In this document: positions 1 through 64,000 of the stretch, piece by piece
Position numbering within the stretch: the stretch's first letter is position 1
How the letters are laid out: every line of letters begins with the position of its first letter
IMG/VR virus record: IMGVR_UViG_3300042261_002385
Coordinates: 62,001-126,000 of that record
DNA: 64,000 bases
Direction: 5' to 3' (one strand)
Position numbers and translations under genes: made by a program
The notes under the pieces: model-generated
Databases searched by the model: none
Told to the model about the DNA's origin: nothing
Seen by the model: only the letters and a program-made list of their open reading frames with translations

Positions 1-357
1 TGGTCTAACTGTCCTCCAGGATTAATCAACAATGCGATAAGTGTTGTTTACACTTCACAAGCTGGATGTCCTTCACCAGCTGTCAATTTGAATGTTTTGA
101 TATACCAAGTCATACCAACTATAACACCTATTGGTCCTTTCTGTGTAACTGATCCTTGTGTTGCACTATCTGGATTACCAGCTGGTGGGACATGGACCGG
201 AAATGGTGTTGTAAATGGTCAGTTCTGTCCTGGACAAGCTGGTCCAGGAGCTGCTACAATCACCTATACTTATACTAACAGTGGTTGTTCATTTACAGCA
301 ACTACAAATACAGGTGTCTCTCCACAACCTACATTGACACCAATACAACACAATTAA
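1..357 (+). CDS. 5'-truncated Ig-like/PKD-like repeat surface protein
   Basis: Frame is open from base 1. PxGGTWTGNGV..FCP..AGPG...ITYTYTNSGC module is typical of Bacteroidota adhesin repeats. Confidence 0.6.
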   Translation, partial: WSNCPPGLINNAISVVYTSQAGCPSPAVNLNVLIYQVIPTITPIGPFCVTDPCVALSGLPAGGTWTGNGVVNGQFCPGQAGPGAATITYTYTNSGCSFTATTNTGVSPQPTLTPIQHN

Positions 358-364
358 AAATTAT

Positions 365-934
365 ATGAAACTATTTTTATTTTTGTTCTTACTTATTAGT
401 CTAAATGTTTTTAGTCAACACTCGTTTGAAATATGTGAAAATTCAAATACGTTTACATATTCAACCACAATTGACTTAAACGGAACAGTAGAATGGTTTT
501 TAAACGGTAGTTCAATTGGTCAGGGTCTTTCAATTGATATCACATATGATGAACCTGGAGAATTTCAATTAGTAGCAATGGGTTATAACGATTTAGGTTG
601 TCCAGGAACACCACAAGTTTTAGATATTATAGTTACTCAATGTGATCCACTTATTTATTGGGTTCCTAATTCATTCACACCTGATGGAAATGAATTTAAT
701 CAAACTTGGGGTCCTATATTGACAAGCGGTATTTCAGTTAATAATTTTTCACTAACAATTTATAATAGATGGGGAGCTATCATCTGGGAGTCCAAAGATG
801 TCAATACTAAATGGGATGGAACATATGGAGGTTTTTTAGTTCCAGATGGAACATACTCTTGGATTATGAAATTAGATATGATAGACAATGATGGTAAAAA
901 ATTAATTACCGGTCACGTTACAATCGTTAGATAA
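365..934 (+). CDS. Secreted protein with gliding-motility-associated C-terminal (T9SS type B sorting) domain
   Basis: N-terminal signal peptide; C-terminal VPNSFTPDGN..N..W...IYNRWG..IWES...WDGTY.G..VPDGTY...GHVTIVR. Confidence 0.85.
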   Translation: MKLFLFLFLLISLNVFSQHSFEICENSNTFTYSTTIDLNGTVEWFLNGSSIGQGLSIDITYDEPGEFQLVAMGYNDLGCPGTPQVLDIIVTQCDPLIYWVPNSFTPDGNEFNQTWGPILTSGISVNNFSLTIYNRWGAIIWESKDVNTKWDGTYGGFLVPDGTYSWIMKLDMIDNDGKKLITGHVTIVR

Positions 935-935
935 G

Positions 936-1005
936 TGCCGTGTATGAGGTTCGAACTCACTTAGCCCACCTTATGAGAGTAGGTTCTTTTCCACTAAGCC
1001 ACGGC
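936..1005 (-). tRNA. tRNA-Met/Ile2 (CAT), possibly degenerate
   Basis: GCCGTG/CACGGC acceptor, CTACT-CTCATAA-GGTGG anticodon arm, GTGAG-TTCGAAC-CTCAT T arm; positions 7-9 appear missing. Confidence 0.6.
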
Positions 1006-1011
1006 TTTTAT

Positions 1012-1338
1012 TTAATGACTATGTATTACATTTTCTATTTTCTCATACAGTTTTATTTTCGGTAATACACCAACTTGTCTATCAACTACTTCACCATTTT
1101 TAAAAAAGATTATTGTAGGAATTCCTCTTACCCCATATTTATCAGGACTGATTGGATTCTCATCAATGTTTACTTTATAAACCACAATTTTTTCTTCTAA
1201 ATCATTTGAAGCTTCTTCTAATGCTGGAGCTAATGCTTTACAAGGATTACACCAATCGGCCCAAAAATCGACTAAAATTAATTTATCTGAACTTTTAATT
1301 ATATCTTGAAAGTTATCATCTGTTATACTTGCTACCAT
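1012..1338 (-). CDS. trxA: Thioredoxin
   Basis: DFWADWCNPCK active site, GIPT motif. Confidence 0.92.
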   Translation of the reverse strand: MVASITDDNFQDIIKSSDKLILVDFWADWCNPCKALAPALEEASNDLEEKIVVYKVNIDENPISPDKYGVRGIPTIIFFKNGEVVDRQVGVLPKIKLYEKIENVIHSH

Positions 1339-1369
1339 ATCTAAATTTTTTCTTTTATATATTTAATTT

Positions 1370-1458
1370 TGGTACTTCTGGTCGGACTCGAACCGACACG
1401 GACACAATGTCCAAGGGATTTTAAGTCCCTCGCGTGCTACCAATTTCGCCACAGAAGC
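1370..1458 (-). tRNA. tRNA-Leu (TAA)
   Basis: AGGGA-CTTAAAA-TCCCT arm, long variable arm, encoded CCA. Confidence 0.93.
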
Positions 1459-1464
1459 TTGTTG

Positions 1465-1547
1465 TACCCTGGGAGAGACTCGAACTCTCACGCCTTTCGG
1501 CACCAGATCCTAAATCTGGCGTGTGCTACCAATTTCACCACCAAGGT
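1465..1547 (-). tRNA. tRNA-Leu (TAG)
   Basis: CCAGA-TTTAGGA-TCTGG arm, long variable arm. Confidence 0.93.
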
Positions 1548-1557
1548 AAGTAATTTG

Positions 1558-1631
1558 AGCATCCTGCCAGATTCGAACTGGCGTCTCTGGGTTACAAATC
1601 CAGAATAATTGACCAACTATACGAAGGATGC
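1558..1631 (-). tRNA. tRNA-Thr (TGT)
   Basis: GCATCCT/AGGATGC acceptor; CTGGA-TTTGTAA-CCCAG arm. Confidence 0.85.
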
Positions 1632-1638
1632 AATTTTG

Positions 1639-1712
1639 AGACACTGGTCGGATTCGAACCGACATACCACAGTTTTGCAGACTGGGACCTAAAGCCATTC
1701 AGACACAGTGTC
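1639..1712 (-). tRNA. tRNA-Cys (GCA)
   Basis: CAGT-CTGCAAA-ACTG arm, U73. Confidence 0.9.
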
Positions 1713-1718
1713 GTTTTG

Positions 1719-1793
1719 TTGGAATGATAGGACTTGAACCTACGACCTCCACGGTATCAGCGTGGCGCTCTCGACCAACTGAGCTACATTCCA
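1719..1793 (-). tRNA. tRNA-Ile (GAT)
   Basis: CCACG-CTGATAC-CGTGG arm. Confidence 0.92.
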
Positions 1794-1800
1794 ATTTTTG

Positions 1801-1865
1801 AGGTCAGTATGGGTCTCGAACCCATGACTCGCTTGCGTCCCACTATGAAGCCTTTTATAGTGACC
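1801..1865 (-). ncRNA. Short tRNA-like RNA or pseudo-tRNA without a recognisable anticodon arm
   Basis: GGTCA/TGACC acceptor and ATGGG-TTCGAGA-CCCAT T arm intact; middle part is not a cloverleaf. Confidence 0.5.
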
Positions 1866-1874
1866 AACCATTTG

Positions 1875-1945
1875 TACCCCGAAGTGGGTTCGAACCACTG
1901 CCATCTCCATGTAAAAGAGATACGCTACCATTACGCCATCGGGGC
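1875..1945 (-). tRNA. tRNA-Val (TAC)
   Basis: TCTCT-TTTACAT-GGAGA arm. Confidence 0.9.
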
Positions 1946-1953
1946 TTTTTTTG

Positions 1954-2025
1954 CGGACTGAGAGAATTACGATATCTCGACCTCAACCTTAACAGGGTTT
2001 TGCTCTGCCTCTGAGCTACCAGTCC
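1954..2025 (-). tRNA. tRNA-Asn (GTT), atypical T loop ATCGTAA
   Basis: AACC-CTGTTAA-GGTT arm, G73. Confidence 0.85.
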
Positions 2026-2030
2026 TTTTG

Positions 2031-2112
2031 TACCGAGAGAGAGACTCGAACTCTCACGCCTTTCGAACACCGGCTTCTTAGACCGGCGTGTCTACCATTC
2101 CACCACCTCGGC
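2031..2112 (-). tRNA. tRNA-Leu (AAG)
   Basis: CCGGT-CTAAGAA-GCCGG arm, long variable arm, A73. Confidence 0.9.
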
Positions 2113-2121
2113 ATTTATTCG

Positions 2122-2194
2122 TAGCTCCTACTGGATTCGAACCAGTATCTTCGCTTTAGAAGAGCGACGTCCTGTCCAATTGAACGAAGGAGCC
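2122..2194 (-). tRNA. tRNA-Arg (TCT)
   Basis: TCGCT-CTTCTAA-AGCGA arm. Confidence 0.9.
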
Positions 2195-2205
2195 ATATTA
2201 TTTTG

Positions 2206-2290
2206 TCGGTAGAGTGGGATTTGAACCCACGTCGTGATTTCTCACCTAGTGTATCAGACTAGTCCCTGAAGACCGCTCGGGTATCTACCG
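2206..2290 (-). tRNA. tRNA with Ile (GAT) anticodon and a long variable arm
   Basis: CGGTAGA/TCTACCG acceptor; CTAGT-CTGATAC-ACTAG arm; GTGA-GAAA-TCAC variable arm. Confidence 0.85.
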
Positions 2291-2824
2291 TAATCTTTCT
2301 AACCTTTTTTCTTCTTCTATATTATAATGTATTTCCCCATGGCAATTTCTACACACTAAAATACATTTATCAACTTCATTTTTTAATTTTTCAAAAGAAT
2401 GAGTTTTCCCACTTACTGAAAAATCTTTTTCTTTTGGGTTTCTATGATGAAATTCTAAAGATGATATACATTTATTATATCCACATAATTCACATTCACC
2501 ACCTTTATATTCAACTAGTCTAATCTTAACTCTTCTTCTCCATTCAATTACACTTTGAGAATTAGATTTTGATTCACTATAACTTCTATCTTTATACTTT
2601 TTGACAGTACTTATAGAAACGTTAAACTTTTCTGAAGCTTCTTTTATTGTATGTGTTTTACAATAGTTTTTTAACTCTTCTATATCAAATCTTCTTTCAG
2701 AATTTAATCCATATCTTTTACAATGATAACTAATTGTTGATTTTGATATGTTTAATTCTTTTTTTATTTCATCATAACTTTTACCTTCTTTTCTTAATTT
2801 TATTACTTTATCTTTAGTTTCCAT
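2285..2824 (-). CDS. HTH-containing HNH endonuclease (free-standing homing endonuclease-like)
   Basis: Two HTH-like segments, then CELCG...LEFHH...CILVCRNCHGEIH. Confidence 0.8.
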   Translation of the reverse strand: METKDKVIKLRKEGKSYDEIKKELNISKSTISYHCKRYGLNSERRFDIEELKNYCKTHTIKEASEKFNVSISTVKKYKDRSYSESKSNSQSVIEWRRRVKIRLVEYKGGECELCGYNKCISSLEFHHRNPKEKDFSVSGKTHSFEKLKNEVDKCILVCRNCHGEIHYNIEEEKRLERLR

Positions 2825-2888
2825 AGGTCTTAATTATTTTATGTTAAATATTAAAAATTAAAACCTTTTTAACCAAAGTGGTTAATTG

Positions 2889-2963
2889 CGGACTTGATAG
2901 GATTCGAACCTACTATCTTCTGCTTAACAGGCAGTAGCTTATGACCACTTAAGCTTCAAGTCC
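2889..2963 (-). tRNA. tRNA-Asn (GTT)
   Basis: CTGC-CTGTTAA-GCAG arm, G73. Confidence 0.9.
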
Positions 2964-2984
2964 TTTTATTAACTATATCAAAAC

Positions 2985-3015
2985 AAAAAACCCTCAGATT
3001 TTCATCTGAGGGTTC
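2985..3015 (-). terminator. Intrinsic terminator (attenuator 1) upstream of tRNA cluster 1
   Basis: GAACCCTCAGAT-GAAA-ATCTGAGGGTTT followed by a U tract. Confidence 0.9.
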
Positions 3016-3045
3016 GTGTTATATTTAGTTATTATACGTCACATT

Positions 3046-3159
3046 TTACGAGACAAATTTTCTAAATAGATAGGAACCCTCAGAAGGTCTAATATTACAT
3101 AACGTAATATTCACCACATTGAGTGTCAGGTTCATCATATTTGTCGTATTTGTTCTCAT
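3046..3159 (-). CDS. Leader peptide 1, MRTNTTNMMNLTLNVVNITLCNIRPSEGSYLFRKFVS
   Basis: 37-aa ORF; first 24 codons use only the amino acids of the cluster-1 tRNAs; contains TCTGAGGGTTC, complementary to the terminator 5' arm. Confidence 0.85.
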   Translation of the reverse strand: MRTNTTNMMNLTLNVVNITLCNIRPSEGSYLFRKFVS

Positions 3160-3216
3160 TGTTGTTATATATTATAAATTATTAGTCTCTTTTGACTTTT
3201 TTGTCATTATTTTATA

Positions 3217-3248
3217 CAAATTTAAATAAAAGTTTTAATTCTACCAAA
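3217..3248 (-). promoter_or_regulatory. Bacteroidota-type housekeeping promoter
   Basis: TTTG-N20-TAAATTTG upstream of leader 1. Confidence 0.75.
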
Positions 3249-3259
3249 TTTAATCTAAA

Positions 3260-4615
3260 TTATTTTACTGGTGTCTCAGTTTTTTCACCAGGCTTAGCAA
3301 CTTCTGGTTTTTCACCAGGTTTCACAGGTGTCTGTTCTACAGGTTTTTCACCAGGCTTAGTCTCACTTTCTTTATGACCAGGTTTCAAATGATGAATTGT
3401 GTGATAAACGTGATAAATAGCAAATCCTATAGCAGCAACTGTAAGTAAAACTTTTATTGTTTTTCCAATTGGATCAGTCTCAGCATACAAATTAAAAGCG
3501 GCTAAAAACCATTTTTTCATATCCATAGCTGCTTCCATTCCCGGAAAAGGTGTAGCTCCTACAAGTAAACAAACATCACCAACTATACCAACTAAAGCAC
3601 CTACAATAGCACCTAAAGCTACAAATTTGAATGGACCGGGTCCACCAGCCCATTTAGATATCTTAGAAACAAAAGTAAGAGAAGCGTTTGTAACAACTTC
3701 ACCTACTAGTTCTGCAACTTTAACAATCAGTCCAAAAAAAGAAGATAAAACTCTAAGAATAAGTCTTCCCCACCATATTAGTTTTTTTCCAGTAGTTACC
3801 TCAGCATCTGGACTTTTTTCAATAAAACTCTTAAACCAATCAAGTAAAGAGTCGAATGCTGAAGACTTAACAGCCTTCACAACCTCACCTTCTTTAAGTA
3901 GTTGATAATCATAAAAATGTTTGATTAAATCATCACTCTCCGTATGTTCAATATATGATGAACTTTCTTCTACCTGATTCTCTGTCTCTTGTAGTTCTTT
4001 AAGTGTGGTTGATTCTATATTTCCTTCTCCAGATTGTAATGTAGCTGAAACTTTATTACCTAAATTAGGATTTATTTGGTTAGATTGTAATGCATCTTTT
4101 TTTTCATCACCAGTTCTTAAAAAGTTAAAAACACTTTTCAAATTCGGAATTTCTTGTTCAACTGTTTTCTTATCAGTAGATTCAATTTTTTTAGCTATAG
4201 CATCTTTTTTATCAACAGATAGCTTCTTTCCAAGATTAAGAGCTCCATTTAACATCCCCAAGAAAACATTCTTACAAAAAGTCATGATACCTTTTACAAA
4301 CCAAGAAATACCATCAATAATTTTCTTAACACGCTCTTTAAATGAATTTACAAATTTCTCTCCTTTATCTTTGACATAAGCAACTGCTTTATCTAAAAAC
4401 TGCCATTCTTCTTTTAATAGGTTGAATTTGGATTCTAAAAGTTCATTTTGGATAAACTTTTTTTCAGTATTATCAAAAATTTCAGATTTTAAACATAAAT
4501 TCCAAAAATTATCTGACAGTTCTTCATAAATTTGACCTTTTATTATAGAAGCCTGTTTATTTGCATGTTTTTTTTGTTCTTTAACAAAAGATTTATAATT
4601 TCTTACATAACTCAT
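3260..4615 (-). CDS. Hypothetical membrane protein with C-terminal KPGEKP repeats
   Basis: Long ORF with hydrophobic C-terminal helices; ATG at 4615 preferred. Confidence 0.7.
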   Translation of the reverse strand: MSYVRNYKSFVKEQKKHANKQASIIKGQIYEELSDNFWNLCLKSEIFDNTEKKFIQNELLESKFNLLKEEWQFLDKAVAYVKDKGEKFVNSFKERVKKIIDGISWFVKGIMTFCKNVFLGMLNGALNLGKKLSVDKKDAIAKKIESTDKKTVEQEIPNLKSVFNFLRTGDEKKDALQSNQINPNLGNKVSATLQSGEGNIESTTLKELQETENQVEESSSYIEHTESDDLIKHFYDYQLLKEGEVVKAVKSSAFDSLLDWFKSFIEKSPDAEVTTGKKLIWWGRLILRVLSSFFGLIVKVAELVGEVVTNASLTFVSKISKWAGGPGPFKFVALGAIVGALVGIVGDVCLLVGATPFPGMEAAMDMKKWFLAAFNLYAETDPIGKTIKVLLTVAAIGFAIYHVYHTIHHLKPGHKESETKPGEKPVEQTPVKPGEKPEVAKPGEKTETPVK

Positions 4616-4653
4616 ATTTGTAAACAACTTTTTGTTATATATTAAATACCCGA

Positions 4654-4818
4654 TTTATTTTTCTGAGCCTTTAATAATTTCCAATTCTCAACATCTCTTT
4701 CCATAAACTTTCTTATCCTTTTAGAGAAATTCATTGAGTTTTCATCACAAAATTGTTTATATTCTTCTAATAATTTTTCAGGGATTCTAATTGAAATCAT
4801 TTTATCTTTGGTTGCCAT
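4654..4818 (-). CDS. Ribbon-helix-helix (CopG/Arc-like) DNA-binding protein, 54 aa (absent from the ORF track)
   Basis: MATKDKMISIRIPEKLLEEYKQFCDENSMNFSKRIRKFMERDV...: beta strand ISIRI plus two helices. Confidence 0.75.
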
Positions 4819-4866
4819 AAATTATACATTTTTATACATATATATCTTTGTATGGACATTCCCTCA

Positions 4867-5421
4867 CTAAATATCTCTCAAAAAGTTAAAATCGGTTATA
4901 TCAAGTTTTAATCCTATGTTAAATCTGTTGAAAAAATCAACTAGTTTTTGTAGACTTTTATCTTCGATAGCAAAAATCGTATGTGTTGGATCGAATTTCG
5001 AATTATAACTTGTGTCTTGTATAACATGAACGCCTTTTCTACTTATAGAAAACTCAGACGCCATCATATCTCCAAATGTTATATCAACATCTAATCTCAT
5101 ATTTGGTATGTAACTACCAGGACTTCTATCATAGTCAAAAGTTCCTGATTTTATCACAGTAGTCTGGTCAATATGTTGTTCACCAGAATCATCTTTGACT
5201 AGATAAATATCAATTTCTAAAGTATCAGGAGCTAACCATCTGTTTATATCATAAGAGATTTGTAACATATCAGAGTTCAACATTACATTTCCTTTCTTAT
5301 ATTCCAATCTATCAATTCCATATTCCTCACCTTTCAAAACAACAATTGTTTCAGGTAATAAAACTTCCCATTTAGGATCATAAATACTAATATTCTCATT
5401 GAATCTACGAAGATATTTCAT
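4867..5421 (-). CDS. Hypothetical phage protein
   Basis: ORF with MKYLRRFNE N-terminus. Confidence 0.7.
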   Translation of the reverse strand: MKYLRRFNENISIYDPKWEVLLPETIVVLKGEEYGIDRLEYKKGNVMLNSDMLQISYDINRWLAPDTLEIDIYLVKDDSGEQHIDQTTVIKSGTFDYDRSPGSYIPNMRLDVDITFGDMMASEFSISRKGVHVIQDTSYNSKFDPTHTIFAIEDKSLQKLVDFFNRFNIGLKLDITDFNFLRDI

Positions 5422-5425
5422 TGCA

Positions 5426-6163
5426 TTATTTTAATTTTATCAAAATTGGTAAATGGTCAGAAAGAGAATTTCTATTTCCTTTGTAAGGATAAACTAAAAC
5501 TTTGCTCTCGACAATTGTGTACTTTTTTTCAACAAAAAAATGATCATAATTATTTTCTGAAACAGAACCATCTCTTTTAAGAGACGTTCCTAAACCACAT
5601 AGTGGTGAATTAAAGTTTTTTAACATAGGAACATAAACTAGATGTTTACAGCTTAAATTGAAGTCTCCACAAATCAAACCATCGGTATATTGATATAATT
5701 TAGAAACTTCGTTTTGAGGAGTTTTGCTTGTTGGAACCAAATGAACTTCTCTAATCACTAAGTCTTTTTTATTAATTTTGAAAGACGCCACAAAAGGTTC
5801 TCTATCAATTGAGTCCTGTAAAGAAGCATCTAATTTAGAATAATTTAATGTTATTGATTTTCTATAAAGATAAGCATATCTTTCAGCACCTTCCCCTGTA
5901 GTTCTTGGTGAAATTACATAATTATAATCTAATATTTTTGCCATTTTCATAATACAAGAGTCACCATAAGGACCAGTGATGACCTCTTGAATAGCTACTA
6001 TGTCAGCACCTGATGATTTAATTACAGTTGTTAATCCAGTAATGACCGAATCTCTTTTAAATTTAGTTTCACCTAAATTTTGTATGTTCCAAGAAAGGAT
6101 TGTTTGTGAATAAGATATGTATGATAATAAGATAATTATAAATAAGAAAATGTTTTTCATCAA
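5426..6163 (-). CDS. Secreted endonuclease/exonuclease/phosphatase (DNase I-like)
   Basis: Signal peptide; SWNI, AIQEV, GDFN, YDH, SDHLP motifs. Confidence 0.9.
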   Translation of the reverse strand: MMKNIFLFIIILLSYISYSQTILSWNIQNLGETKFKRDSVITGLTTVIKSSGADIVAIQEVITGPYGDSCIMKMAKILDYNYVISPRTTGEGAERYAYLYRKSITLNYSKLDASLQDSIDREPFVASFKINKKDLVIREVHLVPTSKTPQNEVSKLYQYTDGLICGDFNLSCKHLVYVPMLKNFNSPLCGLGTSLKRDGSVSENNYDHFFVEKKYTIVESKVLVYPYKGNRNSLSDHLPILIKLK

Positions 6164-6176
6164 AAGTGTTTTCTTT

Positions 6177-6332
6177 CTATTTATTAATTTTCACATTTGA
6201 TTTTAATTTTCTTTTTAATCTTTTTATCATTTTAACTATTAAATCTTCTTTATCTTTTTTGTCTGATTCCAAATATCTAAAATTTCCTTTACTACTTTTA
6301 ATCTCACCTGTTATTATTACTCTTTCTTCCAT
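6177..6332 (-). CDS. Small hypothetical protein (51 aa)
   Basis: ATG-to-TAG ORF filling the gap in a minus-strand run. Confidence 0.5.
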   Translation of the reverse strand: MEERVIITGEIKSSKGNFRYLESDKKDKEDLIVKMIKRLKRKLKSNVKINK

Positions 6333-6347
6333 CTCATTAAATTTTTT

Positions 6348-6530
6348 TTATATAAAACCTTTTATTGTATTATTTTCTATTCTGAACACTACAAAATCTT
6401 CTAATTTACATTTGTTTAAAATGTCACTTTGGTCTAATACCTTACCCTGAGGAAAAGCAGTAAGTGAACCATCAACATTTTTGTAGATGATATAAAGCTT
6501 ACTATCTGATTTTCTTTTAAAGATTGTCAT
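6348..6530 (-). CDS. Small hypothetical protein
   Basis: ORF track. Confidence 0.55.
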   Translation of the reverse strand: MTIFKRKSDSKLYIIYKNVDGSLTAFPQGKVLDQSDILNKCKLEDFVVFRIENNTIKGFI

Positions 6531-6547
6531 TCATTATATTATTTTTG

Positions 6548-6620
6548 AGCGAGAGATGAGGTTCGAACTCACGACCCCCACCTTGGCAAGGTGGCGCTCT
6601 ACCAGCTGAGCTACTCTCGC
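6548..6620 (-). tRNA. tRNA-Gly (GCC)
   Basis: CCACC-TTGCCAA-GGTGG arm, U73. Confidence 0.93.
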
Positions 6621-6630
6621 TTATTTGATG

Positions 6631-6706
6631 TGGACCAGATGGGAATCGAACCCACCACACCTACCTTGCAAGGGTAAGTCGCCGAAGCCTTGGAACATGC
6701 TAGCCC
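6631..6706 (-). tRNA. tRNA-Ala (TGC)
   Basis: G3:U70 pair; TTACC-CTTGCAA-GGTAG arm; atypical D arm. Confidence 0.88.
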
Positions 6707-6710
6707 GTAG

Positions 6711-6782
6711 TGCGGGTAACCAGAATCGAACTGACATCACCGACTTGGAAGGCCGGTGTAATAACCATTATACGATACCCGC
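6711..6782 (-). tRNA. tRNA-Gly (TCC)
   Basis: CCGGC-CTTCCAA-GTCGG arm. Confidence 0.92.
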
Positions 6783-6793
6783 ATGTATTTCTG

Positions 6794-6874
6794 TCGGCAA
6801 GGTGGGATTCGAACCCACGTTTTCAACTTCCCGCTACGTGTATAGAATGTATAAGATTCCAACGGTACTTGCCG
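6794..6874 (-). tRNA. Non-canonical tRNA-like RNA with a TAT (Ile AUA) anticodon-like loop
   Basis: Perfect CGGCAAG/CTTGCCG acceptor and T arm; GGAAT-CTTATAC-ATTCT hairpin sits where the D arm should be. Confidence 0.6.
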
Positions 6875-6875
6875 A

Positions 6876-6909
6876 AATAAAAAAACCCAGTCCTTTTGAG
6901 ACTGGGTTT
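6876..6909 (-). terminator. Intrinsic terminator (attenuator 2)
   Basis: AAACCCAGTCT-CAAAA-GGACTGGGTTT plus U tract, directly upstream of cluster 2. Confidence 0.88.
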
Positions 6910-6930
6910 ATAAATATGTAAAGTCAAATA

Positions 6931-7014
6931 TTACATAACATAACTCAGTCTATAGACTTGACGCCCCGCGCCTGTCGCTATAAATCCAACTGATATGTTT
7001 GTAAAATTTTTCAT
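6931..7014 (-). CDS. Leader peptide 2, MKNFTNISVGFIATGAGRQVYRLSYVM
   Basis: ATA, GGA, ATA, GCG, GGC, GCG, GGG control codons; AGACTGAGTT antiterminator. Confidence 0.78.
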   Translation of the reverse strand: MKNFTNISVGFIATGAGRQVYRLSYVM

Positions 7015-7067
7015 TGTTTCTATTATATTTGTTATATATAAAAAGTTTTATTTCTTCTTTTATTTTG

Positions 7068-7150
7068 TTGGAAGGGAGGGATTCGAACCCCCGTACTCGT
7101 AAGAGAACAGATTTACAGTCTGTCGGTTTTAGCCACTCACCCACCTTCCA
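7068..7150 (-). tRNA. tRNA-Tyr (GTA)
   Basis: ACAGA-CTGTAAA-TCTGT arm, long variable arm. Confidence 0.93.
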
Positions 7151-7161
7151 ATAAAGCTTTG

Positions 7162-7233
7162 TAGTCCATACGGGAATCGAACCCGTCTCTCCACCGTGAA
7201 AGGGTGGTGTCCTAGCCGATAGACGAATGGACC
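7162..7233 (-). tRNA. tRNA-Glu (TTC)
   Basis: CCACC-CTTTCAC-GGTGG arm. Confidence 0.93.
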
Positions 7234-7252
7234 GTTTATCTGTTTTGTTTTA

Positions 7253-7284
7253 CAAAGATAAGGTAACTTTTCTAATCTACCAAA
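7253..7284 (-). promoter_or_regulatory. Bacteroidota-type promoter between attenuator 3 and tRNA-Glu
   Basis: TTTG-N20-TATCTTTG. Confidence 0.7.
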
Positions 7285-7293
7285 TCTTTAAAT

Positions 7294-7323
7294 AAAAAAA
7301 CCCAATCTTTTCAGACTGGGTTT
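7294..7323 (-). terminator. Intrinsic terminator (attenuator 3)
   Basis: AAACCCAGTCT-GAAA-AGATTGGGTTT plus U tract. Confidence 0.88.
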
Positions 7324-7343
7324 GTTAAAAGTAAATCAAATAT

Positions 7344-7415
7344 TTACAACACGCAAACTAGTCCGATTGGATTACTACCCTCGGCTTCATAATAATATGT
7401 TGTTATCATTTTCAT
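7344..7415 (-). CDS. Leader peptide 3, MKMITTYYYEAEGSNPIGLVCVL
   Basis: TAT-TAT-TAT-GAA-GCC-GAG run upstream of tRNA-Glu and tRNA-Tyr. Confidence 0.82.
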   Translation of the reverse strand: MKMITTYYYEAEGSNPIGLVCVL

Positions 7416-7436
7416 GCTTTGATTAATTATTTTTAG

Positions 7437-7509
7437 TAGCGGGGGTAGGACTCGAACCTACGACCTCTAGGTTATGAGCCTAGCGAGCTACCAACTACTC
7501 CACCCCACA
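7437..7509 (-). tRNA. Initiator-type tRNA-fMet (CAT)
   Basis: U1:U72 mismatch, fMet-like D arm, CTAGG-CTCATAA-CCTAG arm. Confidence 0.88.
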
Positions 7510-7593
7510 ATGTGTTATTGTATGTGTATATATAAAAAAAGTTTTCTCTATTTCTTTATTTTAAAGGATTTTTCAACTTAATATATAATTTGT

Positions 7594-8061
7594 ATGAGAT
7601 ATTTAACAGATTTTGGTCAATTTTTATATGAAGAACTACAATCTTATCAGTTTGAACTAATTTCAGACGATCGATTCATTTACAAATACTCATTTCAAGA
7701 TGTTGTAGGTAATAAATATTTAGTTGAATTTAAAAATATTCCTATAAGAAAAGTTGGTCAATTAAGTCACGTTTATGAATTAATGTATTATGTAGAAGAT
7801 GAGGGACAATATTCAGTTTATAAAATTGTAAATGTAAATCCTTATAGAGTTTTGAAAACTGTTTTTGGGGATATCTTAAATGATTTCACAAAAAGATGTC
7901 AGTGGGCTAAAATTATTTATTTTGTTGGATTAGCCAAAGAAAAAGAAAAACAATATGTCACATCAAGAACTAGAATATATAAAAGATATTTAGATATGAA
8001 TCCTGTTTCTGGCTTTAGAATTCAACAATCAGGAAATGCAATACAATTAACAAGAATATGA
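7594..8061 (+). CDS. Hypothetical phage protein
   Basis: ORF after an AATATATA motif. Confidence 0.7.
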   Translation: MRYLTDFGQFLYEELQSYQFELISDDRFIYKYSFQDVVGNKYLVEFKNIPIRKVGQLSHVYELMYYVEDEGQYSVYKIVNVNPYRVLKTVFGDILNDFTKRCQWAKIIYFVGLAKEKEKQYVTSRTRIYKRYLDMNPVSGFRIQQSGNAIQLTRI

Positions 8062-8459
8062 AACACTTAAAAAAGATATTTGAAAGTAGTGAAGATGATA
8101 AAAGATACATCGAAGAATGTTTCTTAGAGATATCAGAGAATCCAAACTTCGAAGTTGATGATTTACTTGAAGTAGAATTGACCGAAAAAGTAGATTATCC
8201 AATTTCAGTATATAAATTACACATAGAATTTGGTAAAAATATAAGTTTACCTAATCCAGTAAATTCTAATCTTTATATTGGAATGGTAAAAACTGATTTA
8301 GATTTCTTAAGAATGAAGAATGAAAAAATATCCGAGTTATTAAATGATATTGAAGTTGCTATAAATAGAGTTGGCGAAAAATTTCCTAATTCAGAATGTC
8401 AAATCTATGCGAATAGAAGAGAAGAGATTGATATAGTAATAATTGTAAAAAATAATTAA
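8058..8459 (+). CDS. Hypothetical phage protein
   Basis: ORF with MKHLKKIFES N-terminus. Confidence 0.7.
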   Translation: MKHLKKIFESSEDDKRYIEECFLEISENPNFEVDDLLEVELTEKVDYPISVYKLHIEFGKNISLPNPVNSNLYIGMVKTDLDFLRMKNEKISELLNDIEVAINRVGEKFPNSECQIYANRREEIDIVIIVKNN

Positions 8460-8464
8460 ATATT

Positions 8465-8830
8465 ATGGAAAGACCGCAAACAAGAATTATAGACCAACAA
8501 CACGTTGAATCAGAAAGAGAAGTTACTGGATGGGAAGCGGAACAAATACTAAGAAAATACGGACACGAACCTAAACACTATTCATCAATTCCAGGTAACA
8601 CACCTCAGAGTCCTAATCATAATTTAACTTTTGAAGAAATGATTGCACAAGAAGAAGCTAAACGTAAAGAGGAAATGATGAGAAATCAACAACAAATGAA
8701 TGGTCCTAAACCATTGACTTTTGATGGCGGCCGTGGTTATGATTCTGAGATTAGGTATTCGACTGATGAAGATACTGGATTTGGTTTTAAGATTGAGATA
8801 TCTACTGATATGAAAATTCCAAAATATTAA
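8465..8830 (+). CDS. Hypothetical protein
   Basis: ORF track. Confidence 0.65.
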   Translation: MERPQTRIIDQQHVESEREVTGWEAEQILRKYGHEPKHYSSIPGNTPQSPNHNLTFEEMIAQEEAKRKEEMMRNQQQMNGPKPLTFDGGRGYDSEIRYSTDEDTGFGFKIEISTDMKIPKY

Positions 8831-9435
8831 ATCTTTTGAAAAACTACAATATCATCGATTTGAATTTTCTTTACACCTTGTAATTCTGTAAGAACTCCAT
8901 GTAGGCCTAATCCAGCGTTTTTGTTTTCAATAAGAATTGAACCCGGTGCAATCTCTGAAATAATCTTATTATATAACAGTGTAAGTTTTTCAGTTGTCTT
9001 GAAAGGAGTATAGGTATAGACAATGTTATATTTGGAATAGTCTTGATTCATTATATCATCTTCAATTACAGTAAGATTACTATCCCAATATTGAAGAAGT
9101 TTTTCGTTTAGAAAATCAATATAAACTTTTTGTTTCTCAATTCCATAGAATTTAAAAGTCTTACCATCTTCAAATAATTTTGACTGTTGATACATATCAA
9201 AAAGAGCTGTTCCTAATCCTATTCCACAATCACAAATATGATTTTCTTGTAGTAGTAATCCTCTTTCTTCAAGTCTCTGAAGAAGAAATATATTTAATTC
9301 AATATTAGATAGAACATAGTGCCACTCTTCATTTTGGATAAACTCTGGTTTTGAACTATCAAAATCAGTCCAAAGAGTTTTAGAATCCTGAAAATATTTG
9401 ACTAAGTTTTCATTCGGTGTAACTTCTTGTGCCAT
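8827..9435 (-). CDS. Class I SAM-dependent methyltransferase-like protein
   Basis: ICDCGIGLG motif I, GIE, DDI; paralog at 43335. Confidence 0.7.
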   Translation of the reverse strand: MAQEVTPNENLVKYFQDSKTLWTDFDSSKPEFIQNEEWHYVLSNIELNIFLLQRLEERGLLLQENHICDCGIGLGTALFDMYQQSKLFEDGKTFKFYGIEKQKVYIDFLNEKLLQYWDSNLTVIEDDIMNQDYSKYNIVYTYTPFKTTEKLTLLYNKIISEIAPGSILIENKNAGLGLHGVLTELQGVKKIQIDDIVVFQKI

Positions 9436-9519
9436 ATAAGTTATATCTATTTTTATATTTAAGTTGTCTATAAAAGAACTCTCTAAAGATAATATATAGT
9501 GTATAAAATAATTTATCTA

Positions 9520-12423
9520 ATGAGCAGTATAGCTTTTGGTAGCACATATTCTTTTTTAACTGCAGCTACGCCATCATCTGGATGGATCATTGGTTTTGAT
9601 ACAGATGGTGTATTAAAGCAAATTGACACATCTGGAAACATTATACTAATAGGTGGTGGACCTACTGCTGGAAATTTAGCAACATATTCTATTTCACAAG
9701 TCTTAACTGTTGGTAATAATACTCAGAATCGTTCCATTATTATGGGAACAGCTACTAACATCAAAAGTGCAAACGGCGGTGGTAAAATTGAGTTAGACCG
9801 TTTAAGTGGAACAAATTCAGTTTTAATATCGACTGATGATAGTTCACAATCTGAAAGTTACTTATTGATGAGGAATGATTATGCAAGACTGTCTACTGAT
9901 TCATCTAAACAGATGATTGATTTGAATAAAACTGATAATGACCTGCGAATTTATAATAACAATGCTGGGTCAATATCAATAGGAGTAGATACAGGTTCTT
10001 TAGTTTACGGCCAGCTAGATGAAATTAAGATATCTTATAACTCTTCATCAACAGCTTCTACTGGTAATTTTGATAAAAATGCCGTTTTAATTGGTTCAAA
10101 AAACTCAAAAATACTTTCAGGAGTTGTTAACACAGTAGTTTTAGGAGGTCAAAATTTTACCGCCTCTAATTCGAATTCAATTTATGTTCCGGATATTTAT
10201 TTACAAAATCAAAAAGGAATAAAGTCGACTAATACAAATGAAGTATTCTATTTGAATGATAATAACGGATACACATTGTTGGACAGAAACTCAGGTAACT
10301 TAGATAATTCTTGGTTACTTATGGCAACTGACTATAATTCTACTTATCAAGCTTATGTTGAAATTGGTGTAAACTCAGACTCCGGATATGGAAATGATTC
10401 TCAAATCTATATCTATAACTCTAAAGGACCATCATATAGTTATCAAGCATATTCAAGTATTACTGTCGGTAAAAATCTTCTTAGATTTGCTTCTCAAGAT
10501 GTCGATGGTGGGTTAGATACAGTTAGAATAAATTTATCAGCTGGTAATTCTATAACTGTTGATGGATCGACTTCTTCTTTTAAAGGTATGGAGTATAATG
10601 ATGATTATTCTCTAAATTTTGTGACACATTCACTTGTAGATAAACAATATGTAGATAGTCAATTTACAGGATTTAATTTAGATGTTGTCCTAGCAGCTGG
10701 AAATAACTCACAGGCTAACGACATCGTTATGGGCACAGCTACAAGTATAAAATCAGCTAATGGTGGAGGTCAAATAGATTTAGACTTATCAGGAAATGCT
10801 GATGAAGTTGTAATATCAACAGATGGTGGAGCTCAAGCAGAATCATTTATTTCTTTGACTGCAACTGACTTATTAATTCAATCAGTTGGTAATATAACTT
10901 TGGATGGTCAAGGTCTAAGAGCATCATCAAACGACTCTTTAGGTATTGTATATCAAGCTGATTATTCGGCTACTTTTATAACACAATCATTAGTGAATAA
11001 AGGATATGTAGACTCAGGAACATCTTCTTTATGGTCAGCAATAAACTCAATTAATACTGATTATATCTCAGAAATAATACCTGGGACAGGTCTTACAGGC
11101 GGTGGAACTTATGGAACGATAAACATAGATATTGAGATAGGTAATGGTTTACAATTTGTAACTAACTCGATTTCATTAGGTGGAACTCTTTCACAAGATA
11201 CAATCATAATAGGAGATTCATTTAATTTCACTTTAGATGAATTAACAAACATAAGTTTAAGTGCGTCTGGAATCATTGACAATTATGCAACAGACTTGTC
11301 GGGATTCTTCGGAGAAACTTATTTAGATTCAAATGTTTTTGAGGCTAAAGTAGGAACCATACATGGTAACACATTTTCGAGAGTAGTAATTCAGAATCAC
11401 GTTTTACTTCTTGAAAACCAAAATGAAATCGGAGATTCGACTAGTTACGGTTTATACTTAAACGAACAAACTATTGGTGACGGTTCAACTGATAATAGAT
11501 TAATAATTAATGACGAAGTTTCTCAGAAAGGTTTAGTTTACTCACAAGATTATACATCTAATTTCACAACATATTCATTAGTTAGTAAAGGATATGCTGA
11601 TTCTTTATTAAGTAGAGTTGAAAATGGTTTAACACAGAGTCCAAACGGAAATATTATGTTAGGTGGAAGTCTGAACACAGCAGTTGTAATTGAAGGATTT
11701 ACTAATAATGTGTATTTCTCAGACGTTGGTAGATTTTCAGTAACTGCGTCTGGTTTTATAGACAAAATGGTTTACGCACCGTCAACAAATACTAGTCAAC
11801 AATTTAATAATGGTGACCAATACTACACAAGAGTGGATGATGCTTTAGGAACTTATTCACTAATAAATTTAGATCCGAGTAGAGTAGATGTTGAAAATTT
11901 AGGTGACGATGGATACCTTACTAAATTCACTATATATTCATCTGGTCAGAGTATAGGTGACCAATCGTCAAATAATAGATTTATAGTGACTGATGATAGT
12001 TATCAAAAAGGAATAGTTTATTCTGATGACTACACTGCAAACTTTACTACTTACTCATTAGTTACTAAACAATATGTTGATTCAAAAAAACCGTATAAAG
12101 TTTATGTAGCTCTTCTTAAACAATCCGGAACCTCAGCACCAACAGATATTGTATTAGAGAACACCTTTGGAATAACAGCTACTTTTAGCTACACTACAAC
12201 AGGTAATTACGAGTTGTATATGACAGGTCAATTTACTTATCAAAAAACATACATAGTAAATGGAATTGCTGATCAAAACCCAATAGGTGGGGATTTTGCC
12301 TTATTTGCAACTCAATACTTTAATACTGATAAAATAATACTTACTACCCAAGATATAGGTGGAACTGGACCAATGAACGGTTTACTAAACGACACATCAA
12401 TTGAAATCAGAGTGTATCCGTAA
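9520..12423 (+). CDS. Repeat-rich virion fibre/adhesin-like protein
   Basis: Four DYxxxFxTxSLVxKxY(V/A)DS repeats and duplicated MGTATxIKSANGGG modules. Confidence 0.65.
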   Translation: MSSIAFGSTYSFLTAATPSSGWIIGFDTDGVLKQIDTSGNIILIGGGPTAGNLATYSISQVLTVGNNTQNRSIIMGTATNIKSANGGGKIELDRLSGTNSVLISTDDSSQSESYLLMRNDYARLSTDSSKQMIDLNKTDNDLRIYNNNAGSISIGVDTGSLVYGQLDEIKISYNSSSTASTGNFDKNAVLIGSKNSKILSGVVNTVVLGGQNFTASNSNSIYVPDIYLQNQKGIKSTNTNEVFYLNDNNGYTLLDRNSGNLDNSWLLMATDYNSTYQAYVEIGVNSDSGYGNDSQIYIYNSKGPSYSYQAYSSITVGKNLLRFASQDVDGGLDTVRINLSAGNSITVDGSTSSFKGMEYNDDYSLNFVTHSLVDKQYVDSQFTGFNLDVVLAAGNNSQANDIVMGTATSIKSANGGGQIDLDLSGNADEVVISTDGGAQAESFISLTATDLLIQSVGNITLDGQGLRASSNDSLGIVYQADYSATFITQSLVNKGYVDSGTSSLWSAINSINTDYISEIIPGTGLTGGGTYGTINIDIEIGNGLQFVTNSISLGGTLSQDTIIIGDSFNFTLDELTNISLSASGIIDNYATDLSGFFGETYLDSNVFEAKVGTIHGNTFSRVVIQNHVLLLENQNEIGDSTSYGLYLNEQTIGDGSTDNRLIINDEVSQKGLVYSQDYTSNFTTYSLVSKGYADSLLSRVENGLTQSPNGNIMLGGSLNTAVVIEGFTNNVYFSDVGRFSVTASGFIDKMVYAPSTNTSQQFNNGDQYYTRVDDALGTYSLINLDPSRVDVENLGDDGYLTKFTIYSSGQSIGDQSSNNRFIVTDDSYQKGIVYSDDYTANFTTYSLVTKQYVDSKKPYKVYVALLKQSGTSAPTDIVLENTFGITATFSYTTTGNYELYMTGQFTYQKTYIVNGIADQNPIGGDFALFATQYFNTDKIILTTQDIGGTGPMNGLLNDTSIEIRVYP

Positions 12424-12424
12424 G

Positions 12425-12510
12425 CGGAGAGCAGAATACTCGAAACCCATGCAATTGAACGCACCCAACGCTTTCCAGGCGTGACTGATGACCTCATCAG
12501 TTTACTCTCC
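12425..12510 (-). tRNA. tRNA-Ser (GGA), 8/4 fold
   Basis: ACGC-CTGGAAA-GCGT arm; 8-bp acceptor, 7-bp D stem with 4-nt loop, 4-bp T stem. Confidence 0.82.
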
Positions 12511-12517
12511 AATTTAG

Positions 12518-12603
12518 CGGAGAACAGAGGAATTGAACCCCACACAAATGAACGTGCAACTCGCTTAGCAGGCGGTCCTAATCACCAGATTAGTTTATTC
12601 TCC
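12518..12603 (-). tRNA. tRNA-Ser (GCT), 8/4 fold
   Basis: CGC-CTGCTAA-GCG; CTAATC-TGGT-GATTAG D arm; G73. Confidence 0.82.
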
Positions 12604-12609
12604 ATTTAG

Positions 12610-12693
12610 CGGAAGAAGTAGGTGTCGATCCCAATACCTTTCAGTACCCACAGTTTTCAAGACTGGGTTGCAGGCCGCTGCAATTCATCTTCC
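12610..12693 (-). tRNA. tRNA-Ser (TGA), 8/4 fold
   Basis: CAGT-CTTGAAA-ACTG; TTGCAG-CGGC-CTGCAA D arm; G73. Confidence 0.82.
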
Positions 12694-12699
12694 AATTTG

Positions 12700-12772
12700 T
12701 GGTTCTAGAAGTATTCGAAACCTCACTTGATCGTTCGTAGCGACCTGTCCTGTCCAATTAGACGATAGAACC
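12700..12772 (-). tRNA. tRNA-Arg (ACG)
   Basis: GGTCG-CTACGAA-CGATC arm. Confidence 0.9.
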
Positions 12773-12780
12773 AAATTTAA

Positions 12781-12908
12781 CGGGGATGGTTGGACTCGAA
12801 CCAACGACCTTATAATTTCAAAATATACGAAGTAACTCTTTCAATCAACACTCTTACGAGGTAAAGTTTCAAAAGAGATAGTTTTCTCTACCACTGAGCT
12901 AAATCCCC
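12781..12908 (-). ncRNA. 128-nt tRNA-like RNA with a large structured insertion in the anticodon domain
   Basis: Near-canonical acceptor, D arm (GCTCAGTGGTAGAG) and T arm (GTTGG-TTCGAGT-CCAAC) flank about 55 extra nt. Confidence 0.7.
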
Positions 12909-12919
12909 AATAACATTTG

Positions 12920-12994
12920 TGACTCCGGTGGGACTCGAACCCACATATCCCTGATTAAGAGTCAGGTCCGGAAACCAATTACGGATACGAAGTC
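12920..12994 (-). tRNA. tRNA-Lys (CTT)
   Basis: CCTGA-CTCTTAA-TCAGG arm. Confidence 0.88.
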
Positions 12995-12999
12995 ATTTG

Positions 13000-13087
13000 T
13001 GCACCCAGAAGGACTCGAACCTTCAACGGACTTTCGTCTACCCCTCGCATTAAAAGTGCGATGCTCTACCAATTGAGCCATAGGTGC
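13000..13087 (-). tRNA. tRNA-Lys (TTT) with long variable arm
   Basis: TCGCA-CTTTTAA-TGCGA arm; 20-nt variable region containing GAC-GAAA-GTC. Confidence 0.85.
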
Positions 13088-13100
13088 TTAATTACCTTAG

Positions 13101-13173
13101 TGACCCCGGCGAGAATCGAACTCGCGACCCCCTGGTTAAAAGCCAGGTGCTCTACCTACTAAGCTACGAAGTC
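13101..13173 (-). tRNA. tRNA-Lys (TTT)
   Basis: CCTGG-CTTTTAA-CCAGG arm. Confidence 0.93.
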
Positions 13174-13216
13174 AAATTTTTTCTATGTGATGACTTATAA
13201 CTTAGTAAGCCATCAC

Positions 13217-13240
13217 TTAGCGTTTTCGTTTAGTTTCCAT
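13217..13240 (-). CDS. Candidate mini leader ORF METKRKR
   Basis: ATG GAA ACT AAA CGA AAA CGC TAA after an A-rich tract, followed by an 11-bp hairpin, upstream of the Lys/Arg tRNAs. Confidence 0.45.
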   Translation of the reverse strand: METKRKR

Positions 13241-13258
13241 TTTCTTTTTTATTTTTAG

Positions 13259-13329
13259 CACGTCGCCTAGGAATTGAACCCAGCCATCGAGGTTTTGGAG
13301 ACCTGACCGACACCTTGTCTGTGCGACGT
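13259..13329 (-). tRNA. tRNA-Trp (CCA), short D arm
   Basis: AGGT-CTCCAAA-ACCT arm, G73. Confidence 0.82.
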
Positions 13330-13336
13330 ATGTTTG

Positions 13337-13410
13337 GGTGAACGACGGGTTACGATCCCGCTACCTCTGGCTTCACAAACCAGCACTCTTCCGATTGAGC
13401 TACATTCACC
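13337..13410 (-). tRNA. tRNA-His (GTG)
   Basis: G-1:C73 pair; CTGGT-TTGTGAA-GCCAG arm; T loop ATCGTAA. Confidence 0.9.
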
Positions 13411-13415
13411 ATATA

Positions 13416-13487
13416 AACCCCACTTCACCAGGTTAACGGACTGGCTGCCATATGGGAGTGGGGGTCTCCTGTTATTCCAGGACTCCG
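13416..13487 (-). ncRNA. GC-rich structured RNA of unknown class, 3' of tRNA-Phe
   Basis: TCCTG/CAGGA, CCCCACT/AGTGGGG and CCAG/CTGG stems; possible ACGGA/TCCGT pseudoknot; strand inferred from context. Confidence 0.5.
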
Positions 13488-13560
13488 TGGAATGGGTGGG
13501 TATCGAGCCCACTCCTCTGGATTTTCAGTCCAGCGCAATTACCTAATCTGCCACCATTCC
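13488..13560 (-). tRNA. tRNA-Phe (GAA)
   Basis: CTGGA-CTGAAAA-TCCAG arm. Confidence 0.9.
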
Positions 13561-13573
13561 AATTTTTTTAAAT

Positions 13574-13607
13574 AAAAAAACCCGAACTTCTTTCGAGGTT
13601 CGGGTTT
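13574..13607 (-). terminator. Intrinsic terminator (attenuator 4)
   Basis: AAACCCGAACCTC-GAAA-GAAGTTCGGGTTT plus U tract. Confidence 0.9.
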
Positions 13608-13630
13608 AAATTATATTGTCTTTTATAAGT

Positions 13631-13732
13631 TTACACTTCTAAATTTGAGCAATACTCTTTTAGTACCGAACCAGTGGTGCTAAACCACGAAGTCGATTTA
13701 CTAAATGTGCTATGTTTGCGAATTGCTCTCAT
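13631..13732 (-). CDS. Leader peptide 4, MRAIRKHSTFSKSTSWFSTTGSVLKEYCSNLEV
   Basis: R/K/H/S/F/W-rich control region; GGTTCGG antiterminator. Confidence 0.85.
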   Translation of the reverse strand: MRAIRKHSTFSKSTSWFSTTGSVLKEYCSNLEV

Positions 13733-13789
13733 TTTTTTTATATATTGAATTGTTAAACTCTCTTTTTAAATTATTGTCATTATTCTATA

Positions 13790-13821
13790 CAAATGTAGAT
13801 AAAAGTTTTTAATCTACCAAA
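13790..13821 (-). promoter_or_regulatory. Bacteroidota-type promoter upstream of leader 4
   Basis: TTTG-N20-TACATTTG; closely similar to 3217-3248. Confidence 0.75.
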
Positions 13822-13835
13822 TTTTTTTGAAATTT

Positions 13836-14048
13836 TTATCCTCCATAAACATCAACTACTTTACCGTCTCTTACTCTGAAGTTGACTCTGTCCCCTCTAT
13901 TAGACATATCTAACATTTTTGGAACGCCATTTTCTTCTACTATTCTAGTGATAAAACCACCGTCATTAGCATACTTCGTAGCTTGTTCTAAAGTTTTTCC
14001 TACATATTCTTCTTTACTAATGATACCATTGTTTCTTAATTGTGCCAT
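13836..14048 (-). CDS. Small protein resembling the I78/potato-inhibitor-I protease inhibitor fold
   Basis: YVGKTLEQA...RIV..G...LDM...DRVNFRVRDGKVVDVYGG. Confidence 0.55.
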   Translation of the reverse strand: MAQLRNNGIISKEEYVGKTLEQATKYANDGGFITRIVEENGVPKMLDMSNRGDRVNFRVRDGKVVDVYGG

Positions 14049-14095
14049 AAGATTTAAATTATTTTTTTTAATATATAGTAAAAATTAATTTCTTT

Positions 14096-14362
14096 ATGCC
14101 ATCAAAATCGAAAACTCAGCAAAGATTAATGGGAGCAGCTTATGCTTATGCAACCGGTCAGAACAAAGATGTTCCAGAAACAGCCAAAGACGTTGCAAAA
14201 TCTTTTATTCAGAGTGAAACAAAGGGTCTAAAAAGTAAACCGGCTAAAGAAAGGGCTAAGAAGAGAGCTATAAAGAAACTCAGAGACTTTGCCAAAACTA
14301 AACACGACAAATTACCTGAAAGTGTTTCAGAACACATTATAACCAGATTTTCTGATTTCTAA
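14096..14362 (+). CDS. DUF3008-like small basic protein
   Basis: MPSKSKTQQRLMGAA...LRDFAKTKHDKLPE. Confidence 0.55.
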   Translation: MPSKSKTQQRLMGAAYAYATGQNKDVPETAKDVAKSFIQSETKGLKSKPAKERAKKRAIKKLRDFAKTKHDKLPESVSEHIITRFSDF

Positions 14363-14387
14363 CACTCATGAAACATCATGACTATAA

Positions 14388-14813
14388 TTATCCTATTTTG
14401 GTTTTGACAACTTCTGATACAATTTTCTTATCAACCGGTAGTTGCGCGAATTCTTTCATTATTTGACCTATCTGTGTTATGCCGTTTGCTATGAGTTCGT
14501 CTACTTTTGATTCAATCTCTAACTTGGTCATTTGTTTTGGTAGATAAGATTCGATTATTGCTAACTCAGCACAAGCTTGAACTATATCTTCACCTTTACC
14601 ATCAATTGGTGCTAATGATTTAATCGTTTCTTTCAAAGATTTTGATGCTTTGATTAAAATTTTTAAAACATCTTCATCGGAAAGATTTTCGACTCCAGTA
14701 TTTTTTTCGGCAGTTTGAATTTCTCCTTTGACTACAGAAAGTAAATTTTTGGTAACAGTATTCTTCATTTTGAATGCTGTCATGTAGTCTTTGTTAATTT
14801 GTTCTTTTATCAT
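14388..14813 (-). CDS. yqeY: GatB/YqeY domain protein
   Basis: IKEQINKDYMTAFK...ELAIIESYLPKQM...IGQIMK. Confidence 0.88.
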   Translation of the reverse strand: MIKEQINKDYMTAFKMKNTVTKNLLSVVKGEIQTAEKNTGVENLSDEDVLKILIKASKSLKETIKSLAPIDGKGEDIVQACAELAIIESYLPKQMTKLEIESKVDELIANGITQIGQIMKEFAQLPVDKKIVSEVVKTKIG

Positions 14814-14839
14814 TGTTTTAATTTTTCTTTATCAAATAA

Positions 14840-14993
14840 AAAGAGAGTTTTGGAACGCCTGTCAAGTATGGTCGGAACCCTAGAACCTGTAGTATCTTGA
14901 CTTTTAGTGACCTCATCACTTAGGATTACCTTTTAATGGGCTCATCACCCTTCTTTGAGCAGTGTTACCATTCTGCTCGGAAAATCTCTCTTT
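14840..14993 (-). ncRNA. Candidate multi-stem structured ncRNA
   Basis: Closing AAAGAGAG/CTCTCTTT helix enclosing five hairpins; non-coding. Confidence 0.5.
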
Positions 14994-15243
14994 GTGTTGT
15001 TTTTTTTTCTAATTATTTACAGATATTTCAATCCAACACAAATTTTAATACCTACACTCTTGAATTATATCATATATAGTATAAAATACAAGGTGGTTCA
15101 CTGATTTTTAGTAAGAGTGTAAATTTATTTGTCAGCTACTTACCACCATAATTACATTAAAACTCACACATAAGCGTATGAAGTTAAAAACTTGTTTCTG
15201 TCCGCATTTTTCGAAACTATTGTTTTAATGTCTTTTAAGAATA

Positions 15244-15274
15244 CAAATATAGATATTATTTTTTAATAAACAAA
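15244..15274 (-). promoter_or_regulatory. Bacteroidota-type promoter driving the structured region and yqeY
   Basis: TTTG-N19-TATATTTG. Confidence 0.65.
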
Positions 15275-15293
15275 TATTTAATATATAATCTGT

Positions 15294-16919
15294 ATGAGAT
15301 ATTTAAAATTTTATGAAGCTTTTAAATCTAAAGGAATTTCGAACACGATTAAATTCTTAAAATCAAAAGTTGGTCAGAGTTCAAGTCAAGAATTTATATC
15401 ATCACTTAAAGATTTTATGACCCACAATGATTTTCCAATAGATATTTTATCAGATGATGATATCAAATATATGAGTGCTAAAAAAGCATTATTATTAAAA
15501 TCAGACAAACAGTTATCTAATTCTAAAGGAATCTGGGTGTTGAAATATTGGTTTTCTTTAGATAAAGGATTTTTAGGATACACAGCAACAGGTAATCAAA
15601 CTAGTCCATTTAAAGGCATGGAATCAAGTGAAGGTCATGACGGTCTAAGAAGTGCGGAATTATTCACTGACAGAGACTTAGAACATATTAAAGAAAATAT
15701 TACAAGTATGGGAGAAATTTGGCCAGTCACAGATTATAAAAAACTTAAGACAGGAGATATAGTAATAGGTAGATTTGATAGTGAAATATCATTAGCTAAA
15801 ATATTTGTTGATGAACCAGACAACCATAGAGTGTATGCTATACAGGGTGTGGCATCTGGATCTGAACCTAGAGATGCATCTTGGACAAACTTAAGGCAGT
15901 ATGGCGACCTAAGTTGGTGGTTATATGATAACTCAGAAATGGGTCATGATCACCGTAAACTGCATTTCTATAGAAGTTCGAGTAACGAGTTAACCTATGT
16001 CAATCCTCCGGTTGATGAAGTAGAAAATACAGATGATGATGAAATTTTAGAAAACCCTTTAGAATGGAATTTACCACTTAGTAATAGATTTGCCTTTAGT
16101 ACTTGGGGTAGAAGTCAATTTTCTATCAATTCTTATAAAAAAATTGAGGAAGCTGATTTTGCTTTAGTTCTTTACTTTGATGATATGTTAGTATCTAATA
16201 ACGATGTTGCTTATTACGAAAAACCGTCTGAAACAAAACAAAGAAGAGGACAAGAAAAAATGGGAGCTAGTAAATTTATGTCTGACTCTGATATTAGAAG
16301 AATGAACATAGAAAGATATATTCAAAAATTATCAGCGTCTCTCAACATCACAGAATCTGAATTCTTTAATTTAGAAAAAATTGTGTCTAAGTTCTTATCA
16401 CAAGAATTTAGTTTTATTTCAATTTTCCTTAAAAAACCAGACTGGGAATATCTAGAAGAATTCACTTCAAAACTATATGCTGTTGTTGATTGCTCAGACG
16501 ATGAAAAATCATTCTATATAGAAAGAGTAAGAAGTTACTATCAAACAAAAGTTAAAGACTATTACACGTCGTATGTAAGATTTCAAGATTGTAAAAAATA
16601 TATTGTTGGTGATAGCCAATTGAAAAAGATTTTCGATGAGATTTACAAATTAGGATTAGTGATTCATAATAAGTTAGCAAAAACCGAAATAAACACAATT
16701 GAAGATTTATTTATTACAACTAAGAAATTTGAATCATTGTCGAGTTTCATCAGAATGAGTAGAAACCAATTAAATTATAATGTTAGAGAACTTATGAGTA
16801 ATTTTAGATATGGAGATGATACCGAAAGATGCTTTGAGATTTATAAACAAAGTTATGATAAATATGATGAAGATTTAATTAAAATTAAAAGAATAGAACA
16901 GTTTGTAAATTCTTTATAA
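15294..16919 (+). CDS. Hypothetical phage protein
   Basis: 541-aa ORF, MRYLKFYEAF N-terminus. Confidence 0.75.
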   Translation: MRYLKFYEAFKSKGISNTIKFLKSKVGQSSSQEFISSLKDFMTHNDFPIDILSDDDIKYMSAKKALLLKSDKQLSNSKGIWVLKYWFSLDKGFLGYTATGNQTSPFKGMESSEGHDGLRSAELFTDRDLEHIKENITSMGEIWPVTDYKKLKTGDIVIGRFDSEISLAKIFVDEPDNHRVYAIQGVASGSEPRDASWTNLRQYGDLSWWLYDNSEMGHDHRKLHFYRSSSNELTYVNPPVDEVENTDDDEILENPLEWNLPLSNRFAFSTWGRSQFSINSYKKIEEADFALVLYFDDMLVSNNDVAYYEKPSETKQRRGQEKMGASKFMSDSDIRRMNIERYIQKLSASLNITESEFFNLEKIVSKFLSQEFSFISIFLKKPDWEYLEEFTSKLYAVVDCSDDEKSFYIERVRSYYQTKVKDYYTSYVRFQDCKKYIVGDSQLKKIFDEIYKLGLVIHNKLAKTEINTIEDLFITTKKFESLSSFIRMSRNQLNYNVRELMSNFRYGDDTERCFEIYKQSYDKYDEDLIKIKRIEQFVNSL

Positions 16920-17288
16920 ATGTTTTAAGTCCTGAATTCTATCATCTAATTCCTTAATCAGGATTATACACTCAGTTTTTAAATCTTTAAGTTTTGAAAT
17001 AGTCTCATCATCTGAAGTTTTTCCGGTTTTATTTAGCTTGACAATTTCATCATTAATACCAGATATCTCCTCTTTTAAATTAGCTTTCAATTGATCTAAC
17101 TCTGATTTAATCAGCAATTTTACTTCCGGAATAAAAGTTTTGAAATAAGGATTTTCATACAAATCGTTTTTGTAGTAATCAGAGCTAAATCCTTTAATAA
17201 TTTTAGTGATGTTATCTAAAACCTCTTCTTCATTTTGAGAAGACTTTAATTCTGATAATAACCTCTCATAATCTTTTCGTTTATTCAT
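16914..17288 (-). CDS. Hypothetical coiled-coil protein
   Basis: ATG at 17288, just after the smpB stop. Confidence 0.6.
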   Translation of the reverse strand: MNKRKDYERLLSELKSSQNEEEVLDNITKIIKGFSSDYYKNDLYENPYFKTFIPEVKLLIKSELDQLKANLKEEISGINDEIVKLNKTGKTSDDETISKLKDLKTECIILIKELDDRIQDLKHL

Positions 17289-17289
17289 A

Positions 17290-17724
17290 CTACAATCCTC
17301 TTTGCATTTCTCTTTTGATATCTCTCTCTTTAATTGATTGTCGTTTATCATAAAGTTTTTTCCCCTTTACAACACCAATTTTAACTTTTAACTTATTGTT
17401 TTTACTAAATACTTGAAGTGGAACACAAGTTATTCCCTTATCATCCATCATTCTAGAAATTTTGACTATTTGATTTTTAGTAAGTAATAGTTTCTTTTCT
17501 CTATTTTCTTCGTGTTTTTCAGAAAGGTGTGTTTGTTTGTATCTGGCTACTTTGAAGTTTTTTATCCAAACTTCACCAGACTTTAGGTAGATAAAAGAAT
17601 CAGTCAAATTAACATTTCCCATTCTAATAGACTTAACTTCAGAACCAAGCAGAATTATTCCTGCTTCAAATTCTTCTAAAACATGGAATTCAAAATATGC
17701 TTTTCTGTTGTTTACAATACTCAT
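17290..17724 (-). CDS. smpB: SsrA-binding protein SmpB
   Basis: NRKAYFEF..EAGIILLGSEVKSIR..KLLL..KGKKLYDKRQSIKERD. Confidence 0.95.
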   Translation of the reverse strand: MSIVNNRKAYFEFHVLEEFEAGIILLGSEVKSIRMGNVNLTDSFIYLKSGEVWIKNFKVARYKQTHLSEKHEENREKKLLLTKNQIVKISRMMDDKGITCVPLQVFSKNNKLKVKIGVVKGKKLYDKRQSIKERDIKREMQRGL

Positions 17725-17790
17725 ATAACAAATATAATTATATTTCTACAATTTGTTTAGTAAAGTTAAACAACTCATTAAATTTTTTCA

Positions 17791-18135
17791 TTAAGAAAGG
17801 TGTTCGTTAATGACCTCTTTAAGTCTGTCTTTACCAACATTACCTACAAGTTTTACTGGATTTCCCTCTGAATCAGTTACCAACTGCCCTTCTTTATAAA
17901 AAAGAAGTGTAGGAATATTCCTGATTCCCAGTTTTTTTACTAAATCTGAATTTTCATCAGCATTCAGTTTACCAACAGATAATTGACCCACGTATTCTGA
18001 AGATACTTGGTCGATAATTGGAGCAATCAATTTACAAGGTCCACACCACGGGGCCCAAACATCTACAAGTGTTAGTGGATGGTTTGTAAACTCATCAAAG
18101 TTTGTATCATTTAATTCTGTAATATATGCTATCAT
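17791..18135 (-). CDS. trxA: Thioredoxin
   Basis: WAPWCGPCK. Confidence 0.92.
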   Translation of the reverse strand: MIAYITELNDTNFDEFTNHPLTLVDVWAPWCGPCKLIAPIIDQVSSEYVGQLSVGKLNADENSDLVKKLGIRNIPTLLFYKEGQLVTDSEGNPVKLVGNVGKDRLKEVINEHLS

Positions 18136-18175
18136 TTTTTCGCTTTCTTTTTTATATTTATTAAATTGATAAAGT

Positions 18176-19462
18176 TTACTCTAACCAATTAAGGTTTATT
18201 TGGGTAGTTTCTTTATCATCTTTTATTCCTAAGATTTTTCTGACCTTTCCCTTAGTGTCATTAATTATATTTTTTCTAACTGAGAGTTCTAATAGTAGTA
18301 GGTTCTCTGGAGATAACTCAACATCTTCAAGGTCATGTTTTTCAAGAATTGAAATTCCAATTATTGGATCCTCTTCAAAAATTTCTAATACATTTTTAAC
18401 TATTTTTAATTGTTCTGAAAGTTTTTTTCCCTTCAAATTTCTGATGCTATTCGGAGCGTAACGACCAACTCTTGATAGAAGTTCTAAATCTTCATCAGTT
18501 GGATCACAATCTACGTAACTATTATCTTTAAAAAAGAAATAAAGTTTGTCCCACAATTTAGCTAGCAAGTCTTTTTGCCAAATGTTTCTCATATAAAATA
18601 AAAACTCAAAAGAACTACGTATTTTTCTTAGATTATCATCTACGAATTCTTCATGACCATAAACAAAATCAGCATTATCATCTATTTTTTTATCAGTTTG
18701 AACAGGATTGAGGTGATAAATATTAGACACTTCATTAAAATTAATTTTGATATATTCCTCAATGTCTTTGTCTCTATGTATAGTAAAAAATTGATTCAAT
18801 TTTTCAGAGTATCTCTGATACATATTAAAGTATCTTTCTTTAAATCTAAATTTGAAAGTGTCATTAAATCTAACTCCAATAGTATGTTTTACAAGTTTTA
18901 ACTCAAAGTCGTCTAATTTACAATTTAGTTCATCAGCCTTTTTGACAATTCTTATTGCAGTATGAGCAGGTGTCATTAGATTACAAACTTTTAGTTCACC
19001 GGTGTTTAGAAATTCTTCAAATTCTTGAGTCCAATAAACTTTATCTTCTTCAATTGAATATCCCACCTTTGTTGAATTGATATCAAATGAACGAAGTATC
19101 AAATCAGTGTCTTTTTTATTAGATTTATACTTTACTATATTTAACATTCCATTATTTTCAGAACTAACAATAGTATAGAAGTCTCTATTAATATTTCCAT
19201 ATCTCATACCAGAATAGTCTTCCCAGAAACTTTCTTCTTTTTCTTGGTATTTGAATAAAAGACTTTTATCAGAATCGTCAATTGCTTCAATCACTCCATC
19301 AAATATAAAAATATCTACATCATTAACAACAGCTTTATTACCAGAGACTGATTGCCAAACTAAGTTGGCAATCGATCCACCAGCGATAAATCCACTACTT
19401 GGAAGAGTCCATTTAGACTTAATTACATCAACCGCGTCCCTAACAAGTTTTTCTATATTCAT
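18176..19462 (-). CDS. Pol-beta-superfamily nucleotidyltransferase (CCA-adding/poly(A) polymerase-like head)
   Basis: FIAGGSIAN...NDVDIF and RSFDIN motifs. Confidence 0.6.
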   Translation of the reverse strand: MNIEKLVRDAVDVIKSKWTLPSSGFIAGGSIANLVWQSVSGNKAVVNDVDIFIFDGVIEAIDDSDKSLLFKYQEKEESFWEDYSGMRYGNINRDFYTIVSSENNGMLNIVKYKSNKKDTDLILRSFDINSTKVGYSIEEDKVYWTQEFEEFLNTGELKVCNLMTPAHTAIRIVKKADELNCKLDDFELKLVKHTIGVRFNDTFKFRFKERYFNMYQRYSEKLNQFFTIHRDKDIEEYIKINFNEVSNIYHLNPVQTDKKIDDNADFVYGHEEFVDDNLRKIRSSFEFLFYMRNIWQKDLLAKLWDKLYFFFKDNSYVDCDPTDEDLELLSRVGRYAPNSIRNLKGKKLSEQLKIVKNVLEIFEEDPIIGISILEKHDLEDVELSPENLLLLELSVRKNIINDTKGKVRKILGIKDDKETTQINLNWLE

Positions 19463-19464
19463 AA

Positions 19465-20031
19465 TTATTTAAGTATTTCGTCAACTACACCAAGTTCTAA
19501 TGCTTCATCAGAAGTCATATACCAGTCTTTTTTATTTTCTAAAATTTCTTTCAGTTTTTTCTTACCGATTTTAGTTCTATCTTGAGTATAATCTTCAATT
19601 TGTTTTTGAAGTCTTTTTGTTTCTTCTAATTTTTCTTCCATATCTTGAACCTTTCCCCAGAATCCAGTTGATACCTGGTGATAAAGTGGAGTAGACATTT
19701 TGTGAGCAAATCTCTTATGTCCGGAAATAAGTAATAAGAATCCACAGCTCATTGCACATCCAGTTACAATAGTATGAACAGGTGTTTTACTTCGTTCAAT
19801 AACCGAAAGTAATCCAAAACACTGATAGACAGCACCGCCGTAAGAATCAATATAGATGTTAATTGGTTCTGGTTTGTAGTCAAGTCCATAAATAGAATAG
19901 ACCTTTTTTAAGTGTTCATCATCTTGGTTTATTTCAATAACTCTTTGTGTCAATTCTCCAATTGACGATTGGTCAACCTGTTTTGTGAAAAATAGGTCGC
20001 GTTTTTTAGGTAGTGGTAAATTTTCTGCCAT
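19465..20031 (-). CDS. clpP: ClpP-family protease subunit
   Basis: IYIDSYGG, GCAMSCG, HQ, DWYM..EALELGVVDEI. Confidence 0.9.
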   Translation of the reverse strand: MAENLPLPKKRDLFFTKQVDQSSIGELTQRVIEINQDDEHLKKVYSIYGLDYKPEPINIYIDSYGGAVYQCFGLLSVIERSKTPVHTIVTGCAMSCGFLLLISGHKRFAHKMSTPLYHQVSTGFWGKVQDMEEKLEETKRLQKQIEDYTQDRTKIGKKKLKEILENKKDWYMTSDEALELGVVDEILK

Positions 20032-20056
20032 ATTATTTTAGTTTTAAAAGTTTAAA

Positions 20057-20656
20057 TTACATATACATTTCATCAATATCATCAAATTCCTTTTTGGATT
20101 GAGATATTAGAATGTGTCGTCCGTTTCTAATTTGTGATTTGATAGTAGATAGGTTTTTACCTAATTTGTCGGCTATGTCTTTATAAGCCATCTTTTTAAT
20201 TTCTCTCATTTCAATTACAGTCTTATACGGTTCTTTGAGAGATTCCATATGCTTCTTCATAATGTCAGCTTTCATTGAAGAAACATCTTGAAGATGTAGG
20301 TCTGATTCTTCTTCAGTGATAAAGTCTTTCATAGTTGTTCCTTCGTCGTCAAATTCAATATCTAAAGAGATACTACGTTTTTCAACTTTCATGTCTTGAA
20401 GTGTTAAGTTTTTTGCTATTGTAAATAGCCAAGTTGAGAACTGTGATTTGTCTTTATCATACTTTTCAATTTTATCCAGTGCTATCATAAAAGAGTCTGT
20501 GGATAAATCTTCTGCCTTTTGAGAGTCATTACAAATACGTGAAGTAAAGTAGATTAATTTGGGATAATACTTTGAATAAAGTTGAGTAAATTCTTTCCCT
20601 GTTTTTTCTCTGAACAATTTTTCTTGTTCAGCAAATGATTTCATTTTTGATTCCAT
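20057..20656 (-). CDS. Sigma-70 family, ECF-type RNA polymerase sigma factor
   Basis: AEDL..F....FSTWLFTIAKN (region 2); YKDIADKLG..TIKSQIRNGR (region 4). Confidence 0.9.
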   Translation of the reverse strand: MESKMKSFAEQEKLFREKTGKEFTQLYSKYYPKLIYFTSRICNDSQKAEDLSTDSFMIALDKIEKYDKDKSQFSTWLFTIAKNLTLQDMKVEKRSISLDIEFDDEGTTMKDFITEEESDLHLQDVSSMKADIMKKHMESLKEPYKTVIEMREIKKMAYKDIADKLGKNLSTIKSQIRNGRHILISQSKKEFDDIDEMYM

Positions 20657-20761
20657 AATTGCCGTTAATTTTTATTTGACCGTGAGCCGCCATCGCCGTT
20701 TAATTTGCCGTTTATATTATATTTATATTGTATATATCCTAGAAGTTTAGTTTCCATGTTA

Positions 20762-21265
20762 TTAATTATCGAAAAAGAAACAACATCTCACATTAAGAGG
20801 ATCATCATCAATCTCTTTCATTTTTTCAATAGTTTCCATTAACTCTTCAATATAATCTGAGTCATATTGAGACCAATCAACATTTAACAATTCTTCTAAT
20901 GTAAAGTAAGAATGTGAGTGAGCATCACTATCCCACTGGTCACACTTATAAAGGTAACCTGTTGAAGCATCGTTAGGTATTCCACGAGGATAACCTAATG
21001 GTTCAACTTCACCACTATTTCTTACATCGGCTAAGATACTAAAAAGATAGTAGTTTCTATTATTATAATACTCTAAATTCCAAGGAATATGCCAATTACC
21101 ATCTTCGAGTTCCCATTTATCAGCAGATACCCAACGATATTCAGTTGGAACATCTCCTAATACTTCGTTTAACTTTTGATCTCTATCATCTGATAGGTTT
21201 CTTGGGCCACTATAATCATTTGATGAAGTCCATCTTTCTACACAAAAATGTATATCACATCCCAT
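20762..21265 (-). CDS. Hypothetical phage protein (MGCDIH...FFDN type)
   Basis: RNYYLFSILADVRN, PRGIP, HSHSYFTLEEL motifs. Confidence 0.7.
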   Translation of the reverse strand: MGCDIHFCVERWTSSNDYSGPRNLSDDRDQKLNEVLGDVPTEYRWVSADKWELEDGNWHIPWNLEYYNNRNYYLFSILADVRNSGEVEPLGYPRGIPNDASTGYLYKCDQWDSDAHSHSYFTLEELLNVDWSQYDSDYIEELMETIEKMKEIDDDPLNVRCCFFFDN

Positions 21266-21267
21266 AT

Positions 21268-21600
21268 TTATATTTTATATTTATATTCATTAAATTCACC
21301 TCGTCTATATTCATATAAAACAGTTATATTATCTTCTAAAACTACATTTTTATCTTCTAAAACATTGTCAATTTGACAATTCCTTCTTTCATCTTTTGGA
21401 TAAACATTTATCTCGACTTTATAATCTTTTATTAAATTAGAATCGACTAATCTATTTTGTATTTGTTTAGATATAAGTTCTCTAAGTTCTGCTTGTTTGT
21501 ATCCAGACTTATTAAATTTAATATGATTTGGATATTCTATACAGAAAAATTCAATAATATTTCTGACATAATCCAATTCTATTTCAGCGAGTGTTTTCAT
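21268..21600 (-). CDS. Hypothetical protein
   Basis: ORF in operon. Confidence 0.6.
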   Translation of the reverse strand: MKTLAEIELDYVRNIIEFFCIEYPNHIKFNKSGYKQAELRELISKQIQNRLVDSNLIKDYKVEINVYPKDERRNCQIDNVLEDKNVVLEDNITVLYEYRRGEFNEYKYKI

Positions 21601-23417
21601 TTAAGTAAATCTTCTAATTCCTCAACCGTTAAAATTGTAATTCCAAGTGAGATAGCCTTTGTTTCTTTTGAAGAACCAGAACCTTTAGACTTCATAACCA
21701 AGTGTGTTGTGTTTTTAGAAACAGAACCACCGATTAAACCACCTCTACTAACAATAACTTCTTCTAAATCTTTTCTACGAACACCAGTGAAAACAAATTG
21801 TTTTCCATCTAAGTCATTTCCAGTTTTTACAACCTCTACTTTTTCAGAAATAGTGATAGGTAAGTCTTTTACAAAGTTAAAGAATTCATCATAACTATCA
21901 ATATAAGATTTAGCAGAAATCTCAGCAAATCCTTCGATTGCCATAACCTGGTCAATAGTTGGTTTAGTAACAAAATCTTCTAACAATAACAATTTCTTAC
22001 TACCTAAACCTTTAAAGATACCAGTAGCGTGTTGTAGTTTAGATAAACTCACATTAGTGACTGATTTCTGAATTGAGTCATAGACAATCTTTGCTTTACG
22101 TTTTCCAAATCGCTCAATCTTCTCTAAGTCAGAAGTTGTTAGTGAAAGAATATCCTTAATAGTTTTATATCCAGCATCCCACAGTTGAGTGATAACTCCT
22201 TCAGAAACATTATCAGCTTCTAAAATTTCAAAGAAAGAGATATTCTTTTTTAATTTTTGTTCATCAGTTTCGGTCAATGTCACCAACTCAACACCATTTT
22301 CATTCCAATCGATGTTATCGACATCAGGCATTTGAAATTCAACCGGTGTAACAACATCAGCGATAATTGGAATAACCATTCCACTTCGTTTTACAACAAC
22401 TTTTGCTCCAATACCAATACCCATATCTTTTACAAAACGGGCGTTGTTACCAGTCACATTAGATACAGTAACTCCGTCTAATTTAACAGGACTAATGTGT
22501 AGGGTAGGTTTAAGATAACCTTGTTTTGAAATATTCCAAGAGATACCGATAATTTCAGTTTCTGCAGATTGTTCAAAAGAAGGATGTTTGAAGGCTCTTG
22601 CCCAAACAGGATTATTTGATGAGGTTTCACGACCTAAAGTCATTTGAGTATTAAGATCATTAATTTCAATGATTAAACCATCGATTTCATAATCAACAGA
22701 ATATTCGTGAAAAAGGTTGATAAGAAGTTCTTCTGTAATATCAGAAATTCTACAGATATGGTAAGGAACTTTAATACTTTGACTTGAATTAAGTTCGTCT
22801 ATAATTTGTTTTTTTGATTGAAATGTATTTTTTGATTGAATAGCTCCATATTTGATGTAGCTACAATCTGTTAAAGCTTGAGTTGCTTCTTTTGAATTGA
22901 GAAGACCAGCAACTAAATTACGTGGATTTGCAAAATCGTTTGAATACTTTTCTAAAAAAGTTTTCTTAGACATCATCACTTCACCATAGGTAAAAGTGAA
23001 AGTAGGTTTAGTTAAATGATTGTCAATAAGAGCATAGTGTTCATTTGACTTCTGACCAGTAGTGCCATCACCTCGAGTCCAAGCTTCTGATGTTGATTCA
23101 TTTACACATAAAGAAAGACCATCATATTTAGGTGTGATGATAACAAAATTGTGAGTTTGTATGTTTTTTAGTCGACACCAATCCTTAATGTCATCCATGG
23201 ATTTAATTTTGTTCATCGAAGCCATCTCAATTGGTAACTTTGACTTACGAGATTCATCTGTGATAGAGTGTCCTACTTTAGATAGTAGTTCATCATTAGG
23301 AGAAAGTAGTTCTAATTCTTCAATTAATTGGTCATATTCTCTATCAGAGATAATTGGGTTACCCAATCTATAAGCTTCGTTAGCTTTTACAATCTTTTCC
23401 TTTAAGTCATTAATCAT
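21597..23417 (-). CDS. ligA: NAD-dependent DNA ligase
   Basis: KYDG adenylation motif, NPRN, IDG, OB fold, HhH, C-terminal BRCT. Confidence 0.95.
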   Translation of the reverse strand: MINDLKEKIVKANEAYRLGNPIISDREYDQLIEELELLSPNDELLSKVGHSITDESRKSKLPIEMASMNKIKSMDDIKDWCRLKNIQTHNFVIITPKYDGLSLCVNESTSEAWTRGDGTTGQKSNEHYALIDNHLTKPTFTFTYGEVMMSKKTFLEKYSNDFANPRNLVAGLLNSKEATQALTDCSYIKYGAIQSKNTFQSKKQIIDELNSSQSIKVPYHICRISDITEELLINLFHEYSVDYEIDGLIIEINDLNTQMTLGRETSSNNPVWARAFKHPSFEQSAETEIIGISWNISKQGYLKPTLHISPVKLDGVTVSNVTGNNARFVKDMGIGIGAKVVVKRSGMVIPIIADVVTPVEFQMPDVDNIDWNENGVELVTLTETDEQKLKKNISFFEILEADNVSEGVITQLWDAGYKTIKDILSLTTSDLEKIERFGKRKAKIVYDSIQKSVTNVSLSKLQHATGIFKGLGSKKLLLLEDFVTKPTIDQVMAIEGFAEISAKSYIDSYDEFFNFVKDLPITISEKVEVVKTGNDLDGKQFVFTGVRRKDLEEVIVSRGGLIGGSVSKNTTHLVMKSKGSGSSKETKAISLGITILTVEELEDLLK

Positions 23418-23435
23418 AATACAAATATAGTTAAT

Positions 23436-23678
23436 TTATTCTGAAATATCAAGATTTTGTAAATTCTTTTGACGGATATATGTTTTTTCATCATAGACCT
23501 CAATAACATATCCTTCTATTTTAAATTCTACAGCCCATGCGTCGTATCCTGTCTTATACTGAGGATTCTTTTCTAAAACTTTATCAATCGCCTCTTTTGT
23601 GTCCTCAGCAACTACTCGGTATTCAGGTTTTGATGAATACCAACCACCATCATTAAATGTTACAGTCCAAATCTTCAT
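23436..23678 (-). CDS. Hypothetical protein
   Basis: ATG at 23678 (MKIWTVTF), just downstream of a TACATTTG promoter element. Confidence 0.6.
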   Translation of the reverse strand: MKIWTVTFNDGGWYSSKPEYRVVAEDTKEAIDKVLEKNPQYKTGYDAWAVEFKIEGYVIEVYDEKTYIRQKNLQNLDISE

Positions 23679-23759
23679 AATAACAAATGTAAAAAATAAA
23701 AAACAAAGACCAAAGAAATAACTAAAAATTAATATATAACAAAAAATCAAAATTTAAAA

Positions 23760-26700
23760 ATGGCTACATATTCTACAGTTCAAAGTACATTTCCTAAAGT
23801 AGCAGAACAGATAATTAACTATAATAAAAACATTGTTGATATATTAACAAATTTATCTAAAATAAGTGAGACACAAGACACAGTGATAAGTTTTACTGTA
23901 GCGGATGAAAACGGAGTTTCTCGCTCTTACACTATGCCTTCTCTTTTAGGAATACAAAAGGAACTACAAAGATTGGATAATAACATCAAATCTCTTTACT
24001 CGATTGACGCATCTGGTTCATTAGTTAGAACAGAAGGTTCGAATGCCTTTAAGAAAATAATTACTGTAGATTTAAATAGAGAACCTCAAGATATAGGTGT
24101 TCTCACATCTGTAGCAAAATTCAAACAATCACCAAACTGGTTTTTTGATTCACTATTAAATCCATTACTTTCAGTTGAATTTGACTTAACTGGAATAGAT
24201 GATAATGTTAGAAAAATTCAGAGCAGAAGGTATATAGTAGACTTCGCAAAAAATTCAGATGGAACACTAACGACATTAGGTCAATCGGCCTTAAATTCTT
24301 TTAATGATAATTTTATAGGAAAAGCTACGGGAGCCGGTGATTTATCTAGTTTTTTGAACTGGCATAGAACTACTCCTGGAGTTGTAGAACCAAATAATCC
24401 AAGATATGATGAACAGATTTTTGACTGTGAGCCAAATAGTGTTCAATTTGACGGACTGTTTGATGTTTTGAAAATGGACGAAGATAGAATCAATAGAAAA
24501 TTATTTATAGTTTTAAATAAACTAGAATATAGGGATATTTTAAGTAACAGTTCAAGAAATTTAGCTATAGGTGATGAAGTTGTTGTAAATACAATTGGTC
24601 AAAATTCAAAAGCATCTACTCGATATAAAATAATTGAGATAAATACCAACTCGTATGGTGATGGAGCAGGTGTTAGAATGGAGAGACTTGATGGATTCGA
24701 TCCTATAACTACAGGGATTGGAACTTTAAAATTATACTCACCAGTGATTTATTCTAAGAAAGTTAGAATTAGTATAGGTTATGATGAAAGAAACGTTGTT
24801 TTTCTTAAACCTGTAAATGCCGATTCAAACATCGTGGCAAAAAATTGGAGTAGAGGCACTGCCTTCTATACTAATGATTTATTATTAGAAGACTCATCTG
24901 ATGCTAATGGAACTTCTTTACAACAATTTTATATAGACTATGTTTATGATTATGGAACAGTCCTTAAAGATTTAGTTGCCAAGAAAATACCTAATACTTT
25001 AGCGGGACAACCAAATATTGTTACTCTAAATCCCGACAACTTTAAAGTAGTTCAAATTAATCAACATCTTACTGATACACCAGATGCTAATTTGATAAAA
25101 CAAAAACATAATATTCAACTAAACTTAAAATCAGAAATCGAACAACTGCAAAGTGCGATTTCTGATAGAGGAAAAAAACTCAAAGTTTCTAAATTCAAAT
25201 CTATCTCTGAGAAAAAGAAATTTGACATTGAAATAGACGACTTGCAGCTAAAAAGAGAAAGCAAAGCTAAACAATTAGCTACTATTGCACAAGAGATAAT
25301 TAACATTTCTAATAATCCTAACTCAAAAGTCGAACCAAAGTTTAGACTAAGAGGTTTTTGGTCGATTCCAGAGTCTGTAGCTACAAGAGGAACTAAACCT
25401 CAAGAAATTGTTCAGTTTAGAGTTCAATATAAGTATGTCTCTAAAGATGGAAAAGAAACTCCGGTTGAAACATTCCAAGTTGACAGTGCTAACAATAAAG
25501 CTAGTTTCTCTAACTGGGAAGAATTCAAAACAGATGCTAGAAAAAGAGTGTTTGATTCTACAACTGGTGAGTATAGTTGGCAGATGGAAGATGTCGCTGA
25601 TGCTGACACACCAAATATTAACCAAATTGATATACCAATTCAACAAAATGAAACTGTTCAGTTTAGAGTAAAAGCTATTTCTGAAGTTGGTTGGCCTGAC
25701 TCCGCTGTTGAGTCAGAGTGGTCGGAAATTCTATCTATTGAATTCCCTGATGATTTAAACAATGTTTATCAAGAAAATGACATCAATGCAATCCTTCAGT
25801 CAGCAACTAAAGAAGAACTTAAAGTAACAATGTCTAATGAGCTTACTGCTAAAGGATTAGATGAACATTTAGCTGACCAAATTACTGTAGAAGGTAAGGT
25901 TTACCTACACGATAGTGAATCAATACTATCAGGATTCAAAGATGAAAATGGACAATCATTAGATCTATACGAGTATCTACAGAGTCTTCAGAATAGAATT
26001 AAAAGTTTAGAAGATAGAATTAATAGAGTTAAAGGAGAACTCGAAGTTATTGTATTTAGAAATAATCAAGAGTTTGCTATTTCTAATGGTTCAGAAACTG
26101 TATTTAATGTAGAGTGTGAAGACTACTTAGAATCATTTACAGCACAAGGAGTTCCAACTGGTAGAGTTTATGAAAACAACATTTATGTTATTAAAGACTT
26201 TGTGGTTCGCATAAGAAATAAATCGACATCACCACTTGGTTTATTATCTAATAGAACATATTTACAAAATTCAGCTGTTTATAACACAGCGGTTCCTCAA
26301 TGTTTCTGGGTAAATGATAAAGATGAGCTTATGACTTCTGATATCTCAGGTTCTACAAAAACTCAAATTAACTATCAATTTGTTTGGTCGGTCAACTATG
26401 ATTCTGTTTCCGATACTACAGTAACTAAATTATCCGAGAATGTAGGTAATGCCTTTACAACCAATAATTCAATTACTGGAGTGTTATCTTCTAATGAATT
26501 CAATGTAGGATATAATGAAACAAACGTTCTTAACTTTATTGGAAATAATCTATCTCTATTAGAGCCTATAAAATGGATTGATAATTCAACATCTGTAGCG
26601 TCAACTACAAAGTTATTAACAACAATACATCCAGTTGTTCAAGATTTAGAAAAAATAACTGAAACTAATAGTGACAAAGTAAAAACTATAAATACTGGTG

Positions 26701-26957
26701 AACAAAATGATATTATAGTTCCAATTAATATTTACTTTAAATTAAATGCTTTAGACACTAATCAACAAGGTCTAAACTACCAATATGTAAATTTAAATAA
26801 TTCAACTAAGACTGTGAAACACATTAAGAAAATCAAATTCTTCTTAGAAAATGAATCTGAAAATAGACCGTTTACATTTAGTTTGAAATTTAATATCAAT
26901 AGAAATAAAGTAATTATGAAAAAAATTACCCCGGCATTAAATACACAAATTAAATAA
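23760..26957 (+). CDS. Large putative virion protein with coiled coils and an FN3-like segment
   Basis: 1065 aa, first gene of a cluster of large ORFs. Confidence 0.55.
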   Translation: MATYSTVQSTFPKVAEQIINYNKNIVDILTNLSKISETQDTVISFTVADENGVSRSYTMPSLLGIQKELQRLDNNIKSLYSIDASGSLVRTEGSNAFKKIITVDLNREPQDIGVLTSVAKFKQSPNWFFDSLLNPLLSVEFDLTGIDDNVRKIQSRRYIVDFAKNSDGTLTTLGQSALNSFNDNFIGKATGAGDLSSFLNWHRTTPGVVEPNNPRYDEQIFDCEPNSVQFDGLFDVLKMDEDRINRKLFIVLNKLEYRDILSNSSRNLAIGDEVVVNTIGQNSKASTRYKIIEINTNSYGDGAGVRMERLDGFDPITTGIGTLKLYSPVIYSKKVRISIGYDERNVVFLKPVNADSNIVAKNWSRGTAFYTNDLLLEDSSDANGTSLQQFYIDYVYDYGTVLKDLVAKKIPNTLAGQPNIVTLNPDNFKVVQINQHLTDTPDANLIKQKHNIQLNLKSEIEQLQSAISDRGKKLKVSKFKSISEKKKFDIEIDDLQLKRESKAKQLATIAQEIINISNNPNSKVEPKFRLRGFWSIPESVATRGTKPQEIVQFRVQYKYVSKDGKETPVETFQVDSANNKASFSNWEEFKTDARKRVFDSTTGEYSWQMEDVADADTPNINQIDIPIQQNETVQFRVKAISEVGWPDSAVESEWSEILSIEFPDDLNNVYQENDINAILQSATKEELKVTMSNELTAKGLDEHLADQITVEGKVYLHDSESILSGFKDENGQSLDLYEYLQSLQNRIKSLEDRINRVKGELEVIVFRNNQEFAISNGSETVFNVECEDYLESFTAQGVPTGRVYENNIYVIKDFVVRIRNKSTSPLGLLSNRTYLQNSAVYNTAVPQCFWVNDKDELMTSDISGSTKTQINYQFVWSVNYDSVSDTTVTKLSENVGNAFTTNNSITGVLSSNEFNVGYNETNVLNFIGNNLSLLEPIKWIDNSTSVASTTKLLTTIHPVVQDLEKITETNSDKVKTINTGEQNDIIVPINIYFKLNALDTNQQGLNYQYVNLNNSTKTVKHIKKIKFFLENESENRPFTFSLKFNINRNKVIMKKITPALNTQIK

Positions 26958-29900
26958 TGAGAAGTTTTGCAATACTTAGAACTAATGTTGGATTAACAAC
27001 CAATGTCAAAGTTATGGTTGACTCAACCTACAATTTGAGTCTATCAAGTATTGAGTCTAACTCTGAGTTGTCTTTAGATAGATATAGAAAACTATCGTTT
27101 ACCAAAAATAACTTTTACGACGAATTAGTTCCTTATTTCTTTAAAAACACACCATCTGATATAGCTTATCAAATTAAATACGATAGAGACGTTGATAATA
27201 TGTCAAATGATTTTAAAGACCAGTATGATGAAATATATCAATATGGCGCTAGAAATATAATTGCAAACAAAAGTTATACAGAAGAATTTGAGTATTTTGC
27301 ACCGCTTTATTTAGACAAAAATCACATTCCAAAAAATTTCATAATTTTCAGAGTTGATGGACCCGGTATGGATTTGTTAACAAAAGAAAACTTTACTAAC
27401 CAGATAACAAATAATTTTAAAACTGTTAAAATCTTTGACCTAAGTCTCTCTACAAATGTTGGTCAGTGGATTGATAGAAATTTCATTAGAAATGAATACT
27501 ATCCAGAAACACCTTTAGAAATGGATTTTAGAGAGCTAGAGTTCTGTAAGTGGAATGGTATCGATTACGAATCTGGAGGTTACACATCTAAATCTTATTT
27601 TATCGATGATTTTTTAGAAGAAGAAAAAGAAATATTTGAATTTGAAAAATTTATACTTGACTCTTACAAGAGCAATAAAGTAATTTTTTCTAATATAATT
27701 AATTTTTCTTTTCTATTTGATGACGAGCCATCTAATCCAGATGTTAAAAGAAAATGGTCATTAAATAGATATTATGGATTTTATTTAGATAGTATAGAAA
27801 AGAACTCAACTATTTCGCCTTACATAACACCGTTCTTAAGACAAGACGTTGAGATTTTAGAAGGTAACGTGATTTATTCACCTTCAAACACAGATCCATT
27901 TGTAGAAGGTTTTTCAGAAAAAAGGCCGTTTTATGTAGAGTATAATGGTGAATACTATAAAGTTGAGAAGTACTTAGAGACACTAACTAACCAGTTAATG
28001 CTCGTTCCGGAAAGTTCTGGTCTTGTTGTAGAACAATATGCAAATGTTAGTCAAGAAAAATTCAAAATTATATCAGACGTAAATTTATCCGGTAAACAAT
28101 CGGATTTAAATAAAAATTATGGTAGAATTGATTCACAAAACTTTCTAATAGACTATAATAATAACTATATCACAATTGACGATTTTTCAGAATGGTCAGT
28201 CTGGTTGATTGAAATAGATGGAGTATATCATAATTTAATTTTGACTGACGGTAAATTGAAAGTAAACACAGATTATTCTTTCACATTTTCGGAAAACAGT
28301 TTTAGTTATAAAGTAGCTGGTGAAATCAAAGAAGTCAGTTTTGTTGTAGATTTTGTCAATCAACCAAAAAAGTTTACAATCTACAAAACAAATTTCACGG
28401 ACATAAAAGATTTTGACACGAAAATTCTTGACACAGAATATTCAAAGTTTGAATATGAGAAACAAGACGAACTAACATTAACAGATGAAACTAAAATGTA
28501 TGTAGAAAATTTAAATACGTCTGGTGATCCAAAAGACTATGATGATTATATTTATAAAGGTGAAGTTGTAAATATCCCAGTGTCATCTGAATACACAGCT
28601 AACTACGAAACTTTTAAAATAATTGCTAGTCCAGATCAAAGATTTGGTGGTGATAAAAATGAACTTTCTAGTATATGGAGAAAAAATCCAGTATACTGCA
28701 GATGGTCTTACCAAAATTCACTATCTGCAAATGATTATCCTTACTGTCTAAATAACTCTAATCTATTCGAAGATTTTAATAGAACAACTAATGTATTTGA
28801 TCCTAATCCTTCAAGAATAGAAAGAAATTTAGATTACTTTTATTCTATAAATTCTTCAACTAGTTCCTACACACATCATAGTCTACACATTGAGGGATTC
28901 AATGATGATTATTCTTTAAATACTAATTTTAATTTTGAATTAGATAAGTATCTAAACTTAGCAACTTATTCTGTTGGAACAAATTCTTTTGCGACTTATT
29001 CTTTAGACTACTTTTCTGATTTCTTTTACATAAAACAAAGATTTCAAAACAACGATATTATTAAAAATGTTAAAAAATTCTCAGAATTTAATAAAGGAGA
29101 TGTCTCTCTACCGAATGTTTCATTATTTAGAGGTTTAAAACTATATTTATATGATGTTGAAAGTATTGACACAAACTCAAATGGAGAAATAAATACAATC
29201 AATTTATCTTCAAATAATAATTATGACAATTATAAATTTTCAATATTATTATCAGATAACGATAGTTCTGTGAATTTTGAAGGCCAAATCGAAAATTCTA
29301 CAAATTTGATGGAATGGGAAATTATAAAAGAGTGGGAGATGGATAAATTGTATGCTACTGGTTCAATAATTATTTTTAATGATATATTGTATCAAGCACA
29401 AAATCAATCAATTACGGAAAACCCAACAGATTCTACAATAGGAACCAATGTGAAGACAGCACCATACACATCATTAGATTGGTCTTTTTTAGAGGTATCA
29501 TCAAATAACCCACTTGGAACTAACTCAATATTCTGGTCTCCTGTGGCTAGTTTTACAGCTAGTGACATTGTGTATAATAATGAAGAATGGTACTATTATG
29601 ATATATCAGGAACTGATGATTTTTGGGATCCAAGTTTTGCAGTGGTCACAGGATATTCTCAAAATGATGTCGTTTTGTTCAAAGGAAAATATTACAAATC
29701 TAATGTAAATAATAACAAATGGTCACCTGATTTCAAAATACCATCGTTCTCTTTCACAGTTGGTTCACCAGTTACAGTCACAATGAAATGGCAAGCAACT
29801 ACAGCATCAACAAGTCCTAAATGGAGACCAGTTGAGCTGTGGAATCCTATATCATCTTACTCTACTAATAAAATTATAGTTCACAATGATATTGTGTGGA

Positions 29901-31003
29901 TAAGTTCACTCATTATTTCTCCAAGTGTCGGAGACGAACCTGGAATTAGTGAAAACTGGACAAAAAAATACAGTCTGATACCAGACACAGATTTTGCATA
30001 CAATAAAGACAACAATCCAATAATTCAAATGAATGATGCCTACTACTTGTGTAAATCAAATACAACAGGATCCACTTTAGATAATGGTATAGTAGTATAT
30101 GTTAATAAAAAATGGAAAAACATATTAGTAAATATCAACGTTTCAGACAATACTCTTCCGTATTTAAGAAATGCGGATAGAGATAACTTATACCAGGAAC
30201 TTTTCAAAAAACTGACAGCTTTTAATTTTTCAAATTGCATAAATGATATTTCAAATAAATATGGATTTACTGATTACATTTCATATGTTATTATTAATGC
30301 CGATGGAACGATAACTAAACACAATTATCAAAACAATATTGAAGGTTTACCTTGTTTACTAAAAGTTGAAGAACCAGAGGAGTTCAGAGTTAAAATAAAC
30401 TCTTTGACTATTAAACCTTTAGAAAATTCTAAGAAACTACAATCTAAGAGAAAATTAGTGAACGGAACAATCAGAAATTTAGACCAGATAAACTGGTATA
30501 ATGATTTACCACTTGCTGCCGATATAAGGGTTAATAAAGAAGAAAGAAAAGTAGTAAATAATAAACATGGTCAAAAAAATTATACTACAAATATATTATA
30601 CAGGCACAATGGATATTACATGCCTACTTTTTATGATATTCAGTTATTTGATAAGACACTAAATGGCATCACTGAGAACACTAAATTTGACACAAGTCTT
30701 ACAGATTTCGGATTGATGAAAGAAAGAAAAATATCAAAAATAAATAGAAAAGGATCAATTTTAAAACTAAGAAATGAAGAGGACATAAAATCAATATATC
30801 CAATGTTAGACGAATTTGGTTATACTACTAGAGACTTCTTTATTTTTTCATCTACTTGGGACTTTCAGTATCACTGGGAGACAATCAATCTGAATTTGAA
30901 ACCTAAGTTTAACATTGAATTCCCAGCTATTCAAAGTTCTATTAGAGAAAATTTTGGACAACCGTTAGATTACAAAAAAAATAACGAAAACTATAACCTA
31001 TAA
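26957..31003 (+). CDS. Large putative virion protein with Trp/Tyr carbohydrate-binding-like repeats
   Basis: 1348 aa; repeated W....Y....I(V/I).(F/Y/H)N...(Y/W) units. Confidence 0.55.
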   Translation: MRSFAILRTNVGLTTNVKVMVDSTYNLSLSSIESNSELSLDRYRKLSFTKNNFYDELVPYFFKNTPSDIAYQIKYDRDVDNMSNDFKDQYDEIYQYGARNIIANKSYTEEFEYFAPLYLDKNHIPKNFIIFRVDGPGMDLLTKENFTNQITNNFKTVKIFDLSLSTNVGQWIDRNFIRNEYYPETPLEMDFRELEFCKWNGIDYESGGYTSKSYFIDDFLEEEKEIFEFEKFILDSYKSNKVIFSNIINFSFLFDDEPSNPDVKRKWSLNRYYGFYLDSIEKNSTISPYITPFLRQDVEILEGNVIYSPSNTDPFVEGFSEKRPFYVEYNGEYYKVEKYLETLTNQLMLVPESSGLVVEQYANVSQEKFKIISDVNLSGKQSDLNKNYGRIDSQNFLIDYNNNYITIDDFSEWSVWLIEIDGVYHNLILTDGKLKVNTDYSFTFSENSFSYKVAGEIKEVSFVVDFVNQPKKFTIYKTNFTDIKDFDTKILDTEYSKFEYEKQDELTLTDETKMYVENLNTSGDPKDYDDYIYKGEVVNIPVSSEYTANYETFKIIASPDQRFGGDKNELSSIWRKNPVYCRWSYQNSLSANDYPYCLNNSNLFEDFNRTTNVFDPNPSRIERNLDYFYSINSSTSSYTHHSLHIEGFNDDYSLNTNFNFELDKYLNLATYSVGTNSFATYSLDYFSDFFYIKQRFQNNDIIKNVKKFSEFNKGDVSLPNVSLFRGLKLYLYDVESIDTNSNGEINTINLSSNNNYDNYKFSILLSDNDSSVNFEGQIENSTNLMEWEIIKEWEMDKLYATGSIIIFNDILYQAQNQSITENPTDSTIGTNVKTAPYTSLDWSFLEVSSNNPLGTNSIFWSPVASFTASDIVYNNEEWYYYDISGTDDFWDPSFAVVTGYSQNDVVLFKGKYYKSNVNNNKWSPDFKIPSFSFTVGSPVTVTMKWQATTASTSPKWRPVELWNPISSYSTNKIIVHNDIVWISSLIISPSVGDEPGISENWTKKYSLIPDTDFAYNKDNNPIIQMNDAYYLCKSNTTGSTLDNGIVVYVNKKWKNILVNINVSDNTLPYLRNADRDNLYQELFKKLTAFNFSNCINDISNKYGFTDYISYVIINADGTITKHNYQNNIEGLPCLLKVEEPEEFRVKINSLTIKPLENSKKLQSKRKLVNGTIRNLDQINWYNDLPLAADIRVNKEERKVVNNKHGQKNYTTNILYRHNGYYMPTFYDIQLFDKTLNGITENTKFDTSLTDFGLMKERKISKINRKGSILKLRNEEDIKSIYPMLDEFGYTTRDFFIFSSTWDFQYHWETINLNLKPKFNIEFPAIQSSIRENFGQPLDYKKNNENYNL

Positions 31004-31004
31004 T

Positions 31005-31694
31005 ATGAGAAGACATTACATATCGCCAGAATATAATAGTATAAGAGTATATGGAAGCTTCAACATGGTTGAGGAGAGTAATTTTTTTGGTTCAAAGATG
31101 CTCGAAATAGAAGACTCTTTTTCAATCACAAATCAAGAAATTATTTACTATCAGAATGCAAATGGAGAACAACTAGATTTCTCAATAGAATCATCTCTTC
31201 AATCTTTAAACTATTCAGCAATAACAGATAAGCAACAAAATCATACACTGGTCATTGATGAATCACAACCACTTTATCAGAAAACAGAAAATACTAGATG
31301 GATATTGACAATAGATTTAGAAAAAATAATAAAAAATTATATTTTCGCTAACTTAAAAAAATTCAGAACATTTGAAGGTGTAAAAAAAGAGCTGACTTTA
31401 TATGATGATATAAATGTAGCTATAAAAAAATACATAGATTTTAATGTTTACGATAGATATAAAGTTCAGTCTATAGATTTATATGTTAGTTATCAGTCTT
31501 TGAGAAATCAAAATATACTAAGATTGAAAAATAACTGGAATAAAAATATAACAATATCAGAAAACCTTTTAACAAAAGTTCAAACCGAATATTCAACAAA
31601 TAATTCAACAGCTAGATTGATATTCAATCAAGAAAAGCCAAGTCAAGAGTTCTCATATGATTATTTTTTTAATGTAAATCTGCTAAAACTTTAA
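31005..31694 (+). CDS. Hypothetical protein, likely structural
   Basis: Closely follows the upstream large genes. Confidence 0.6.
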   Translation: MRRHYISPEYNSIRVYGSFNMVEESNFFGSKMLEIEDSFSITNQEIIYYQNANGEQLDFSIESSLQSLNYSAITDKQQNHTLVIDESQPLYQKTENTRWILTIDLEKIIKNYIFANLKKFRTFEGVKKELTLYDDINVAIKKYIDFNVYDRYKVQSIDLYVSYQSLRNQNILRLKNNWNKNITISENLLTKVQTEYSTNNSTARLIFNQEKPSQEFSYDYFFNVNLLKL

Positions 31695-31716
31695 CAACTT
31701 TGTTTATATAAACTCT

Positions 31717-32106
31717 ATGAGTGATAGAACACAGAGAAATCTCATTACATTACTAAAACTATTTAAAAACAGACCATACCATTTATCTAAATATCTTTTA
31801 GATAACTCAGCTTTTAATAAAGAATTTTTAAAAAAAATTGATAAAAGTTTCAAACTTAACGAGTTATCAAATAAATACTCTAACTTGGACTTAGATAGCT
31901 TTAGTAGTTTGACACAGATGGATGATTTTTACAATAGCCTTTTGGAAGAAATGCATGAAATAGTAATTCGTGATAAGTCGGTAGATTTAACAAAGTCTCT
32001 AAACGAAAGGCTTGATTTTTTAATCAAAGATGAAAAATACGAAGAGGCCGCTGCAATTCGAGACTATATGGTTCAATTAGGAATAAAAAGAAGGCCTAAT
32101 TTATAA
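31717..32106 (+). CDS. UVR (UvrB/UvrC motif) domain protein
   Basis: LDFLIKDEKYEEAAAIRD. Confidence 0.7.
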   Translation: MSDRTQRNLITLLKLFKNRPYHLSKYLLDNSAFNKEFLKKIDKSFKLNELSNKYSNLDLDSFSSLTQMDDFYNSLLEEMHEIVIRDKSVDLTKSLNERLDFLIKDEKYEEAAAIRDYMVQLGIKRRPNL

Positions 32107-32156
32107 ACTTTAATATTAATTAGTAATAGAATTTTTAACTTTTAAATAAAAAAAAT

Positions 32157-33233
32157 ATGATACAAACAATCGGAAACCCAGAATTAGAGTTCTTATTTGA
32201 GGAGGACTCTTTCAGAACGAAGAAAAAATCTCAAAAAGAGGTAGAACTTTCCAAACTCTACGAATCAACATTTGTTGAAATGCCACAAGTTGGTCAAATC
32301 ATCAATGCCACCTTTGCTGGTGAAACAAAAAACAGCTTCATTTTCACAAAACCAGGATATAAAGACGATATCCGAGTTGACAATAGACTTTCTGAAGCTA
32401 AATATCTTAAAAACTCACAAGTTGGAGACACAGTTGATGTTCTTATCGTTGATATTAATCACGATAATTTTTACATCAAAGGAAGTATTTCTACACTTTA
32501 TGAAAATAGAGCACACCAGACTCTTAAATCTCTTAAAGAAGGAGAATCTGTTATTGCCCACATCAAATCATTGAATCCAGCTGGATATGATGTTGAATTG
32601 ACACACGGAGGTGTTACACTTCCAGGATTTATGCCAAACACACTAGCTGGTATCAATAAACTCTACGACCCTAACTCAATCGTTGGTAGCACTTTTGAAG
32701 TGATGATAGAGTCATATGCTGAACAAGAAGGAACTTACATCGTCAGTAGAAGAAAATATCTACAAACGTTGATTCCTAAAGCAATCAAAGAACTGAATTT
32801 TGAACTGACTTACAGAGGTCACGTTACAGGAACTACACCATTCGGAGTATTTGTTGAGTTTAATGAGTGTCTTACAGGTATGATTCATAAAGCAAATGTT
32901 CATCCTGAGTGGCAGGAAAGATTAAGTGATATCAAACCAGGTTTTGAAATCGAGTTCTATATCAAAGAGATTGTCAAAGAAAAGATTATTCTTACGCAAA
33001 TTCTTAGAGAAACTCTTTGGGATAACATCAAAAATGGTCAAACACTTAAAGGTGTCGTTAAAGATGTTAAACAATTCGGAACTCTTGTAAGTCTTGACGA
33101 TGAAACTGTAGGTCTGATTCACACTTCTGAAATGGAGAAACTCAAAATGAGATTTCAACCAGAACAAGAAGTAAAAGTGAAAGTTCTATCAGTAGACAGA
33201 GCTTCTCGAAAAATTTTCCTCACTGTAGGATAA
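32157..33233 (+). CDS. rpsA: Ribosomal protein bS1-like multi-S1-domain protein
   Basis: About four S1 repeats, e.g. GHVTGTTPFGVFVEF..GMIH and GVVKDVKQFGTLV..GLIHTSE..VKVLSVD. Confidence 0.85.
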   Translation: MIQTIGNPELEFLFEEDSFRTKKKSQKEVELSKLYESTFVEMPQVGQIINATFAGETKNSFIFTKPGYKDDIRVDNRLSEAKYLKNSQVGDTVDVLIVDINHDNFYIKGSISTLYENRAHQTLKSLKEGESVIAHIKSLNPAGYDVELTHGGVTLPGFMPNTLAGINKLYDPNSIVGSTFEVMIESYAEQEGTYIVSRRKYLQTLIPKAIKELNFELTYRGHVTGTTPFGVFVEFNECLTGMIHKANVHPEWQERLSDIKPGFEIEFYIKEIVKEKIILTQILRETLWDNIKNGQTLKGVVKDVKQFGTLVSLDDETVGLIHTSEMEKLKMRFQPEQEVKVKVLSVDRASRKIFLTVG

Positions 33234-33264
33234 AAAAAACCTCAGATTTTTCTGAGGTTTTTTT
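33234..33264 (+). terminator. Intrinsic terminator, bidirectional
   Basis: AAACCTCAGA-TTTT-TCTGAGGTTT with flanking A/T tracts. Confidence 0.8.
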
Positions 33265-33277
33265 TATATATATTAGT

Positions 33278-33769
33278 ATGATATTTACTAAATATAAATT
33301 GTTTATAGAAGCGAGATTATCCGACGTCCTTAATATTAAAGGAAATAGTGATTTAGCAAAACAAATAACAAAAATAAAAGACGCTGAGTTTGATATAAAT
33401 AAAAAATTAGTAAGGTTCATAACACTTAAAAAAAGAGTAAACAATAAAAAAATTCAATTCGAAATTGAATGGAATGACTCAGCTAAACATAATTTAATCA
33501 AAAGGATTCAAGAAAGAACGTCATTTAATAGTGTAGAGGAATTTAATCAATATTTCAAAGCTGAGTTTAATAAGATTTTTCCAGATATGGTTGGTAAAGA
33601 ATTATTGTCAACCGGTCGATATTCACTTTATTCATCTGAGTACAATTTCACAGTTATAATGCATTTTGATTTAGATGAATATTCAGATGGAATTTATGAA
33701 GTAAGAATTATTACTATTTTACCAGGAAAAAAAGGAAATGATGTTGTAAAATTCATTGATATTCTGTAA
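33278..33769 (+). CDS. Hypothetical phage protein
   Basis: ORF. Confidence 0.7.
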   Translation: MIFTKYKLFIEARLSDVLNIKGNSDLAKQITKIKDAEFDINKKLVRFITLKKRVNNKKIQFEIEWNDSAKHNLIKRIQERTSFNSVEEFNQYFKAEFNKIFPDMVGKELLSTGRYSLYSSEYNFTVIMHFDLDEYSDGIYEVRIITILPGKKGNDVVKFIDIL

Positions 33770-33788
33770 AATTATTTTATATTTGTAT

Positions 33789-34037
33789 ATGATTAATTCA
33801 AACTTAGACATCAAAGATAAATTTGTTGAAATGTGTAAACTAATATTTATCAACGGTGATGGAAAATTTGTTTTTCCAGTTGATAACTTATTACATGATG
33901 AAGATTACTCTGATTTTGTTAATCACCAGGACTGGTCTATTTTAGAGTCTAAAATGACAAATCTTATTTCTAAAATAAATAATGACCAAACTATCTTAAA
34001 TAAAGATATCGAAACAGAAATCTGGGAAATGATTTAA
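33789..34037 (+). CDS. Hypothetical protein
   Basis: ATG 3 nt after TATATTTG. Confidence 0.6.
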   Translation: MINSNLDIKDKFVEMCKLIFINGDGKFVFPVDNLLHDEDYSDFVNHQDWSILESKMTNLISKINNDQTILNKDIETEIWEMI

Positions 34038-34038
34038 T

Positions 34039-34314
34039 TCAAAAATTATTCTTCTTTCTCAATTCACAACTTTTTTTAAAACAGTGAATTGAGTTTATAT
34101 CTAAGACAACACCAAAACTTACCCATACACCTACAAAAAGATAGCTGTAGTGATTATTTTTATTATTAATATAGGTTGTATGTGCTACGTAGTAAGGTAA
34201 AATAGAAGCTGTTAGCGATATTGCACCCGCTGTAAAATATTGACGCGATAATTTTGTAGAATCTTGACAGAAAGAGTTAAAACAAATTAGTAAACTCAAT
34301 AAAAATATTTTCAT
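34039..34314 (-). CDS. Small membrane protein
   Basis: Signal peptide plus two hydrophobic segments. Confidence 0.55.
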   Translation of the reverse strand: MKIFLLSLLICFNSFCQDSTKLSRQYFTAGAISLTASILPYYVAHTTYINNKNNHYSYLFVGVWVSFGVVLDINSIHCFKKSCELRKKNNF

Positions 34315-34332
34315 AACTTATATAGCAAAAAT

Positions 34333-34358
34333 AAAACCCTCTGAATCTCAGAGGGTTT
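34333..34358 (-). terminator. Intrinsic terminator
   Basis: AAACCCTCTGA-GAT-TCAGAGGGTTT plus U tract, after the gene ending at 34362. Confidence 0.8.
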
Positions 34359-34361
34359 AAA

Positions 34362-34853
34362 TTAGTCGTGGTCACAATCTGATATATCAACACCAGTTCG
34401 TGTGACTGTTATCTCGGCGTGGTCTCCGAACTTTCTTAAATAGAAATCATTGTCAAATTGTGATAAAAATTCTATAATCTCATTATGAGCGTCAACTAAC
34501 ACTTTATCATAATTTTCATTTTCGACTTCCTCACGTCCTTCATAAACTCTTTGTGTGGAATTCCAGGTTCCCCAATTCGTTACATTTTTTTGATTAAACC
34601 AAATTGAATCTTCAGCGTAATCATCATTTACTTTAATATATTCTGTATTCGCAAAGAATACACATGTATCACCGTCATTAAAATAGGGTGTATATTGTGT
34701 CCATCCAAAAGATTCTAACGTATTATACTTCTCAAAGATGTATCTATAAAAGTCTTCAAAAATTTCAGATGAAAATTTTGTTAACTCGGTGTTTAATTTG
34801 TTAATCTCTTTTTGTCTTTGTTTAAGTTCTTTAAGTTTTTCTGTGAATTCCAT
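34362..34853 (-). CDS. Hypothetical phage protein
   Basis: WTQYTPYFNDGD and FGDH motifs. Confidence 0.7.
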   Translation of the reverse strand: MEFTEKLKELKQRQKEINKLNTELTKFSSEIFEDFYRYIFEKYNTLESFGWTQYTPYFNDGDTCVFFANTEYIKVNDDYAEDSIWFNQKNVTNWGTWNSTQRVYEGREEVENENYDKVLVDAHNEIIEFLSQFDNDFYLRKFGDHAEITVTRTGVDISDCDHD

Positions 34854-34855
34854 AT

Positions 34856-35569
34856 TTATTTTGTTTCTAATTTTTTCAATATATCTTTGAGAGGCATTTG
34901 TAGTAATTCATCATAGTCACTTACTTCAATACTCATTTTACTTCCTAAACGAGCCGCCCATTCTATAATACTTAAATGATGTCGATTTCTATCAAAGATA
35001 GATTTTGAAAGATATAGAATTAAATCTTTATCTTTATTAACTGAATGGTCAATTTTTCTCAGTTTATCTGTCTTAATTATTTCAGGTTCTTTACCATCTA
35101 AAATAGAATTAAGTGACATTTCACGAGTTTCTTCTGGATTTAAACTTCTAAATGACCAAGAACTAAAATCAAGAGTTCTCTTAACTCCTTCGAACTTAAT
35201 TTTTTGTTCTTTTCTAATTCCTTTAGTTCCATTCCAAGATTTGATTTCAACTTCATTAACAATTAATTTTTCTATCTTATACTTGGCACCCTCTATCATG
35301 GTTTTATACCTACTTGTATTGCAAACTAAAATGTCACCAACTTTGAGTTCAGAAAAATCTAATCTAGAGATTTTATCAGAAGTTCCGATGATGTCAGTTT
35401 TAGGTAATGGATTTCCATTTGTATCTGTGAAATTGTCTACTTTATATCTACCAAAACCTGAGATATAAACATAATTTCTTCTTTGTCCGGGTGAATTATA
35501 AAGAGAGTGAACTTCATATCGACACCCTTTAATAATCTTTGTTGAGTTTTTTTTGGCTATTACTATCAT
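34856..35569 (-). CDS. Hypothetical protein
   Basis: ORF in operon. Confidence 0.65.
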   Translation of the reverse strand: MIVIAKKNSTKIIKGCRYEVHSLYNSPGQRRNYVYISGFGRYKVDNFTDTNGNPLPKTDIIGTSDKISRLDFSELKVGDILVCNTSRYKTMIEGAKYKIEKLIVNEVEIKSWNGTKGIRKEQKIKFEGVKRTLDFSSWSFRSLNPEETREMSLNSILDGKEPEIIKTDKLRKIDHSVNKDKDLILYLSKSIFDRNRHHLSIIEWAARLGSKMSIEVSDYDELLQMPLKDILKKLETK

Positions 35570-35964
35570 TAGTCTAAATTTACTTTTATATTTCCTTTTT
35601 GAGATATTTTTTCAAATGAACTTGGATGGCCTTTTATACCGTTTTGCATCCAGTCTTTGAATTCCATATTCTCTAAATAATCCTGTGCGGTTGGGATGAA
35701 TTTCATTCCAAAATCTTCAAGTAAGTGAGCCTCACAGATATCTTTGACAGAAACTTCTTTTCCTATTGAATTTTTGATAACATAACCAAAAATAGGAATC
35801 ATTACTTCATGTATCCAGAAAGAGTGGTGAGTGAGCGCTCGGTGTCTATTATCAGCAATATAGGCTTTTGAACAATCCATTTTTATGTGAATGTTTAAAT
35901 AATCTTCCGGTTCTCCTCCGAATTTCCTAGCTGATGATTTTGAGTGTATCCATGCATTTGCCAT
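35569..35964 (-). CDS. DUF6915-like protein
   Basis: HSKSSARKFGGEPEDYLNIH..D.SK...RHRALTHH...HLLEDFG..IPT. Confidence 0.65.
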   Translation of the reverse strand: MANAWIHSKSSARKFGGEPEDYLNIHIKMDCSKAYIADNRHRALTHHSFWIHEVMIPIFGYVIKNSIGKEVSVKDICEAHLLEDFGMKFIPTAQDYLENMEFKDWMQNGIKGHPSSFEKISQKGNIKVNLD

Positions 35965-35967
35965 ATT

Positions 35968-36405
35968 TTATATTTTAATTTTGTTAACTATTTCAACTAA
36001 ATCCTCTTTATTCAGTTTTGAAAAGATGGATTCTAAAATCATTTTATTTTCGTCTAAGTTGTTATAACTCATAAATTCAGATATGAAATTAAGGTAATCT
36101 TCCAATTCACCAATACCTATTCCAAGCATCTTTGAGTCTCTTTCCCAAGAAAGACCACCTGTGACTTGAAAGTCACCAAAGTCTTTAATTTTAGTTGTAA
36201 ACTCTTCAAATGGATTAAATGTTTTACCTTCTTTAAGATATGGTTCTACTAATTCTATTTCTTTTACTAATCCTATTTTATTGAACATTTCATCAGCAAT
36301 ATCTTTAGATTGCTTAAGTCCTAAACCGGTGCAGTCTTTTATCAACTTCACAACTTGAAGTTTACTATCACATTTAGATAGCAACTTTATTCTTAATCTT
36401 CTCAT
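35968..36405 (-). CDS. Protein with ribosomal L7/L12 C-terminal-domain-like N-terminus
   Basis: KLQVVKLIKDCTGLGLKQSKDIAD. Confidence 0.7.
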   Translation of the reverse strand: MRRLRIKLLSKCDSKLQVVKLIKDCTGLGLKQSKDIADEMFNKIGLVKEIELVEPYLKEGKTFNPFEEFTTKIKDFGDFQVTGGLSWERDSKMLGIGIGELEDYLNFISEFMSYNNLDENKMILESIFSKLNKEDLVEIVNKIKI

Positions 36406-37025
36406 AGAGCAAATTCCTTTTTAGACATATTATCTTTTAGATAATTATCAATTATCAACTGGTCTATTTGATTTACTTGTGTCAATGCATCTCCATAGAA
36501 AGAGTTATCAACATTATAGTTATGAATTACATACTTAGACATTTTATTTTTTTCTAATTCGTCCATTTCAGTTCTAGTTAGAGTATAAATAGAAGAAACT
36601 GATTTTTTTGTCAAAAATTTACACCTCTCAACTCTATCAACATAAGGAGCGAAAACAGAAATATTCTGGTCCATTTCTTTGTATAAACCAGACTCAAATA
36701 AAATTGATGAATGGAAAATACAATAAATGGCCTTTTTGTTTTTGGCAACAAATTTGTTCCAAGCTGATAGTAATTCTGGTTTGACTATATCTAAAATTTT
36801 CTGAAACTTACCGTCTGATTTGACTTTATCTTCATTGAGAAGACCATCTTTGAAATAAACCCGACCTACTTTGTCAGATATCTCGGCTTGTAATTCGTAA
36901 TTGTGTTGTAAAATAAATTTTAAAATTACATCAGCTTCAAATACTGGAATTCCAATTTGATTGAAGAGTGTAGCCACTCTGTTTTTTCCTGAATAACGAT
37001 TACCTGATAATCCTATTTTTAACAT
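36402..37025 (-). CDS. coaE: Dephospho-CoA kinase-like protein
   Basis: KIGLSGNRYSGK, GIPVFEAD, LFESG. Confidence 0.8.
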   Translation of the reverse strand: MLKIGLSGNRYSGKNRVATLFNQIGIPVFEADVILKFILQHNYELQAEISDKVGRVYFKDGLLNEDKVKSDGKFQKILDIVKPELLSAWNKFVAKNKKAIYCIFHSSILFESGLYKEMDQNISVFAPYVDRVERCKFLTKKSVSSIYTLTRTEMDELEKNKMSKYVIHNYNVDNSFYGDALTQVNQIDQLIIDNYLKDNMSKKEFAL

Positions 37026-37092
37026 ACTGAAAGTTTATTCTACAAATATATAACCTTTTTAAAACAAAACAAAATATTTGTCTATTAATTTA

Positions 37093-38076
37093 ATGAATTG
37101 GACTTTAGAAGAACTTGGTTTTATACTTTACAATAATCGTTCAGTAAATGGAGTTGTCAAAAATTTCATACCTAAACACATCAATCCATTTAAGTTGAAA
37201 AAAATTGAGAGTGTTCTAAAAACATCAAAGTCTAAATTTCAATCAGATGATAGAATGGTTGAAGTAAATATAAATGAAATAAATCAACTATCGGAAGATG
37301 TCACAGTCACACCAGAAGAATTAAAAAGTCTATCAGAAGATTTTTATCTAAAATGTGGTAAATTCTCCTATGATGAGTTTCACTTTTTATTTGATAGAGG
37401 AGTGTATGACCAAGTAATGTGGAAATGGAGACTCTTTGGTCTATCTCAAATTGAAAATAGAAGACATCTTGAAATAATTGGAACCACAGTTCACCCAACA
37501 ATGAGTGGATTCTTAGATGACGCAATTGAAAAAGGTGGTATTGTAATTCCACTTTATGACGAAGATGATAACTTAATCAATTGTGCTGTTAGAAAAATAT
37601 CATTGGAAAATGACGGAACAAAAACTCTTAAATATACATTGGCTTGTCCAGATGTTCCAGTATGGGGATTAGACCAGATAGAAGAAGGTGATGAGTTTTG
37701 GATTACAGAGGGTATTTTTGATACAATGGCTATTTATGAATTAGGAGAAAAGTCGGTTTCTTGTTCTTCTGCTATGTGGTCCTCAATTCAACTTTATCAG
37801 GTATTGGAAAAGAAACCAAAGATGATTAAATTCTTTTCAGATAATGATGAAGTAGGCCTTAGAACATCCGCAATTTTGAAAGAATTCTTTACTCAATATG
37901 ATATACCCTCTAAAATATACATCAGTGAAAATCACAAAGACGCATCAGAACTTTACTTCTTAAAGAAATTGAATTTATCAACTTTAAAGGAGATTGAAGT
38001 GACCGATGATATGATAAACCTAAACAAAGACAATTCATTTAATTTCATAGAGCATCTCAAGAATAGAAAATTCTAA
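37093..38076 (+). CDS. TOPRIM-domain DNA primase-like protein
   Basis: IVIPLYD, ITEGIFD, DNDEVG, KDASE. Confidence 0.75.
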   Translation: MNWTLEELGFILYNNRSVNGVVKNFIPKHINPFKLKKIESVLKTSKSKFQSDDRMVEVNINEINQLSEDVTVTPEELKSLSEDFYLKCGKFSYDEFHFLFDRGVYDQVMWKWRLFGLSQIENRRHLEIIGTTVHPTMSGFLDDAIEKGGIVIPLYDEDDNLINCAVRKISLENDGTKTLKYTLACPDVPVWGLDQIEEGDEFWITEGIFDTMAIYELGEKSVSCSSAMWSSIQLYQVLEKKPKMIKFFSDNDEVGLRTSAILKEFFTQYDIPSKIYISENHKDASELYFLKKLNLSTLKEIEVTDDMINLNKDNSFNFIEHLKNRKF

Positions 38077-38091
38077 TTAAATATATACTCT

Positions 38092-39066
38092 ATGAAATTA
38101 AGAAGATATGGTCAGTTTATAAATGAATCTGTTGAGATAACTGATGACCTAATCAATATACTTATAGAAAGAGGTGAATTCTGTGAAGAACTTATGGAAT
38201 TGGATTATTCTCGTTTTGATTTTACAGCTAGTTATTCTGATATGTGTAAAAAAGAGGGTAGAAATCCAAAAGCTGATTTTTTAAAAATTCAAAAATATTT
38301 TGATGAAAAAGGATTTACTTTAGAAAAGTTAAAATATCTTTTTTCAGAAGAAAGTGATATAAATTGTGGATATAACCTTTATGAACTTTATACCGGAGAT
38401 AGGTCTGTATTAAATAGAGAACCACTCAAAACAATATTGTCTAAATTACCTTCTTCACAACAAGGTGGAATAAAACAAGTTTTTTCAATTGGTGGTAGTT
38501 TAGACTCTCAAAATGCAGCAGTTGATGTTTATCTTTATTTTCTTTTCGAAGAATTAAGAGTTTTTGGACATGGACCAGTTTGGTTAGGTGGAGACGGTTG
38601 GGGAAATGTTGATTTAGAAGATGATGACGGAGGTGGTTACTCAGAAGCATTTATCAGATATAGATATGGATATCATCAAACAGAATACGGAAAACTTTGG
38701 ATGGAACAATGTGGAGTAGATGAAGAATGGTTTCAAGAAAGAGCTATGCAGGATTTACAGAATTATTTGACAGATGAATTCTCAAGTATTGTTAGTATAG
38801 TTGATATTTCAAAAGATATGTCAGGTTTATCTTTAAGTGATTACTCTATAATAGAAGAAGATAGAATTATCATTGATTTACCAAAATTAGTAGAAGATAT
38901 TAATAGTTGTCCAGTGAATAGATATTGGGGTGGTGAAAAAAAATATGTAGTAGATGAGGAAAATATTGCTGCTCGATTCACAAAAGAATTGGAAGGTTTC
39001 CATTTAGATATCGAACTAACAGATACAGATGACTTAATTATCTGGGGAAGATTTAAGGAGGATTAA
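38092..39066 (+). CDS. Hypothetical phage protein
   Basis: MKLRRYGQFINES N-terminus. Confidence 0.7.
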   Translation: MKLRRYGQFINESVEITDDLINILIERGEFCEELMELDYSRFDFTASYSDMCKKEGRNPKADFLKIQKYFDEKGFTLEKLKYLFSEESDINCGYNLYELYTGDRSVLNREPLKTILSKLPSSQQGGIKQVFSIGGSLDSQNAAVDVYLYFLFEELRVFGHGPVWLGGDGWGNVDLEDDDGGGYSEAFIRYRYGYHQTEYGKLWMEQCGVDEEWFQERAMQDLQNYLTDEFSSIVSIVDISKDMSGLSLSDYSIIEEDRIIIDLPKLVEDINSCPVNRYWGGEKKYVVDEENIAARFTKELEGFHLDIELTDTDDLIIWGRFKED

Positions 39067-40014
39067 TAAATTCTTAGCGATATCTACTATATTAGAATAT
39101 GACTCCCTGAGATGATTATGTTTAAAATTTATAACATCATCATACTTAATTATATTATTGAGTAATTCATCTTTACTGATCCAACATTCATCTTGTTTTT
39201 TTATGTTATCTTTATAGTATATCATTTGTAGATTACAAGGATGTGTAATTATTTCTATAGGTATATTTTGTAAAAATCCTTGTTTTATTGAAAATAAGTG
39301 GTCTATATGATAGCCTTTTTTAGACCTTTTTAAATTTTCAGGATTTATTAACTTATAATTATTCCTATAAATTGAGAGTGTTCTATTCATCACAACTTTT
39401 TTGTAGTCAATAAAGTTATCAATTACTTCATCATTTATTTGAGTTCCATTTTTTATTCTAGTCTTCCTAGTTTTATCTGGATTGTTGAAATTTTCATCAT
39501 TATATTTTTCTAACAGAACATCTTTTCTTTTCTCTTTATAAAAATCTGTCTGTGTAATATATTCAACTCCATACTTTTCTAAACAGGTTTTTTTTACTCT
39601 TTTTTGTAAATGACTTTTATACTCTTCAAAACCACCATATTTTTCTAAAATAGTTTTATTACGATTAGCTATGTGCTCATTATTACTGTTGCCATTTTTC
39701 CAAGATTTCAACCATTTTTCTTTAGCAATTATACAAGAGTTTTGGCAAGTAGAAGAGCAATATTTTTGATAACCATCTATCAATCTTTTATATTTAACTT
39801 CCTTTTGACAATTTAAACAAACCGGAATTTCAATACAGTTACTAATATAGTGATAAACCTTTCTTTTAAATTCTAAATTGGTCAATTTATTTACATCACA
39901 CCAATTTATTATTTTGTTCCACAACTCAAAGTTGTTCTTTGATAACCACTTTTCTGTGCACTTTTTACCCGATATATTATCAGTTATAAAATAGTTAAAT
40001 AAATCTTCTTTCAT
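39034..40014 (-). CDS. Putative homing endonuclease (zinc ribbon, EKYG repeats, HNH-like C-terminus)
   Basis: CLNC..YCS..C; LEKYG repeats; YHIDH...NLQ...N. Confidence 0.65.
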   Translation of the reverse strand: MKEDLFNYFITDNISGKKCTEKWLSKNNFELWNKIINWCDVNKLTNLEFKRKVYHYISNCIEIPVCLNCQKEVKYKRLIDGYQKYCSSTCQNSCIIAKEKWLKSWKNGNSNNEHIANRNKTILEKYGGFEEYKSHLQKRVKKTCLEKYGVEYITQTDFYKEKRKDVLLEKYNDENFNNPDKTRKTRIKNGTQINDEVIDNFIDYKKVVMNRTLSIYRNNYKLINPENLKRSKKGYHIDHLFSIKQGFLQNIPIEIITHPCNLQMIYYKDNIKKQDECWISKDELLNNIIKYDDVINFKHNHLRESYSNIVDIAKNLLILLKSSPDN

Positions 40015-40103
40015 ACTCTTATTTATTAAAATTATGTTCTAAAAAATGACAAATACCAAACATGGATTGTTTATTTTAATATATAGATAAAATAATATTC
40101 GAA

Positions 40104-41210
40104 ATGATAATTAATTTAAAATCAGACATAGGATTATCAGGTTTCTATGTAGTATATGAAGGATCAACTAACTTAGAAAAAAAAGGATGGTATGGGTTGA
40201 GTCACCTAATGGAACACCTTTTATGCAAGTCATTTGATCACTTACAAGAAGCTTTTGACCGCGACTCTATAGAGTGGAATGCTTACACAAGTTCTAATGA
40301 AATTGTATTCTACCTAACAGGATTAGAAGATAAAGTAAATAAATGGAAAGGCGAATTTATGGACCTTTTAGGTCAATTTAATGTCACCAAAGCAGAGTTT
40401 GAAAATGAAAGAAATATTGTGTTAGAAGAATATATGGATTCTTTTAATGAACAAACACAATGTCATATTCTAAACCTATCAAGAAAACTCTTTGGTGATT
40501 TTGATCCAATTGGTCTAAAAGAAGATTTAGAAAATCTTAAGTTTATGGATTGCCTCAACTACTTTGAATTACAATATGCAAAACCAACAAAAATTATTAA
40601 CGTTTCAAAAAAAGACTACAAAAACGCGACTTTAGATTTCGCAGAAAGAAGTATCATTAAATCTTTAGAATACGGAGACCATAAAGTTCCATTAGAGCTT
40701 AATAATGATTGGAAAGATAAAACCTCTGTTGCAATACTTTCTCCAGTAATCAGTGAAGACTTTGCTTATGTTCATTTCATAAACGCGATGTTATCACTTG
40801 GTCTTAAATCTCCGTTATATCAAGAAGTAAGAGAAAAAAGAGGACTAGTTTATTATGTTCATTGTTATCAAAGTAGAATGAATCAACAAGGTCTGAATTC
40901 GATTTCAACTCAAACTTCAAATAGAAACTTTAATGCTGTAGTAGATGCTATTGAAGGTGTAATTAAGAATCCAAAAAAATATCTTACTAAAGATAGATTT
41001 AACTTGGTTAAAGACTATTATGGTGTTAGAATGAAAAAGGATGAGATTCTAAGATATAAAAGTGTAAATCAGTGGATTAATCCAGAAGGATGGTCTGTTT
41101 ATGATATTTTAGATGAAATCAATCTCAAAAAAGTATTAGAGGTTTATGAAAAATACTATCAATTTGACAACTTCTATATCTCTAATGATAAAAAAGAATT
41201 TAAAAAATAA
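40104..41210 (+). CDS. M16 family zinc metallopeptidase
   Basis: HLMEH inverted zinc motif, NAYTS, ERNIVLEE, VREKRGLVY. Confidence 0.9.
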   Translation: MIINLKSDIGLSGFYVVYEGSTNLEKKGWYGLSHLMEHLLCKSFDHLQEAFDRDSIEWNAYTSSNEIVFYLTGLEDKVNKWKGEFMDLLGQFNVTKAEFENERNIVLEEYMDSFNEQTQCHILNLSRKLFGDFDPIGLKEDLENLKFMDCLNYFELQYAKPTKIINVSKKDYKNATLDFAERSIIKSLEYGDHKVPLELNNDWKDKTSVAILSPVISEDFAYVHFINAMLSLGLKSPLYQEVREKRGLVYYVHCYQSRMNQQGLNSISTQTSNRNFNAVVDAIEGVIKNPKKYLTKDRFNLVKDYYGVRMKKDEILRYKSVNQWINPEGWSVYDILDEINLKKVLEVYEKYYQFDNFYISNDKKEFKK

Positions 41211-41936
41211 ATGTTATTTCCATATTTAGGTGAAAAGTCTAAATTTGCTTCATTTATAACTCCAAATATTCCTGAAGATATTTCTCATTATGTAGAACCG
41301 TTCGGAGGAGCTTTTGGGGTTTTTTTTTCTTTAAACTTTTCTAAGTTTAAAGATGTTAATTTTGTGTATAATGATATCAATACTTTAAACTGGAATCTTT
41401 TTAAACAATTAAAGGAAAATGATGATTTTATCAAATATATCAAAGACATAAAAATTGATAGAGAATACTATAAAAAATCCTTAGAGTCAATTTTAAGTAA
41501 TCACGATGAACTAGAGCTGGCAAAAGATTGGTTGATTATACTTTGTAGTTCTTCGCCATATGAAATCGGTCAAGATTCTTGGAGAAACGATGTTGAGTTT
41601 GAAGTTTTCAAACTAAAATGGAGAGCTTATAAATATCACATTGATAAAATATCTGAGATTGAAAAATTAGACTATAAAGAATCCATACTTAAGTGGGATT
41701 CTAAAAGTACTTTCTTTTATTTAGACCCGCCTTACTTCGGCAAAGAGAGTTATTATTTCAATAGTGAATTTGATGAAGCGTCCCACTATGAATTAGCTAG
41801 TCTACTAAGTAATATCGAAGGTAGATTTTTATTAAGTTATTGGTATTTTGATGGAATTGAGGAATTATACTCTGATTGTAGATTCGAATTTAAGAAGACT
41901 ATAATGGGAACAGAGTATATTATTATGAATTACTAA
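41211..41936 (+). CDS. DNA adenine methyltransferase (Dam/D12 class)
   Basis: YVEPFGG, YNDIN, FYLDPPY. Confidence 0.88.
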   Translation: MLFPYLGEKSKFASFITPNIPEDISHYVEPFGGAFGVFFSLNFSKFKDVNFVYNDINTLNWNLFKQLKENDDFIKYIKDIKIDREYYKKSLESILSNHDELELAKDWLIILCSSSPYEIGQDSWRNDVEFEVFKLKWRAYKYHIDKISEIEKLDYKESILKWDSKSTFFYLDPPYFGKESYYFNSEFDEASHYELASLLSNIEGRFLLSYWYFDGIEELYSDCRFEFKKTIMGTEYIIMNY

Positions 41937-41959
41937 TTTAATATATAATATAAGAAAAA

Positions 41960-42550
41960 ATGTTATCTATGAAACATATCAAATTATTTGAAAACTTCAA
42001 CTACGAACTCATTAAAGAAGATATTTTAGAATTAAAACAAATGTCTAAACAAATGTATTCTTATTTTAAAGGTAAAGGATTTCCAGTTGAAATTGAAGAA
42101 AAGATATCTAGTGAAAAGTTAAAAGAACTTGCTGATAAAGGTATGGTCAATTCTGGATTTTCTATAGGACCTAATAAAAAGAATGCTTATCAATGGAAAG
42201 GTGGCAGTAGAGAAGAATCAACAATTAGAAAAGTTGCATCTGGCAAATGGGGAGATATACCTGTAAAGTTACATATAAATGAAAAAGAAGAGTATGTAAT
42301 GGTTGCTATTCCTGGAAATGAAGTTGATAGATTATTACAAAAAGACGGTAAAGGAATAAATCTCAATGGAAAAGGTTATACAGACATTCCTGAAATAGTA
42401 GAATATGTAAACAAAATAGGAGTAGAACTTCAAAATATGATAAAAGAAAAATATCCTGAAATGGTTTATAAATTTGAAACTCAACATGGTTATTGGTTTA
42501 TCATGTATTTTGGATATCAAACAACATCAAAAGGTGGATATAAAAACTAA
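41960..42550 (+). CDS. Hypothetical phage protein
   Basis: MKHIKLFENF motif; alternative start at 41969. Confidence 0.7.
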   Translation: MLSMKHIKLFENFNYELIKEDILELKQMSKQMYSYFKGKGFPVEIEEKISSEKLKELADKGMVNSGFSIGPNKKNAYQWKGGSREESTIRKVASGKWGDIPVKLHINEKEEYVMVAIPGNEVDRLLQKDGKGINLNGKGYTDIPEIVEYVNKIGVELQNMIKEKYPEMVYKFETQHGYWFIMYFGYQTTSKGGYKN

Positions 42551-42570
42551 TTCTTATACTCCACTATAAA

Positions 42571-43131
42571 TTAATAATTGTTTTTTACCCAATCAACTAG
42601 TTTAAGTAAGTTCTCGGTATTATGTGGATATTTGTCTAATAAAGATTCTAAAAATTTAATTCTACCCTTTTTATATTGCTCTTTAGGAAAAACCGAGAAT
42701 TCTTCTGATATTCCATTTTCCCACTCTAATAGATGGGCAAAATCTCTTTCAATAATACTCATATCAAATTTATTAAAAGATTCAGAAAGATTTGTTATTG
42801 AATTATGATATTTAGTATCCAAAATCATTTGTTTAACATCTAAAATATCAGAATCTGATTTATCAACTACACATTCCATTAAGAATTTAGCAGAATCTTC
42901 TTCATTTGTCGAACTTTTAGGGTCATAAACACAATCATGAAAAAGAGCAGTCAACATTAACTTTTCATATTCTTTTTCTGTGAACTTACTTTTGTTTTCA
43001 TTTATTTGTTCAATCAATTCATTTAAGTGATTTAAGTTGTGATAGTGTCTATGAGACTCATTCCACATTGAAAGAAGTGTATTAACATCACATCTAATAT
43101 TCCATTTATTAAGTAGTTCTTGTAAATTCAT
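42571..43131 (-). CDS. HD-superfamily metal-dependent phosphohydrolase
   Basis: RHYHNLNH, LFHDCVYD, NEEDSA. Confidence 0.8.
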   Translation of the reverse strand: MNLQELLNKWNIRCDVNTLLSMWNESHRHYHNLNHLNELIEQINENKSKFTEKEYEKLMLTALFHDCVYDPKSSTNEEDSAKFLMECVVDKSDSDILDVKQMILDTKYHNSITNLSESFNKFDMSIIERDFAHLLEWENGISEEFSVFPKEQYKKGRIKFLESLLDKYPHNTENLLKLVDWVKNNY

Positions 43132-43149
43132 ACAAATATTAATTTTTGA

Positions 43150-43338
43150 TTATATATTAAATAACCTCCTTATAGTTTCTTTTCTACTTTTAGATCTTTC
43201 AAAACTTTTATGAAGAGTCTTCCAAGCTTCTAAGGAAGCAGTTGACCAACTTGCACCACTTTGTCTTGATTTACCTAATATAATTTGTTTATTACCATTA
43301 AGTAGTTTTCCAAATATTTCTAAAGTCTCTTTATTCAT
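43150..43338 (-). CDS. Small hypothetical protein
   Basis: ORF in operon. Confidence 0.55.
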   Translation of the reverse strand: MNKETLEIFGKLLNGNKQIILGKSRQSGASWSTASLEAWKTLHKSFERSKSRKETIRRLFNI

Positions 43339-43931
43339 TTCTTTTTAAATACAAAGATATTATCAAGTTTGATTTTTTCTAACTCTACGAACTCTTCTAA
43401 AAGATTAAAATGACCTAAACCTTTATTAGCATGTTCTATTAGTATTGAGTTTGATTTTATATCAGATATAATTTTCTGATACATAGACTTCAATTGTTTC
43501 TGATTATTAAATGGAGAATAAGAATAAACTATATTATAATTAGAATAGTCTAAGTTCATAATATCATCTTGAATCAAATTTAAACCATCTTTCCACAGAT
43601 GTAGAAGCTCTTTATTAATGAAATCAATGTATACTTTTTGTTTTTCGATACCAGTAAATGAAAAAATCTTATCTAACTCTGTTGATTGTAGATATATTTC
43701 AAAAAGAGTATTTCCAAGTCCTATTCCACAATCACAGATATGATTGGATTCTTTTAGTAGATTTAATTCATCTAATTTTTTTAACAAAAAAATATTCTCA
43801 TTAATATCACTAAGAATATTATAATTCTCACCAGCATTAGTGAAGATATCGACGGTCAAGTCTGATTTAAAATTATGAGTGATTGTGTAATACTCAATCA
43901 AATCTGGATGTGGATCTAATTCTTCAATCAT
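43335..43931 (-). CDS. Class I SAM-dependent methyltransferase-like protein, paralog of 8827..9435
   Basis: NHICDCGIGLG, GIEKQKVYIDF and YNIVY shared with the paralog. Confidence 0.7.
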   Translation of the reverse strand: MIEELDPHPDLIEYYTITHNFKSDLTVDIFTNAGENYNILSDINENIFLLKKLDELNLLKESNHICDCGIGLGNTLFEIYLQSTELDKIFSFTGIEKQKVYIDFINKELLHLWKDGLNLIQDDIMNLDYSNYNIVYSYSPFNNQKQLKSMYQKIISDIKSNSILIEHANKGLGHFNLLEEFVELEKIKLDNIFVFKKK

Positions 43932-43955
43932 ATGAGTATTTTACTGTATTTATTA

Positions 43956-44672
43956 TTATTTGTTAATATTCATTAAATCATTCATAACTTTTTGCATACC
44001 AGTAGAAGCGACTTCTTGGATATGTGTTAAAAATGGTCTTCTTTGTTTATCTATATAAAAATCCATATCTGACGGATCAACTACATAGATAAGAGTATTT
44101 GATTTTGTTAAGAATGGTATTTGATTTGCAGGAGCCACTTGCATAGAAGTTCCTACAATAATGCAAACATCACACTCATAAGCCGCCTCTTCAGCTCTTT
44201 CGACAAATTTAGGATTTAAGTTCTCACCAAACCAAACAATGTGAGGTCTAAGTTGTGATCCTTTCTCACATTTATCACCAATATTACAATCTTCTGTCCA
44301 ATCATAAATTAATGTAGAGTCTAAGGTAGAACGAACTTTTGTTAATTCACCGTGTAAGTGAACAACATTTGTTGAACCAGCTCTTTCGTGTAAGTTATCA
44401 ACATTTTGAGTGACAACAGTAACATCGAAGTCTTTTTCTAAATCGGCAATTATTTGATGTGCTAAATTAGGTTCAACTGTTTTTAATTGAGAACGTCTCA
44501 TATTATAAAAGTCCAGAACTTTTTCTCTATTTCTACGCCAACCATCAGGAGTTGCAACATCTTCTACCTTATGATTATACCACAATCCATCATCTCCTGT
44601 TCTAAAAGTAGCTACACCACTTTCAGCAGAAACTCCAGCTCCTGTAAAAATCAATATTTTTTTCTTTTCCAT
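43956..44672 (-). CDS. cobB: NAD-dependent protein deacylase (sirtuin)
   Basis: GAGVSAESG..TFR, TQNVDNLHERAG, HLHG, RPHIVWFGE, VGTS. Confidence 0.95.
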   Translation of the reverse strand: MEKKKILIFTGAGVSAESGVATFRTGDDGLWYNHKVEDVATPDGWRRNREKVLDFYNMRRSQLKTVEPNLAHQIIADLEKDFDVTVVTQNVDNLHERAGSTNVVHLHGELTKVRSTLDSTLIYDWTEDCNIGDKCEKGSQLRPHIVWFGENLNPKFVERAEEAAYECDVCIIVGTSMQVAPANQIPFLTKSNTLIYVVDPSDMDFYIDKQRRPFLTHIQEVASTGMQKVMNDLMNINK

Positions 44673-44762
44673 ACTATTTTACAAATCTAATAAAATTAAG
44701 TTTTATAACCTATAGAAACTCTTTATAAATTTATATATAGTCTTAAAGTTAATTGATTTATT

Positions 44763-47700
44763 ATGCCTACTATTGGAGGATTGAGTTTTAGTAAGATTGG
44801 ACTTCAGAAAAGTTTTTCAGGCACGACAGCGTCATTGAATATAAATACCAAACTTACTACAAACATTGGTAAATTACTAAAAAATAAATTAAAAAATTTA
44901 GTATCAATAAAACCAAAATTAATTGACTATAATTTTTACTCAAGCCTTGGATTCGACTCTGGTATTGTTGGTTTTGATACAACACTATCTCAAGTTGACT
45001 CTACTGATAAACCAATGAGTCCGAGATTGATGAACTGGGTTGAACCTTATTTAATTTCTGGAGTCAGAAAAACTCTTTTTTACACAGAAGTAAACTCGGG
45101 TCTTAAAATAGGAGATAGAGTTTTTATAATAAATGGTAACTACGATAGTGATGTATTGATAAAAGAAGACAAATATAAACGAGGTAGAGATGGTTATAAA
45201 GTTTTATTTGTTGACAATTGTAGAATAGTTTTAGATATTGATTATACAGGCACATTGCCCTGGACTGAAGAAGATTTGGACCGATTTATAAAAGTTCATT
45301 ATGTTGAATCAAAGAGTGATTTTGAATCAGTAAACAGACAAATCACTACAACTAATGGATATCTTGATTACAAGTTTAATTTTTACAATAAAAATTTAAT
45401 TTTCACAACAACAAATTTTACGGCTACTACAGGTCCAGATTTCGGTGTTAATGGAGGAATTACTCAGTCTGGTTTTTTTGTGAGAGATGACCAGAATGTC
45501 TTACTACAAGGCACTTATTCCTGGATTCCAATAACCTCATCAATAATAGCTGGTTCTTTCTCATACGCAGAATCAATAATTGATTTGAGTAACGACCGAA
45601 TGAAAATATTAGGTGGATCATTTACCGTATCGAGTGTCTCATGGAATTTCAAAGAAAATTTTATTTATAAGTATGAAGTAGGGCCAACTCAATCTCTGTG
45701 GGTAGTAGACGTTAAATATTCAAGACCTATACTAACAAAAACAAACTTTAGAGATGGTAACTTTGATGGTCTTTGGAACGTTGGTCTTTTTGGTAGACAA
45801 GATAAGAAAATTATCTGGCATGGAACAAGATCAACTTGGAACACAGGAACATTATTAAATACAAATTGGGTTAAAGGCACATTTAACTCAAAATTCTCAC
45901 TTGCTGAAAGTTTTTTTTGTGAATATGATCAATATGGTTTACCAAATCAAAAACAAAATGGTCCGAATAATAATGGAAGAGGTTTTAACTTTATCATAGA
46001 TTCTGAACTTAACAGTTCTACGATTGAAAATGGAACATTAATAAATACAAGAGTAGGTTACGGATCATCAACATATTCATTTGTAGAACAACATTTACTA
46101 AACAACACTAATTTGAACTTTTTGAACAAAATCAAAAAAGGATATTTTGATAACTGTGAGTTCAATAATACAAAAATTGAAAACTCCGAAATTAAAAATG
46201 GTAGGTCTACTAATAGTGACTTTAATAATATAAAGTCAATTAATTCTTATTTTAAACAGTCTGTCATAAAAAACTCTGATTATATCAGTGATGAGATAAT
46301 TAAAATTCTTAATTATGAAGAACTTAATATATCAGAATGGAAAACAACCAATCCTATATACTCTTCTTTTACTTACTCTCAAAGAAATGGTCCATCACAC
46401 AAACTTTTAAAATTTTATATTTCTAAAAAAGATTTTGAACGATTTAGAAAAGACGATTATTTTTATTTGAAGAACATTATCATAAATGACGGACAAAAAA
46501 AATTAGTCAATTTTTTTGACAAAAAATTTAAATTAGGTGCTTGGACAGAATACATAGATGATTTTTATGATCCGACAAATCCTTATTTTACATCACAGCC
46601 TACATCAGGACAATCGTCTATTGTAGGAACCTATTCATTTTTCAAAAGAGGTATATCAGCTACAGCATATTTATCGACTCCAAAGGAAAATAAATACTTA
46701 TTAACAACTGTTACAGATGGGACAAACTTTTGGACTCAGGTCGCAGGTACTAACTCAAATGGTTCACTAAGTGGACACGGATTATATTCTGTCGATGTTT
46801 TGATTTCTCTTTATGATAGAGATGACAATTACGTTTCAGGATTGAACTTCGACAGACTAGATTCTACTTTTACAATATATACAAACGAAACCATAAAATT
46901 TATTTACACAGACAGTGGCACTGAATATACCGAAATCAGACAGCCCTCTGGATACTACGACTCAAAACCGTATTACATTATAACAAGTGGAACTGGTCTA
47001 ACTCAAGGTTATATTTTTTACACAGCATCAAACTCAAGATGGGAAAACTATCAAAACTTCGATCCATTGACTGGTTCTGCGAGTGGAAATTTCTGGATGT
47101 CATTATCAGAAACAGGAACATTACCACTTAGCACTAGCTACAGTTGGGTTCAACAAACAAGTTTATCGATTAGTATTACCAGTTCATCAATCTATAACCC
47201 AGAAATATCTCCACCAAATTCTACTCAGAAAGTCTCAATTTATCCTAGACCTGGTTCTATCGGATATGTAATAGATTCAGACTTTGAGAGCGGAATAGTT
47301 GAAAGATCTAATTGGAACTCTGGCTATAATATTGGTTACAACAATGATTTGAATATTACAAAGTTTTTGAATGAAGGAGGTCAATATGACTTGACATTTT
47401 TAACACAAAGCTCGACTATAATTGCAAAAACAGGATTATACACACCACATCAAGAAGTGTCAAATGACACTATAAAAGTTGGTAATGTAGTGTTCCTTAA
47501 TTCTGTTGATTATGACAGCACCGGTAAAATACTTACAATTACTTTAAACAATCCAGGAACTGGTTATGTAAGTGCAACAAGTCTTCAATTATCAGGTGGT
47601 TCGGGAACTCAAGCAACTGTTATGATTACAGCAACTGCTATAGGTGCAGTCACTGGAATTACTGGACCTGCTAATAACTCACACACTTATACAACTTTAT

Positions 47701-50243
47701 CGAGTCCTGTATCCACCTACAACATTTCGTCATCTGGAACAGGCCTCACAGTAAATGCAGTTCTTAGTGGTTCAAATATATCATCAATTACAGTTGCTAA
47801 TCCTGGTAGTGGGTATTTAGCAGGTGATGTCATAGCAGTTCCGGGAAATACAAGTCCTAATCCAGCGACTTTTAGCATAACATCAGTGACAAATGGTGAA
47901 ATAATTTCTGTTACAATTTCAAATGGTGGTATTCAATATATTGAAAATGAGTTATTAACGATTGTTGGTGGTGGTTCTAATGGTATAATAGAAGTCACTT
48001 CAACAACTGGTTCTATAGTCACCCTACCAGATGCGTATAAAATCACGTCTGTAATCAACGATGAAATTAGATTAAAAGAAATCGCAACATCTTCTACAGT
48101 AATATCAACACTTTTGACGGGTGGTGTGAGTTACACAAAAAATTCATTTAATAGATGGGGGTATATACATCCTTTGAAAATTAATAAAAGTTTCATAAAA
48201 AGTGGTTTACTGAGAAGAACTTATATTTATAACTCTTTGATTGAGAATACTACAATCAATCTTCAGGATTTAGATTTCAATAATATTATTAATTTTAAAA
48301 ATCTAATAAATATAGAGATTTTGTTTAAAAACAATAAAAATATTCTTTCAAAAGCGTCATATGTCAATTCAAATATGGTCAGTGGAAGTGATGATTGGTA
48401 TGATGGACTTTGGAATAATTCAATTTGGAATAGCGGAACTTTCTCAAAAGGAATAGTAAAAGAATCCTCTTGGCACGATGGTAGATTTGTCAACGGTACA
48501 TTCTATCAATCAAAAAGTTTCAACGCTACTCCAGACTCAGTTTTTCAGTATTATGATTCTGACAGAATATACTCTAGTTGGAAAAAAGGACTAACTTCAG
48601 ATATTTTAGCCAATGATAGATTCTCCTGGAGAAAAGGAGTCTTTGTAAATGGTAGTTTTCTTAAAAGTGATTGGGAGTCTGGTCAATTCTTAAATGGTAA
48701 ATTCTATAATTCTAAGTGGTATGCTGGAACTTTTAGTTCAGGAATTATAGGAGACGTCACTCTTTCATCATCTGATACAAAATTTTATAACGGAGAAATA
48801 AAAACAGCCATAGTAGAAAATGCTAACATTTATGCTGAAGACACTTCATTCACAGGAGCTTCTACATCAACAATTGTCTGGAATACAGGAACTTTCAATG
48901 CTGGTATTTTTGGCTGTGACATATTAAATCAACCAACAAGCTACCATACAGCAACTTGGAATGATGGTGAATTCAATGGTGGTGAATTTCAAACGAATGG
49001 TAAATGGAAAACAGGAATTTTTAACGGTGGTAAATTTATCTCTGGTTTTGGATGGACTTCTTCTTTAACTTCACAATCAGAATTTGGTTGGGAGGACGGA
49101 GAATTTAATGGTGGTGAGTTTGGAAATGCAAATTTAGGCACAAATTCAATTTGGTATACCGGTGAGTTTAATGGTGGTAAATTTGTAGGAAGAATTTGGA
49201 ATGACGGTGTGTTTACATCCGGAGATTTCTTAGGGTCTGCAACATATGCAGCAGTCGGTGGAAATAATCCAGATGGAATGACAACGTCAAATGTCGACTA
49301 TTTTGTTGACTCATTTACAAATGAATATTACGGAAAATGGTTATCAGGTATTGTCACAAACAACAAAGATGAATTTATTAAGAATAAAAAACTATTTACC
49401 AAGCAGATAAGATCTATACAGATAAAAAGGCCATTAAGTATTGCAAACTTCAAAAAAATGCTTTGGCTTGGTGGAACCTTTAGTCATCCAGGGGGAAATT
49501 TTTATAGCAGTGCATGGTTAGACGGTAATTTCTTAAAAGGAAAGTTCGAATTAAGTTCGTTTAATCCCTATGTGAAAAGAAATGGTTCACCTAGTCAGAG
49601 TTTTAATCTAAATGATGATATCTCAACTGGAGAAGGAAGTTGTCTATGGCAAGATGGAATTTTCTCAGAAAGTGAGTTCTATATTTCACAATGGAATACA
49701 GGTAAGTTTTTATCTGGAACAGCCTACGGTATGGTATGGAAAAACGGAACAAGTAACTATATGAATGCCTACAATATATTCTGGGACAACGGAACTTGGA
49801 GAAACGGAAACTGGTTTGGTTCTTATATTGGATACAACGGAACAATTGATTCAGATTTTAATAGACAAATATTACTAAGAGGTATGTCATATAGTGGAAC
49901 GTCTTCTACTCATTTTTGGAATGTATTTGAAGAGACTCAAGCTAATATGGTTGTAGAGAATATGATCGGATCACAAACAGTAAATCCATTAAGTCTTTCT
50001 GCTGTACCAGCTAGTCATATAACTTCCGACAGAAGATTAAAGAATATTTTAAAAGTTCATGAAATAGTGAATGGTATAAACGTTTATGATTTTGAATATA
50101 TATATGAACCTGGACAAGTATACAGAGGAGTTATAGCACAGGAATTGTTAGAAACTAAATTTAAAGATGCTGTAATTTTAGTTGATGATACTTACTTGGT
50201 CGACTATAGCAAACTTGAAATAGAATTTAAAAAAATTAACTAA
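44763..50243 (+). CDS. Giant tail fibre/spike-like protein with (W/F)xxGx repeats and C-terminal S74 chaperone domain
   Basis: 1826 aa; NPGxGY repeats; SDRRLK...GVIAQEL...VDYSKL. Confidence 0.7.
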   Translation: MPTIGGLSFSKIGLQKSFSGTTASLNINTKLTTNIGKLLKNKLKNLVSIKPKLIDYNFYSSLGFDSGIVGFDTTLSQVDSTDKPMSPRLMNWVEPYLISGVRKTLFYTEVNSGLKIGDRVFIINGNYDSDVLIKEDKYKRGRDGYKVLFVDNCRIVLDIDYTGTLPWTEEDLDRFIKVHYVESKSDFESVNRQITTTNGYLDYKFNFYNKNLIFTTTNFTATTGPDFGVNGGITQSGFFVRDDQNVLLQGTYSWIPITSSIIAGSFSYAESIIDLSNDRMKILGGSFTVSSVSWNFKENFIYKYEVGPTQSLWVVDVKYSRPILTKTNFRDGNFDGLWNVGLFGRQDKKIIWHGTRSTWNTGTLLNTNWVKGTFNSKFSLAESFFCEYDQYGLPNQKQNGPNNNGRGFNFIIDSELNSSTIENGTLINTRVGYGSSTYSFVEQHLLNNTNLNFLNKIKKGYFDNCEFNNTKIENSEIKNGRSTNSDFNNIKSINSYFKQSVIKNSDYISDEIIKILNYEELNISEWKTTNPIYSSFTYSQRNGPSHKLLKFYISKKDFERFRKDDYFYLKNIIINDGQKKLVNFFDKKFKLGAWTEYIDDFYDPTNPYFTSQPTSGQSSIVGTYSFFKRGISATAYLSTPKENKYLLTTVTDGTNFWTQVAGTNSNGSLSGHGLYSVDVLISLYDRDDNYVSGLNFDRLDSTFTIYTNETIKFIYTDSGTEYTEIRQPSGYYDSKPYYIITSGTGLTQGYIFYTASNSRWENYQNFDPLTGSASGNFWMSLSETGTLPLSTSYSWVQQTSLSISITSSSIYNPEISPPNSTQKVSIYPRPGSIGYVIDSDFESGIVERSNWNSGYNIGYNNDLNITKFLNEGGQYDLTFLTQSSTIIAKTGLYTPHQEVSNDTIKVGNVVFLNSVDYDSTGKILTITLNNPGTGYVSATSLQLSGGSGTQATVMITATAIGAVTGITGPANNSHTYTTLSSPVSTYNISSSGTGLTVNAVLSGSNISSITVANPGSGYLAGDVIAVPGNTSPNPATFSITSVTNGEIISVTISNGGIQYIENELLTIVGGGSNGIIEVTSTTGSIVTLPDAYKITSVINDEIRLKEIATSSTVISTLLTGGVSYTKNSFNRWGYIHPLKINKSFIKSGLLRRTYIYNSLIENTTINLQDLDFNNIINFKNLINIEILFKNNKNILSKASYVNSNMVSGSDDWYDGLWNNSIWNSGTFSKGIVKESSWHDGRFVNGTFYQSKSFNATPDSVFQYYDSDRIYSSWKKGLTSDILANDRFSWRKGVFVNGSFLKSDWESGQFLNGKFYNSKWYAGTFSSGIIGDVTLSSSDTKFYNGEIKTAIVENANIYAEDTSFTGASTSTIVWNTGTFNAGIFGCDILNQPTSYHTATWNDGEFNGGEFQTNGKWKTGIFNGGKFISGFGWTSSLTSQSEFGWEDGEFNGGEFGNANLGTNSIWYTGEFNGGKFVGRIWNDGVFTSGDFLGSATYAAVGGNNPDGMTTSNVDYFVDSFTNEYYGKWLSGIVTNNKDEFIKNKKLFTKQIRSIQIKRPLSIANFKKMLWLGGTFSHPGGNFYSSAWLDGNFLKGKFELSSFNPYVKRNGSPSQSFNLNDDISTGEGSCLWQDGIFSESEFYISQWNTGKFLSGTAYGMVWKNGTSNYMNAYNIFWDNGTWRNGNWFGSYIGYNGTIDSDFNRQILLRGMSYSGTSSTHFWNVFEETQANMVVENMIGSQTVNPLSLSAVPASHITSDRRLKNILKVHEIVNGINVYDFEYIYEPGQVYRGVIAQELLETKFKDAVILVDDTYLVDYSKLEIEFKKIN

Positions 50244-50245
50244 AA

Positions 50246-53200
50246 ATGCCTTGGACATCGACTTCGGTAAGTTTTTCTGGAAATTTTCACTGGACTTATA
50301 ATACATCATTGACACCAGACCAATTAGTTCGTTCTAGCAATGGATCATCAACAATGGGTAGGTTGACTTTTAGAAAACCTGGAACAAGTGCAGGAACATA
50401 TCAAAATTATCAATTTAAATCAAATAAGACATACATCTGGAAAACTTATGTTAGAAATTTCAATTCAGCATCTCAAAGTGGATACGGTCTGATACCAACA
50501 TTTCCAAAAAGAGCACTAAATATAACACCGCCTTATAAATACGGATCGACTTTTTCATTTCGAGGTGCATTTTATATTGAATCATTTACCAACTACGGAG
50601 TTGCAACAAATTCAAACACTTTACCGTATTCTACTACTAATACAAGTGATAATTGTTTGATTTTTATAGATAGACCATCGAATGATACCGTTACTAAAGA
50701 TATGGTAATTTACTCAGCTACTTTTTCGAATTTCGAGACGTCAGGTATAGTAGAATCAAAACTTTTAGAAATAGACTATCTTATACAAGGATATTCATTT
50801 GCAACCGCGTCATCACCAAGCTCACCAACAACAGATGATAGAAGATATGAAGGTTGGAGATTTGATGAAAGTGATGAGTCTTTTCATTATGTTCATCAAA
50901 GTAAAAGTGGAGCAAGCCAAGTAAGACTTCCTTTATCGTTAGCTATTTCACAAACCGGGGATTTAAATTCGTTTGCACAGTCAACCGGTAATGGATTGAC
51001 TTACACAGGTGTGACACATAGTAATTTTATTAGTAGATATGTTTCGAGTGAGGTGTTTAATCTTATTGTAGAAGTCGATATTTATGGATCATCTTATATC
51101 AGAGTTTATTTGTGTGACTCAGAACCACCAATTACTACCTCACCTACAATATTTGACCAATTCTTATCGACATCACAAAAAATTGGCGAACTAACGGTTT
51201 CAGACTCTATAGTAAATTTTTATAATCTCACTGGTGAAAAGTATTTAGTATTTACAAGTGAGTATAAAAATACAATTGGATATTATCAAAACTCAATAAA
51301 TAAAATACAAATAATTGAGGGTTATTCGGATACTGATAATAATGAGCAGTTCTTACTCACAGATAGTGACCAATACTTTGAACCAATCACTTTAAGTCCA
51401 ATCGGTTCATCTACTTATTCAACATACAGCGTAATCATAACAACAAATAATACTTATCACGAAGTAGGTAATGAAATTTTTGGACCAACAGGTTCGACAG
51501 GTTCTTTTGGTGGATTCTTTACTTCACAATTTGGAACAGTTTCAAACCTTAGCTATCAAATATCAAAAATAGGTAATGGTAAATTTAATTCAGGAGTTTG
51601 GGAAAATGGTGTTTGGAATAGTGGATTAAGAATTGATGATGCTGTTTATGAATTTGACAATGTAGAATTAGCAATAAAATTATCTACTAGAAATATAGTA
51701 TGGCGAATACAAATAGTAGGTTCAACCTTTTCTACTCCATATTTTGAAGTTGGTGATAGAATATCTATAAGTAATATTGTGGCAATAGATATAAACGAAG
51801 AAAGAAAATTATTGAAGAACTACTACACGGTCATTGCTAAAACAGATACAATTCTAGTTGTTGAGACAGAAAATAACTTTCCTATAAGAAGAATTGAAAA
51901 AGACTCAGACAATCATAAAATTTTAGTCACAAAAAATGTGTGGCTAAATGGTGGTTTCTTAAACGGATACTTTGAGGGAATATGGAATGATGGTCTATTT
52001 AGAGGATATCCTTATATAACAGAGATGTATAATTCTCATTGGATTGATGGAACATTTAACGGTGGACACTTCAATTCTGAGAGGCAATCATATACATTTA
52101 TTGATACATATTATTACAATGGATACGTAGGATTGACATTTGGAGCTACAGCTCATGGTTTCATACCTGGCGATTTGATAAAAATTGACAAATTTGATAA
52201 AACTGTGAATTCAAGTTACGATGGAATTCACACTGTAACAGAAATTATTGACAATTATCTACTCATAACTGACAAAACATGGGAAACTTCAACAGCGACT
52301 GAGTCCGGAATTGTATATAAACAAGCCACAACCGGTTTAATTCAGAATTTCAAATTTTTTGACAACAATGTTGCAAATAAAACCTCACAAACATCTGTTA
52401 ATCCAAAAGAAATTTGGAAATATAATTCTTGGATGGATTTAGTTTATAAAACTCAATCTTCAACAAATATTGGTTCTAATAAAATACTTTTTAATTCACA
52501 GAGTAATAATATAGACGAAGTTATACAACAACACAAATTTGGATTTGGAGACTACACGGCGATGAATTTATATGGATACATTACTGAGGATGTTTTATCA
52601 AGTGTGTCGCAATTTAGAGATATTGAAACTTTCTTTAAAAGAAACTACTCACTTGGAACAAAATATCAAATTTACCAAGATTTTTTAGGTGACATATCAG
52701 AGTTTAATAATTCCTTCGATTCTAATCCAGAGCTTGGTAACCTAAATAATTTTTATGCTGACGGATGGACTTACAGTTTTTCAGGAATATTAGCCACATA
52801 TTCATATTTAAATAAGTATGTAAAAAGTAGAACAGGTGTTCAGAATTTTACTAGTTATGACTATAATGGCGGGTCTGCATATTTATCTCCAACTTTTAGT
52901 GCTAATAGTGGAGTTTCAATCTGGGGAACTGTTTCATTCAATTCACTTCAAGAGGATTCATTTGGACTTTTACTATCAGAAGATGTCGCAAACCAGAGCT
53001 TTGGTGTAAGTGTATCAGGTATTTATCAAATAAGTGTATCGATACCAGCTAATTTCTATACCGTAGCTTATGCACCGGGTATATCTAGTTTTTTAGATAA
53101 TGACAGACTATTTATTTCAGGAAACTATTTATTAGGAGAACTCAGACTTGTGAAAGTTGCCAATAATAATAAAGCGGTTGTTACTCTTTCGAAAAAGATT

Positions 53201-54226
53201 ATCAAAACTTCAGGTGGTGATTACAATACTGGAATTGAAAGTTATCCAGAGGGTCAGGATTACGCAGAATTTCAAAGAAACTTGACTCTTAACATAGATT
53301 GGAAAGGACAATTAGAAGAAAACGACAAAATAAAAGTTCTTTTTAGAGGAACTGAAACAGTAATTAGAAACTATAACTATGCTGGTCCGTGGAGAGGATC
53401 CGGATTTGAGCAAGGTCCTGGATTCAACGATAACATAACAGACGCCGCGGCTAGATGGAGATTTGGAACTGCTTCTACATTATCAATAAACAATCAAGGT
53501 GTTGATGAGTCTATAGGATTTAATATTAAAAGAACGACAAATAAAACACTTCAATATGAAAGTGATAAAGAGATATCATTCTTTACTTTAAATAACACAA
53601 ATATTAATATTGAAAAAAATAGATATTCGATGATTGAGTTTGATATCATTCAACAACCACACTCAATTATGAATATTTTTTCTTATGGCTCTCAGAGTTT
53701 TGATATTCAATTTCACACAATTGATTTATATAACTTTACAAATTTTATAAATGAGGATGGTTCATATGGTCTTACACACGCTTATCCAGCTGGATATGAT
53801 CCTACAGTAGAACCTTTTCAAAACTATCTTTCTGTTTATTCAAATGGTATCGACTACAAATATACAGGTGAATCTACTGTTAGAGAATTCTTTTATAATA
53901 GACCAGGTCTAGATTTAGGATTTTGGAACTTTAACACTCAGTTTACGGATAATGAAATTATAAAAGTTCATGAGGTTGATAACGTTAAGTTTTATGAAAT
54001 AGATATGATACCATTCTTTCAATACACGACGGAGGACTATATAAATAAACAAATTCAATCTCCATTAGTTGGAGTAGCACCAATTATAGACTATAGTGAC
54101 GTGAATTTTAACTTTATTGGAAATATACAAATTAGCCTTGATGGTATTTCTTTAAATCAATCAACACTACCATCTACTACAATTTTTGATTCAAGTAACA
54201 CTACAGTAGCCCCTACGACTTCCTAA
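50246..54226 (+). CDS. Large putative virion protein
   Basis: 1326 aa; shares W..G.F..G repeats with the upstream gene. Confidence 0.6.
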   Translation: MPWTSTSVSFSGNFHWTYNTSLTPDQLVRSSNGSSTMGRLTFRKPGTSAGTYQNYQFKSNKTYIWKTYVRNFNSASQSGYGLIPTFPKRALNITPPYKYGSTFSFRGAFYIESFTNYGVATNSNTLPYSTTNTSDNCLIFIDRPSNDTVTKDMVIYSATFSNFETSGIVESKLLEIDYLIQGYSFATASSPSSPTTDDRRYEGWRFDESDESFHYVHQSKSGASQVRLPLSLAISQTGDLNSFAQSTGNGLTYTGVTHSNFISRYVSSEVFNLIVEVDIYGSSYIRVYLCDSEPPITTSPTIFDQFLSTSQKIGELTVSDSIVNFYNLTGEKYLVFTSEYKNTIGYYQNSINKIQIIEGYSDTDNNEQFLLTDSDQYFEPITLSPIGSSTYSTYSVIITTNNTYHEVGNEIFGPTGSTGSFGGFFTSQFGTVSNLSYQISKIGNGKFNSGVWENGVWNSGLRIDDAVYEFDNVELAIKLSTRNIVWRIQIVGSTFSTPYFEVGDRISISNIVAIDINEERKLLKNYYTVIAKTDTILVVETENNFPIRRIEKDSDNHKILVTKNVWLNGGFLNGYFEGIWNDGLFRGYPYITEMYNSHWIDGTFNGGHFNSERQSYTFIDTYYYNGYVGLTFGATAHGFIPGDLIKIDKFDKTVNSSYDGIHTVTEIIDNYLLITDKTWETSTATESGIVYKQATTGLIQNFKFFDNNVANKTSQTSVNPKEIWKYNSWMDLVYKTQSSTNIGSNKILFNSQSNNIDEVIQQHKFGFGDYTAMNLYGYITEDVLSSVSQFRDIETFFKRNYSLGTKYQIYQDFLGDISEFNNSFDSNPELGNLNNFYADGWTYSFSGILATYSYLNKYVKSRTGVQNFTSYDYNGGSAYLSPTFSANSGVSIWGTVSFNSLQEDSFGLLLSEDVANQSFGVSVSGIYQISVSIPANFYTVAYAPGISSFLDNDRLFISGNYLLGELRLVKVANNNKAVVTLSKKIIKTSGGDYNTGIESYPEGQDYAEFQRNLTLNIDWKGQLEENDKIKVLFRGTETVIRNYNYAGPWRGSGFEQGPGFNDNITDAAARWRFGTASTLSINNQGVDESIGFNIKRTTNKTLQYESDKEISFFTLNNTNINIEKNRYSMIEFDIIQQPHSIMNIFSYGSQSFDIQFHTIDLYNFTNFINEDGSYGLTHAYPAGYDPTVEPFQNYLSVYSNGIDYKYTGESTVREFFYNRPGLDLGFWNFNTQFTDNEIIKVHEVDNVKFYEIDMIPFFQYTTEDYINKQIQSPLVGVAPIIDYSDVNFNFIGNIQISLDGISLNQSTLPSTTIFDSSNTTVAPTTS

Positions 54227-54237
54227 ATAAAGGTAAA

Positions 54238-54951
54238 TTAATTTTGGATAATTAACACATATCCAACTTTACCTGATTCAGACTTTGAGTGATGACCCAT
54301 TGATTCAATTTTTGTCTCAGATCCAGTAAGTTTTATACCAGTAATTTTTTGTTTGCCAAGTATCCTCTTTTCGCCGTCACAAACAGAACATTTGTTGATT
54401 CCAATTTTACCTTGTCCAAAACAAAAACTACAGTCAAAGTTTTCAAATTTACCAGTTCCTTCACAAAAGTCACAACCATCTTCTGCTTCAAAAGTCTTTA
54501 CTACTTCACCTTCTAAGTTTCTAACTATAATTTTAGAACTATTATCCTTTCCAGTTCCTGCACAACTTTTACATTTGACCCATCTCTCATATTCTAAAGT
54601 TCCATCAAATTCTTTATCAACCGATATTTTTATATTTAGAACTTCGTTTTTTACAAAATTTTTTAAGTCTTGTTTTTGTTTGTCATAATCATATTCAACA
54701 TTGATATCAAAAAGCTCAAAGTATTCATTATAATTATTACCAAATTTACTTTTGAGGTCATAGTCTTTTCTCTCATCACCACAGAGAACATCATACGCTT
54801 CTGTTATAGAATTAAATTTAATAGGATCAACTTCTTTGTTTCTATCAGGATGATATTCAAATGATAGTTTATAGTAGGCTTTTTTTATTTCTTTTTCATT
54901 GGCGTTATTTCCAACACCAAGTATTGAATAATAGTTAATATTTAAATTCAT
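54238..54951 (-). CDS. dnaJ: DnaJ-like co-chaperone
   Basis: J domain with HPD; four CxxCxGx(G) repeats. Confidence 0.88.
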
Positions 54952-55553
54952 ATTTTGTTATATTTTCTTAAATTGTCAATTGCCCAAAGAGCCTGAAAGT
55001 TTGTGTAGTGATTTAATTTTATAGCATCTTCGTATGTCTTAGCTTGTGATATTGGTATTATATGATCTAAGTGCCATTGACCATAATTTTCAAAAGTCAT
55101 CCCATTCGAAAAGGTTGATTGTATATAAATCATAAAATACCCCATGCTACAACCAATTATATCTGTAGTTTTGGTTTTCTTTTTGAAGTTTAAGCTTCTT
55201 ATCGAAGATCTTATTGAATTTCTAACAATCCTGGTTAGTTTATAAATTTCATTATTGGATTTTTTATTAAGTTCATGTCTTCTTTTAATCTCATTAACTT
55301 TTTCTTTATTATTAGATACCCATTCTTTATAGATATGGTATCTTTCCTTCATCCATTTTTTATTATACTCACTTACTTTTTCTTTATTGAGAGATTTATA
55401 TTCTCTATTATAATCTCTTAACTTTTGTCTATTATTCTCTCTGTATTTAGCAGATGACTTTTTTCTTCTACAATTCTTACATGATGATTCATCAACACTT
55501 TTTAAAAATAGATTATCATCCTTTTCAATATTACAATCTGGACATTTTTTCAT
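54948..55553 (-). CDS. Putative HNH-type homing endonuclease
   Basis: CPDC/CKNC N-terminus; WHLDHIIP...[13 protein letters not shown]. Confidence 0.75.
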
Positions 55554-55751
55554 ATTTTTATATATTAAAAAATCTCCTCCTTTATCCTAAAAATTACTCA
55601 AATTCATAAAAGCCAATTTCTTTTAATTTTTCTTTCATCTCATGTTCGTCTTTTGTTAAGCCAACAATATCACAAACTTGATTAGATATACCATCAAATT
55701 CCTAAATCGTAAGTTTTATTACTTTGATTAGTAAACAAACTAAATAACTTT

Positions 55752-55943
55752 TTAATCATTACTTCTGTACTTTTTTTGAATGTATGCAGCTCTTTGTAGT
55801 TCATCTCTTCTTTTTACGCATTTCTTTTTGAATTCCTTTTTTTCTTTCAGAATTTTCATTGCTTTAGATTTGTCCCATTTCTTTTTTAAGACTTTTAGAG
55901 CTCTTTCAATTGGTTGTTTCGCGTTTACTTCTACTATTAACAT
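55752..55943 (-). CDS. rpsU: Ribosomal protein bS21, Bacteroidota-like
   Basis: MLIVEV...IERALK.LKKK......LK.KKEF.K..VKRR.ELQRAAYIQ. Confidence 0.85.
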   Translation of the reverse strand: MLIVEVNAKQPIERALKVLKKKWDKSKAMKILKEKKEFKKKCVKRRDELQRAAYIQKKYRSND

Positions 55944-55962
55944 ACTACTTTTAATTTATTTT

Positions 55963-56619
55963 TTATAATTGTTTAAGTATATTTATTAAAAAATCTTTTG
56001 AATAATTTTCTATTATTTGTTTAGCAACATTTCTGTCTAATGGATAATACTTATTCTCTCTTATCCAGACAGTCAAAATCCACTTCTCACCAACTAAAGG
56101 TGGTTTACCACTATGCCAAGAGTCATCAAAAATGTTTAAATCACTGTCAACATTATTCCAGTAGATGCAATCACCAACATTTAGTCTCAAAGATATACCA
56201 GACTTATCAAATGAAGTTTCTCCACCAACTTCACATTGTCGTAAACAAATAATAAATGTTTTTAGACGCTGACCACCTAAAACAGACTCTACATAAAATT
56301 CACTTTCTTTTGAGAATGCGTCAAAATGAGGTTTAAATTCCTGTCCTGGACTATATTTAATCAGAGTTAATAATTCTTGATTCTCAATCGGTAGGTTAGA
56401 AATTTGAGAAATTTTGTCTTTTAGATCAAAAATAATATTTTTAACTGCAAAATCTTCAATGTTCAACAAATCTATATAACAATCATTAGATGTCCTCAAT
56501 TCGGAATTACCAATCACTTTTGATTCAGAAAGTTTGTCTGAGTAATACTCAATTATTTTGTCACAACTACTAACATCTAAGAAGTTACTATCTACAGTAT
56601 ATTCAAAACTCATAATCAT
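55963..56619 (-). CDS. 2OG-Fe(II) oxygenase, prolyl 4-hydroxylase-like
   Basis: RTS, Y.PGQEFKPHFD, GGETSF, HSG.P...GEKW. Confidence 0.88.
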   Translation of the reverse strand: MIMSFEYTVDSNFLDVSSCDKIIEYYSDKLSESKVIGNSELRTSNDCYIDLLNIEDFAVKNIIFDLKDKISQISNLPIENQELLTLIKYSPGQEFKPHFDAFSKESEFYVESVLGGQRLKTFIICLRQCEVGGETSFDKSGISLRLNVGDCIYWNNVDSDLNIFDDSWHSGKPPLVGEKWILTVWIRENKYYPLDRNVAKQIIENYSKDFLINILKQL

Positions 56620-58325
56620 TCAAAGTCGGTTTCATAAACTACTTCCTCAATTGAGGTAAATACTTCTTTATTAATTTTCAAAATCTTATCAAACATTTCC
56701 TCACTCAAAATGGCATGATGAACTACGAATATGTTGATATTGTAGTCATTTGCAAACGATTTAAGTAATAATAAAATAGAGTCGATACCTTCTAAGTCGA
56801 TTGAAGAAAAAACCTCATCTAAAAAAAGTATATTGATATGTTTTTTTGTTCTAATTAGTTTTAAGTAGGCAATTAAAATTGCAATATTAATCTTTTTTGT
56901 TTCTCCAGTCGAAAGCGAGTCGTGTTCAATTGCAACACCCAGGCTTTTGATTTCAGCAGTAAACGTTTCATCTAACTTTACATCAAATGGTAAAAGCATT
57001 TTCTTAACATTCTCAGATACAAAGTAGTTTATTGGCTTTATTATACCAGAAATAATAGCTTTCTTTACACCATCTTCACTTAAGATGCGATTTAATTCTT
57101 TATAGTATAACTCTTTTTCTTTACAAATCGTCTGACTTTCTTGTGAGATATTTTTTTTATCCTGTAACTCAATAATAGTATTTTGAAACTCTTGTATGTT
57201 AACAGAGTCTTCACCTGATTCTTTAGATTTTTTAAGATTTAGTTTTTCTATTTGAGTTTTATAATTCCTAAGTAGGTAATTTAAGTCGTTAAAGGTGGTT
57301 GTTGTCTTTTCAGATAAAGTCTTTAGCTTTTGTTGTTTTTCTTTAATTAACTTTATAGATTCTTCGATTGTCTTAAGTATAGATACAAATCCATCTTTTT
57401 TTTCTACTAATACCTGTCTTAGTGAGATAAAGTGGTCAGAATTAAAATCTGTTCTACAAGTGGGACATTTACCTGAATCATATAAATCAATTTCTCGTTG
57501 TACATTTTTAATATCATTCTGTGTATTGATATATTGACGTTTTTCAACTTCAAGTTCCTCAGTAAGTTCATTTTCTTTATCTTTAATTTTTTCTACTTTT
57601 TCTTTTAGTGCTTTGTAGTCTTCTTTTTTTGAAGACATCTCGTTCATCAGTTTTTCTATCTCAGATTGAATATTCTCTTTTTCTTTCTCAATCGCCTTTT
57701 CAATAGACTTTTTGATAGATTCAATAGAATCTTCTAAAGTTCTAATTTCAGAGTCCAATGAGGCCATCCTGACCTTATTATTTTTGTTTATATCTTTTAA
57801 AATACCATTCAGTATGTTGATTACTTCTAAGTTGAAAAGTTTATCAAGTAGTAATTGTTTTTCTTCATTTGTTAGTGATATAAAGTTTTTAAAATCATTT
57901 ATAGACATTGAAATAAAAGATTTGAAAGTTTCTATATCCATACCAATATATTTTTCAATCTTCTCATCTATATTAGCTTTACCTGCTCTTTCATTGACAA
58001 CTCCATTTTCAACAAGCTCTAATACATTAGGTGAAATACCTCTTTTAACTTCAACTTCAGTTGAGTTTGAAATAAATTTTATACGATTTAAAAGTTCTCC
58101 ATTTATACGGTTTGGTAGTGTAGAAAGCTTGTGCCATTTTTTCGTCTTACCTGATTTGACTTTACCATAAAGTGTATATTCAAATGACTCTAAGAGAGAT
58201 GATTTACCATTTCCATTTTTACCAACGAGTAAAACTAATTCACCACTTTCAGTGTTGAGTTTTACAATTTGTTCATTATTTCCAAAAGATTTATATCCAC
58301 GGATTCCAATTTCACTAATTAGCAT
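56616..58325 (-). CDS. SbcC/Rad50/gp46-like recombination ATPase
   Basis: GKNGNGKS Walker A, CPTC zinc hook, LSTGE signature, LFLDE Walker B. Confidence 0.92.
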   Translation of the reverse strand: MLISEIGIRGYKSFGNNEQIVKLNTESGELVLLVGKNGNGKSSLLESFEYTLYGKVKSGKTKKWHKLSTLPNRINGELLNRIKFISNSTEVEVKRGISPNVLELVENGVVNERAGKANIDEKIEKYIGMDIETFKSFISMSINDFKNFISLTNEEKQLLLDKLFNLEVINILNGILKDINKNNKVRMASLDSEIRTLEDSIESIKKSIEKAIEKEKENIQSEIEKLMNEMSSKKEDYKALKEKVEKIKDKENELTEELEVEKRQYINTQNDIKNVQREIDLYDSGKCPTCRTDFNSDHFISLRQVLVEKKDGFVSILKTIEESIKLIKEKQQKLKTLSEKTTTTFNDLNYLLRNYKTQIEKLNLKKSKESGEDSVNIQEFQNTIIELQDKKNISQESQTICKEKELYYKELNRILSEDGVKKAIISGIIKPINYFVSENVKKMLLPFDVKLDETFTAEIKSLGVAIEHDSLSTGETKKINIAILIAYLKLIRTKKHINILFLDEVFSSIDLEGIDSILLLLKSFANDYNINIFVVHHAILSEEMFDKILKINKEVFTSIEEVVYETDFE

Positions 58326-58369
58326 TAATAAGTATTATTTTTTACTTATATCAAAAAAAAAGTAAATTG

Positions 58370-58675
58370 TTATTTATTTACGACTTGTATTTTATAGATT
58401 TTAGGATCAAAGTCATTTACAATGTTAATCATTTCATCATAGGGAACAATTTTTTCGATTATTCTAAGCATCAATCTTGAATAACCTGACCAATCCTCAA
58501 TTTGACAACCAAGTTTCTTTTCAAGCTTACTATCCGGTGTAAGGGCAACTACTGCTTCTTTGTAATAAAATATTGTTTCATAAAACTGTTCTTGATAAGC
58601 AAGTGTCATAAGAACAAAAATTCCATCGTCCAGTTTGCCAATATACTCAATGATATCAAAATTTATTTCTTCCAT
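58370..58675 (-). CDS. Hypothetical protein
   Basis: ORF in operon. Confidence 0.6.
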   Translation of the reverse strand: MEEINFDIIEYIGKLDDGIFVLMTLAYQEQFYETIFYYKEAVVALTPDSKLEKKLGCQIEDWSGYSRLMLRIIEKIVPYDEMINIVNDFDPKIYKIQVVNK

Positions 58676-58893
58676 TAAGACAAAATAGTGTCAATTTTTT
58701 CTGACCTGATTTCTTTTAAGTAACCTGATTGACTTAGTGTGTTAAAAATCGATTTACCGACTGATACTCTATTACCACCATCACAAAAACAGTGCATCAT
58801 TTCCATGTAATAACGATGTATCTGCTCTTTTTCCAACTTATCTTCAATTATGTTGACTTTTTCTAAGTCTAAATAGTAATTATCAATTTTCAT
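58675..58893 (-). CDS. Hypothetical protein
   Basis: ORF in operon. Confidence 0.6.
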   Translation of the reverse strand: MKIDNYYLDLEKVNIIEDKLEKEQIHRYYMEMMHCFCDGGNRVSVGKSIFNTLSQSGYLKEIRSEKIDTILS

Positions 58894-58897
58894 ATCA

Positions 58898-59170
58898 TTA
58901 AATTATATCATCAATTATGAACTCTAACTTCTTGAATCTCTCATCTGTGTCAGTGAATATAATTTGAATTTTATCAATATCTTTAAATTCTTGAGCTTTA
59001 CCAGTGACCTCGTTAATCATAACATCTTTTTTGTAAATGATATCAATTCCAGGTTCTTCCCCTAAAAATCTTCTCATATCTTCTTTGATTTGAGATAATT
59101 TCCAATCGTCTTTTTTAAAATCAATTTTTGAGATATACTCTCTGATTGCCATTTCTTTTAATGAATTCAT
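58898..59170 (-). CDS. Hypothetical protein
   Basis: ORF in operon. Confidence 0.6.
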   Translation of the reverse strand: MNSLKEMAIREYISKIDFKKDDWKLSQIKEDMRRFLGEEPGIDIIYKKDVMINEVTGKAQEFKDIDKIQIIFTDTDERFKKLEFIIDDII

Positions 59171-59199
59171 AAAAATAAATTTATTTTTTTATTATATAT

Positions 59200-59532
59200 T
59201 CAAAAATCACCTTTGTCTAAAAAATAGGTATTTTGTTCACTAATTAATTTAAGATTATTATGAATAGAAGTGCAATGTTTTTTAAACATTTTTACATCTT
59301 CATCTGATAGGTCAAACCACTCACCATTTATTTTTTTTGGTTTATAAATACGATGTAACATTGCTTCTATTTTTGTTCCCCATCGAGATTCAAAACTATC
59401 TACTAAATAGATCTCGGAAGCATTTCCAGTCTTAAATTCTTTAATTCTTTTTTCAGGTGTTCTTCTTGTAAATCCAATTTTATGTAATTTTTGACCACTT
59501 ATTTCAGAACAAACTAAATAAATTGAAATCAT
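59200..59532 (-). CDS. GIY-YIG superfamily (T5orf172/MUG113-like) protein
   Basis: IYLV..HKIGFT..PEKRI..F.TGN...E..LH...GEWF. Confidence 0.8.
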   Translation of the reverse strand: MISIYLVCSEISGQKLHKIGFTRRTPEKRIKEFKTGNASEIYLVDSFESRWGTKIEAMLHRIYKPKKINGEWFDLSDEDVKMFKKHCTSIHNNLKLISEQNTYFLDKGDF

Positions 59533-62500
59533 TATTTATCCTTTTTTTGTTTTACATCAACTTTAATTTCAAGAGGTTCTTTTGGTTTATTACCCTGTGA
59601 TTTAACAAAACCATCAATGCTATTAGCACTTCTACTAATATTTGTCAGTAATTTTACTACTTCGTCCATTTTTTGGGACACATACAAAATCTCATTCTTT
59701 CTTTCAAGATCCGCTGACAATTTTTTCTTTTTATCATCTCTAACAGTAAATAGCTCTTTGGTTTTTACTGGAGATACACGTTTTTCAGGATCAAAATTAC
59801 CAGTAGATAATTGTTTTGTTATGGACCCTAACTCTGATAAGTTTTTCAATTTCAACATTTGAAGAGCCCTACCGAGTTTCATTAAAGCCGTTGCCATTGC
59901 ATCATAACCTCTAGCAAGTGTAATCATTTTACGGGTTGTTTGAGAAATAGGATCTCTTCCAAGTGCCGATTCAAAGGCTGAACCCATCCTACCAAAGAAT
60001 GTTGTTCCTTTTCCTTCTATTTCAGCAATTCTTTTGACTACATAAGTGAAATCAATTAAATTTTGACCTACTTTTCTCATGAAGAATGGATCTACTTTCA
60101 TTTCGAATGCTTTTCTACCACTAAGAATTATATTTGCAACTTTGACAAGTCTAAATGCATAATCAGCCACTATATCATAGCTTCCAAAGCCAAAAAATGA
60201 AAGACCTCTACTCATGCTTTTTAAGAAACCACCACCATCGAGTCTTTCAAGCATTAAAACTGTTTTTGCATATGTTATGATAGAACCCGAAGGAGCTAAC
60301 ATAGACCTACTCCATCTTAATACACTACTGGCAACTGAAGAACTAAATAATTTTCTATTTCTGTAGAAAATTGCAGCAACAGTTGCCATTTGAATTGAGA
60401 CATCTCTTGGTAGTGTCAAATCTTTCCTTTCTTTAACTTTTCTAGTAGTAGATGATGATCCAATACCGAAGAATCCGGAATTAGTGGAAGTAACTGTTTT
60501 CTCTGTAACAAGCATCTTATCTAACTGTAGTGCTAATTTTGCAAATCCAATAATATTTTTAGAAATATTTTTAATGAAATTAGGACTTAAAGTAACAGTG
60601 AATGCTTTTCTATTGTTATATAAAACTGCCGCTGTCATCGCCATCGACGCGGCACCATCAGCTACTCTACCCGCTAAATCTCTAAACATAGCAGTGCTTA
60701 AACCACTATCCCAAATCATATTGAATATTTCTAAGAATGACTGAATACCGGTTTTTATACCCTGACCCCATTGTTTGGTTGGAAAAGCGGTATATTCAAC
60801 GCCACCAATTGCACCAGCGACATCTCTTATACCATAAGCAATCTGAACCATAGCATATCTCATCTGGTCGATAACTTCTTCAGCACTGTCTGAGAACCAA
60901 CCCGAAGAATTTTTAAACATATAATCGAATACCGGAGCAAACGCTTTGATAGATTCACCGACTCCTTTACCCCATTTCTTAGAAGGAAAGTTCCCACCAA
61001 AGTCTACATCACTCTCTGCAAAAATCTTAGCAGCTGCTACAATACCTTTACTTATGGCTACTATACCATAGACCATATCATCTACAACATCCTGACCGGT
61101 AGTAAACCAGCCTGTGTTTTCGTTAAGTGCGACAAACACTGGTGCAAAAGCTCCTATTGCTTTTCCAACTCCAGTAGCCCATTTCACAGGAGGACCATTC
61201 TCAAATACTGCTTTATTTTTTGCAAAGTAACCAGCGGCCGCTACAATACCTTTCGCCACAATTCTAATCGCTCTGGCAAAGTCATCAGGTCCAACTCCAC
61301 CTGATCCAAAAGCCTCAAACACAGCATTTCTAACAAGCATTGAGTAAACAGGTGAAAACGCACCTATGGCTATAGCCACACCTTCGGCCCATTTTTTTGT
61401 GGGACCTCCGGTATATTTACCCTTACTTAAAATAAAACTTACCTCAACTATTGACCAAGCAATACTCGCTAACATACCTCTACCTGTCTCAAATGGATCA
61501 GGACCACCAAAAAAACCTGATATAGCAGCCGCAATACCAACTGCACCAAGAATTAAAATTATAGGAACAAACAACGCGTAAAGAGTGGCAACTCCCATGG
61601 CCCACTGACCAAAGTTAGCATTGTATTTACCTTGTCCTAAAATATTCGCCACCTCGACTATGGTATTAGCCACAGTTAGTATCATCGGAAGACCAACCCA
61701 GAAGAATGGATTTATCACATTAAGACCTAAAGCGATTGCACCGATTGCAAAAGCACCAAGTGCAGCTCCAACCTGAATAGTCCATTTAAGTTTTGGATAT
61801 TTTCCATACTTACCCGCGTTCAAAATCATTGATGTCGCAACAATAGTTGCTGAAACAAGTAAAATCGCTGCTAGACCAGCTAAGAATACCAAAGCTTGTG
61901 GTCCAAACACAGCCGAACCTAAAGCCAGAGCACCAATTGCAAAAGCCCCTAATGAAGCAGCGACTCCAATTGCCCACTTAAGTCCTGGATAATTTTTATA
62001 TTTACCGATATTTAATATAAGTGATGATACCGCAATGACACCTGCTAAGATTAAAATAACAAGTCCACCTTTTAGTGCATCAACTGGTTTTAGAACTTTA
62101 CCTATGATCTTAGTCGCAAAGGCGTAAGCAACAAATATAATTGCTGTTACTAATCCAAAAACTAACAACTTTAGTATCATACCAAGTGTGAGTTTGTCAA
62201 ATGATGATTTAAACTTGGCGAATATAAAAGCTGACAACGCCAGTGATAGTGCCATCAAAGTAAACAACACCGGTAGTAGAATTACTTGTTTAAGAGACAA
62301 TTTACCTAAGAATTTTGAGGCAAAAGCCACTATAAAAACTACTACACCCATAGCAAACCCTAAGAAAAGTATTCTTAATATTGTTCCATAACCTAATGCA
62401 TCAATTGACTTTTTAAACATAGGTTTAGCAAATATAAATGCTGAAAGAGCCAAAGCTAATGACATAGTCGTCAAGAAAAGAGGTAGTAGTAAAACTTCTT

Positions 62501-63875
62501 TTATACTTAATTTACCTAATTTATTAGTTGCCATAGCCATTAAAAACGCAACAACACTTATACTAGCTCCTAAAAATAATATTTTGAATATTGTGCCATA
62601 TCCAAGTTTATCAAACGAAGATTTGAATTCTGAAAATATCGCAGCAGAAAGTGCGATAGCTAATGCAATAGCAACCATCGCAATAGGTAATAGTAATATA
62701 GCAACTGGATTTGTTTTTTCTAATGAGTTTATCAGTTTCGCAATACCTAACGATACAACAGCAAACATACCGGCGATTAATATTGCGGTGATTGCTTGCA
62801 TAAATCCGATAGGTTTAATCTGGTTTAAAGCGTGAGATGACCATGTGATACCTTTAGCAATCATAAACATTATCAGTGGTAGACCTAAAATAATTGCAAA
62901 CATTTTACCCATTCCAATTGAAGTAGTCTTAAAACCAAAACCTCCACCACTCGCCTGTTGTGAGGTTGTTAAAGACGTAATCAAACCAGCGATACCTCTA
63001 GCGACTATAGCAAACATTACACCAATCAAAATTGCAGTCAATGCTTTCGGGATTGATATAGGTGTAATTTGTGCCAAAAATTTAGATGACATCATAATCC
63101 CTATTGACATAGAGACCATAAGAAGAGGAAGCATCACAGCTGCTTTTAGAACTGTTCCAAATGACATACTTTGCGTCTTCATCTTCATACCTCTGAACTC
63201 CACATCCTGAGATGTTGTCATCGCAGCAATTAATTTTGATATAGCCGGAGCTACTAAAGTGAAGAGTAGAGCTATTGAAGCAGCGGTCAAAATTTGAGGT
63301 ATAGTTATTGGTTTAATCTTTGATAATAACCAAGAAGAAACCATAATACCTAAAGATGCGATGACCATTATCGCCGAAGTAATTGCAGCTTCTCTTATAG
63401 TCATTGGTCCACCAGTTGCGCCCGTAATTTTAGCTACTCTTTCAAACGCAAAAGCTACTAACATAATACCAATTCCAAGTGCAATTACGGAAAGAATATT
63501 TACTTTACCTACAATTTTAAATGCTAAACCTATTGCTAATACGGCTATTGCGATTAATAAAATAGTTGCTACACCTTTTTTGAGTTGAGATTCTTTCTTA
63601 GGATCTCCACCTTCCATAGGTTCAGTTTTTTTATCATCATTTTTTTGTTTACAAAGACCAATTATGGTTTGTTGATTTTTAAGAATCTCTTGAGTATCAG
63701 TTTTTATAGATTTAATTTCAACACTTATTTGTTCCAAAGATTTACCAAAATCTCCAGATTGTAAGGCAGCACCCGTGTCTGACTTCTTTCCATCATCTTT
63801 CTTCTGTAAAGCCTCAACTAATGCTTCCAGTCCGAGTGATAAGTTATCTAATGCTGCTAATAATTGTTTATCCAT
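59532..63875 (-). CDS. Tape-measure-like or multi-pass membrane virion protein
   Basis: 1447 aa; Ala/Gly/Ile-rich helical repeats, PxKxWxxGV repeats. Confidence 0.65.
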   Translation of the reverse strand: MDKQLLAALDNLSLGLEALVEALQKKDDGKKSDTGAALQSGDFGKSLEQISVEIKSIKTDTQEILKNQQTIIGLCKQKNDDKKTEPMEGGDPKKESQLKKGVATILLIAIAVLAIGLAFKIVGKVNILSVIALGIGIMLVAFAFERVAKITGATGGPMTIREAAITSAIMVIASLGIMVSSWLLSKIKPITIPQILTAASIALLFTLVAPAISKLIAAMTTSQDVEFRGMKMKTQSMSFGTVLKAAVMLPLLMVSMSIGIMMSSKFLAQITPISIPKALTAILIGVMFAIVARGIAGLITSLTTSQQASGGGFGFKTTSIGMGKMFAIILGLPLIMFMIAKGITWSSHALNQIKPIGFMQAITAILIAGMFAVVSLGIAKLINSLEKTNPVAILLLPIAMVAIALAIALSAAIFSEFKSSFDKLGYGTIFKILFLGASISVVAFLMAMATNKLGKLSIKEVLLLPLFLTTMSLALALSAFIFAKPMFKKSIDALGYGTILRILFLGFAMGVVVFIVAFASKFLGKLSLKQVILLPVLFTLMALSLALSAFIFAKFKSSFDKLTLGMILKLLVFGLVTAIIFVAYAFATKIIGKVLKPVDALKGGLVILILAGVIAVSSLILNIGKYKNYPGLKWAIGVAASLGAFAIGALALGSAVFGPQALVFLAGLAAILLVSATIVATSMILNAGKYGKYPKLKWTIQVGAALGAFAIGAIALGLNVINPFFWVGLPMILTVANTIVEVANILGQGKYNANFGQWAMGVATLYALFVPIILILGAVGIAAAISGFFGGPDPFETGRGMLASIAWSIVEVSFILSKGKYTGGPTKKWAEGVAIAIGAFSPVYSMLVRNAVFEAFGSGGVGPDDFARAIRIVAKGIVAAAGYFAKNKAVFENGPPVKWATGVGKAIGAFAPVFVALNENTGWFTTGQDVVDDMVYGIVAISKGIVAAAKIFAESDVDFGGNFPSKKWGKGVGESIKAFAPVFDYMFKNSSGWFSDSAEEVIDQMRYAMVQIAYGIRDVAGAIGGVEYTAFPTKQWGQGIKTGIQSFLEIFNMIWDSGLSTAMFRDLAGRVADGAASMAMTAAVLYNNRKAFTVTLSPNFIKNISKNIIGFAKLALQLDKMLVTEKTVTSTNSGFFGIGSSSTTRKVKERKDLTLPRDVSIQMATVAAIFYRNRKLFSSSVASSVLRWSRSMLAPSGSIITYAKTVLMLERLDGGGFLKSMSRGLSFFGFGSYDIVADYAFRLVKVANIILSGRKAFEMKVDPFFMRKVGQNLIDFTYVVKRIAEIEGKGTTFFGRMGSAFESALGRDPISQTTRKMITLARGYDAMATALMKLGRALQMLKLKNLSELGSITKQLSTGNFDPEKRVSPVKTKELFTVRDDKKKKLSADLERKNEILYVSQKMDEVVKLLTNISRSANSIDGFVKSQGNKPKEPLEIKVDVKQKKDK

Positions 63876-63956
63876 AAAAAACTTTTAGTATTCACAACTA
63901 TATATTAAAATCAACATACTCTTTAGAATATATAATTAGAAGGAGAATGATTAATT

Positions 63957-64000
63957 ATGAAAATAAAACGACTTATTAAATATTATCTTTTAGGTGAATC
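63957..64000 (+). CDS. 3'-truncated ORF (MKIKRLIKYYLLGE...)
   Basis: ATG after an AATATATA motif; frame open to the window end. Confidence 0.4.
   Translation, partial: MKIKRLIKYYLLGE

Follow-up and report, generated by a model that had tools for sequence, protein, structure and literature searches.

Codon-matched leader ORFs and terminators as candidate attenuators of tRNA gene clusters in a giant Bacteroidota phage

All four minus-strand tRNA clusters in a 64-kb stretch of a giant Bacteroidota phage (hereafter the window, positions 62,001 to 126,000 of IMG/VR record IMGVR_UViG_3300042261_002385) are preceded by a short leader ORF and a strong intrinsic terminator. The leader codons are those read by the tRNAs encoded just downstream, suggesting that the phage senses which tRNAs are short and makes more of exactly those. 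This arrangement had been proposed in an initial annotation, made from sequence alone, as leader-peptide attenuation of tRNA clusters. Our computational analysis confirms the observation and supports the interpretation, although translation of the leaders and stall-dependent read-through are inferred. Literature searches found no earlier description of this use of attenuation.

ARAGORN identified 22 tRNAs on the minus strand between positions 1370 and 13560. Relaxed ARAGORN and Rfam searches added Met-cat (933-1008), Ala-tgc (6630-6706), Ile-tat (6793-6874), Trp-cca (13258-13329) and three Ser genes (12426-12689). The four strongest minus-strand terminators within positions 1-16000 are exactly those in front of the clusters (3015-2988, 6909-6883, 7323-7298 and 13607-13578), and only these four of the 12 strong terminators in the whole 64 kb have a 12-45 codon ORF ending just upstream. 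Each unit comprises an ATG ORF of 23-37 codons, a spacer of 20-30 nt and a terminator with a stem of 11-13 bp plus a U tract. The first tRNA follows after 8-25 nt, or after 64 nt for the Glu/Tyr cluster. The features, all on the minus strand, are as follows.

3217..3248 (-), Bacteroidota sigma-A-type promoter of unit 1 (TTTG, 20 nt, TAaaTTTG)
3046..3159 (-), leader ORF L1, 37 codons (37 aa), with codons 2-24 drawn only from M/R/T/N/L/V/I/C codons; region 1 at 3133-3121, an invariant tip hairpin at 3111-3091 and region 2 (the antiterminator strand) at 3084-3074
2980..3015 (-), intrinsic terminator of unit 1 (12-bp stem, tetraloop, U tract), whose 5' arm pairs with 3084-3074 in transcripts cut before the 3' arm
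933..2963 (-), tRNA cluster 1: Asn, [HNH ORF], Ile-gat (86 nt), Arg-tct, Leu-aag, Asn, Val-tac, tRNA-like remnant, Ile-gat, Cys, Thr-tgt, Leu-tag, Leu-taa, [thioredoxin], Met-cat
7436..7509 (-), tRNA-Met with no leader, upstream of L3
7344..7415 (-), leader ORF L3, 23 codons (23 aa), with control run YYYEaE; region 2 at about 7366-7356
7290..7323 (-), intrinsic terminator of unit 3
7253..7284 (-), promoter-like site (TTTGGTAGA ... TAtcTTTG) between the L3 terminator and tRNA-Glu
7067..7233 (-), tRNA cluster 3: Glu-ttc, Tyr-gta
6931..7014 (-), leader ORF L2, 27 codons (27 aa), with control codons ATA, GGA, ATA, GCG, GGC, GCG, GGG; region 2 at 6951-6943; no promoter of its own, read through from cluster 3
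6875..6909 (-), intrinsic terminator of unit 2
6547..6874 (-), tRNA cluster 2: Ile-tat, Gly-tcc, Ala-tgc, Gly-gcc
13790..13821 (-), sigma-A-type promoter of unit 4 (TTTG, 20 nt, TAcaTTTG)
13631..13732 (-), leader ORF L4, 33 codons (33 aa), with control codons for R(CGC), K, H, S, F and W; region 1 at 13705-13691, tip hairpin at 13688-13674, region 2 at 13672-13666
13570..13607 (-), intrinsic terminator of unit 4
12426..13560 (-), tRNA cluster 4: Phe, His, Trp, Lys-ttt x2, Lys-ctt, tRNA-like gene with an insert, Arg-acg, Ser-tga, Ser-gct, Ser-gga

The promoter motif family occurs only three times in 64 kb, all in the tRNA region, and is conserved upstream of 35 of 51 leaders. Several details nonetheless depart from the initial annotation, which had assigned the same upstream layout and matching control codons to all four clusters. 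The promoter-like site at 7284-7253 leaves cluster 3 only partly gated; this site is also present in L014, an entry in our numbered collection of leaders from relatives, but the other Y/E-class units lack it. The tRNA-Met at 7509-7436 has no leader, and a Met-cat gene likewise lies just upstream of the Y/E-class leader in L014, L018 and L020, and upstream of a class-1 leader in L007. In addition, L4 has four Thr codons and L2 has Ser/Val/Phe/Thr codons with no cognate tRNA downstream. Finally, the Met tRNA of cluster 1 is a weak call that lies beyond a thioredoxin gene.

The apparent codon match prompted statistical comparison of leaders with clusters. Within the window, codons decodable by the leader's own cluster numbered 25/36 for L1 (background 0.315, p=3e-6), including every one of codons 2-24, 15/32 for L4 (p=0.002 to 0.007) and 7/26 for L2 (p=0.018). 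In contrast, L3 yielded 5/22 (p=0.1 for the whole ORF), but as a YYYEaE run. Off-diagonal pairings were at or below background. Across eight leader classes and eight clusters, using whole leaders, the true pairing was the single best of 40,320 permutations, with a Fisher combined p of about 1e-14. The match is also specific to reading frame: in-frame triplets were 50.1% concordant versus 11.8% and 12.5% in the other two frames and 17% for in-frame codons after region 2, and frame 0 was the best frame in 51 of 52 leaders. At the isoacceptor level, 143 of 186 informative codons were decodable against 103.8 expected (z=6.5). ATT accompanies Ile-gat and ATA accompanies Ile-tat, whereas AGA goes with Arg-tct; CGC and CGT go with Arg-acg although they make up 1% and 7% of Arg codons in the window's ORFs. 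These statistics carry the qualifications that orthologous leaders are not independent data points and that several tRNA calls rely on relaxed thresholds and assumed wobble rules.

To evaluate whether leader content tracks tRNA content, we collected 52 distinct leaders from >630-kb megaphages and IMG/VR jumbo contigs. All share the order of ATG ORF, 17-33 nt, strong terminator and first tRNA. The ATG is invariant in alignments A1 and A2, and the same holds for all 52 leaders. The terminator-to-tRNA distance is 6-26 nt in nearly all; gaps of about 95-120 nt hold tRNA-like genes that ARAGORN did not call, while a few gaps of about 35-65 nt (e.g. L005, L015, L020) and one of 235 nt (L002) remain unexplained. 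When clusters split, fuse or nest, the leaders are recoded to match. A cluster of Asn/Ile/Val/Cys/Thr tRNAs alone has a leader with only N/T/V/I/C control codons, and the separated Arg-tct plus Leu cluster has an L/R-rich leader. Likewise, a fused Tyr/Glu/Ile-tat/Gly/Ala cluster has the control run IEAIGYAYEAG, Arg-acg plus Ser clusters have S/R leaders, Gln/Pro/Asp clusters have PQPQDQD, and a Gln-Gln cluster has QFQQQQ. The initial annotation had predicted a D/Q/P-rich leader elsewhere from the absence of Asp, Gln and Pro tRNAs here. The predicted leader was found in four relatives, one of which lies on the same IMG/VR contig as a class-1 leader that differs from the window's at two of 37 residues. 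Furthermore, the cultured Cellulophaga phage phi4:1, whose host Cellulophaga baltica is also in culture, has three such units with diagonal p values of 0.0014, 0.06 and 0.004 and depleted off-diagonal pairings.

Structural modelling was undertaken to understand how leader and terminator might interact. In all four window leaders, a 3' segment of the ORF (region 2) pairs with the 5' arm of the terminator. In folds of truncated transcripts, a modelled ribosome on the control codons leaves that pairing intact, and one placed beyond them abolishes it. ORF-to-arm duplexes beat dinucleotide shuffles at p<=0.05 in 34 of 52 leaders, and the pairing covaries across relatives, as in GATTCGA/TCGAATC, ATCCGA/TCGGAT and GTTCGA/TCGAAC in the R/S class and GAATCTGGGTT/AACCCAGATTC in L007. 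Concordance peaks 4-11 codons before region 2 and collapses at codons -2 to 0 relative to it; concordant codons stop 3-4 codons before the antiterminator segment, about the reach of a ribosome footprint. Region 2 can also pair back onto the control codons, at about codons 8-16 in 33 of 52 leaders and in the minimum-free-energy folds of L1 and L4, but this helix is only moderately conserved, with 55-81% of cells paired on a MAFFT alignment. In L1 and L4 a ribosome at the stop codon no longer covers region 2, and termination then depends on the region 1:2 helix re-forming. Equilibrium folds of the full transcripts always give the terminator, so the switch has to be kinetic. The L1 region is 80% and 71% identical in DNA to two megaphages, whereas a 974-aa protein encoded in the same window region matches those phages at only about 30% identity, and the 3' part of L4 is conserved as DNA but in another reading frame in LR745206.

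Overall, we consider it likely that these elements are ribosome-mediated transcription attenuators. In this model, transcription starts at a host-type promoter or arrives by read-through from the preceding cluster, and the leader is translated while RNA polymerase moves toward the terminator. Codons about 5-20 are those read by the downstream tRNAs, and many are codons the phage itself rarely uses. If any is decoded slowly, the ribosome stalls on region 1 and region 2 is free to pair with the 5' arm of the terminator, which cannot form, and the cluster is transcribed. If all are read quickly, the ribosome runs over region 2 or, in the longer leaders, region 2 re-pairs with region 1 behind the ribosome; either way the terminator forms and transcription stops a few bases before the first tRNA. 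The output would be the very tRNAs that relieve the stall, making each unit a negative-feedback loop that holds the supply of its own isoacceptors at a set point. Against this, a stalled ribosome cannot tell a missing tRNA from an uncharged one, and amino-acid starvation would therefore induce tRNA synthesis that does not help. Tandem units are nested, as an upstream leader also carries codons for tRNAs behind the next attenuator.

Alternative accounts appear unlikely, to differing degrees. The least improbable retains the switch but changes its signal, from tRNA abundance to amino-acid charging, a developmental timer in which clusters are on before any phage tRNA exists and are then shut off, or induction only on depletion of particular tRNAs by host anticodon nucleases or tRNA degradation. 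A stall reports on the aminoacyl-tRNA ternary complex rather than on tRNA as such, as established for trp and his attenuation, and control codons are often rare, G/C-ending codons, which fits sensing of species that the host supplies poorly. Sequence cannot separate these inputs. However, making more tRNA does not relieve amino-acid starvation, so starvation is an unlikely selected signal. The opposite polarity, in which efficient leader translation promotes read-through and stalling causes termination to give positive feedback, is doubtful. Stop codons lie only 17-33 nt from the terminator stem, bringing a terminating ribosome close to the hairpin, but at this distance its edge rarely reaches the stem, and a ribosome that has passed the control codons covers the antiterminator, not the terminator.

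An RNA that works without translation, either by binding tRNAs directly through codon-like triplets as a multi-specifier analogue of the T-box or as a small RNA gene with its own terminator, is similarly improbable. The nucleotide sequence is very strongly conserved, with an invariant core, and its 3' part is constrained as RNA rather than as peptide. Nevertheless, the concordant triplets lie in a single frame that starts at a conserved ATG and ends at a stop, no T-box or any other Rfam family matches (a search of positions 1-16000 at E<=1 gave no T-box hit), and a run of 10-20 contiguous specifiers has no precedent. Finally, the hairpins might be insulators or processing sites between tRNA sub-operons and the ORFs chance occurrences, which are common in AT-rich DNA, or unrelated micro-peptides. 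The permutation, frame and isoacceptor statistics and the recoding of leaders argue against this reading, as does the distance of only 6-26 nt between most terminators and the first tRNA, which leaves no room for a promoter.

The proposed mechanism mirrors the leader-peptide attenuators of the enterobacterial trp, his, leu, thr, ilvGMEDA and pheA operons, in which a short ORF carries codons for the regulated pathway, ribosome position decides among mutually exclusive 1:2, 2:3 and 3:4 helices (the 1:2 helix being less certain here), and an intrinsic terminator lies just before the first gene; the thr and ilv leaders already mix two or three amino acids. Here the regulated genes are tRNAs rather than enzymes, so the product would act directly on the sensor. 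The leaders encode up to eight amino acids and discriminate between isoacceptors by codon choice, units are chained and nested within one tRNA array, and the elements occur in phages of Bacteroidota, whose ribosomes do not use Shine-Dalgarno pairing. The E. coli pheST attenuator likewise applies this logic to the translation apparatus, but controls a protein (a synthetase), uses a single amino acid and is a cellular gene. T-box riboswitches also couple terminator/antiterminator choice to the state of a specific tRNA and regulate genes of tRNA charging, but bind one uncharged tRNA directly through a specifier codon and the T-box sequence without a ribosome, whereas the signal here is frame-dependent. 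Work on the large tRNA arrays of big phages, as codon-usage compensation or as replacements for host tRNAs lost to degradation or anticodon nucleases, appears to treat these genes as passively expressed; in our model each sub-array carries a demand sensor.

As far as literature searches indicate, this would be the first case of tRNA genes controlled by the decoding activity of their own products, a direct feedback loop inside the translation apparatus. Each leader would provide a compact, recodable sensor of isoacceptor-specific decoding speed, useful for studying tRNA-targeting defences and for synthetic biology. A broader reading, which we regard as only slightly more likely than not, is that phage tRNA arrays are not passive cargo but are divided into independently metered units, each leader acting as a translated table of contents and an OR-gate over up to eight amino acids and specific isoacceptors. 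The phage would thereby top up only those tRNAs whose decoding has become limiting, for example after host tRNA decay or anticodon-nuclease defence, with nested attenuators giving hierarchical control along one array and a modular design recoded repeatedly by duplication across Bacteroidota phages from 145 kb to more than 640 kb. The order and grouping of phage tRNAs would reflect regulatory units, and because the leader predicts the contents of a cluster, it can help annotate aberrant tRNAs that gene finders miss.

All tRNA genes of the 64-kb window lie on the minus strand between 933 and 13560, where ARAGORN at default settings called 22 genes. Relaxed ARAGORN and Rfam searches added further genes in the remaining slots of the arrays, namely Met-cat at 933-1008, Ala-tgc at 6630-6706, Ile-tat at 6793-6874, Trp-cca at 13258-13329 and three Ser genes at 12426-12689. 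The four strongest minus-strand terminator-like hairpins in 1-16000 sit just upstream of the four clusters. In the whole window there are only 12 strong terminators, and only these four have a 12-45 codon ATG ORF ending 12-40 nt upstream. The window is 100% identical to parts of IMG/VR contig IMGVR_UViG_3300042261_002385, which is 436 kb long.

Leader ORFs and terminator-like hairpins preceding the four tRNA clusters
3159-3046, minus strand, leader ORF L1, 37 aa
3015-2988, minus strand, terminator-like hairpin of cluster 1
7014-6931, minus strand, leader ORF L2, 27 aa
6909-6883, minus strand, terminator-like hairpin of cluster 2
7415-7344, minus strand, leader ORF L3, 23 aa
7323-7298, minus strand, terminator-like hairpin of cluster 3
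13732-13631, minus strand, leader ORF L4, 33 aa
13607-13578, minus strand, terminator-like hairpin of cluster 4

L1 and L4 each have a Bacteroidota-type promoter about 55 nt upstream of the ATG, consisting of TTTG, 20 nt and then TAnnTTTG. This promoter family occurs only three times in the window, and the third copy, a promoter-like site at 7284-7253, lies between the L3 terminator and tRNA-Glu. In contrast, L2 has no promoter and must be reached by read-through from the Glu/Tyr cluster. A further motif, TTAATATATAA, is followed 2-9 nt later by ATG and precedes both leaders and ordinary protein genes, occurring in the window at 7578 (+), 15278 (+) and 55568 (-) and lying 4-7 nt upstream of the ATG in 40 of 51 leaders. 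This motif may be a phage promoter that gives nearly leaderless mRNAs, or a translation-initiation signal. Interestingly, it also occurs about 20 nt before a tRNA-Met (7436-7509, minus strand), the only tRNA with no attenuator in front of it. A tRNA-Met lies just upstream of the Y/E-class leader here and in the relatives L014, L018 and L020, and upstream of a class-1 leader (the class of L1) in the relative L007.

The arrays also contain other genes and several oddities:
2285-2824, minus strand, a 179-aa ORF with helix-turn-helix and weak HNH endonuclease matches, inside cluster 1 between the first tRNA-Asn and the rest; it overlaps the 86-nt tRNA by 6 nt and looks like a homing endonuclease inserted in the array
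1012-1338, minus strand, a thioredoxin gene (Pfam E=9e-33) inside the cluster-1 transcription unit, between tRNA-Leu-taa and the weak tRNA-Met-cat at 933-1008
2205-2290, minus strand, an 86-nt tRNA with a long variable arm but an Ile-gat anticodon, which is also the first gene of the cluster in the relatives L004 and L010
1794-1873, minus strand, a degenerate tRNA-like remnant
13410-13486, minus strand, a 77-nt spacer between Phe and His with no tRNA call
12780-12909, minus strand, a tRNA-like gene with good acceptor, D and T arms but an insert of about 55 nt in the anticodon region; a similar sequence is present in a relative, upstream of the R/S leader in L016
6568-6682, minus strand, a weak Rfam match to the Y RNA-like family YrlA (34 bits against a gathering score of 69, E=2.5e-4) overlapping the aberrant tRNA-Ala-like gene and tRNA-Gly, which is probably just tRNA-likeness

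To evaluate whether the correspondence between leader codons and downstream anticodons exceeds chance, we applied ordinary wobble rules and took the codon usage of the window's long ORFs as background. All cross-pairings were at or below background.

Leader codons decodable by the leader's own tRNA cluster
L1: 25/36 (background 0.315), including all of codons 2-24; p = 3e-6
L4: 15/32; p = 0.002 to 0.007
L2: 7/26; p = 0.018
L3: 5/22, as the run YYYEaE; p = 0.1

Relatives supplied four further leader classes (R/S, fused Y/E/I/G/A, Q/P/D and Q/Q), and in the resulting 8 x 8 matrix of whole leaders against clusters the true pairing was the single best of all 40,320 permutations, with a Fisher-combined binomial p of about 1e-14. 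Over 52 distinct leaders, in-frame triplets between codon 2 and the antiterminator segment were 50.1% concordant, compared with 11.8% and 12.5% for the other two frames and 17% for in-frame codons after that segment, and frame 0 was the best frame in 51 of 52 leaders. The match also held at the level of isoacceptors, with 143 of 186 informative codons decodable against 103.8 expected (z=6.5). Clusters with only Ile-gat have ATT 18 times and ATA once, while clusters with only Ile-tat have ATA 12 times, ATT once and ATC twice. Similarly, Arg-acg clusters use CGC and CGT, which make up 1% and 7% of Arg codons in the window's ORFs, and Arg-tct clusters use AGA. Many control codons are among the rarest in the phage, including CTG, CTC, AGC, GGG, GGC, ACG, TCG, GTG and GCG.

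Folding studies were undertaken to search for alternative RNA structures. Equilibrium folds of full-length leader transcripts returned the terminator whatever ribosome position was modelled and were uninformative, so we folded transcripts that end before the terminator's 3′ arm. In all four leaders, the 5′ arm paired with a segment inside the ORF (region 2), at nt 75-85 in L1, nt 63-72 in L2, nt 51-60 in L3 and nt 60-66 in L4. A modelled ribosome footprint on the control codons (region 1) left this 2:3 helix intact, whereas a footprint placed beyond them removed it. The full L1 and L4 folds also contain a 1:2 helix between the control codons and the same ORF segment, capped by a small hairpin that in L1 lies within a core that is invariant in nine sequences. 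Pair counts on a MAFFT alignment understate the 2:3 helix, because L007 is misaligned, and the 1:2 helix, because two subgroups differ in region 1, and per-sequence duplex tests were therefore used instead. Across the 52 leaders, the ORF-to-arm duplex beat dinucleotide-shuffled ORFs at p<=0.05 in 34 cases, where about 2.6 would be expected by chance, and the ORF segment paired back onto codons about 8-16 in 33 cases. An ungapped complement search misplaced region 2 in a few leaders (L3 of the window, L014 and the Q/P/D leader of the relative L005), and these were re-examined by folding and by eye.

The antiterminator pairing covaries across relatives. In the R/S class, GATTCGA is found with TCGAATC, ATCCGA with TCGGAT and GTTCGA with TCGAAC, and in class 4 (the class of L4) GGTTCGG, AACTTGG and GATTCGA each match their own terminator arm. 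L007 has GAATCTGGGTT with AACCCAGATTC, where the window has TCTGAGGGTTC with GAACCCTCAGA. Concordance peaks 4-11 codons before the antiterminator segment and collapses over the last two codons, a distance that is about what a ribosome covers downstream of its A site.

A near-identity search of the whole region against the phage collection returned only tRNA hits plus one leader hit. The L1 region is 80% and 71% identical in DNA to the megaphages LR745206 and LR756502, and L4 is 75% identical to LR745206. A 974-aa protein encoded in the same window region matches these phages at only about 30% identity. Both phages are >630-kb genomes from a subsurface site and a lake (PMC9723777). Pattern scans of IMG/VR, together with the two megaphage records, gave 52 distinct leaders, every one of which has the same order of parts with 17-33 nt between the stop codon and the terminator stem; a generic motif scan of IMG/VR returned 120 loci that were mostly chance matches and of which only 15 held real units. 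In the relatives L011, L012, L018, L020, L056 and L063, the 95-120 nt between the terminator and the first called tRNA hold tRNA-like genes that ARAGORN does not call, with His-GTG or Tyr-GTA anticodon loops and inserts, and the leader content could help to annotate them.

Leader content follows cluster content in relatives
Asn, Ile, Val, Cys, Thr tRNAs only: N/T/V/I/C codons only
Arg-tct plus four Leu (split off): rich in L and R
Tyr, Glu, Ile-tat, Gly, Ala (fused): IEAIGYAYEAG
Arg-acg plus Ser: S/R leaders
Gln, Pro, Asp: PQPQDQD
Gln, Gln: QFQQQQ

Where two units are in tandem, the upstream leader also keeps codons for the tRNAs behind the second attenuator, as seen for class 4 before R/S, R/L before N/I/V/C/T, and Y/E before I/G/A. 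The Q/P/D leader is the one predicted by the initial annotation, which had expected a D/Q/P-rich leader elsewhere in the genome. One copy (L118) lies on the same contig as L010, whose class-1 leader differs from the window's at two of 37 residues. However, a pattern search recovered only three loci from other contigs and no Q/P/D unit from the window's own genome, and the prediction is therefore verified in relatives but not in this genome itself.

We also identified a cultured example. The 23-tRNA array of Cellulophaga phage phi4:1 (NC_021788.1) is cut by three terminators, each preceded by a short ORF, and all off-diagonal pairings between these leaders and clusters are depleted.

Leader units of Cellulophaga phage phi4:1 (control run; downstream tRNAs; diagonal p)
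QRLHLQELEQP; Pro, Glu, Gln, His, Leu, Leu, Arg-acg; 0.0014
TKTGITVIDKTKGARA (inside annotated gp075, with a GTG or TTG start); Ala, Lys, Ile, Gly, Met, Asp, Thr, Val, Arg-tct, Met; 0.06
NYCTYNNSNWSFSY; Tyr, Ser, Ser, Asn, Trp, Phe; 0.004

The annotated hypothetical protein gp075 (39 aa, 17990-18109) is one of the leader peptides; it has no in-frame ATG, so it would start at TTG or GTG, and the 38 nt upstream are duplicated in front of the first leader of the array. The 5′ arm pairs with an ORF segment in the folds of two of the three units. For the third (unit A), a GGGAGG stretch in the ORF that could pair with the arm was noted by eye only, and the fold did not show it. The design is therefore not confined to one megaphage clade, and an experimental system exists.

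Alternative readings of these elements were also considered. The possibility that the leaders are conserved functional peptides was rejected because the 3′ part of L4 is conserved as DNA but is read in a different frame in LR745206, and is therefore constrained as RNA, not as peptide. As for promoters downstream of the terminators, promoter-like sites in this position are present only in the Y/E units of the window and L014. No Rfam family matches the leaders, and the element does not conform to the sequence-level criteria of a T-box, whereas it does conform to those of a leader-peptide attenuator, although the 1:2 helix is only moderately conserved. Its closest relatives are the trp, his, leu, thr, ilv and pheA attenuators and, as a translation-apparatus target, pheST. 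What is new here is that the target is tRNA genes, that the leaders are multi-amino-acid and isoacceptor-specific, that the units are nested, and that the setting is a phage. Full-text searches, which did not cover all journals and so cannot exclude an earlier report, found no description of attenuators in front of tRNA genes or phage tRNA arrays.

Overall, the anatomy, statistics and covariation seen in the sequence point to classical ribosome-mediated attenuation as the most likely mechanism, with translation, stalling and feedback inferred. In this model, a ribosome slowed on any control codon occupies region 1, leaving region 2 free to pair with the terminator's 5′ arm, and RNA polymerase reads into the tRNAs. 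A ribosome that is not slowed covers region 2 or, in the longer L1 and L4 leaders, region 2 instead re-pairs with region 1 behind the ribosome; either way the terminator forms. The switch must be kinetic, some control-region codons have no cognate tRNA downstream, and a stall cannot distinguish a missing tRNA from an uncharged one. Because the products are the tRNAs that read the control codons, the circuit is inferred to be a negative-feedback loop on decoding capacity for each group of isoacceptors, and the use of rare codons suggests that the sensor is tuned to species the host supplies poorly.

What the first reader, a model, noticed from the sequence alone, without database searches (positions are those of the whole stretch)
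2206..2290. Class II (long variable arm) tRNA carrying an Ile anticodon
Long variable arms are normally limited to Leu, Ser, Tyr and Sec. This gene has a GAT anticodon, a 4-bp GAAA-capped variable arm and A73, and sits in the same cluster as a normal tRNA-Ile(GAT). It could be charged by LeuRS (as reported in vitro for nematode nev-tRNAs) or be a nuclease-evading scaffold.
Basis: partly seen in the sequence, partly recalled or inferred. Interest (0 to 1): 0.65.

Follow-up and report, generated by a model that had tools for sequence, protein, structure and literature searches.

The report
Phage tRNA-Ile on a tyrosine-type scaffold
A huge freshwater phage carries, beside a normal isoleucine tRNA, a second, well-conserved isoleucine-anticodon tRNA built on the long-armed body of a tyrosine tRNA. 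It is one of several such re-bodied tRNAs in these phages, which may help them escape tRNA-cutting host defences.

Summary
On the minus strand, 2290->2206 is a class II tRNA with a 7-bp acceptor stem, a 3-bp D stem, anticodon GAU, a 4-bp GAAA-capped variable arm and A73. ARAGORN calls it and Rfam tRNA scores it 51.8 bits.

It is not a one-off. I found 30 distinct variants in 54 viral or freshwater-metagenome loci and none in one-genome-per-species bacterial contigs. 99.6% of pair cells are paired. 17 of 24 pairs show compensatory changes, including all four variable-arm pairs. GAU and A73 never vary.

The body is tyrosine-like. A Bacteroidota tRNA-Tyr model gives 53 bits and a class I tRNA-Ile model 34 bits.

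Leucylation as in nematode nev-tRNAs is unlikely. I infer charging with Ile by the host IleRS. The major Ile elements are present and the key Tyr element U35 is lost. Sibling long-armed Asn, Cys, Thr and Lys tRNAs keep the discriminator of their own isotype. AUU/AUC codons sit at I/V/L positions in conserved proteins.

The same phages hold long-armed copies of Lys(UUU), Asn(GUU) and Thr(UGU), the three main tRNA targets of the PARIS nuclease AriB, and short-armed Leu and Tyr. Evasion of tRNA-targeting defence by swapping the scaffold is plausible but untested. Expression and charging are not shown.

The parts
2206..2290 (-). Class II (long variable arm) tRNA with anticodon GAU and A73. The anticodon is at 2255-2253, the variable-arm hairpin at 2245-2234 and the discriminator at 2206.
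   Evidence: ARAGORN; Rfam tRNA 51.8 bits; covariation in 30 homologues; Tyr model 53.2 bits against class I Ile model 34.3 bits.
1719..1793 (-). Canonical class I tRNA-Ile(GAU) of the same array. It has the same anticodon loop, CUGAUAC.
   Evidence: ARAGORN; Rfam 71.7 bits; class I Ile model R3 84.4 bits.
7068..7150 (-). The phage's own class II tRNA-Tyr(GUA), with U1-A72. It is a scaffold relative of the GAU tRNA.
   Evidence: ARAGORN; group A model 54.3 bits; Tyr model 88.4 bits.
6794..6874 (-). tRNA-like sibling with nearly the same acceptor stem and T arm as the GAU tRNA. Its anticodon loop is CUUAUAC (UAU, Ile AUA codon) and its D region is aberrant. ARAGORN does not call it.
   Evidence: Group A model 38.5 bits with alignment; sequence and fold; homologues in L108, L117 and L015 with compensatory changes in the anticodon stem.
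13000..13087 (-). tRNA-Lys(UUU) with a class I body plus an inserted GAAA-capped hairpin in the variable region. It lies next to a canonical tRNA-Lys(UUU) at 13101-13173. This is a second case of the same phenomenon in the window.
   Evidence: ARAGORN, 89 nt; Rfam 66.3 bits with a 16-nt insertion in the variable region; homologues in viral contigs whose arm stems covary.
2285..2824 (-). HNH homing-type endonuclease ORF directly upstream. Its last 6 nt overlap the 5' end of the tRNA.
   Evidence: phrog_2255 96 bits; Pfam HTH and weak HNH. It is syntenic only in L001, L004, L009 and L091, so it is a sporadic passenger and not part of the tRNA's function.

Best explanation
This is a genuine, selectively maintained phage tRNA gene. 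Its body (D arm, variable-arm geometry, A73) is that of a bacterial, Bacteroidota-type tRNA-Tyr. Its anticodon loop has been remoulded from CUGUAAA to CUGAUAC. I infer that it is transcribed with the surrounding tRNA array and processed, that the host adds CCA, and that the host IleRS charges it with isoleucine. IleRS relies mainly on the anticodon GAU, on A37 (expected to carry t6A) and on A73. The tRNA would then read AUU/AUC alongside the canonical copy. It is one member of a set of 're-bodied' tRNAs in these freshwater huge phages. That set holds long-armed Ile, Lys, Asn, Thr, Cys and Glu tRNAs and short-armed Leu and Tyr tRNAs. The most likely advantage is that a tRNA with a foreign scaffold still serves the ribosome but is no longer recognised by a factor that reads the body of the host-type tRNA, most plausibly a tRNA-cleaving defence nuclease. 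Shown here: the structure, the conservation, the tyrosine-like scaffold, the restriction to phage-type contigs and the pairing with a canonical copy. Inferred: Ile charging and defence evasion.
For: The gene is real.

Conservation: there are 30 distinct variants in 54 loci, with 17 of 24 pairs compensatory and all four variable-arm pairs covarying. GAU, CUGAUA and A73 are invariant.

Phage restriction: no group A member occurs among the 38 hits in one-genome-per-species bacterial contigs, and every group A locus is a tRNA array.

Tyrosine scaffold: the 19 best non-self hits of the group A model are all tRNA-Tyr. The window tRNA scores 53.2 bits on the Tyr model and 34.3 bits on the class I Ile model.

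Ile identity:
- The strong Ile determinants, anticodon and discriminator, are present, as is A37, where t6A is a strong determinant. The critical Tyr determinant U35 is absent (review PMC9976931).
- Long-armed siblings carry the discriminator of their own isotype: Ile A 30/30, Asn G 9/12, Cys U 3/3, Thr U 2/2. This holds even where they share one variable-arm and T-arm module, as in L090.
- A sibling with the second Ile anticodon, UAU, shares the acceptor stem and T arm.
- AUU and AUC codons align with I/V/L in thioredoxin and in NAD-ligase.
- 35 of 53 loci hold both a long and a short Ile(GAU).

Defence angle:
- AriB of PARIS cleaves Lys(UUU), Thr(UGU) and Asn(GUU), and phage T5 supplies resistant variants of exactly these three (PMC12409363). 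The same anticodons have long-armed paralogues here.
- Both phage Ile copies have C38 where host-type Bacteroidota tRNA-Ile has A38.
Against: There is no evidence of expression or aminoacylation. The RNA-library contigs did not clearly cover 2206-2290. The only spanning contig is from a library whose RNA status is a guess.

The minor E. coli Ile determinants (C4-G69, 12-23, C29-G41, D-loop G16/D20/D21) are absent, so IleRS might charge it poorly. The phage's canonical copy also lacks the 4-69 and 29-41 determinants.

G34 and A73 are retained on a tyrosine body, so some tyrosylation cannot be excluded.

No tRNA nuclease that targets tRNA-Ile, and no defence system of the unknown host, was identified. 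The link to defence is by analogy only.

The isotype comparison used few Ser (10) and Leu (4) references against 27 Tyr.
Confidence: 0.55

Rival explanations
1. Host TyrRS charges it with tyrosine, because the body, G34 and A73 are tyrosine-like. It would then insert Tyr at AUU/AUC as deliberate or tolerated mistranslation.
For: The Tyr model scores it 53 bits, more than any non-Tyr cellular tRNA tested. A73 and G34 are kept. The phage's own tRNA-Tyr also lacks G1-C72, so the 1-72 pair does not rule out TyrRS.
Against: U35, described as critical for tyrosylation, is replaced by A (PMC9976931). AUU and AUC codons align with I/V/L and never notably with Y. Tyr-scaffold siblings with the Asn anticodon have moved their discriminator from A to G, the Asn element, which indicates identity switching. 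A canonical tRNA-Ile competes for the same codons.
Confidence: 0.1
2. LeuRS charges it with leucine, as reported in vitro for nematode nev-tRNAs.
For: It is class II and has A73. Bacterial LeuRS does not read the anticodon (established knowledge). nev-tRNA-Ile(UAU) is leucylated in vitro (PMC3333845, PMC4300185).
Against: The D arm is of the CCCGAGCGG tyrosine type, not the GGAAUUGGUAGAC type of Bacteroidota and phage tRNA-Leu. tRNA-Leu scores at most 43.3 bits on the group A model. Three unpaired bases follow the arm, as in Tyr; Leu has two. AUU aligns with I 23%, L 21% and V 17%, whereas the Leu codon UUA aligns with L 34% and I 7%.
Confidence: 0.07
3. It is not used in translation. It acts as a tRNA-shaped decoy or sponge, for example for an anticodon nuclease or another tRNA-binding host factor.
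For: There are no expression or charging data. An invariant anticodon loop would also be expected of a decoy for an enzyme that reads the anticodon. A redundant canonical copy exists.
Against: Every feature needed for aminoacylation and ribosome use is conserved: 7/5 acceptor/T geometry, the G18G19 and T-loop motifs, A73, U33 and a purine at 37. The discriminator tracks the isotype across the long-armed siblings, which a decoy would not need.
Confidence: 0.15
4. It is simply an extra gene copy for heavily used AUU/AUC codons. It arose by anticodon mutation of a duplicated tRNA-Tyr, and the long arm has no adaptive meaning.
For: AUU and AUC together make up 48 per 1000 codons in 128 long ORFs. 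The other long-armed isotypes also serve abundant A/U-rich codons: AAA 57, AAU 50 and ACA 31 per 1000. Phage tRNA arrays duplicate and recombine freely.
Against: The arm stem is kept by compensatory substitutions in all four pairs over 30 variants. The same class switch recurs in several isotypes and runs in both directions: long Ile, Lys, Asn and Thr, and short Leu and Tyr. That looks like selection for being different from the host.
Confidence: 0.13

Closest known systems
Bacterial (Bacteroidota-type) tRNA-Tyr(GUA), class II
   Same: U8 A9, a 3-bp D stem with a 13.22 mismatch, a GAGYGG-type D loop, a short variable arm often capped by GAAA and followed by three unpaired bases, A73, and 7/5 geometry. 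It is the best covariance-model match in both directions.
   Different: The anticodon is GAU, not GUA, and the loop ends in C38. Pair 1-72 is C-G, U-A or A-U and never G-C. The arm stem has 4 full pairs with no unpaired 5' base.
Nematode nev-tRNAs (PMC3333845, PMC4300185)
   Same: They are class II tRNAs that carry anticodons of class I amino acids, including Ile (UAU). They are conserved in a lineage and sit beside normal isoacceptors.
   Different: They are eukaryotic nuclear genes, are leucylated in vitro, and cause no detectable mistranslation in vivo. The tRNA here is phage-encoded, has a tyrosine-type body and the anticodon GAU, and its sibling pattern suggests cognate charging.
allo-tRNAs and (8/4) tRNA-Ser/His of bacteria and phages (Mukai et al., PMC5389517)
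   Same: They are non-canonical long-armed tRNAs, some in phage tRNA clusters, and many carry non-Ser anticodons, with UAU among the commonest.
   Different: allo-tRNAs have 8/4 or 9/3 acceptor/T geometry and serine- or alanine-type identity. This tRNA has the canonical 7/5 geometry and A73. This window does also carry two Sec-like tRNA-Ser genes, at 12518-12604 and 12611-12693.
Phage T5 tRNA-Lys(UUU)/Thr(UGU)/Asn(GUU) variants that neutralise PARIS, and other phage tRNAs that evade tRNA-targeting defences (PMC11464382, PMC12409363, PMC10264068, PMC11555353)
   Same: These are phage-encoded paralogues of host tRNAs with the same anticodon but altered sequence. The isotypes overlap (Lys UUU, Thr UGU, Asn GUU). 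Changes at position 38 and in the D loop occur here too.
   Different: The known cases escape through a few point substitutions near the cleavage site. Here the whole scaffold class is exchanged. No nuclease, resistance or host is known for this case.
Type I (short-arm) tRNA-Leu of Streptomyces (PMC6614811)
   Same: It shows that a synthetase can serve both classes of scaffold for one amino acid. Short-armed tRNA-Leu also occurs in the relatives of this phage.
   Different: The switch runs the opposite way (class II to class I), the tRNA is cellular, and it involves LeuRS, which does not read the anticodon.

Membership tests
tRNA (Rfam RF00005) | Cloverleaf that scores above the family gathering score, with the T-loop and D-loop GG motifs | tested here: met
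   51.8 bits against a gathering score of 29, with a full-length match. ARAGORN calls it.
Class II (type II) tRNA | Variable region of 10 or more nt that forms a stem-loop | tested here: met
   The variable region is 15 nt with a 4-bp stem and a GAAA loop. All four pairs covary across 30 variants.
Class II (type II) tRNA | Anticodon of Leu, Ser, Tyr or Sec | tested here: not met
   The anticodon GAU (Ile) is invariant in 30 variants.
Canonical bacterial tRNA-Ile(GAU) | Anticodon GAU, a purine at 37 after U36, and discriminator A73 (the strong IleRS determinants) | tested here: met
   All are present and invariant. The determinants are taken from PMC9976931.
Canonical bacterial tRNA-Ile(GAU) | Class I body: 4-bp D stem, 5-nt variable loop, similarity to the tRNA-Ile family | tested here: not met
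   It has a 3-bp D stem and a 15-nt arm. The class I Ile model scores it 34.3 bits, against 81-95 bits for true copies and 50-75 bits for many non-Ile class I tRNAs.
Canonical bacterial tRNA-Ile(GAU) | Charged with isoleucine by IleRS | not testable with these tools
   This needs an aminoacylation assay. It is inferred only from identity elements and from the discriminator pattern of the siblings.
Bacterial tRNA-Tyr | Class II body with A73 | tested here: met
   The Tyr model scores it 53.2 bits, and the 19 best hits of the reciprocal model are all tRNA-Tyr.
Bacterial tRNA-Tyr | U35 in a GUA anticodon; G1-C72 | tested here: not met
   It has A35. Pair 1-72 is C-G in 19 variants, U-A in 7 and A-U in 4, and never G-C. 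Note that the phage's own tRNA-Tyr also has U1-A72.
nev-tRNA | Nematode nuclear gene with a leucine-type class II body, leucylated by LeuRS | tested here: not met
   It lies in a phage contig. The D arm and the arm geometry are not of the Leu type, and tRNA-Leu scores at most 43.3 bits. Leucylation itself cannot be tested here.
allo-tRNA / (8/4) tRNA | 12-bp acceptor branch split 8/4 or 9/3 | tested here: not met
   The acceptor stem has 7 bp and the T stem 5 bp, and both are supported by covariation.
Phage anti-defence tRNA (T5 tRNA-Lys type) | Phage-encoded, with the same anticodon as a host tRNA and a sequence diverged from the host copy | tested here: met
   It lies in a virus record. A canonical copy and host-type tRNA-Ile are available for comparison.
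Phage anti-defence tRNA (T5 tRNA-Lys type) | Resists a defined tRNA nuclease and rescues infection | not testable with these tools
   The host and the nuclease are unknown. The only support is analogy with the PARIS targets.

The most novel reading that the evidence does not exclude
These freshwater huge phages systematically exchange the structural class of their tRNAs. They put a variable arm and a tyrosine-type core on Ile, Lys, Asn, Thr, Cys and Glu tRNAs, and they remove the arm from some Leu and Tyr tRNAs. Anticodon and discriminator are kept, so the host synthetases still charge these tRNAs correctly. The result is a partly 'shape-orthogonal' tRNA set that tRNA-targeting immune nucleases cannot recognise, or that a phage nuclease aimed at host tRNAs can spare. 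That would be a new principle of counter-defence and a natural demonstration that class I synthetase substrates tolerate class II scaffolds.
Probability: 0.35. Interest if true: 0.85.

Novelty: new variant of a known kind. Interest (0 to 1): 0.72.

Why it matters
Textbook tRNA biology limits long variable arms in bacteria to Leu, Ser, Tyr and Sec. A conserved 7/5 class II tRNA with an Ile anticodon, kept in dozens of phage lineages, breaks that rule. It is one of a family of re-bodied Lys, Asn, Thr and Cys tRNAs.

If IleRS charges it, identity can be moved wholesale onto a foreign scaffold in nature. That would give ready-made chassis for engineering tRNAs.

If the scaffold swap blocks tRNA-cleaving defences, phage escape extends from point mutations to exchange of the whole tRNA architecture. 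The known examples of such defences are the PARIS, PrrC, retron and Schlafen types. It would also give a sequence signature for finding such arms races in metagenomes.

If it is mischarged instead, it would be a phage-borne case of ambiguous decoding.

Tried and rejected
**Searches for relatives**
- Megablast and blastn of the tRNA and its array against 50,697 phage records found only short T-arm or single-tRNA matches. No related genome was found.
- BLAST of the tRNA against 201 Bacteroidota genomes gave T-arm matches only, to Met, His, Pro and Ser tRNAs. I found no cellular full-length homologue.

**A phage-encoded synthetase partner.** Pfam tRNA-synt_1 (Ile/Leu/Val/Met), tRNA-synt_1b (Tyr/Trp) and tRNA-synt_2b (Ser/Thr/Pro/His/Gly) were not found in the 436-kb genome. 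I therefore dropped the idea of an orthogonal phage pair. The 974-aa ORF between the tRNA clusters has no Pfam or PHROG match.

**tRNA maturation or repair enzymes.** Neither a CCA-adding enzyme nor RtcB was found.

**Expression.** One search for sequencing runs and one laying of reads were inconclusive. True metatranscriptome contigs cover other tRNAs of the array but not 2206-2290, apart from a 35-nt edge. The one spanning contig comes from a library of uncertain type.

**Listing all tRNAs of five Bacteroidota genomes** to harvest class II references was truncated before most class II entries. I replaced it with targeted BLAST fetches.

**Literature.** Seven full-text searches found no description of a 7/5 class II tRNA-Ile(GAU) or of long-armed Lys, Asn or Thr tRNAs in phages. 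This library lacks most subscription journals.

**The upstream HNH endonuclease.** I rejected it as a functional partner because it is syntenic in only 4 of 53 loci.

A script that held typed protein letters came back unrun. I redid the step from references only.

Full report
**What is there**

The window is bases 62,001-126,000 of a single 436,265-bp contig with 31% G+C. The collection holds it as a virus record about 95% complete. It carries several arrays of tRNA genes on the minus strand. ARAGORN finds 22 in the window and 28 in the genome.

At 2290->2206 on the minus strand, ARAGORN calls an 86-nt tRNA-Ile(gat). The Rfam tRNA model matches it from end to end at 51.8 bits, against a gathering score of 29. 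Read from the sequence, its parts are:
- a 7-bp acceptor stem
- U8 A9
- a 3-bp D stem (CCC/GGG) with a G13.A22 mismatch and a 10-nt loop between them, beginning AGCGG
- a 5-bp anticodon stem with loop CUGAUAC
- a variable arm GUGA-GAAA-UCAC followed by GAC
- a normal T arm
- A73, with no encoded CCA

A normal class I tRNA-Ile(GAU) lies at 1719-1793 in the same array. The only thing missing was the strand.

**It is a conserved family, restricted to phage-type contigs**

I searched for a pattern made of three parts: the Ser/Tyr-type D-loop motif, the loop CUGATA, and a T loop far enough downstream to force a long arm. It found 17 viral contigs, 38 contigs of the one-genome-per-species bacterial collection and, in a narrower form, 43 metagenome contigs. 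The hits fall into two groups.

- **Group A** are homologues of the window tRNA. There are 54 loci with 30 distinct sequences. All lie in viral or freshwater-metagenome contigs, always inside tRNA arrays, and none is in the bacterial genomes.
- **Group B** is unrelated: serine-type bodies with the anticodon GAU (see 'Other things seen' below).

On the alignment of the 30 group A variants:
- 99.6% of pair cells are standard pairs.
- 17 of 24 pairs show changes on both sides.
- Every one of the four variable-arm pairs covaries, for example GUGA/UCAC, AUAC/GUAU, ACAC/GUGU and GCGC/GCGC.
- No shuffle or slid register comes near these values.
- The anticodon GAU, the first six loop bases CUGAUA, G18G19 and A73 never vary.

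This is a functional RNA under selection for the whole class II cloverleaf.

**Whose body is it?**

The phage encodes none of the synthetase families tRNA-synt_1, 1b or 2b, so a host enzyme must charge the tRNA. An ORF with a type IX secretion CHU_C domain at 365-934 points to a Bacteroidota host. The runs that hold this DNA are lake, lagoon and other aquatic metagenomes.

I fetched class II and Ile tRNAs from Bacteroidota genomes. A covariance model of group A was searched against 78 sources. It ranks tRNA-Tyr first. The 19 best non-self hits are all tRNA-Tyr.

| Reference tRNA | Bits on the group A model |
|---|---|
| Bacteroidota tRNA-Tyr | 46.5-60.5 |
| The phage's own tRNA-Tyr | 54.3 |
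| tRNA-Ser | at most 51.8 |
| Canonical tRNA-Ile (shares the anticodon loop) | at most 45.5 |
| tRNA-Leu | at most 43.3 |

The reverse test agrees.

| Model | Window tRNA | Rest of group A |
|---|---|---|
| 18 Bacteroidota tRNA-Tyr | 53.2 bits | 46.9-58.6 bits |
| 19 class I tRNA-Ile(GAU) | 34.3 bits | 29-40 bits |

The score on the class I Ile model is lower than for dozens of Val, Met, Lys and Phe tRNAs.

The anatomy agrees as well. Bacteroidota tRNA-Tyr has U8 A9, a D stem of the form CC(A/C/G), a D loop of the form (A/G)AG(C/U)GG, a short arm that is sometimes GAAA-capped and is followed by three unpaired bases, and A73. Bacteroidota tRNA-Ser has one unpaired base after a 6-bp arm and a different D arm. 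tRNA-Leu has the D loop GGAAUUGGUAGAC and two unpaired bases. The reference sets are uneven (27 Tyr, 10 Ser, 4 Leu), which limits this comparison somewhat.

**Which amino acid?**

Nothing here measures charging. What follows is inference.

According to the identity review PMC9976931:
- Ile identity rests on strong determinants in the anticodon and the discriminator, plus t6A37. There are minor elements in three stem pairs and in the D loop.
- Tyr identity rests critically on A73 and U35, with G1-C72 in bacteria.

Group A keeps GAU, U36-A37 and A73. It has lost U35 and never has G1-C72. The last point is weak, because the phage's own tRNA-Tyr also has U1-A72.

Three further observations favour cognate (Ile) charging.

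1. *The discriminator follows the isotype.* The same phage arrays hold long-armed versions of other class I isotypes, some on the same tyrosine-type scaffold. Contig L090 has long Asn(GUU), Ile(GAU) and Cys(GCA) genes in a row. They share one variable-arm and T-arm module, yet their discriminators are G, A and U. Over all unique sequences, the long versions carry the discriminator of their short partners: Ile A 30/30, Asn G 9/12, Cys U 3/3, Thr U 2/2, and Lys, Glu and Val A. If one class II synthetase charged them all, a single discriminator would be expected.
2. *A sibling carries the other Ile anticodon.* A tRNA-like gene at 6794-6874 has almost the same acceptor stem and T arm as group A but the anticodon UAU. 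It is conserved with compensatory changes in three other contigs. One scaffold lineage therefore serves both Ile anticodons.
3. *AUU and AUC codons behave as Ile codons.*
   - In thioredoxin they fall at I/V/L positions, including the invariant Ile of the GIPT motif.
   - In the NAD-dependent ligase, aligned with 20 Bacteroidota LigA proteins, AUU aligns with I 23%, L 21% and V 17%, and AUC with I 26%, V 26% and L 14%.
   - Tyr is not among the six residues most often aligned with either codon.
   - The Leu codon UUA gives L 34% and I 7%.

This excludes wholesale reassignment. It does not exclude low-level ambiguity.

From general knowledge, not tested here: class I synthetases such as IleRS approach the tRNA with the variable region facing solvent, so an extra arm need not clash with the enzyme.

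**Why would a phage keep it?**

Group A is the commonest member of a wider pattern. In the 53 group-A-bearing loci (625 tRNAs, 422 unique) I counted these class-switched unique sequences (sequences):

| Version | Isotype and number of unique sequences |
|---|---|
| Long-armed (81 nt or more) | Asn(GUU) 12, Cys 3, Glu 2, Thr(UGU) 2; Gly, Lys(UUU), Met and Val one each |
| Short (class I-like) | Leu 17, Tyr 2 |

35 of the 53 loci hold both a long and a short Ile(GAU).

The window itself has a second case. The tRNA-Lys(UUU) at 13000-13087 has a class I body with an inserted GAAA-capped hairpin, and it lies beside a normal copy at 13101-13173. Its homologues in other large viral contigs keep the hairpin through covarying stems.

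The isotypes match published work. The PARIS nuclease AriB cleaves Lys(UUU), Thr(UGU) and Asn(GUU), and phage T5 escapes with its own variants of exactly these three. Those variants are altered near the cleavage site and in the D loop (PMC12409363; see also PMC11464382, PMC10264068, PMC11555353). Both phage Ile copies also differ from host-type Bacteroidota tRNA-Ile at position 38, with C where the host has A.

I therefore think the likeliest rationale is evasion of a tRNA-body-reading factor by scaffold exchange. No nuclease, no host and no resistance are known for this case. Simple supply of abundant A/U-rich codons remains a fair alternative: AUU and AUC together 48, AAA 57 and AAU 50 per 1000 codons.

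**What could not be settled**

- Expression. Contigs of RNA libraries cover other tRNAs of the array. The only one that spans 2087-2291 comes from a library whose RNA status is a guess.
- Prior description. Seven full-text searches found no description of such a tRNA. The library is incomplete.

**Comparison with known kinds**

- It works like an ordinary elongator tRNA-Ile but fails the body test for that family.
- It has the body of tRNA-Tyr but fails on the anticodon.
- It resembles nev-tRNAs in concept only.
- It is not an allo-tRNA, because its geometry is 7/5 with covariation support.
- It fits the concept of phage anti-defence tRNAs, but by a mechanism not yet described and not tested here.

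I rate it a new variant of a known kind.

**Other things seen**

- Group B. These are serine-type bodies (a GGCCGAGYGG-type D arm, often G73, some with encoded CCA) whose loop reads CTGATA where tRNA-Ser(GCU) reads CTGCTA. There are 7 in viral contigs and 36 in bacterial contigs from soil and aquatic lineages.
- The phage's tRNA-Ser genes are Sec-like, with 6-bp D stems. They lie at 12518-12604 (GCU) and 12611-12693 (UGA). ARAGORN misses both. This kind is known from phages (PMC5389517).
- A tRNA-Ala(UGC)-like gene with G3.U70 and an odd D arm lies at 6631-6706.
- An HNH endonuclease gene abuts the 5' end of the tRNA. It is syntenic in only 4 of 53 loci.

Noticed in passing
window 12518-12604 (-) and 12611-12693 (-): Two tRNA genes that ARAGORN misses. 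They match the Rfam tRNA-Sec model (47.1 and 41.3 bits), have 6-bp D stems and long arms, and carry serine anticodons GCU and UGA. They are probably the phage's only tRNA-Ser genes and resemble the (8/4) tRNA-Ser reported from phages.
   Followed up: partly
window 13000-13087 (-), beside 13101-13173 (-): A tRNA-Lys(UUU) with a class I body plus an inserted GAAA-capped hairpin in the variable region, next to a canonical copy. Homologues in other large viral contigs (L189, L192, L194-L196, L198, L202-L205, L207, L210, L212, L213) keep the hairpin with covarying stems.
   Followed up: partly
window 6794-6874 (-): A tRNA-like gene with nearly the acceptor stem and T arm of the class II Ile tRNA and anticodon loop CUUAUAC (UAU). 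It has no normal D arm, and a D-loop-like AGCGGG motif lies 3' of the anticodon arm. It is conserved in L108, L117 and L015 with compensatory changes in the anticodon stem. Its fold is unclear.
   Followed up: partly
window 6631-6706 (-): A tRNA-Ala(UGC)-like sequence with G3.U70 and A73 but an irregular D arm. ARAGORN does not call it and it scores below the Rfam threshold. A weak YrlA (Y RNA-like) match overlaps it.
   Followed up: no
window 12781-12908 (-): A 128-nt stretch that matches the class I tRNA model end to end (30.1 bits). ARAGORN in intron mode gives a doubtful tRNA-Glu(UUC) with a 44-nt insertion. Similar 128-nt matches occur at L001:4110-4237 and L097:5425-5553.
   Followed up: no
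G000:C1:37118-37204 (-), outside the window: A class II, tyrosine-like tRNA with an 8-nt anticodon loop. ARAGORN reports it as Thr|Tyr with the four-base anticodon agta.
   Followed up: no
L003, L005, L007, L008, L010, L013, L017 (viral) and L018-L055 (bacterial genome contigs): Serine-type class II tRNAs (GGCCGAGYGG-type D arm, often G73, some with encoded CCA) whose anticodon reads GAU. This is one base from the Ser anticodon GCU. They occur in 36 genome contigs of Acidobacteriota, Gemmatimonadota, Planctomycetota, Kofleriaceae, Pseudomonas, Agrobacterium, Cohnella and others. They could be missense tRNAs or decayed copies.
   Followed up: partly
L002:7470-7543, L006:1578-1651, L016:1196-1269 and 1283-1356, L014:512-587: Relatives of this phage encode short tRNA-Leu (74 nt, 5-nt variable loop) and a 76-nt tRNA-Tyr beside normal long-armed ones. 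This is the reverse class switch.
   Followed up: partly
L090:5088-5602 (-): Three long-armed tRNAs in a row, Asn(GUU), Ile(GAU) and Cys(GCA). They share one variable-arm and T-arm module but have discriminators G, A and U. This suggests modular recombination between neighbouring tRNA genes.
   Followed up: partly
window 2285-2824 (-): An HNH endonuclease ORF (phrog_2255, 96 bits) whose 3' end overlaps the first 6 nt of the class II tRNA. It is 70% identical and syntenic in L001, L004, L009 and L091, and elsewhere or absent in the other arrays. It is probably a homing endonuclease that rides in tRNA clusters.
   Followed up: yes
window 1012-1338 (-), 365-934 (+), 21597-23417 (-): The phage encodes a thioredoxin (113 bits), a protein with a type IX secretion CHU_C sorting domain (a hint of a Bacteroidota host) and an NAD-dependent DNA ligase with a BRCT domain.
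   Followed up: partly

What the first reader, a model, noticed from the sequence alone, without database searches (positions are those of the whole stretch)
2985..3159. Attenuator 1: first 24 leader codons are all decodable by its own tRNA cluster
Codons 1-24 are ATG AGA ACA AAT ACG ACA AAT ATG ATG AAC CTG ACA CTC AAT GTG GTG AAT ATT ACG TTA TGT AAT ATT AGA. They use exactly the 8 amino acids of the 12 downstream tRNAs, and match at isoacceptor level: AGA-TCT, CTG-TAG, CTC-AAG, TTA-TAA, ACA/ACG-TGT, GTG-TAC, ATT-GAT, TGT-GCA. The match ends where the 11-nt perfect antiterminator TCTGAGGGTTC (3074-3084) begins. An AATATTAC/GTAATATT hairpin (3091-3111) could act as a pause element.
Basis: seen in the sequence. 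Interest (0 to 1): 0.92.

Follow-up and report, generated by a model that had tools for sequence, protein, structure and literature searches.

The report
Codon-matched attenuator before phage tRNA genes
A short translated leader with a terminator/antiterminator switch sits in front of a giant phage's tRNA gene array and is written almost entirely in codons read by those tRNAs, which suggests the phage raises tRNA output when those tRNAs run short; I found no published report of attenuation used this way.

Summary
The sequence facts hold. On the minus strand, a 37-codon ORF (3159..3046) is followed by an intrinsic terminator (3015..2985). An 11-nt in-ORF copy of the terminator's 3' arm (3084..3074) can pair with its 5' arm. 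Codons 2-24 use only N, T, M, L, V, I, R and C. This is the only run of 10 or more such codons in any frame of the 64 kb window (run of 26; genes reach at most 8).

One correction: ARAGORN and Rfam find 11 downstream tRNAs for 7 amino acids, not 12 for 8. No tRNA-Met lies in this array.

I found 31 distinct homologous leaders in huge-phage and metagenome contigs. The antiterminator covaries with four different terminator stems. The N-terminal codons vary freely but stay inside the set (404 of 423). The downstream arrays carry only N, R, L, V, I, T, C and M tRNAs, with one Asp exception.

Other arrays carry leaders of the same design: YYYEAE before Glu/Tyr, ATA/GGN/GCG before Ile(TAT)/Gly/Ala, PQDQDQ before Gln/Asp/Pro.

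Best reading: a trp/thr-like ribosome-mediated attenuator that controls tRNA genes. It has no Rfam family, and seven literature searches found no report. It is a new variant of a known kind, untested experimentally.

The parts
3217..3248 (-). Promoter-like motif: TTTG, 20 nt, then TAAATTTG (Bacteroidota -33/-7 type), extended to TTTGGTAGA...TTTG
   Evidence: The motif occurs only 3 times in 64 kb, each at a tRNA module, against 0.03 expected. It is conserved upstream of nearly all homologous leaders. The match to the Bacteroidota promoter consensus rests on established knowledge and was not tested.
3184..3197 (-). Small 5' stem-loop (AGTC/GACT) between promoter and start codon
   Evidence: Present in the MFE fold. 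Relatives have a different small hairpin at the same place. Its role is unknown.
3046..3159 (-). Leader ORF: 37 codons plus TAA
   Evidence: ATG and reading frame are kept in 28 distinct full leaders. The start-to-hairpin distance varies only in whole codons (14, 16, 17, 18), whereas the stop-to-terminator spacer varies from 21 to 34 nt.
3088..3156 (-). Sensor codons 2-24: only N, T, M, L, V, I, R, C
   Evidence: 21 of 23 codons are decodable by the 11 downstream tRNAs under strict wobble; the other 2 are ATG.
3120..3133 (-). Segment 1 (GAACC..CTCA, codons 9-14): pairs with segment 2 in the leader-only fold
   Evidence: MFE folds. 79% of cells are paired across the family, but there is no significant covariation.
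3086..3115 (-). Conserved hairpin GGT-AATATTAC/loop/GTAATATT-ACC (core 3091..3111). It forms the apex of the 1:2 stem and is a possible pause hairpin.
   Evidence: RNAalifold consensus. It is almost invariant in 27 sequences found by a peptide-level search; the only synonymous variation is at the first loop base.
3074..3084 (-). Segment 2 = antiterminator strand TCTGAGGGTTC (codons 26-29)
   Evidence: Exact 11-nt complement of segment 3. The 2:3 duplex is -20.5 kcal/mol against -6.9 +/- 1.8 for shuffles. It covaries with the terminator.
3004..3015 (-). Segment 3 = terminator 5' arm GAACCCTCAGAT
2985..2999 (-). Segment 4 = terminator 3' arm plus T-run
   Evidence: the hairpin is -17.3 kcal/mol.
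1370..2963 (-). Regulated tRNA array: Asn, [HTH-HNH ORF insert 2824..2285], Ile(gat), Arg(tct), Leu(aag), Asn, Val(tac), [tRNA-like remnant], Ile(gat), Cys, Thr(tgt), Leu(tag), Leu(taa)
   Evidence: ARAGORN and Rfam; Pfam for the insert.

Best explanation
This is a ribosome-mediated (leader-peptide) transcription attenuator that controls a tRNA gene array of a huge phage that probably infects Bacteroidota.

Transcription starts at the conserved promoter at about 3248..3217. The nascent RNA carries a 37-codon ORF. Three outcomes are possible.
1. No ribosome is on the leader. Segment 1 (3133..3120) and the conserved hairpin fold onto segment 2 (3084..3074). The terminator 3:4 (3015..2985) then forms and RNA polymerase stops 22 nt before the first tRNA.
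2. A ribosome stalls within roughly codons 5-20. All of these codons are read by the kinds of tRNA encoded downstream. Segment 1 is held open, segment 2 stays free, and it pairs with segment 3 as segment 3 emerges (11 perfect pairs). The terminator cannot form and polymerase reads into the array.
3. Decoding is fast. The ribosome runs over segment 2 to the stop codon, the 2:3 pairing is missed, and transcription terminates.

The net effect is negative feedback. Shortage of charged Asn/Thr/Ile/Leu/Val/Arg/Cys(/Met) tRNAs raises synthesis of those same tRNAs.

Shown here: the elements, their conservation, the 2:3/3:4 covariation and the codon-to-tRNA correspondence. Inferred: that the ORF is translated, the stalling, the direction of regulation, and the 1:2 and pause roles.
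For: 1. Non-random codon set. It is the only run of 10 or more set codons in six frames of the 64 kb window (run of 26; genes reach at most 8; P about 3e-12).
2. Thirty-one distinct homologous leaders in LR745206.1, five other IMG/VR contigs and 27 metagenome contigs.
3. Antiterminator covariation. Four terminator stem classes each have a matching in-ORF copy at the same position: CCCTCAG, CCCAGATTC, CCCGATTC and CCCGAAC, plus the GAACCC to AAAACCC change. The 2:3 pairing has 92.6% of cells paired and 6 of 11 pairs with compensatory changes; 0 of 500 shuffles reach four of the five observed measures and 1 of 500 the fifth, and slid registers reach at most 56%. Own-versus-foreign terminator duplex energies are -17 to -20 against -7 to -13 kcal/mol. 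The z-scores against shuffles are -4.5 to -8.3 in all 27.
4. The peptide over segment 2 changes with the stem (PSEGS, PESGL, TEGSGF, RLRSGS). Selection there therefore acts on the RNA, not the peptide.
5. Upstream codons vary but stay in the set: 404 of 423, and most of the exceptions are Lys at codon 2. Of 57 variant codons, 55 stay in the set against 32.4 expected (P = 1e-11). After segment 2 begins, only 30% are in the set.
6. Downstream arrays in all complete loci carry only N, R, L, V, I, T, C and M tRNAs, with one Asp exception. Within the window, P = 2.8e-5 that all 11 fall in the leader's set.
7. Five further leader/array pairs of the same design match at isoacceptor level. For example, Ile is ATT here (tRNA GAT) but ATA in the Gly/Ala/Ile(TAT) module.
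8. Only in-frame length changes occur inside the ORF.
9. The leader-only fold sequesters segment 2 in nearly every member.
Against: - There is no experimental or transcriptomic evidence, and the host is uncultured.
- The stop codon lies 26 nt downstream of segment 2. A terminating ribosome would therefore not mask segment 2 as it does in trp. Termination under fast translation has to rely on timing or on refolding of 1:2.
- The 1:2 pairing has no significant covariation.
- The conserved hairpin is invariant, so covariation cannot prove its structure.
- The two internal ATG codons have no cognate tRNA in this window's array.
- An HTH-HNH ORF inserted after the first tRNA could carry its own promoter for the remaining ten tRNAs.
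- In the Glu/Tyr module of this window, the promoter motif lies after the terminator, so that attenuator can be bypassed.
- Antiterminators of the other leader types are individually weak (p = 0.01-0.2; combined 0.0012).
- The ribosome senses aminoacyl-tRNA, so tRNA shortage and amino-acid starvation cannot be told apart from sequence.
Confidence: 0.75

Rival explanations
1. The switch is the same, but it reports amino-acid starvation or a general slowdown of translation, as classical attenuators and erm-type leaders do. It would not report the abundance of the phage or host tRNAs. The match to the downstream tRNAs would then couple tRNA output to amino-acid supply.
For: Ribosomes sense charged tRNA only, which is established knowledge of trp, his and thr attenuation. 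The multi-amino-acid composition resembles the thr and ilv leaders. Nothing separates tRNA level from charging level.
Against: Making more tRNA does not relieve amino-acid starvation, so this regulatory logic is weaker. The isoacceptor-level choices fit tRNA species rather than amino acids. Examples are ATT against ATA for Ile in two modules, AGA here against CGC in the Arg(ACG) module, and the G-ending wobble codons ACG, CTG and GTG that are rare in phage genes.
Confidence: 0.12
2. The terminator/antiterminator switch is real but is set by a trans-acting factor. This could be an RNA-binding protein that binds the invariant hairpin, or direct tRNA binding as in a T-box. The ORF would be incidental.
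For: The hairpin at 3111..3091 is nearly invariant across the family, as protein-binding sites often are. The 1:2 pairing lacks covariation.
Against: This reading does not explain three observations. Codons 2-24 stay within the tRNA-matched set while varying. Indels in the ORF are only in-frame. Unrelated leaders in other modules are enriched in their own cognate codons. No T-box or other Rfam family matches.
Confidence: 0.07
3. The ORF encodes a functional micropeptide with its own terminator. The in-ORF copy of the terminator arm would be a relic of a duplication.
For: The core VVNITLCNIR is conserved at the amino-acid level, though this was forced by the search pattern.
Against: The in-ORF copy tracks four different terminator stems, which a relic would not do. 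The peptide over that stretch and the C-terminus are not conserved. The N-terminus conserves composition, not sequence. There is no Pfam hit.
Confidence: 0.04
4. A chance ORF and chance complementarity in AT-rich intergenic DNA.
For: None beyond the small size of the elements.
Against: with P values from 1e-5 to 1e-12, and conservation in 31 loci.
Confidence: 0.01

Closest known systems
Leader-peptide transcription attenuators of enterobacterial amino-acid operons (trp, his, leu, pheA, and especially the multi-amino-acid thr and ilvGMEDA leaders)
   Same: A short translated leader ORF is enriched in regulatory codons. An intrinsic terminator lies just before the regulated genes. An antiterminator (2:3) is mutually exclusive with the terminator (3:4), and an upstream segment can sequester it (1:2). 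Several amino acids are sensed at once, as in thr (Thr, Ile) and ilv (Leu, Val, Ile).
   Different: The regulated genes are tRNAs, not biosynthetic enzymes. Eight amino acids are sensed over about 23 consecutive codons. The stop codon lies downstream of segment 2 rather than before or within it. The element sits in a phage, with a Bacteroidota-type promoter and no Shine-Dalgarno sequence. There is no sequence or Rfam similarity.
pheST (and hisS in bacilli) leader-peptide attenuators in front of aminoacyl-tRNA synthetase genes (hisS: PMC2965389)
   Same: Ribosome-mediated attenuation is applied to a gene of the translation apparatus, with leader codons cognate to the product's specificity.
   Different: The product there is a synthetase for one amino acid. 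Here the product is an array of 11-19 tRNA genes for 7-8 amino acids.
T-box riboswitches
   Same: They couple read-through of an intrinsic terminator to the state of a specific tRNA through an antiterminator.
   Different: A T-box binds uncharged tRNA directly, through the Stem I specifier and the T-box bulge, and needs no translation. No T-box match was found here, and the element is an ORF under codon-level constraints.
Phage tRNA arrays in huge phages (Mahaphage/Lak clade; PMC7162821, PMC6784885)
   Same: Large tRNA complements in phages of 150-635 kb predicted to infect Bacteroidota. LR745206.1 (634,780 bp) carries the same leader.
   Different: Term searches of PMC7162821 found no mention of an attenuator or a leader. 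PMC6784885 was not read.

Membership tests
Ribosome-mediated (leader-peptide) transcription attenuator | Short ORF with start and stop codons in the transcribed leader, conserved as an ORF | tested here: met
   ORF 3159..3046. It is kept in 28 distinct full leaders with only whole-codon length changes.
Ribosome-mediated (leader-peptide) transcription attenuator | Regulatory codons cognate to the regulated function, enriched beyond background | tested here: met
   17 of 19 codons among codons 2-20 are decodable by the array, against a background of 0.30 (P = 1e-7). Run-length test. Family-wide, 404 of 423 codons stay in the set.
Ribosome-mediated (leader-peptide) transcription attenuator | Intrinsic terminator between the leader ORF and the regulated genes | tested here: met
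   A 12-bp GC-rich hairpin plus T6 at 3015..2985, 22 nt before the first tRNA. Six terminator pairs show compensatory changes.
Ribosome-mediated (leader-peptide) transcription attenuator | Antiterminator pairing mutually exclusive with the terminator, supported by covariation | tested here: met
   92.6% of cells paired, 6 of 11 pairs compensatory, and at most 1 of 500 shuffles reaches any observed measure.
Ribosome-mediated (leader-peptide) transcription attenuator | Anti-antiterminator or pause hairpin (1:2) overlapping the sensor codons | tested here: inconclusive
   Predicted in the MFE of nearly every member, but there is no significant covariation. The core hairpin is invariant.
Ribosome-mediated (leader-peptide) transcription attenuator | Stop codon placed so that a terminating ribosome masks segment 2 | tested here: not met
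   The stop at 3048..3046 lies 26 nt downstream of segment 2 (3074). This is read from the sequence; the ribosome footprint size is from established knowledge.
Ribosome-mediated (leader-peptide) transcription attenuator | Translation-dependent read-through shown experimentally | not testable with these tools
   Needs coupled transcription-translation or reporter assays.
Classical amino-acid operon attenuators (Rfam Trp/His/Leu/Thr/Phe leader families) | Match to the family covariance model; regulated genes are biosynthetic | tested here: not met
   His_leader scores 17.2 bits and Phe_leader 17.5 bits, against gathering scores of 49 and 55. The downstream genes are tRNAs.
T-box riboswitch | Stem I specifier loop and T-box antiterminator bulge (Rfam T-box model) | tested here: not met
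   No T-box hit even at E <= 10.

The most novel reading that the evidence does not exclude
The whole tRNA complement of this group of huge (Mahaphage-like) phages is split into at least five transcription modules. Each is gated by its own leader-peptide attenuator written in the codons of that module's tRNAs:
- N/T/I/L/V/R/C/M
- F/H/W/K/R/S
- I(ATA)/G/A
- E/Y
- Q/D/P

Together they would form a phage-encoded tRNA homeostat. It would measure decoding capacity codon group by codon group and top up only the limiting tRNAs. One possible use is replacing host tRNAs lost to shut-off or to anticodon-nuclease defences.
Probability: 0.5. Interest if true: 0.92.

Novelty: new variant of a known kind. 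Interest (0 to 1): 0.86.

Why it matters
Leader-peptide attenuation is a textbook mechanism. It is known for amino-acid biosynthesis and for a few synthetase genes, not for tRNA genes. Seven full-text literature searches and Rfam gave no precedent.

If real, it shows that huge phages do not merely carry tRNAs. They would regulate them by demand, with the ribosome itself as the sensor. The tRNA arrays would also be organised into codon-matched regulatory modules. That gives a concrete, testable answer to how and when phage tRNAs are expressed.

It would also supply compact natural parts (about 180 nt) that report the decoding capacity for chosen codon sets. And it extends ribosome-mediated attenuation to phages of Bacteroidota.

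Tried and rejected
- Megablast of 1300-4700 against GenBank phages found only LR745206.1, and only over the leader. The flanking 455-aa protein found nothing but its own contig.
- Rfam at gathering and at E <= 10 gave only sub-threshold, terminator-driven hits.
- The supposed 12th tRNA: the gap at 1873..1794 is called only at a very lax ARAGORN threshold, as a degenerate 66-nt 'Arg(acg)'. I rejected it as a functional tRNA-Met.
- The 1:2 pairing on a fixed alignment register showed no significant covariation. I keep it only as a thermodynamic prediction.
- Antiterminators of the other six leaders are individually weak (p = 0.01-0.21).
- L003 5660-6440, searched for a further leader, holds a protein-coding insert instead.
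- Pfam gave nothing for the leader peptide or for the upstream 455-aa protein.
- An arrest-peptide reading of NIRP (SecM-like) was considered and set aside. The Pro is replaced by Arg or Thr, or is absent, in L011, L027, L039 and L038.
- An alternative genetic code was considered. Leaders end in TAA or TGA, and the window's ORFs are long under code 11, so there is no sign of recoding.

Full report
**What is there**

The window is part of a 436-kb IMG/VR viral contig. The region is AT-rich, and all the features lie on the minus strand. Reading 5' to 3' on that strand:
- A long promoter-like motif at 3248..3217: TTTG, 20 nt, then TAAATTTG. This is the -33/-7 type known for Bacteroidota.
- A small stem-loop at 3197..3184.
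- A 37-codon ORF at 3159..3046.
- A 31-nt spacer.
- An intrinsic terminator: GAACCCTCAGAT, a GAAA loop, ATCTGAGGGTT and T6, at 3015..2985.
- The first tRNA 22 nt later (Asn, 2963..2888), followed by an inserted HTH-HNH ORF and ten more tRNAs down to 1370.

Inside the ORF, TCTGAGGGTTC (3084..3074, codons 26-29) is an exact copy of the terminator's 3' arm. It can therefore pair with the terminator's 5' arm. The 11-mer occurs nowhere else in the 64 kb. The hairpin AATATTAC/GTAATATT lies at 3111..3091. The folded region is much more stable than shuffles (z = -5.2).

**Check of the observation**

The 24 codons are as listed. The array's strict-wobble codon set plus ATG makes up 31.7% of codons in 38 long ORFs of the window. 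No gene has a run longer than 8. In all six frames of the window, the only run of 10 or more is this one, at 26. The naive probability of 23 in a row is 3e-12.

Two details are wrong.
- ARAGORN and Rfam agree on 11 tRNAs for 7 amino acids. The 80-nt gap at 1873..1794 is only a degenerate tRNA-like remnant.
- There is no tRNA-Met in this array, so the ATG codons are not covered here.

The sensor also favours G-ending or otherwise rare codons (ACG, CTG, CTC, GTG; 2.5-5.1 per thousand in genes). The array's tRNAs would read these by wobble.

**Relatives**

Megablast against GenBank phages hit one record, LR745206.1 (634,780 bp). The hit covers only window 2981-3266, which is exactly promoter to terminator, at 80% identity. 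A DNA pattern, and then a peptide-level search with the leader alignment, found more copies:
- five other IMG/VR contigs of 95-508 kb;
- 27 metagenome contigs.

This gives 31 distinct leaders. All have an ATG, the hairpin, an in-ORF segment 2, a stop codon 21-34 nt before a terminator, and a tRNA immediately after it. The start-to-hairpin distance changes only by whole codons (14, 16, 17 or 18).

**The antiterminator is under selection**

Most members have the CCCTCAG/CTGAGGG stem. Four members have other stems, and in each the in-ORF segment changes to match, at the same position:
- L004: CCCAGATTC with GAATCTGGG.
- L039: CCCGATTC with ATCGGGTTT.
- L038: GAACCCGAAC with GTTCGGGTTC.
- L035: AAAACCC with GGGTTTT.

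Supporting measurements:
- On the MAFFT alignment A2, which mis-registers L004 and is therefore conservative, the 2:3 pairing has 92.6% of cells paired. Six of 11 pairs carry compensatory changes. No shuffle in 500 reaches four of the five observed measures, and one in 500 reaches the fifth. Slid registers reach at most 56%.
- Duplex energies are -15 to -25 kcal/mol in all 27 sequences (z = -4.5 to -8.3 against dinucleotide shuffles). These are comparable to the terminator hairpins, at -11 to -19.
- Each leader prefers its own terminator class: -17 to -20 against -7 to -13 kcal/mol.
- The encoded peptide over this stretch changes accordingly (PSEGS, PESGL, TEGSGF, RLRSGS). The constraint is therefore on the RNA.

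**The ORF is under codon-class selection**

Upstream of the hairpin the peptide sequence is not conserved, but its composition is.
- Across 28 distinct leaders, 404 of 423 codons encode N, T, M, L, V, I, R or C. The exceptions are Lys (15 of 17 at codon 2) and two Ala at codon 3.
- Of 57 variant codons, 55 stay in the set, against 32.4 expected from random single-base neighbours (P = 1e-11).
- Downstream of codon 24, only 30% of codons are in the set.

In every locus with a complete array, the tRNAs that follow are exclusively N, R, L, V, I, T, C and M, with one Asp in L003. Arrays often end with tRNA-Met(CAT). This window's array looks like a shortened version that has lost its Met end. Within the window, the chance that all 11 array tRNAs fall in the leader's set is 2.8e-5.

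**The design recurs with other codon sets**

Each pair below reads leader first, then the tRNAs that follow its terminator.
- Window 13732..13631 (RKHStFSKStSWFS): Phe, His, Trp, Lys x3, Arg(ACG), Ser(TGA), Ser(GCT). Lower-case residues are non-cognate.
- Window 7014..6931 (ATA, GGA, ATA, GCG, GGC, GCG, GGG within 11 codons): Ile(TAT), Gly(TCC), Ala(TGC), Gly(GCC).
- Window 7415..7344 (YYYEAE): Glu and Tyr.
- L003 7197-7295 (PQDQDQ): Gln, Asp, Pro.
- LR745206.1: its own Glu/Tyr and Ile(TAT)/Gly/Ala leaders, with different sequences but the same codon blocks.

Some of the tRNAs are called only at relaxed ARAGORN thresholds.

- Own-set enrichment is 2.3- to 3.8-fold, and the correct pairing ranks first of 24 permutations.
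- Ile is ATT in this leader (tRNA GAT) and ATA in the other (tRNA TAT). The match is therefore at isoacceptor level.
- In each leader the cognate block ends just before the best partner of the terminator's 5' arm.
- Those partners are individually weak (p = 0.01-0.21; combined 0.0012).

Together the modules cover all 20 amino acids. The long promoter motif occurs three times in 64 kb, always at a tRNA module.

**Mechanism**

The leader alone folds so that segment 1 (3133..3120) and the conserved hairpin sequester segment 2, in nearly all members. This gives the classical four-segment logic.
- No ribosome, or a fast ribosome: 1:2 and 3:4 form, and transcription terminates.
- A ribosome stalled on roughly codons 5-20: segment 2 is free, 2:3 forms, and polymerase reads through.

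The set-restricted codons occupy the stretch upstream of segment 2. Stalling over most of that stretch would free segment 2. The restriction ends where stalling would no longer help.

The inferred output is negative feedback on the supply of the very tRNAs encoded downstream.

Weak points:
- The stop codon lies 26 nt beyond segment 2, unlike in trp.
- The 1:2 pairing shows no significant covariation.
- The hairpin's proposed pause role is untested.
- The HNH insert could uncouple ten of the tRNAs.
- The Glu/Tyr module here has the promoter after its terminator.
- tRNA shortage and amino-acid starvation cannot be separated by sequence.

**Comparison and novelty**

It works like the thr and ilv multi-amino-acid leader-peptide attenuators. 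Like pheST and hisS, it regulates a translation component. It matches no Rfam leader family or T-box. Seven full-text searches found no report of leader-peptide attenuation of tRNA genes or of attenuators in huge-phage tRNA arrays. The huge-phage survey reports up to 67 tRNAs per genome; term searches of it found no mention of an attenuator or a leader. I class it as a new variant of a known kind. It is well supported by comparative sequence evidence and awaits a direct test.

Noticed in passing
window 13732..13578 (-), then tRNAs 13560..12517: A second attenuator-like unit: promoter motif at 13821..13790, a 33-codon leader rich in R, K, H, S, F and W, and a terminator at 13607..13578. The array that follows is Phe, His, Trp, Lys x3, Arg(ACG), Ser x2. 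The 7-bp partner GGTTCGG pairs with the terminator's 5' arm (p = 0.01).
   Followed up: partly
window 7014..6883 (-), then tRNAs 6874..6547: A third unit, directly after tRNA-Tyr. The leader has ATA x2, GGA, GGC, GGG and GCG x2. It precedes a terminator and then Ile(TAT), Gly(TCC), Ala(TGC), Gly(GCC). Ile(TAT) and Ala are called only at a relaxed ARAGORN threshold.
   Followed up: partly
window 7415..7298 (-) and 7284..7253 (-): A fourth unit. A leader with YYYEAE follows tRNA-Met and precedes a terminator. Here the tRNA-module promoter motif lies after the terminator, directly before tRNA-Glu and tRNA-Tyr. In LR745206.1 the promoter precedes the homologous leader. The attenuator may be bypassed or rearranged in this phage.
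   Followed up: partly
L003 7197-7345, then tRNAs from 7358: A leader with PQDQDQ, a terminator, then tRNA-Gln, Asp and Pro. No such module was seen in the 64-kb window; it may lie elsewhere in the 436-kb contig.
   Followed up: partly
window 2824..2285 (-): A 179-aa ORF with two HTH motifs and a weak HNH match (homing-endonuclease-like) is inserted between the first tRNA (Asn) and the rest of the array. Its last codons overlap the next tRNA. Close relatives (L015, L017, L007) lack it.
   Followed up: partly
window 2290..2205 (-); also L007 310-395 and others: An 86-nt tRNA with a long variable arm (the type-II shape normally seen in Leu, Ser and Tyr tRNAs) but an Ile anticodon GAT. It is conserved in relatives.
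   Followed up: no
window 1873..1794 (-): A degenerate tRNA-like remnant between tRNA-Val and tRNA-Ile. Neither ARAGORN at default settings nor Rfam calls it.
   Followed up: yes
window 13329..13258, 12909..12780, 12689..12611, 12604..12517 (-): Non-canonical tRNAs missed at default settings: Trp(CCA), an intron-bearing or split tRNA of about 130 nt, Ser(TGA), and a Ser(GCT) that Rfam scores as tRNA-Sec (47.1 bits).
   Followed up: partly
all leader types (window 3159, 7014, 7415, 13732; L003 7197; L040 15030, 16082): Leaders of different codon specificity share an N-terminal MK(T/N)xN(T)NI-like start and an AACTTTT(T)A(A)TATATA motif 15-25 nt before the ATG. That motif also precedes tRNA-Met at 7509. 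This suggests the modules are paralogous, or that they share an initiation signal.
   Followed up: no
window 365..934 (+), 1338..1012 (-), 4818..4642 (-), 6163..5426 (-), 14813..14388 (-): Neighbouring genes: a protein with a CHU_C (type IX secretion sorting) domain, which points to a Bacteroidota host; thioredoxin; a CopG-like small protein; an endonuclease/exonuclease/phosphatase-family protein; and a YqeY/GatB-like protein.
   Followed up: partly
window 33234..33263: A perfect bidirectional terminator (AAAAAACCTCAGA / TCTGAGGTTTTTT) whose stem resembles that of attenuator 1.
   Followed up: no
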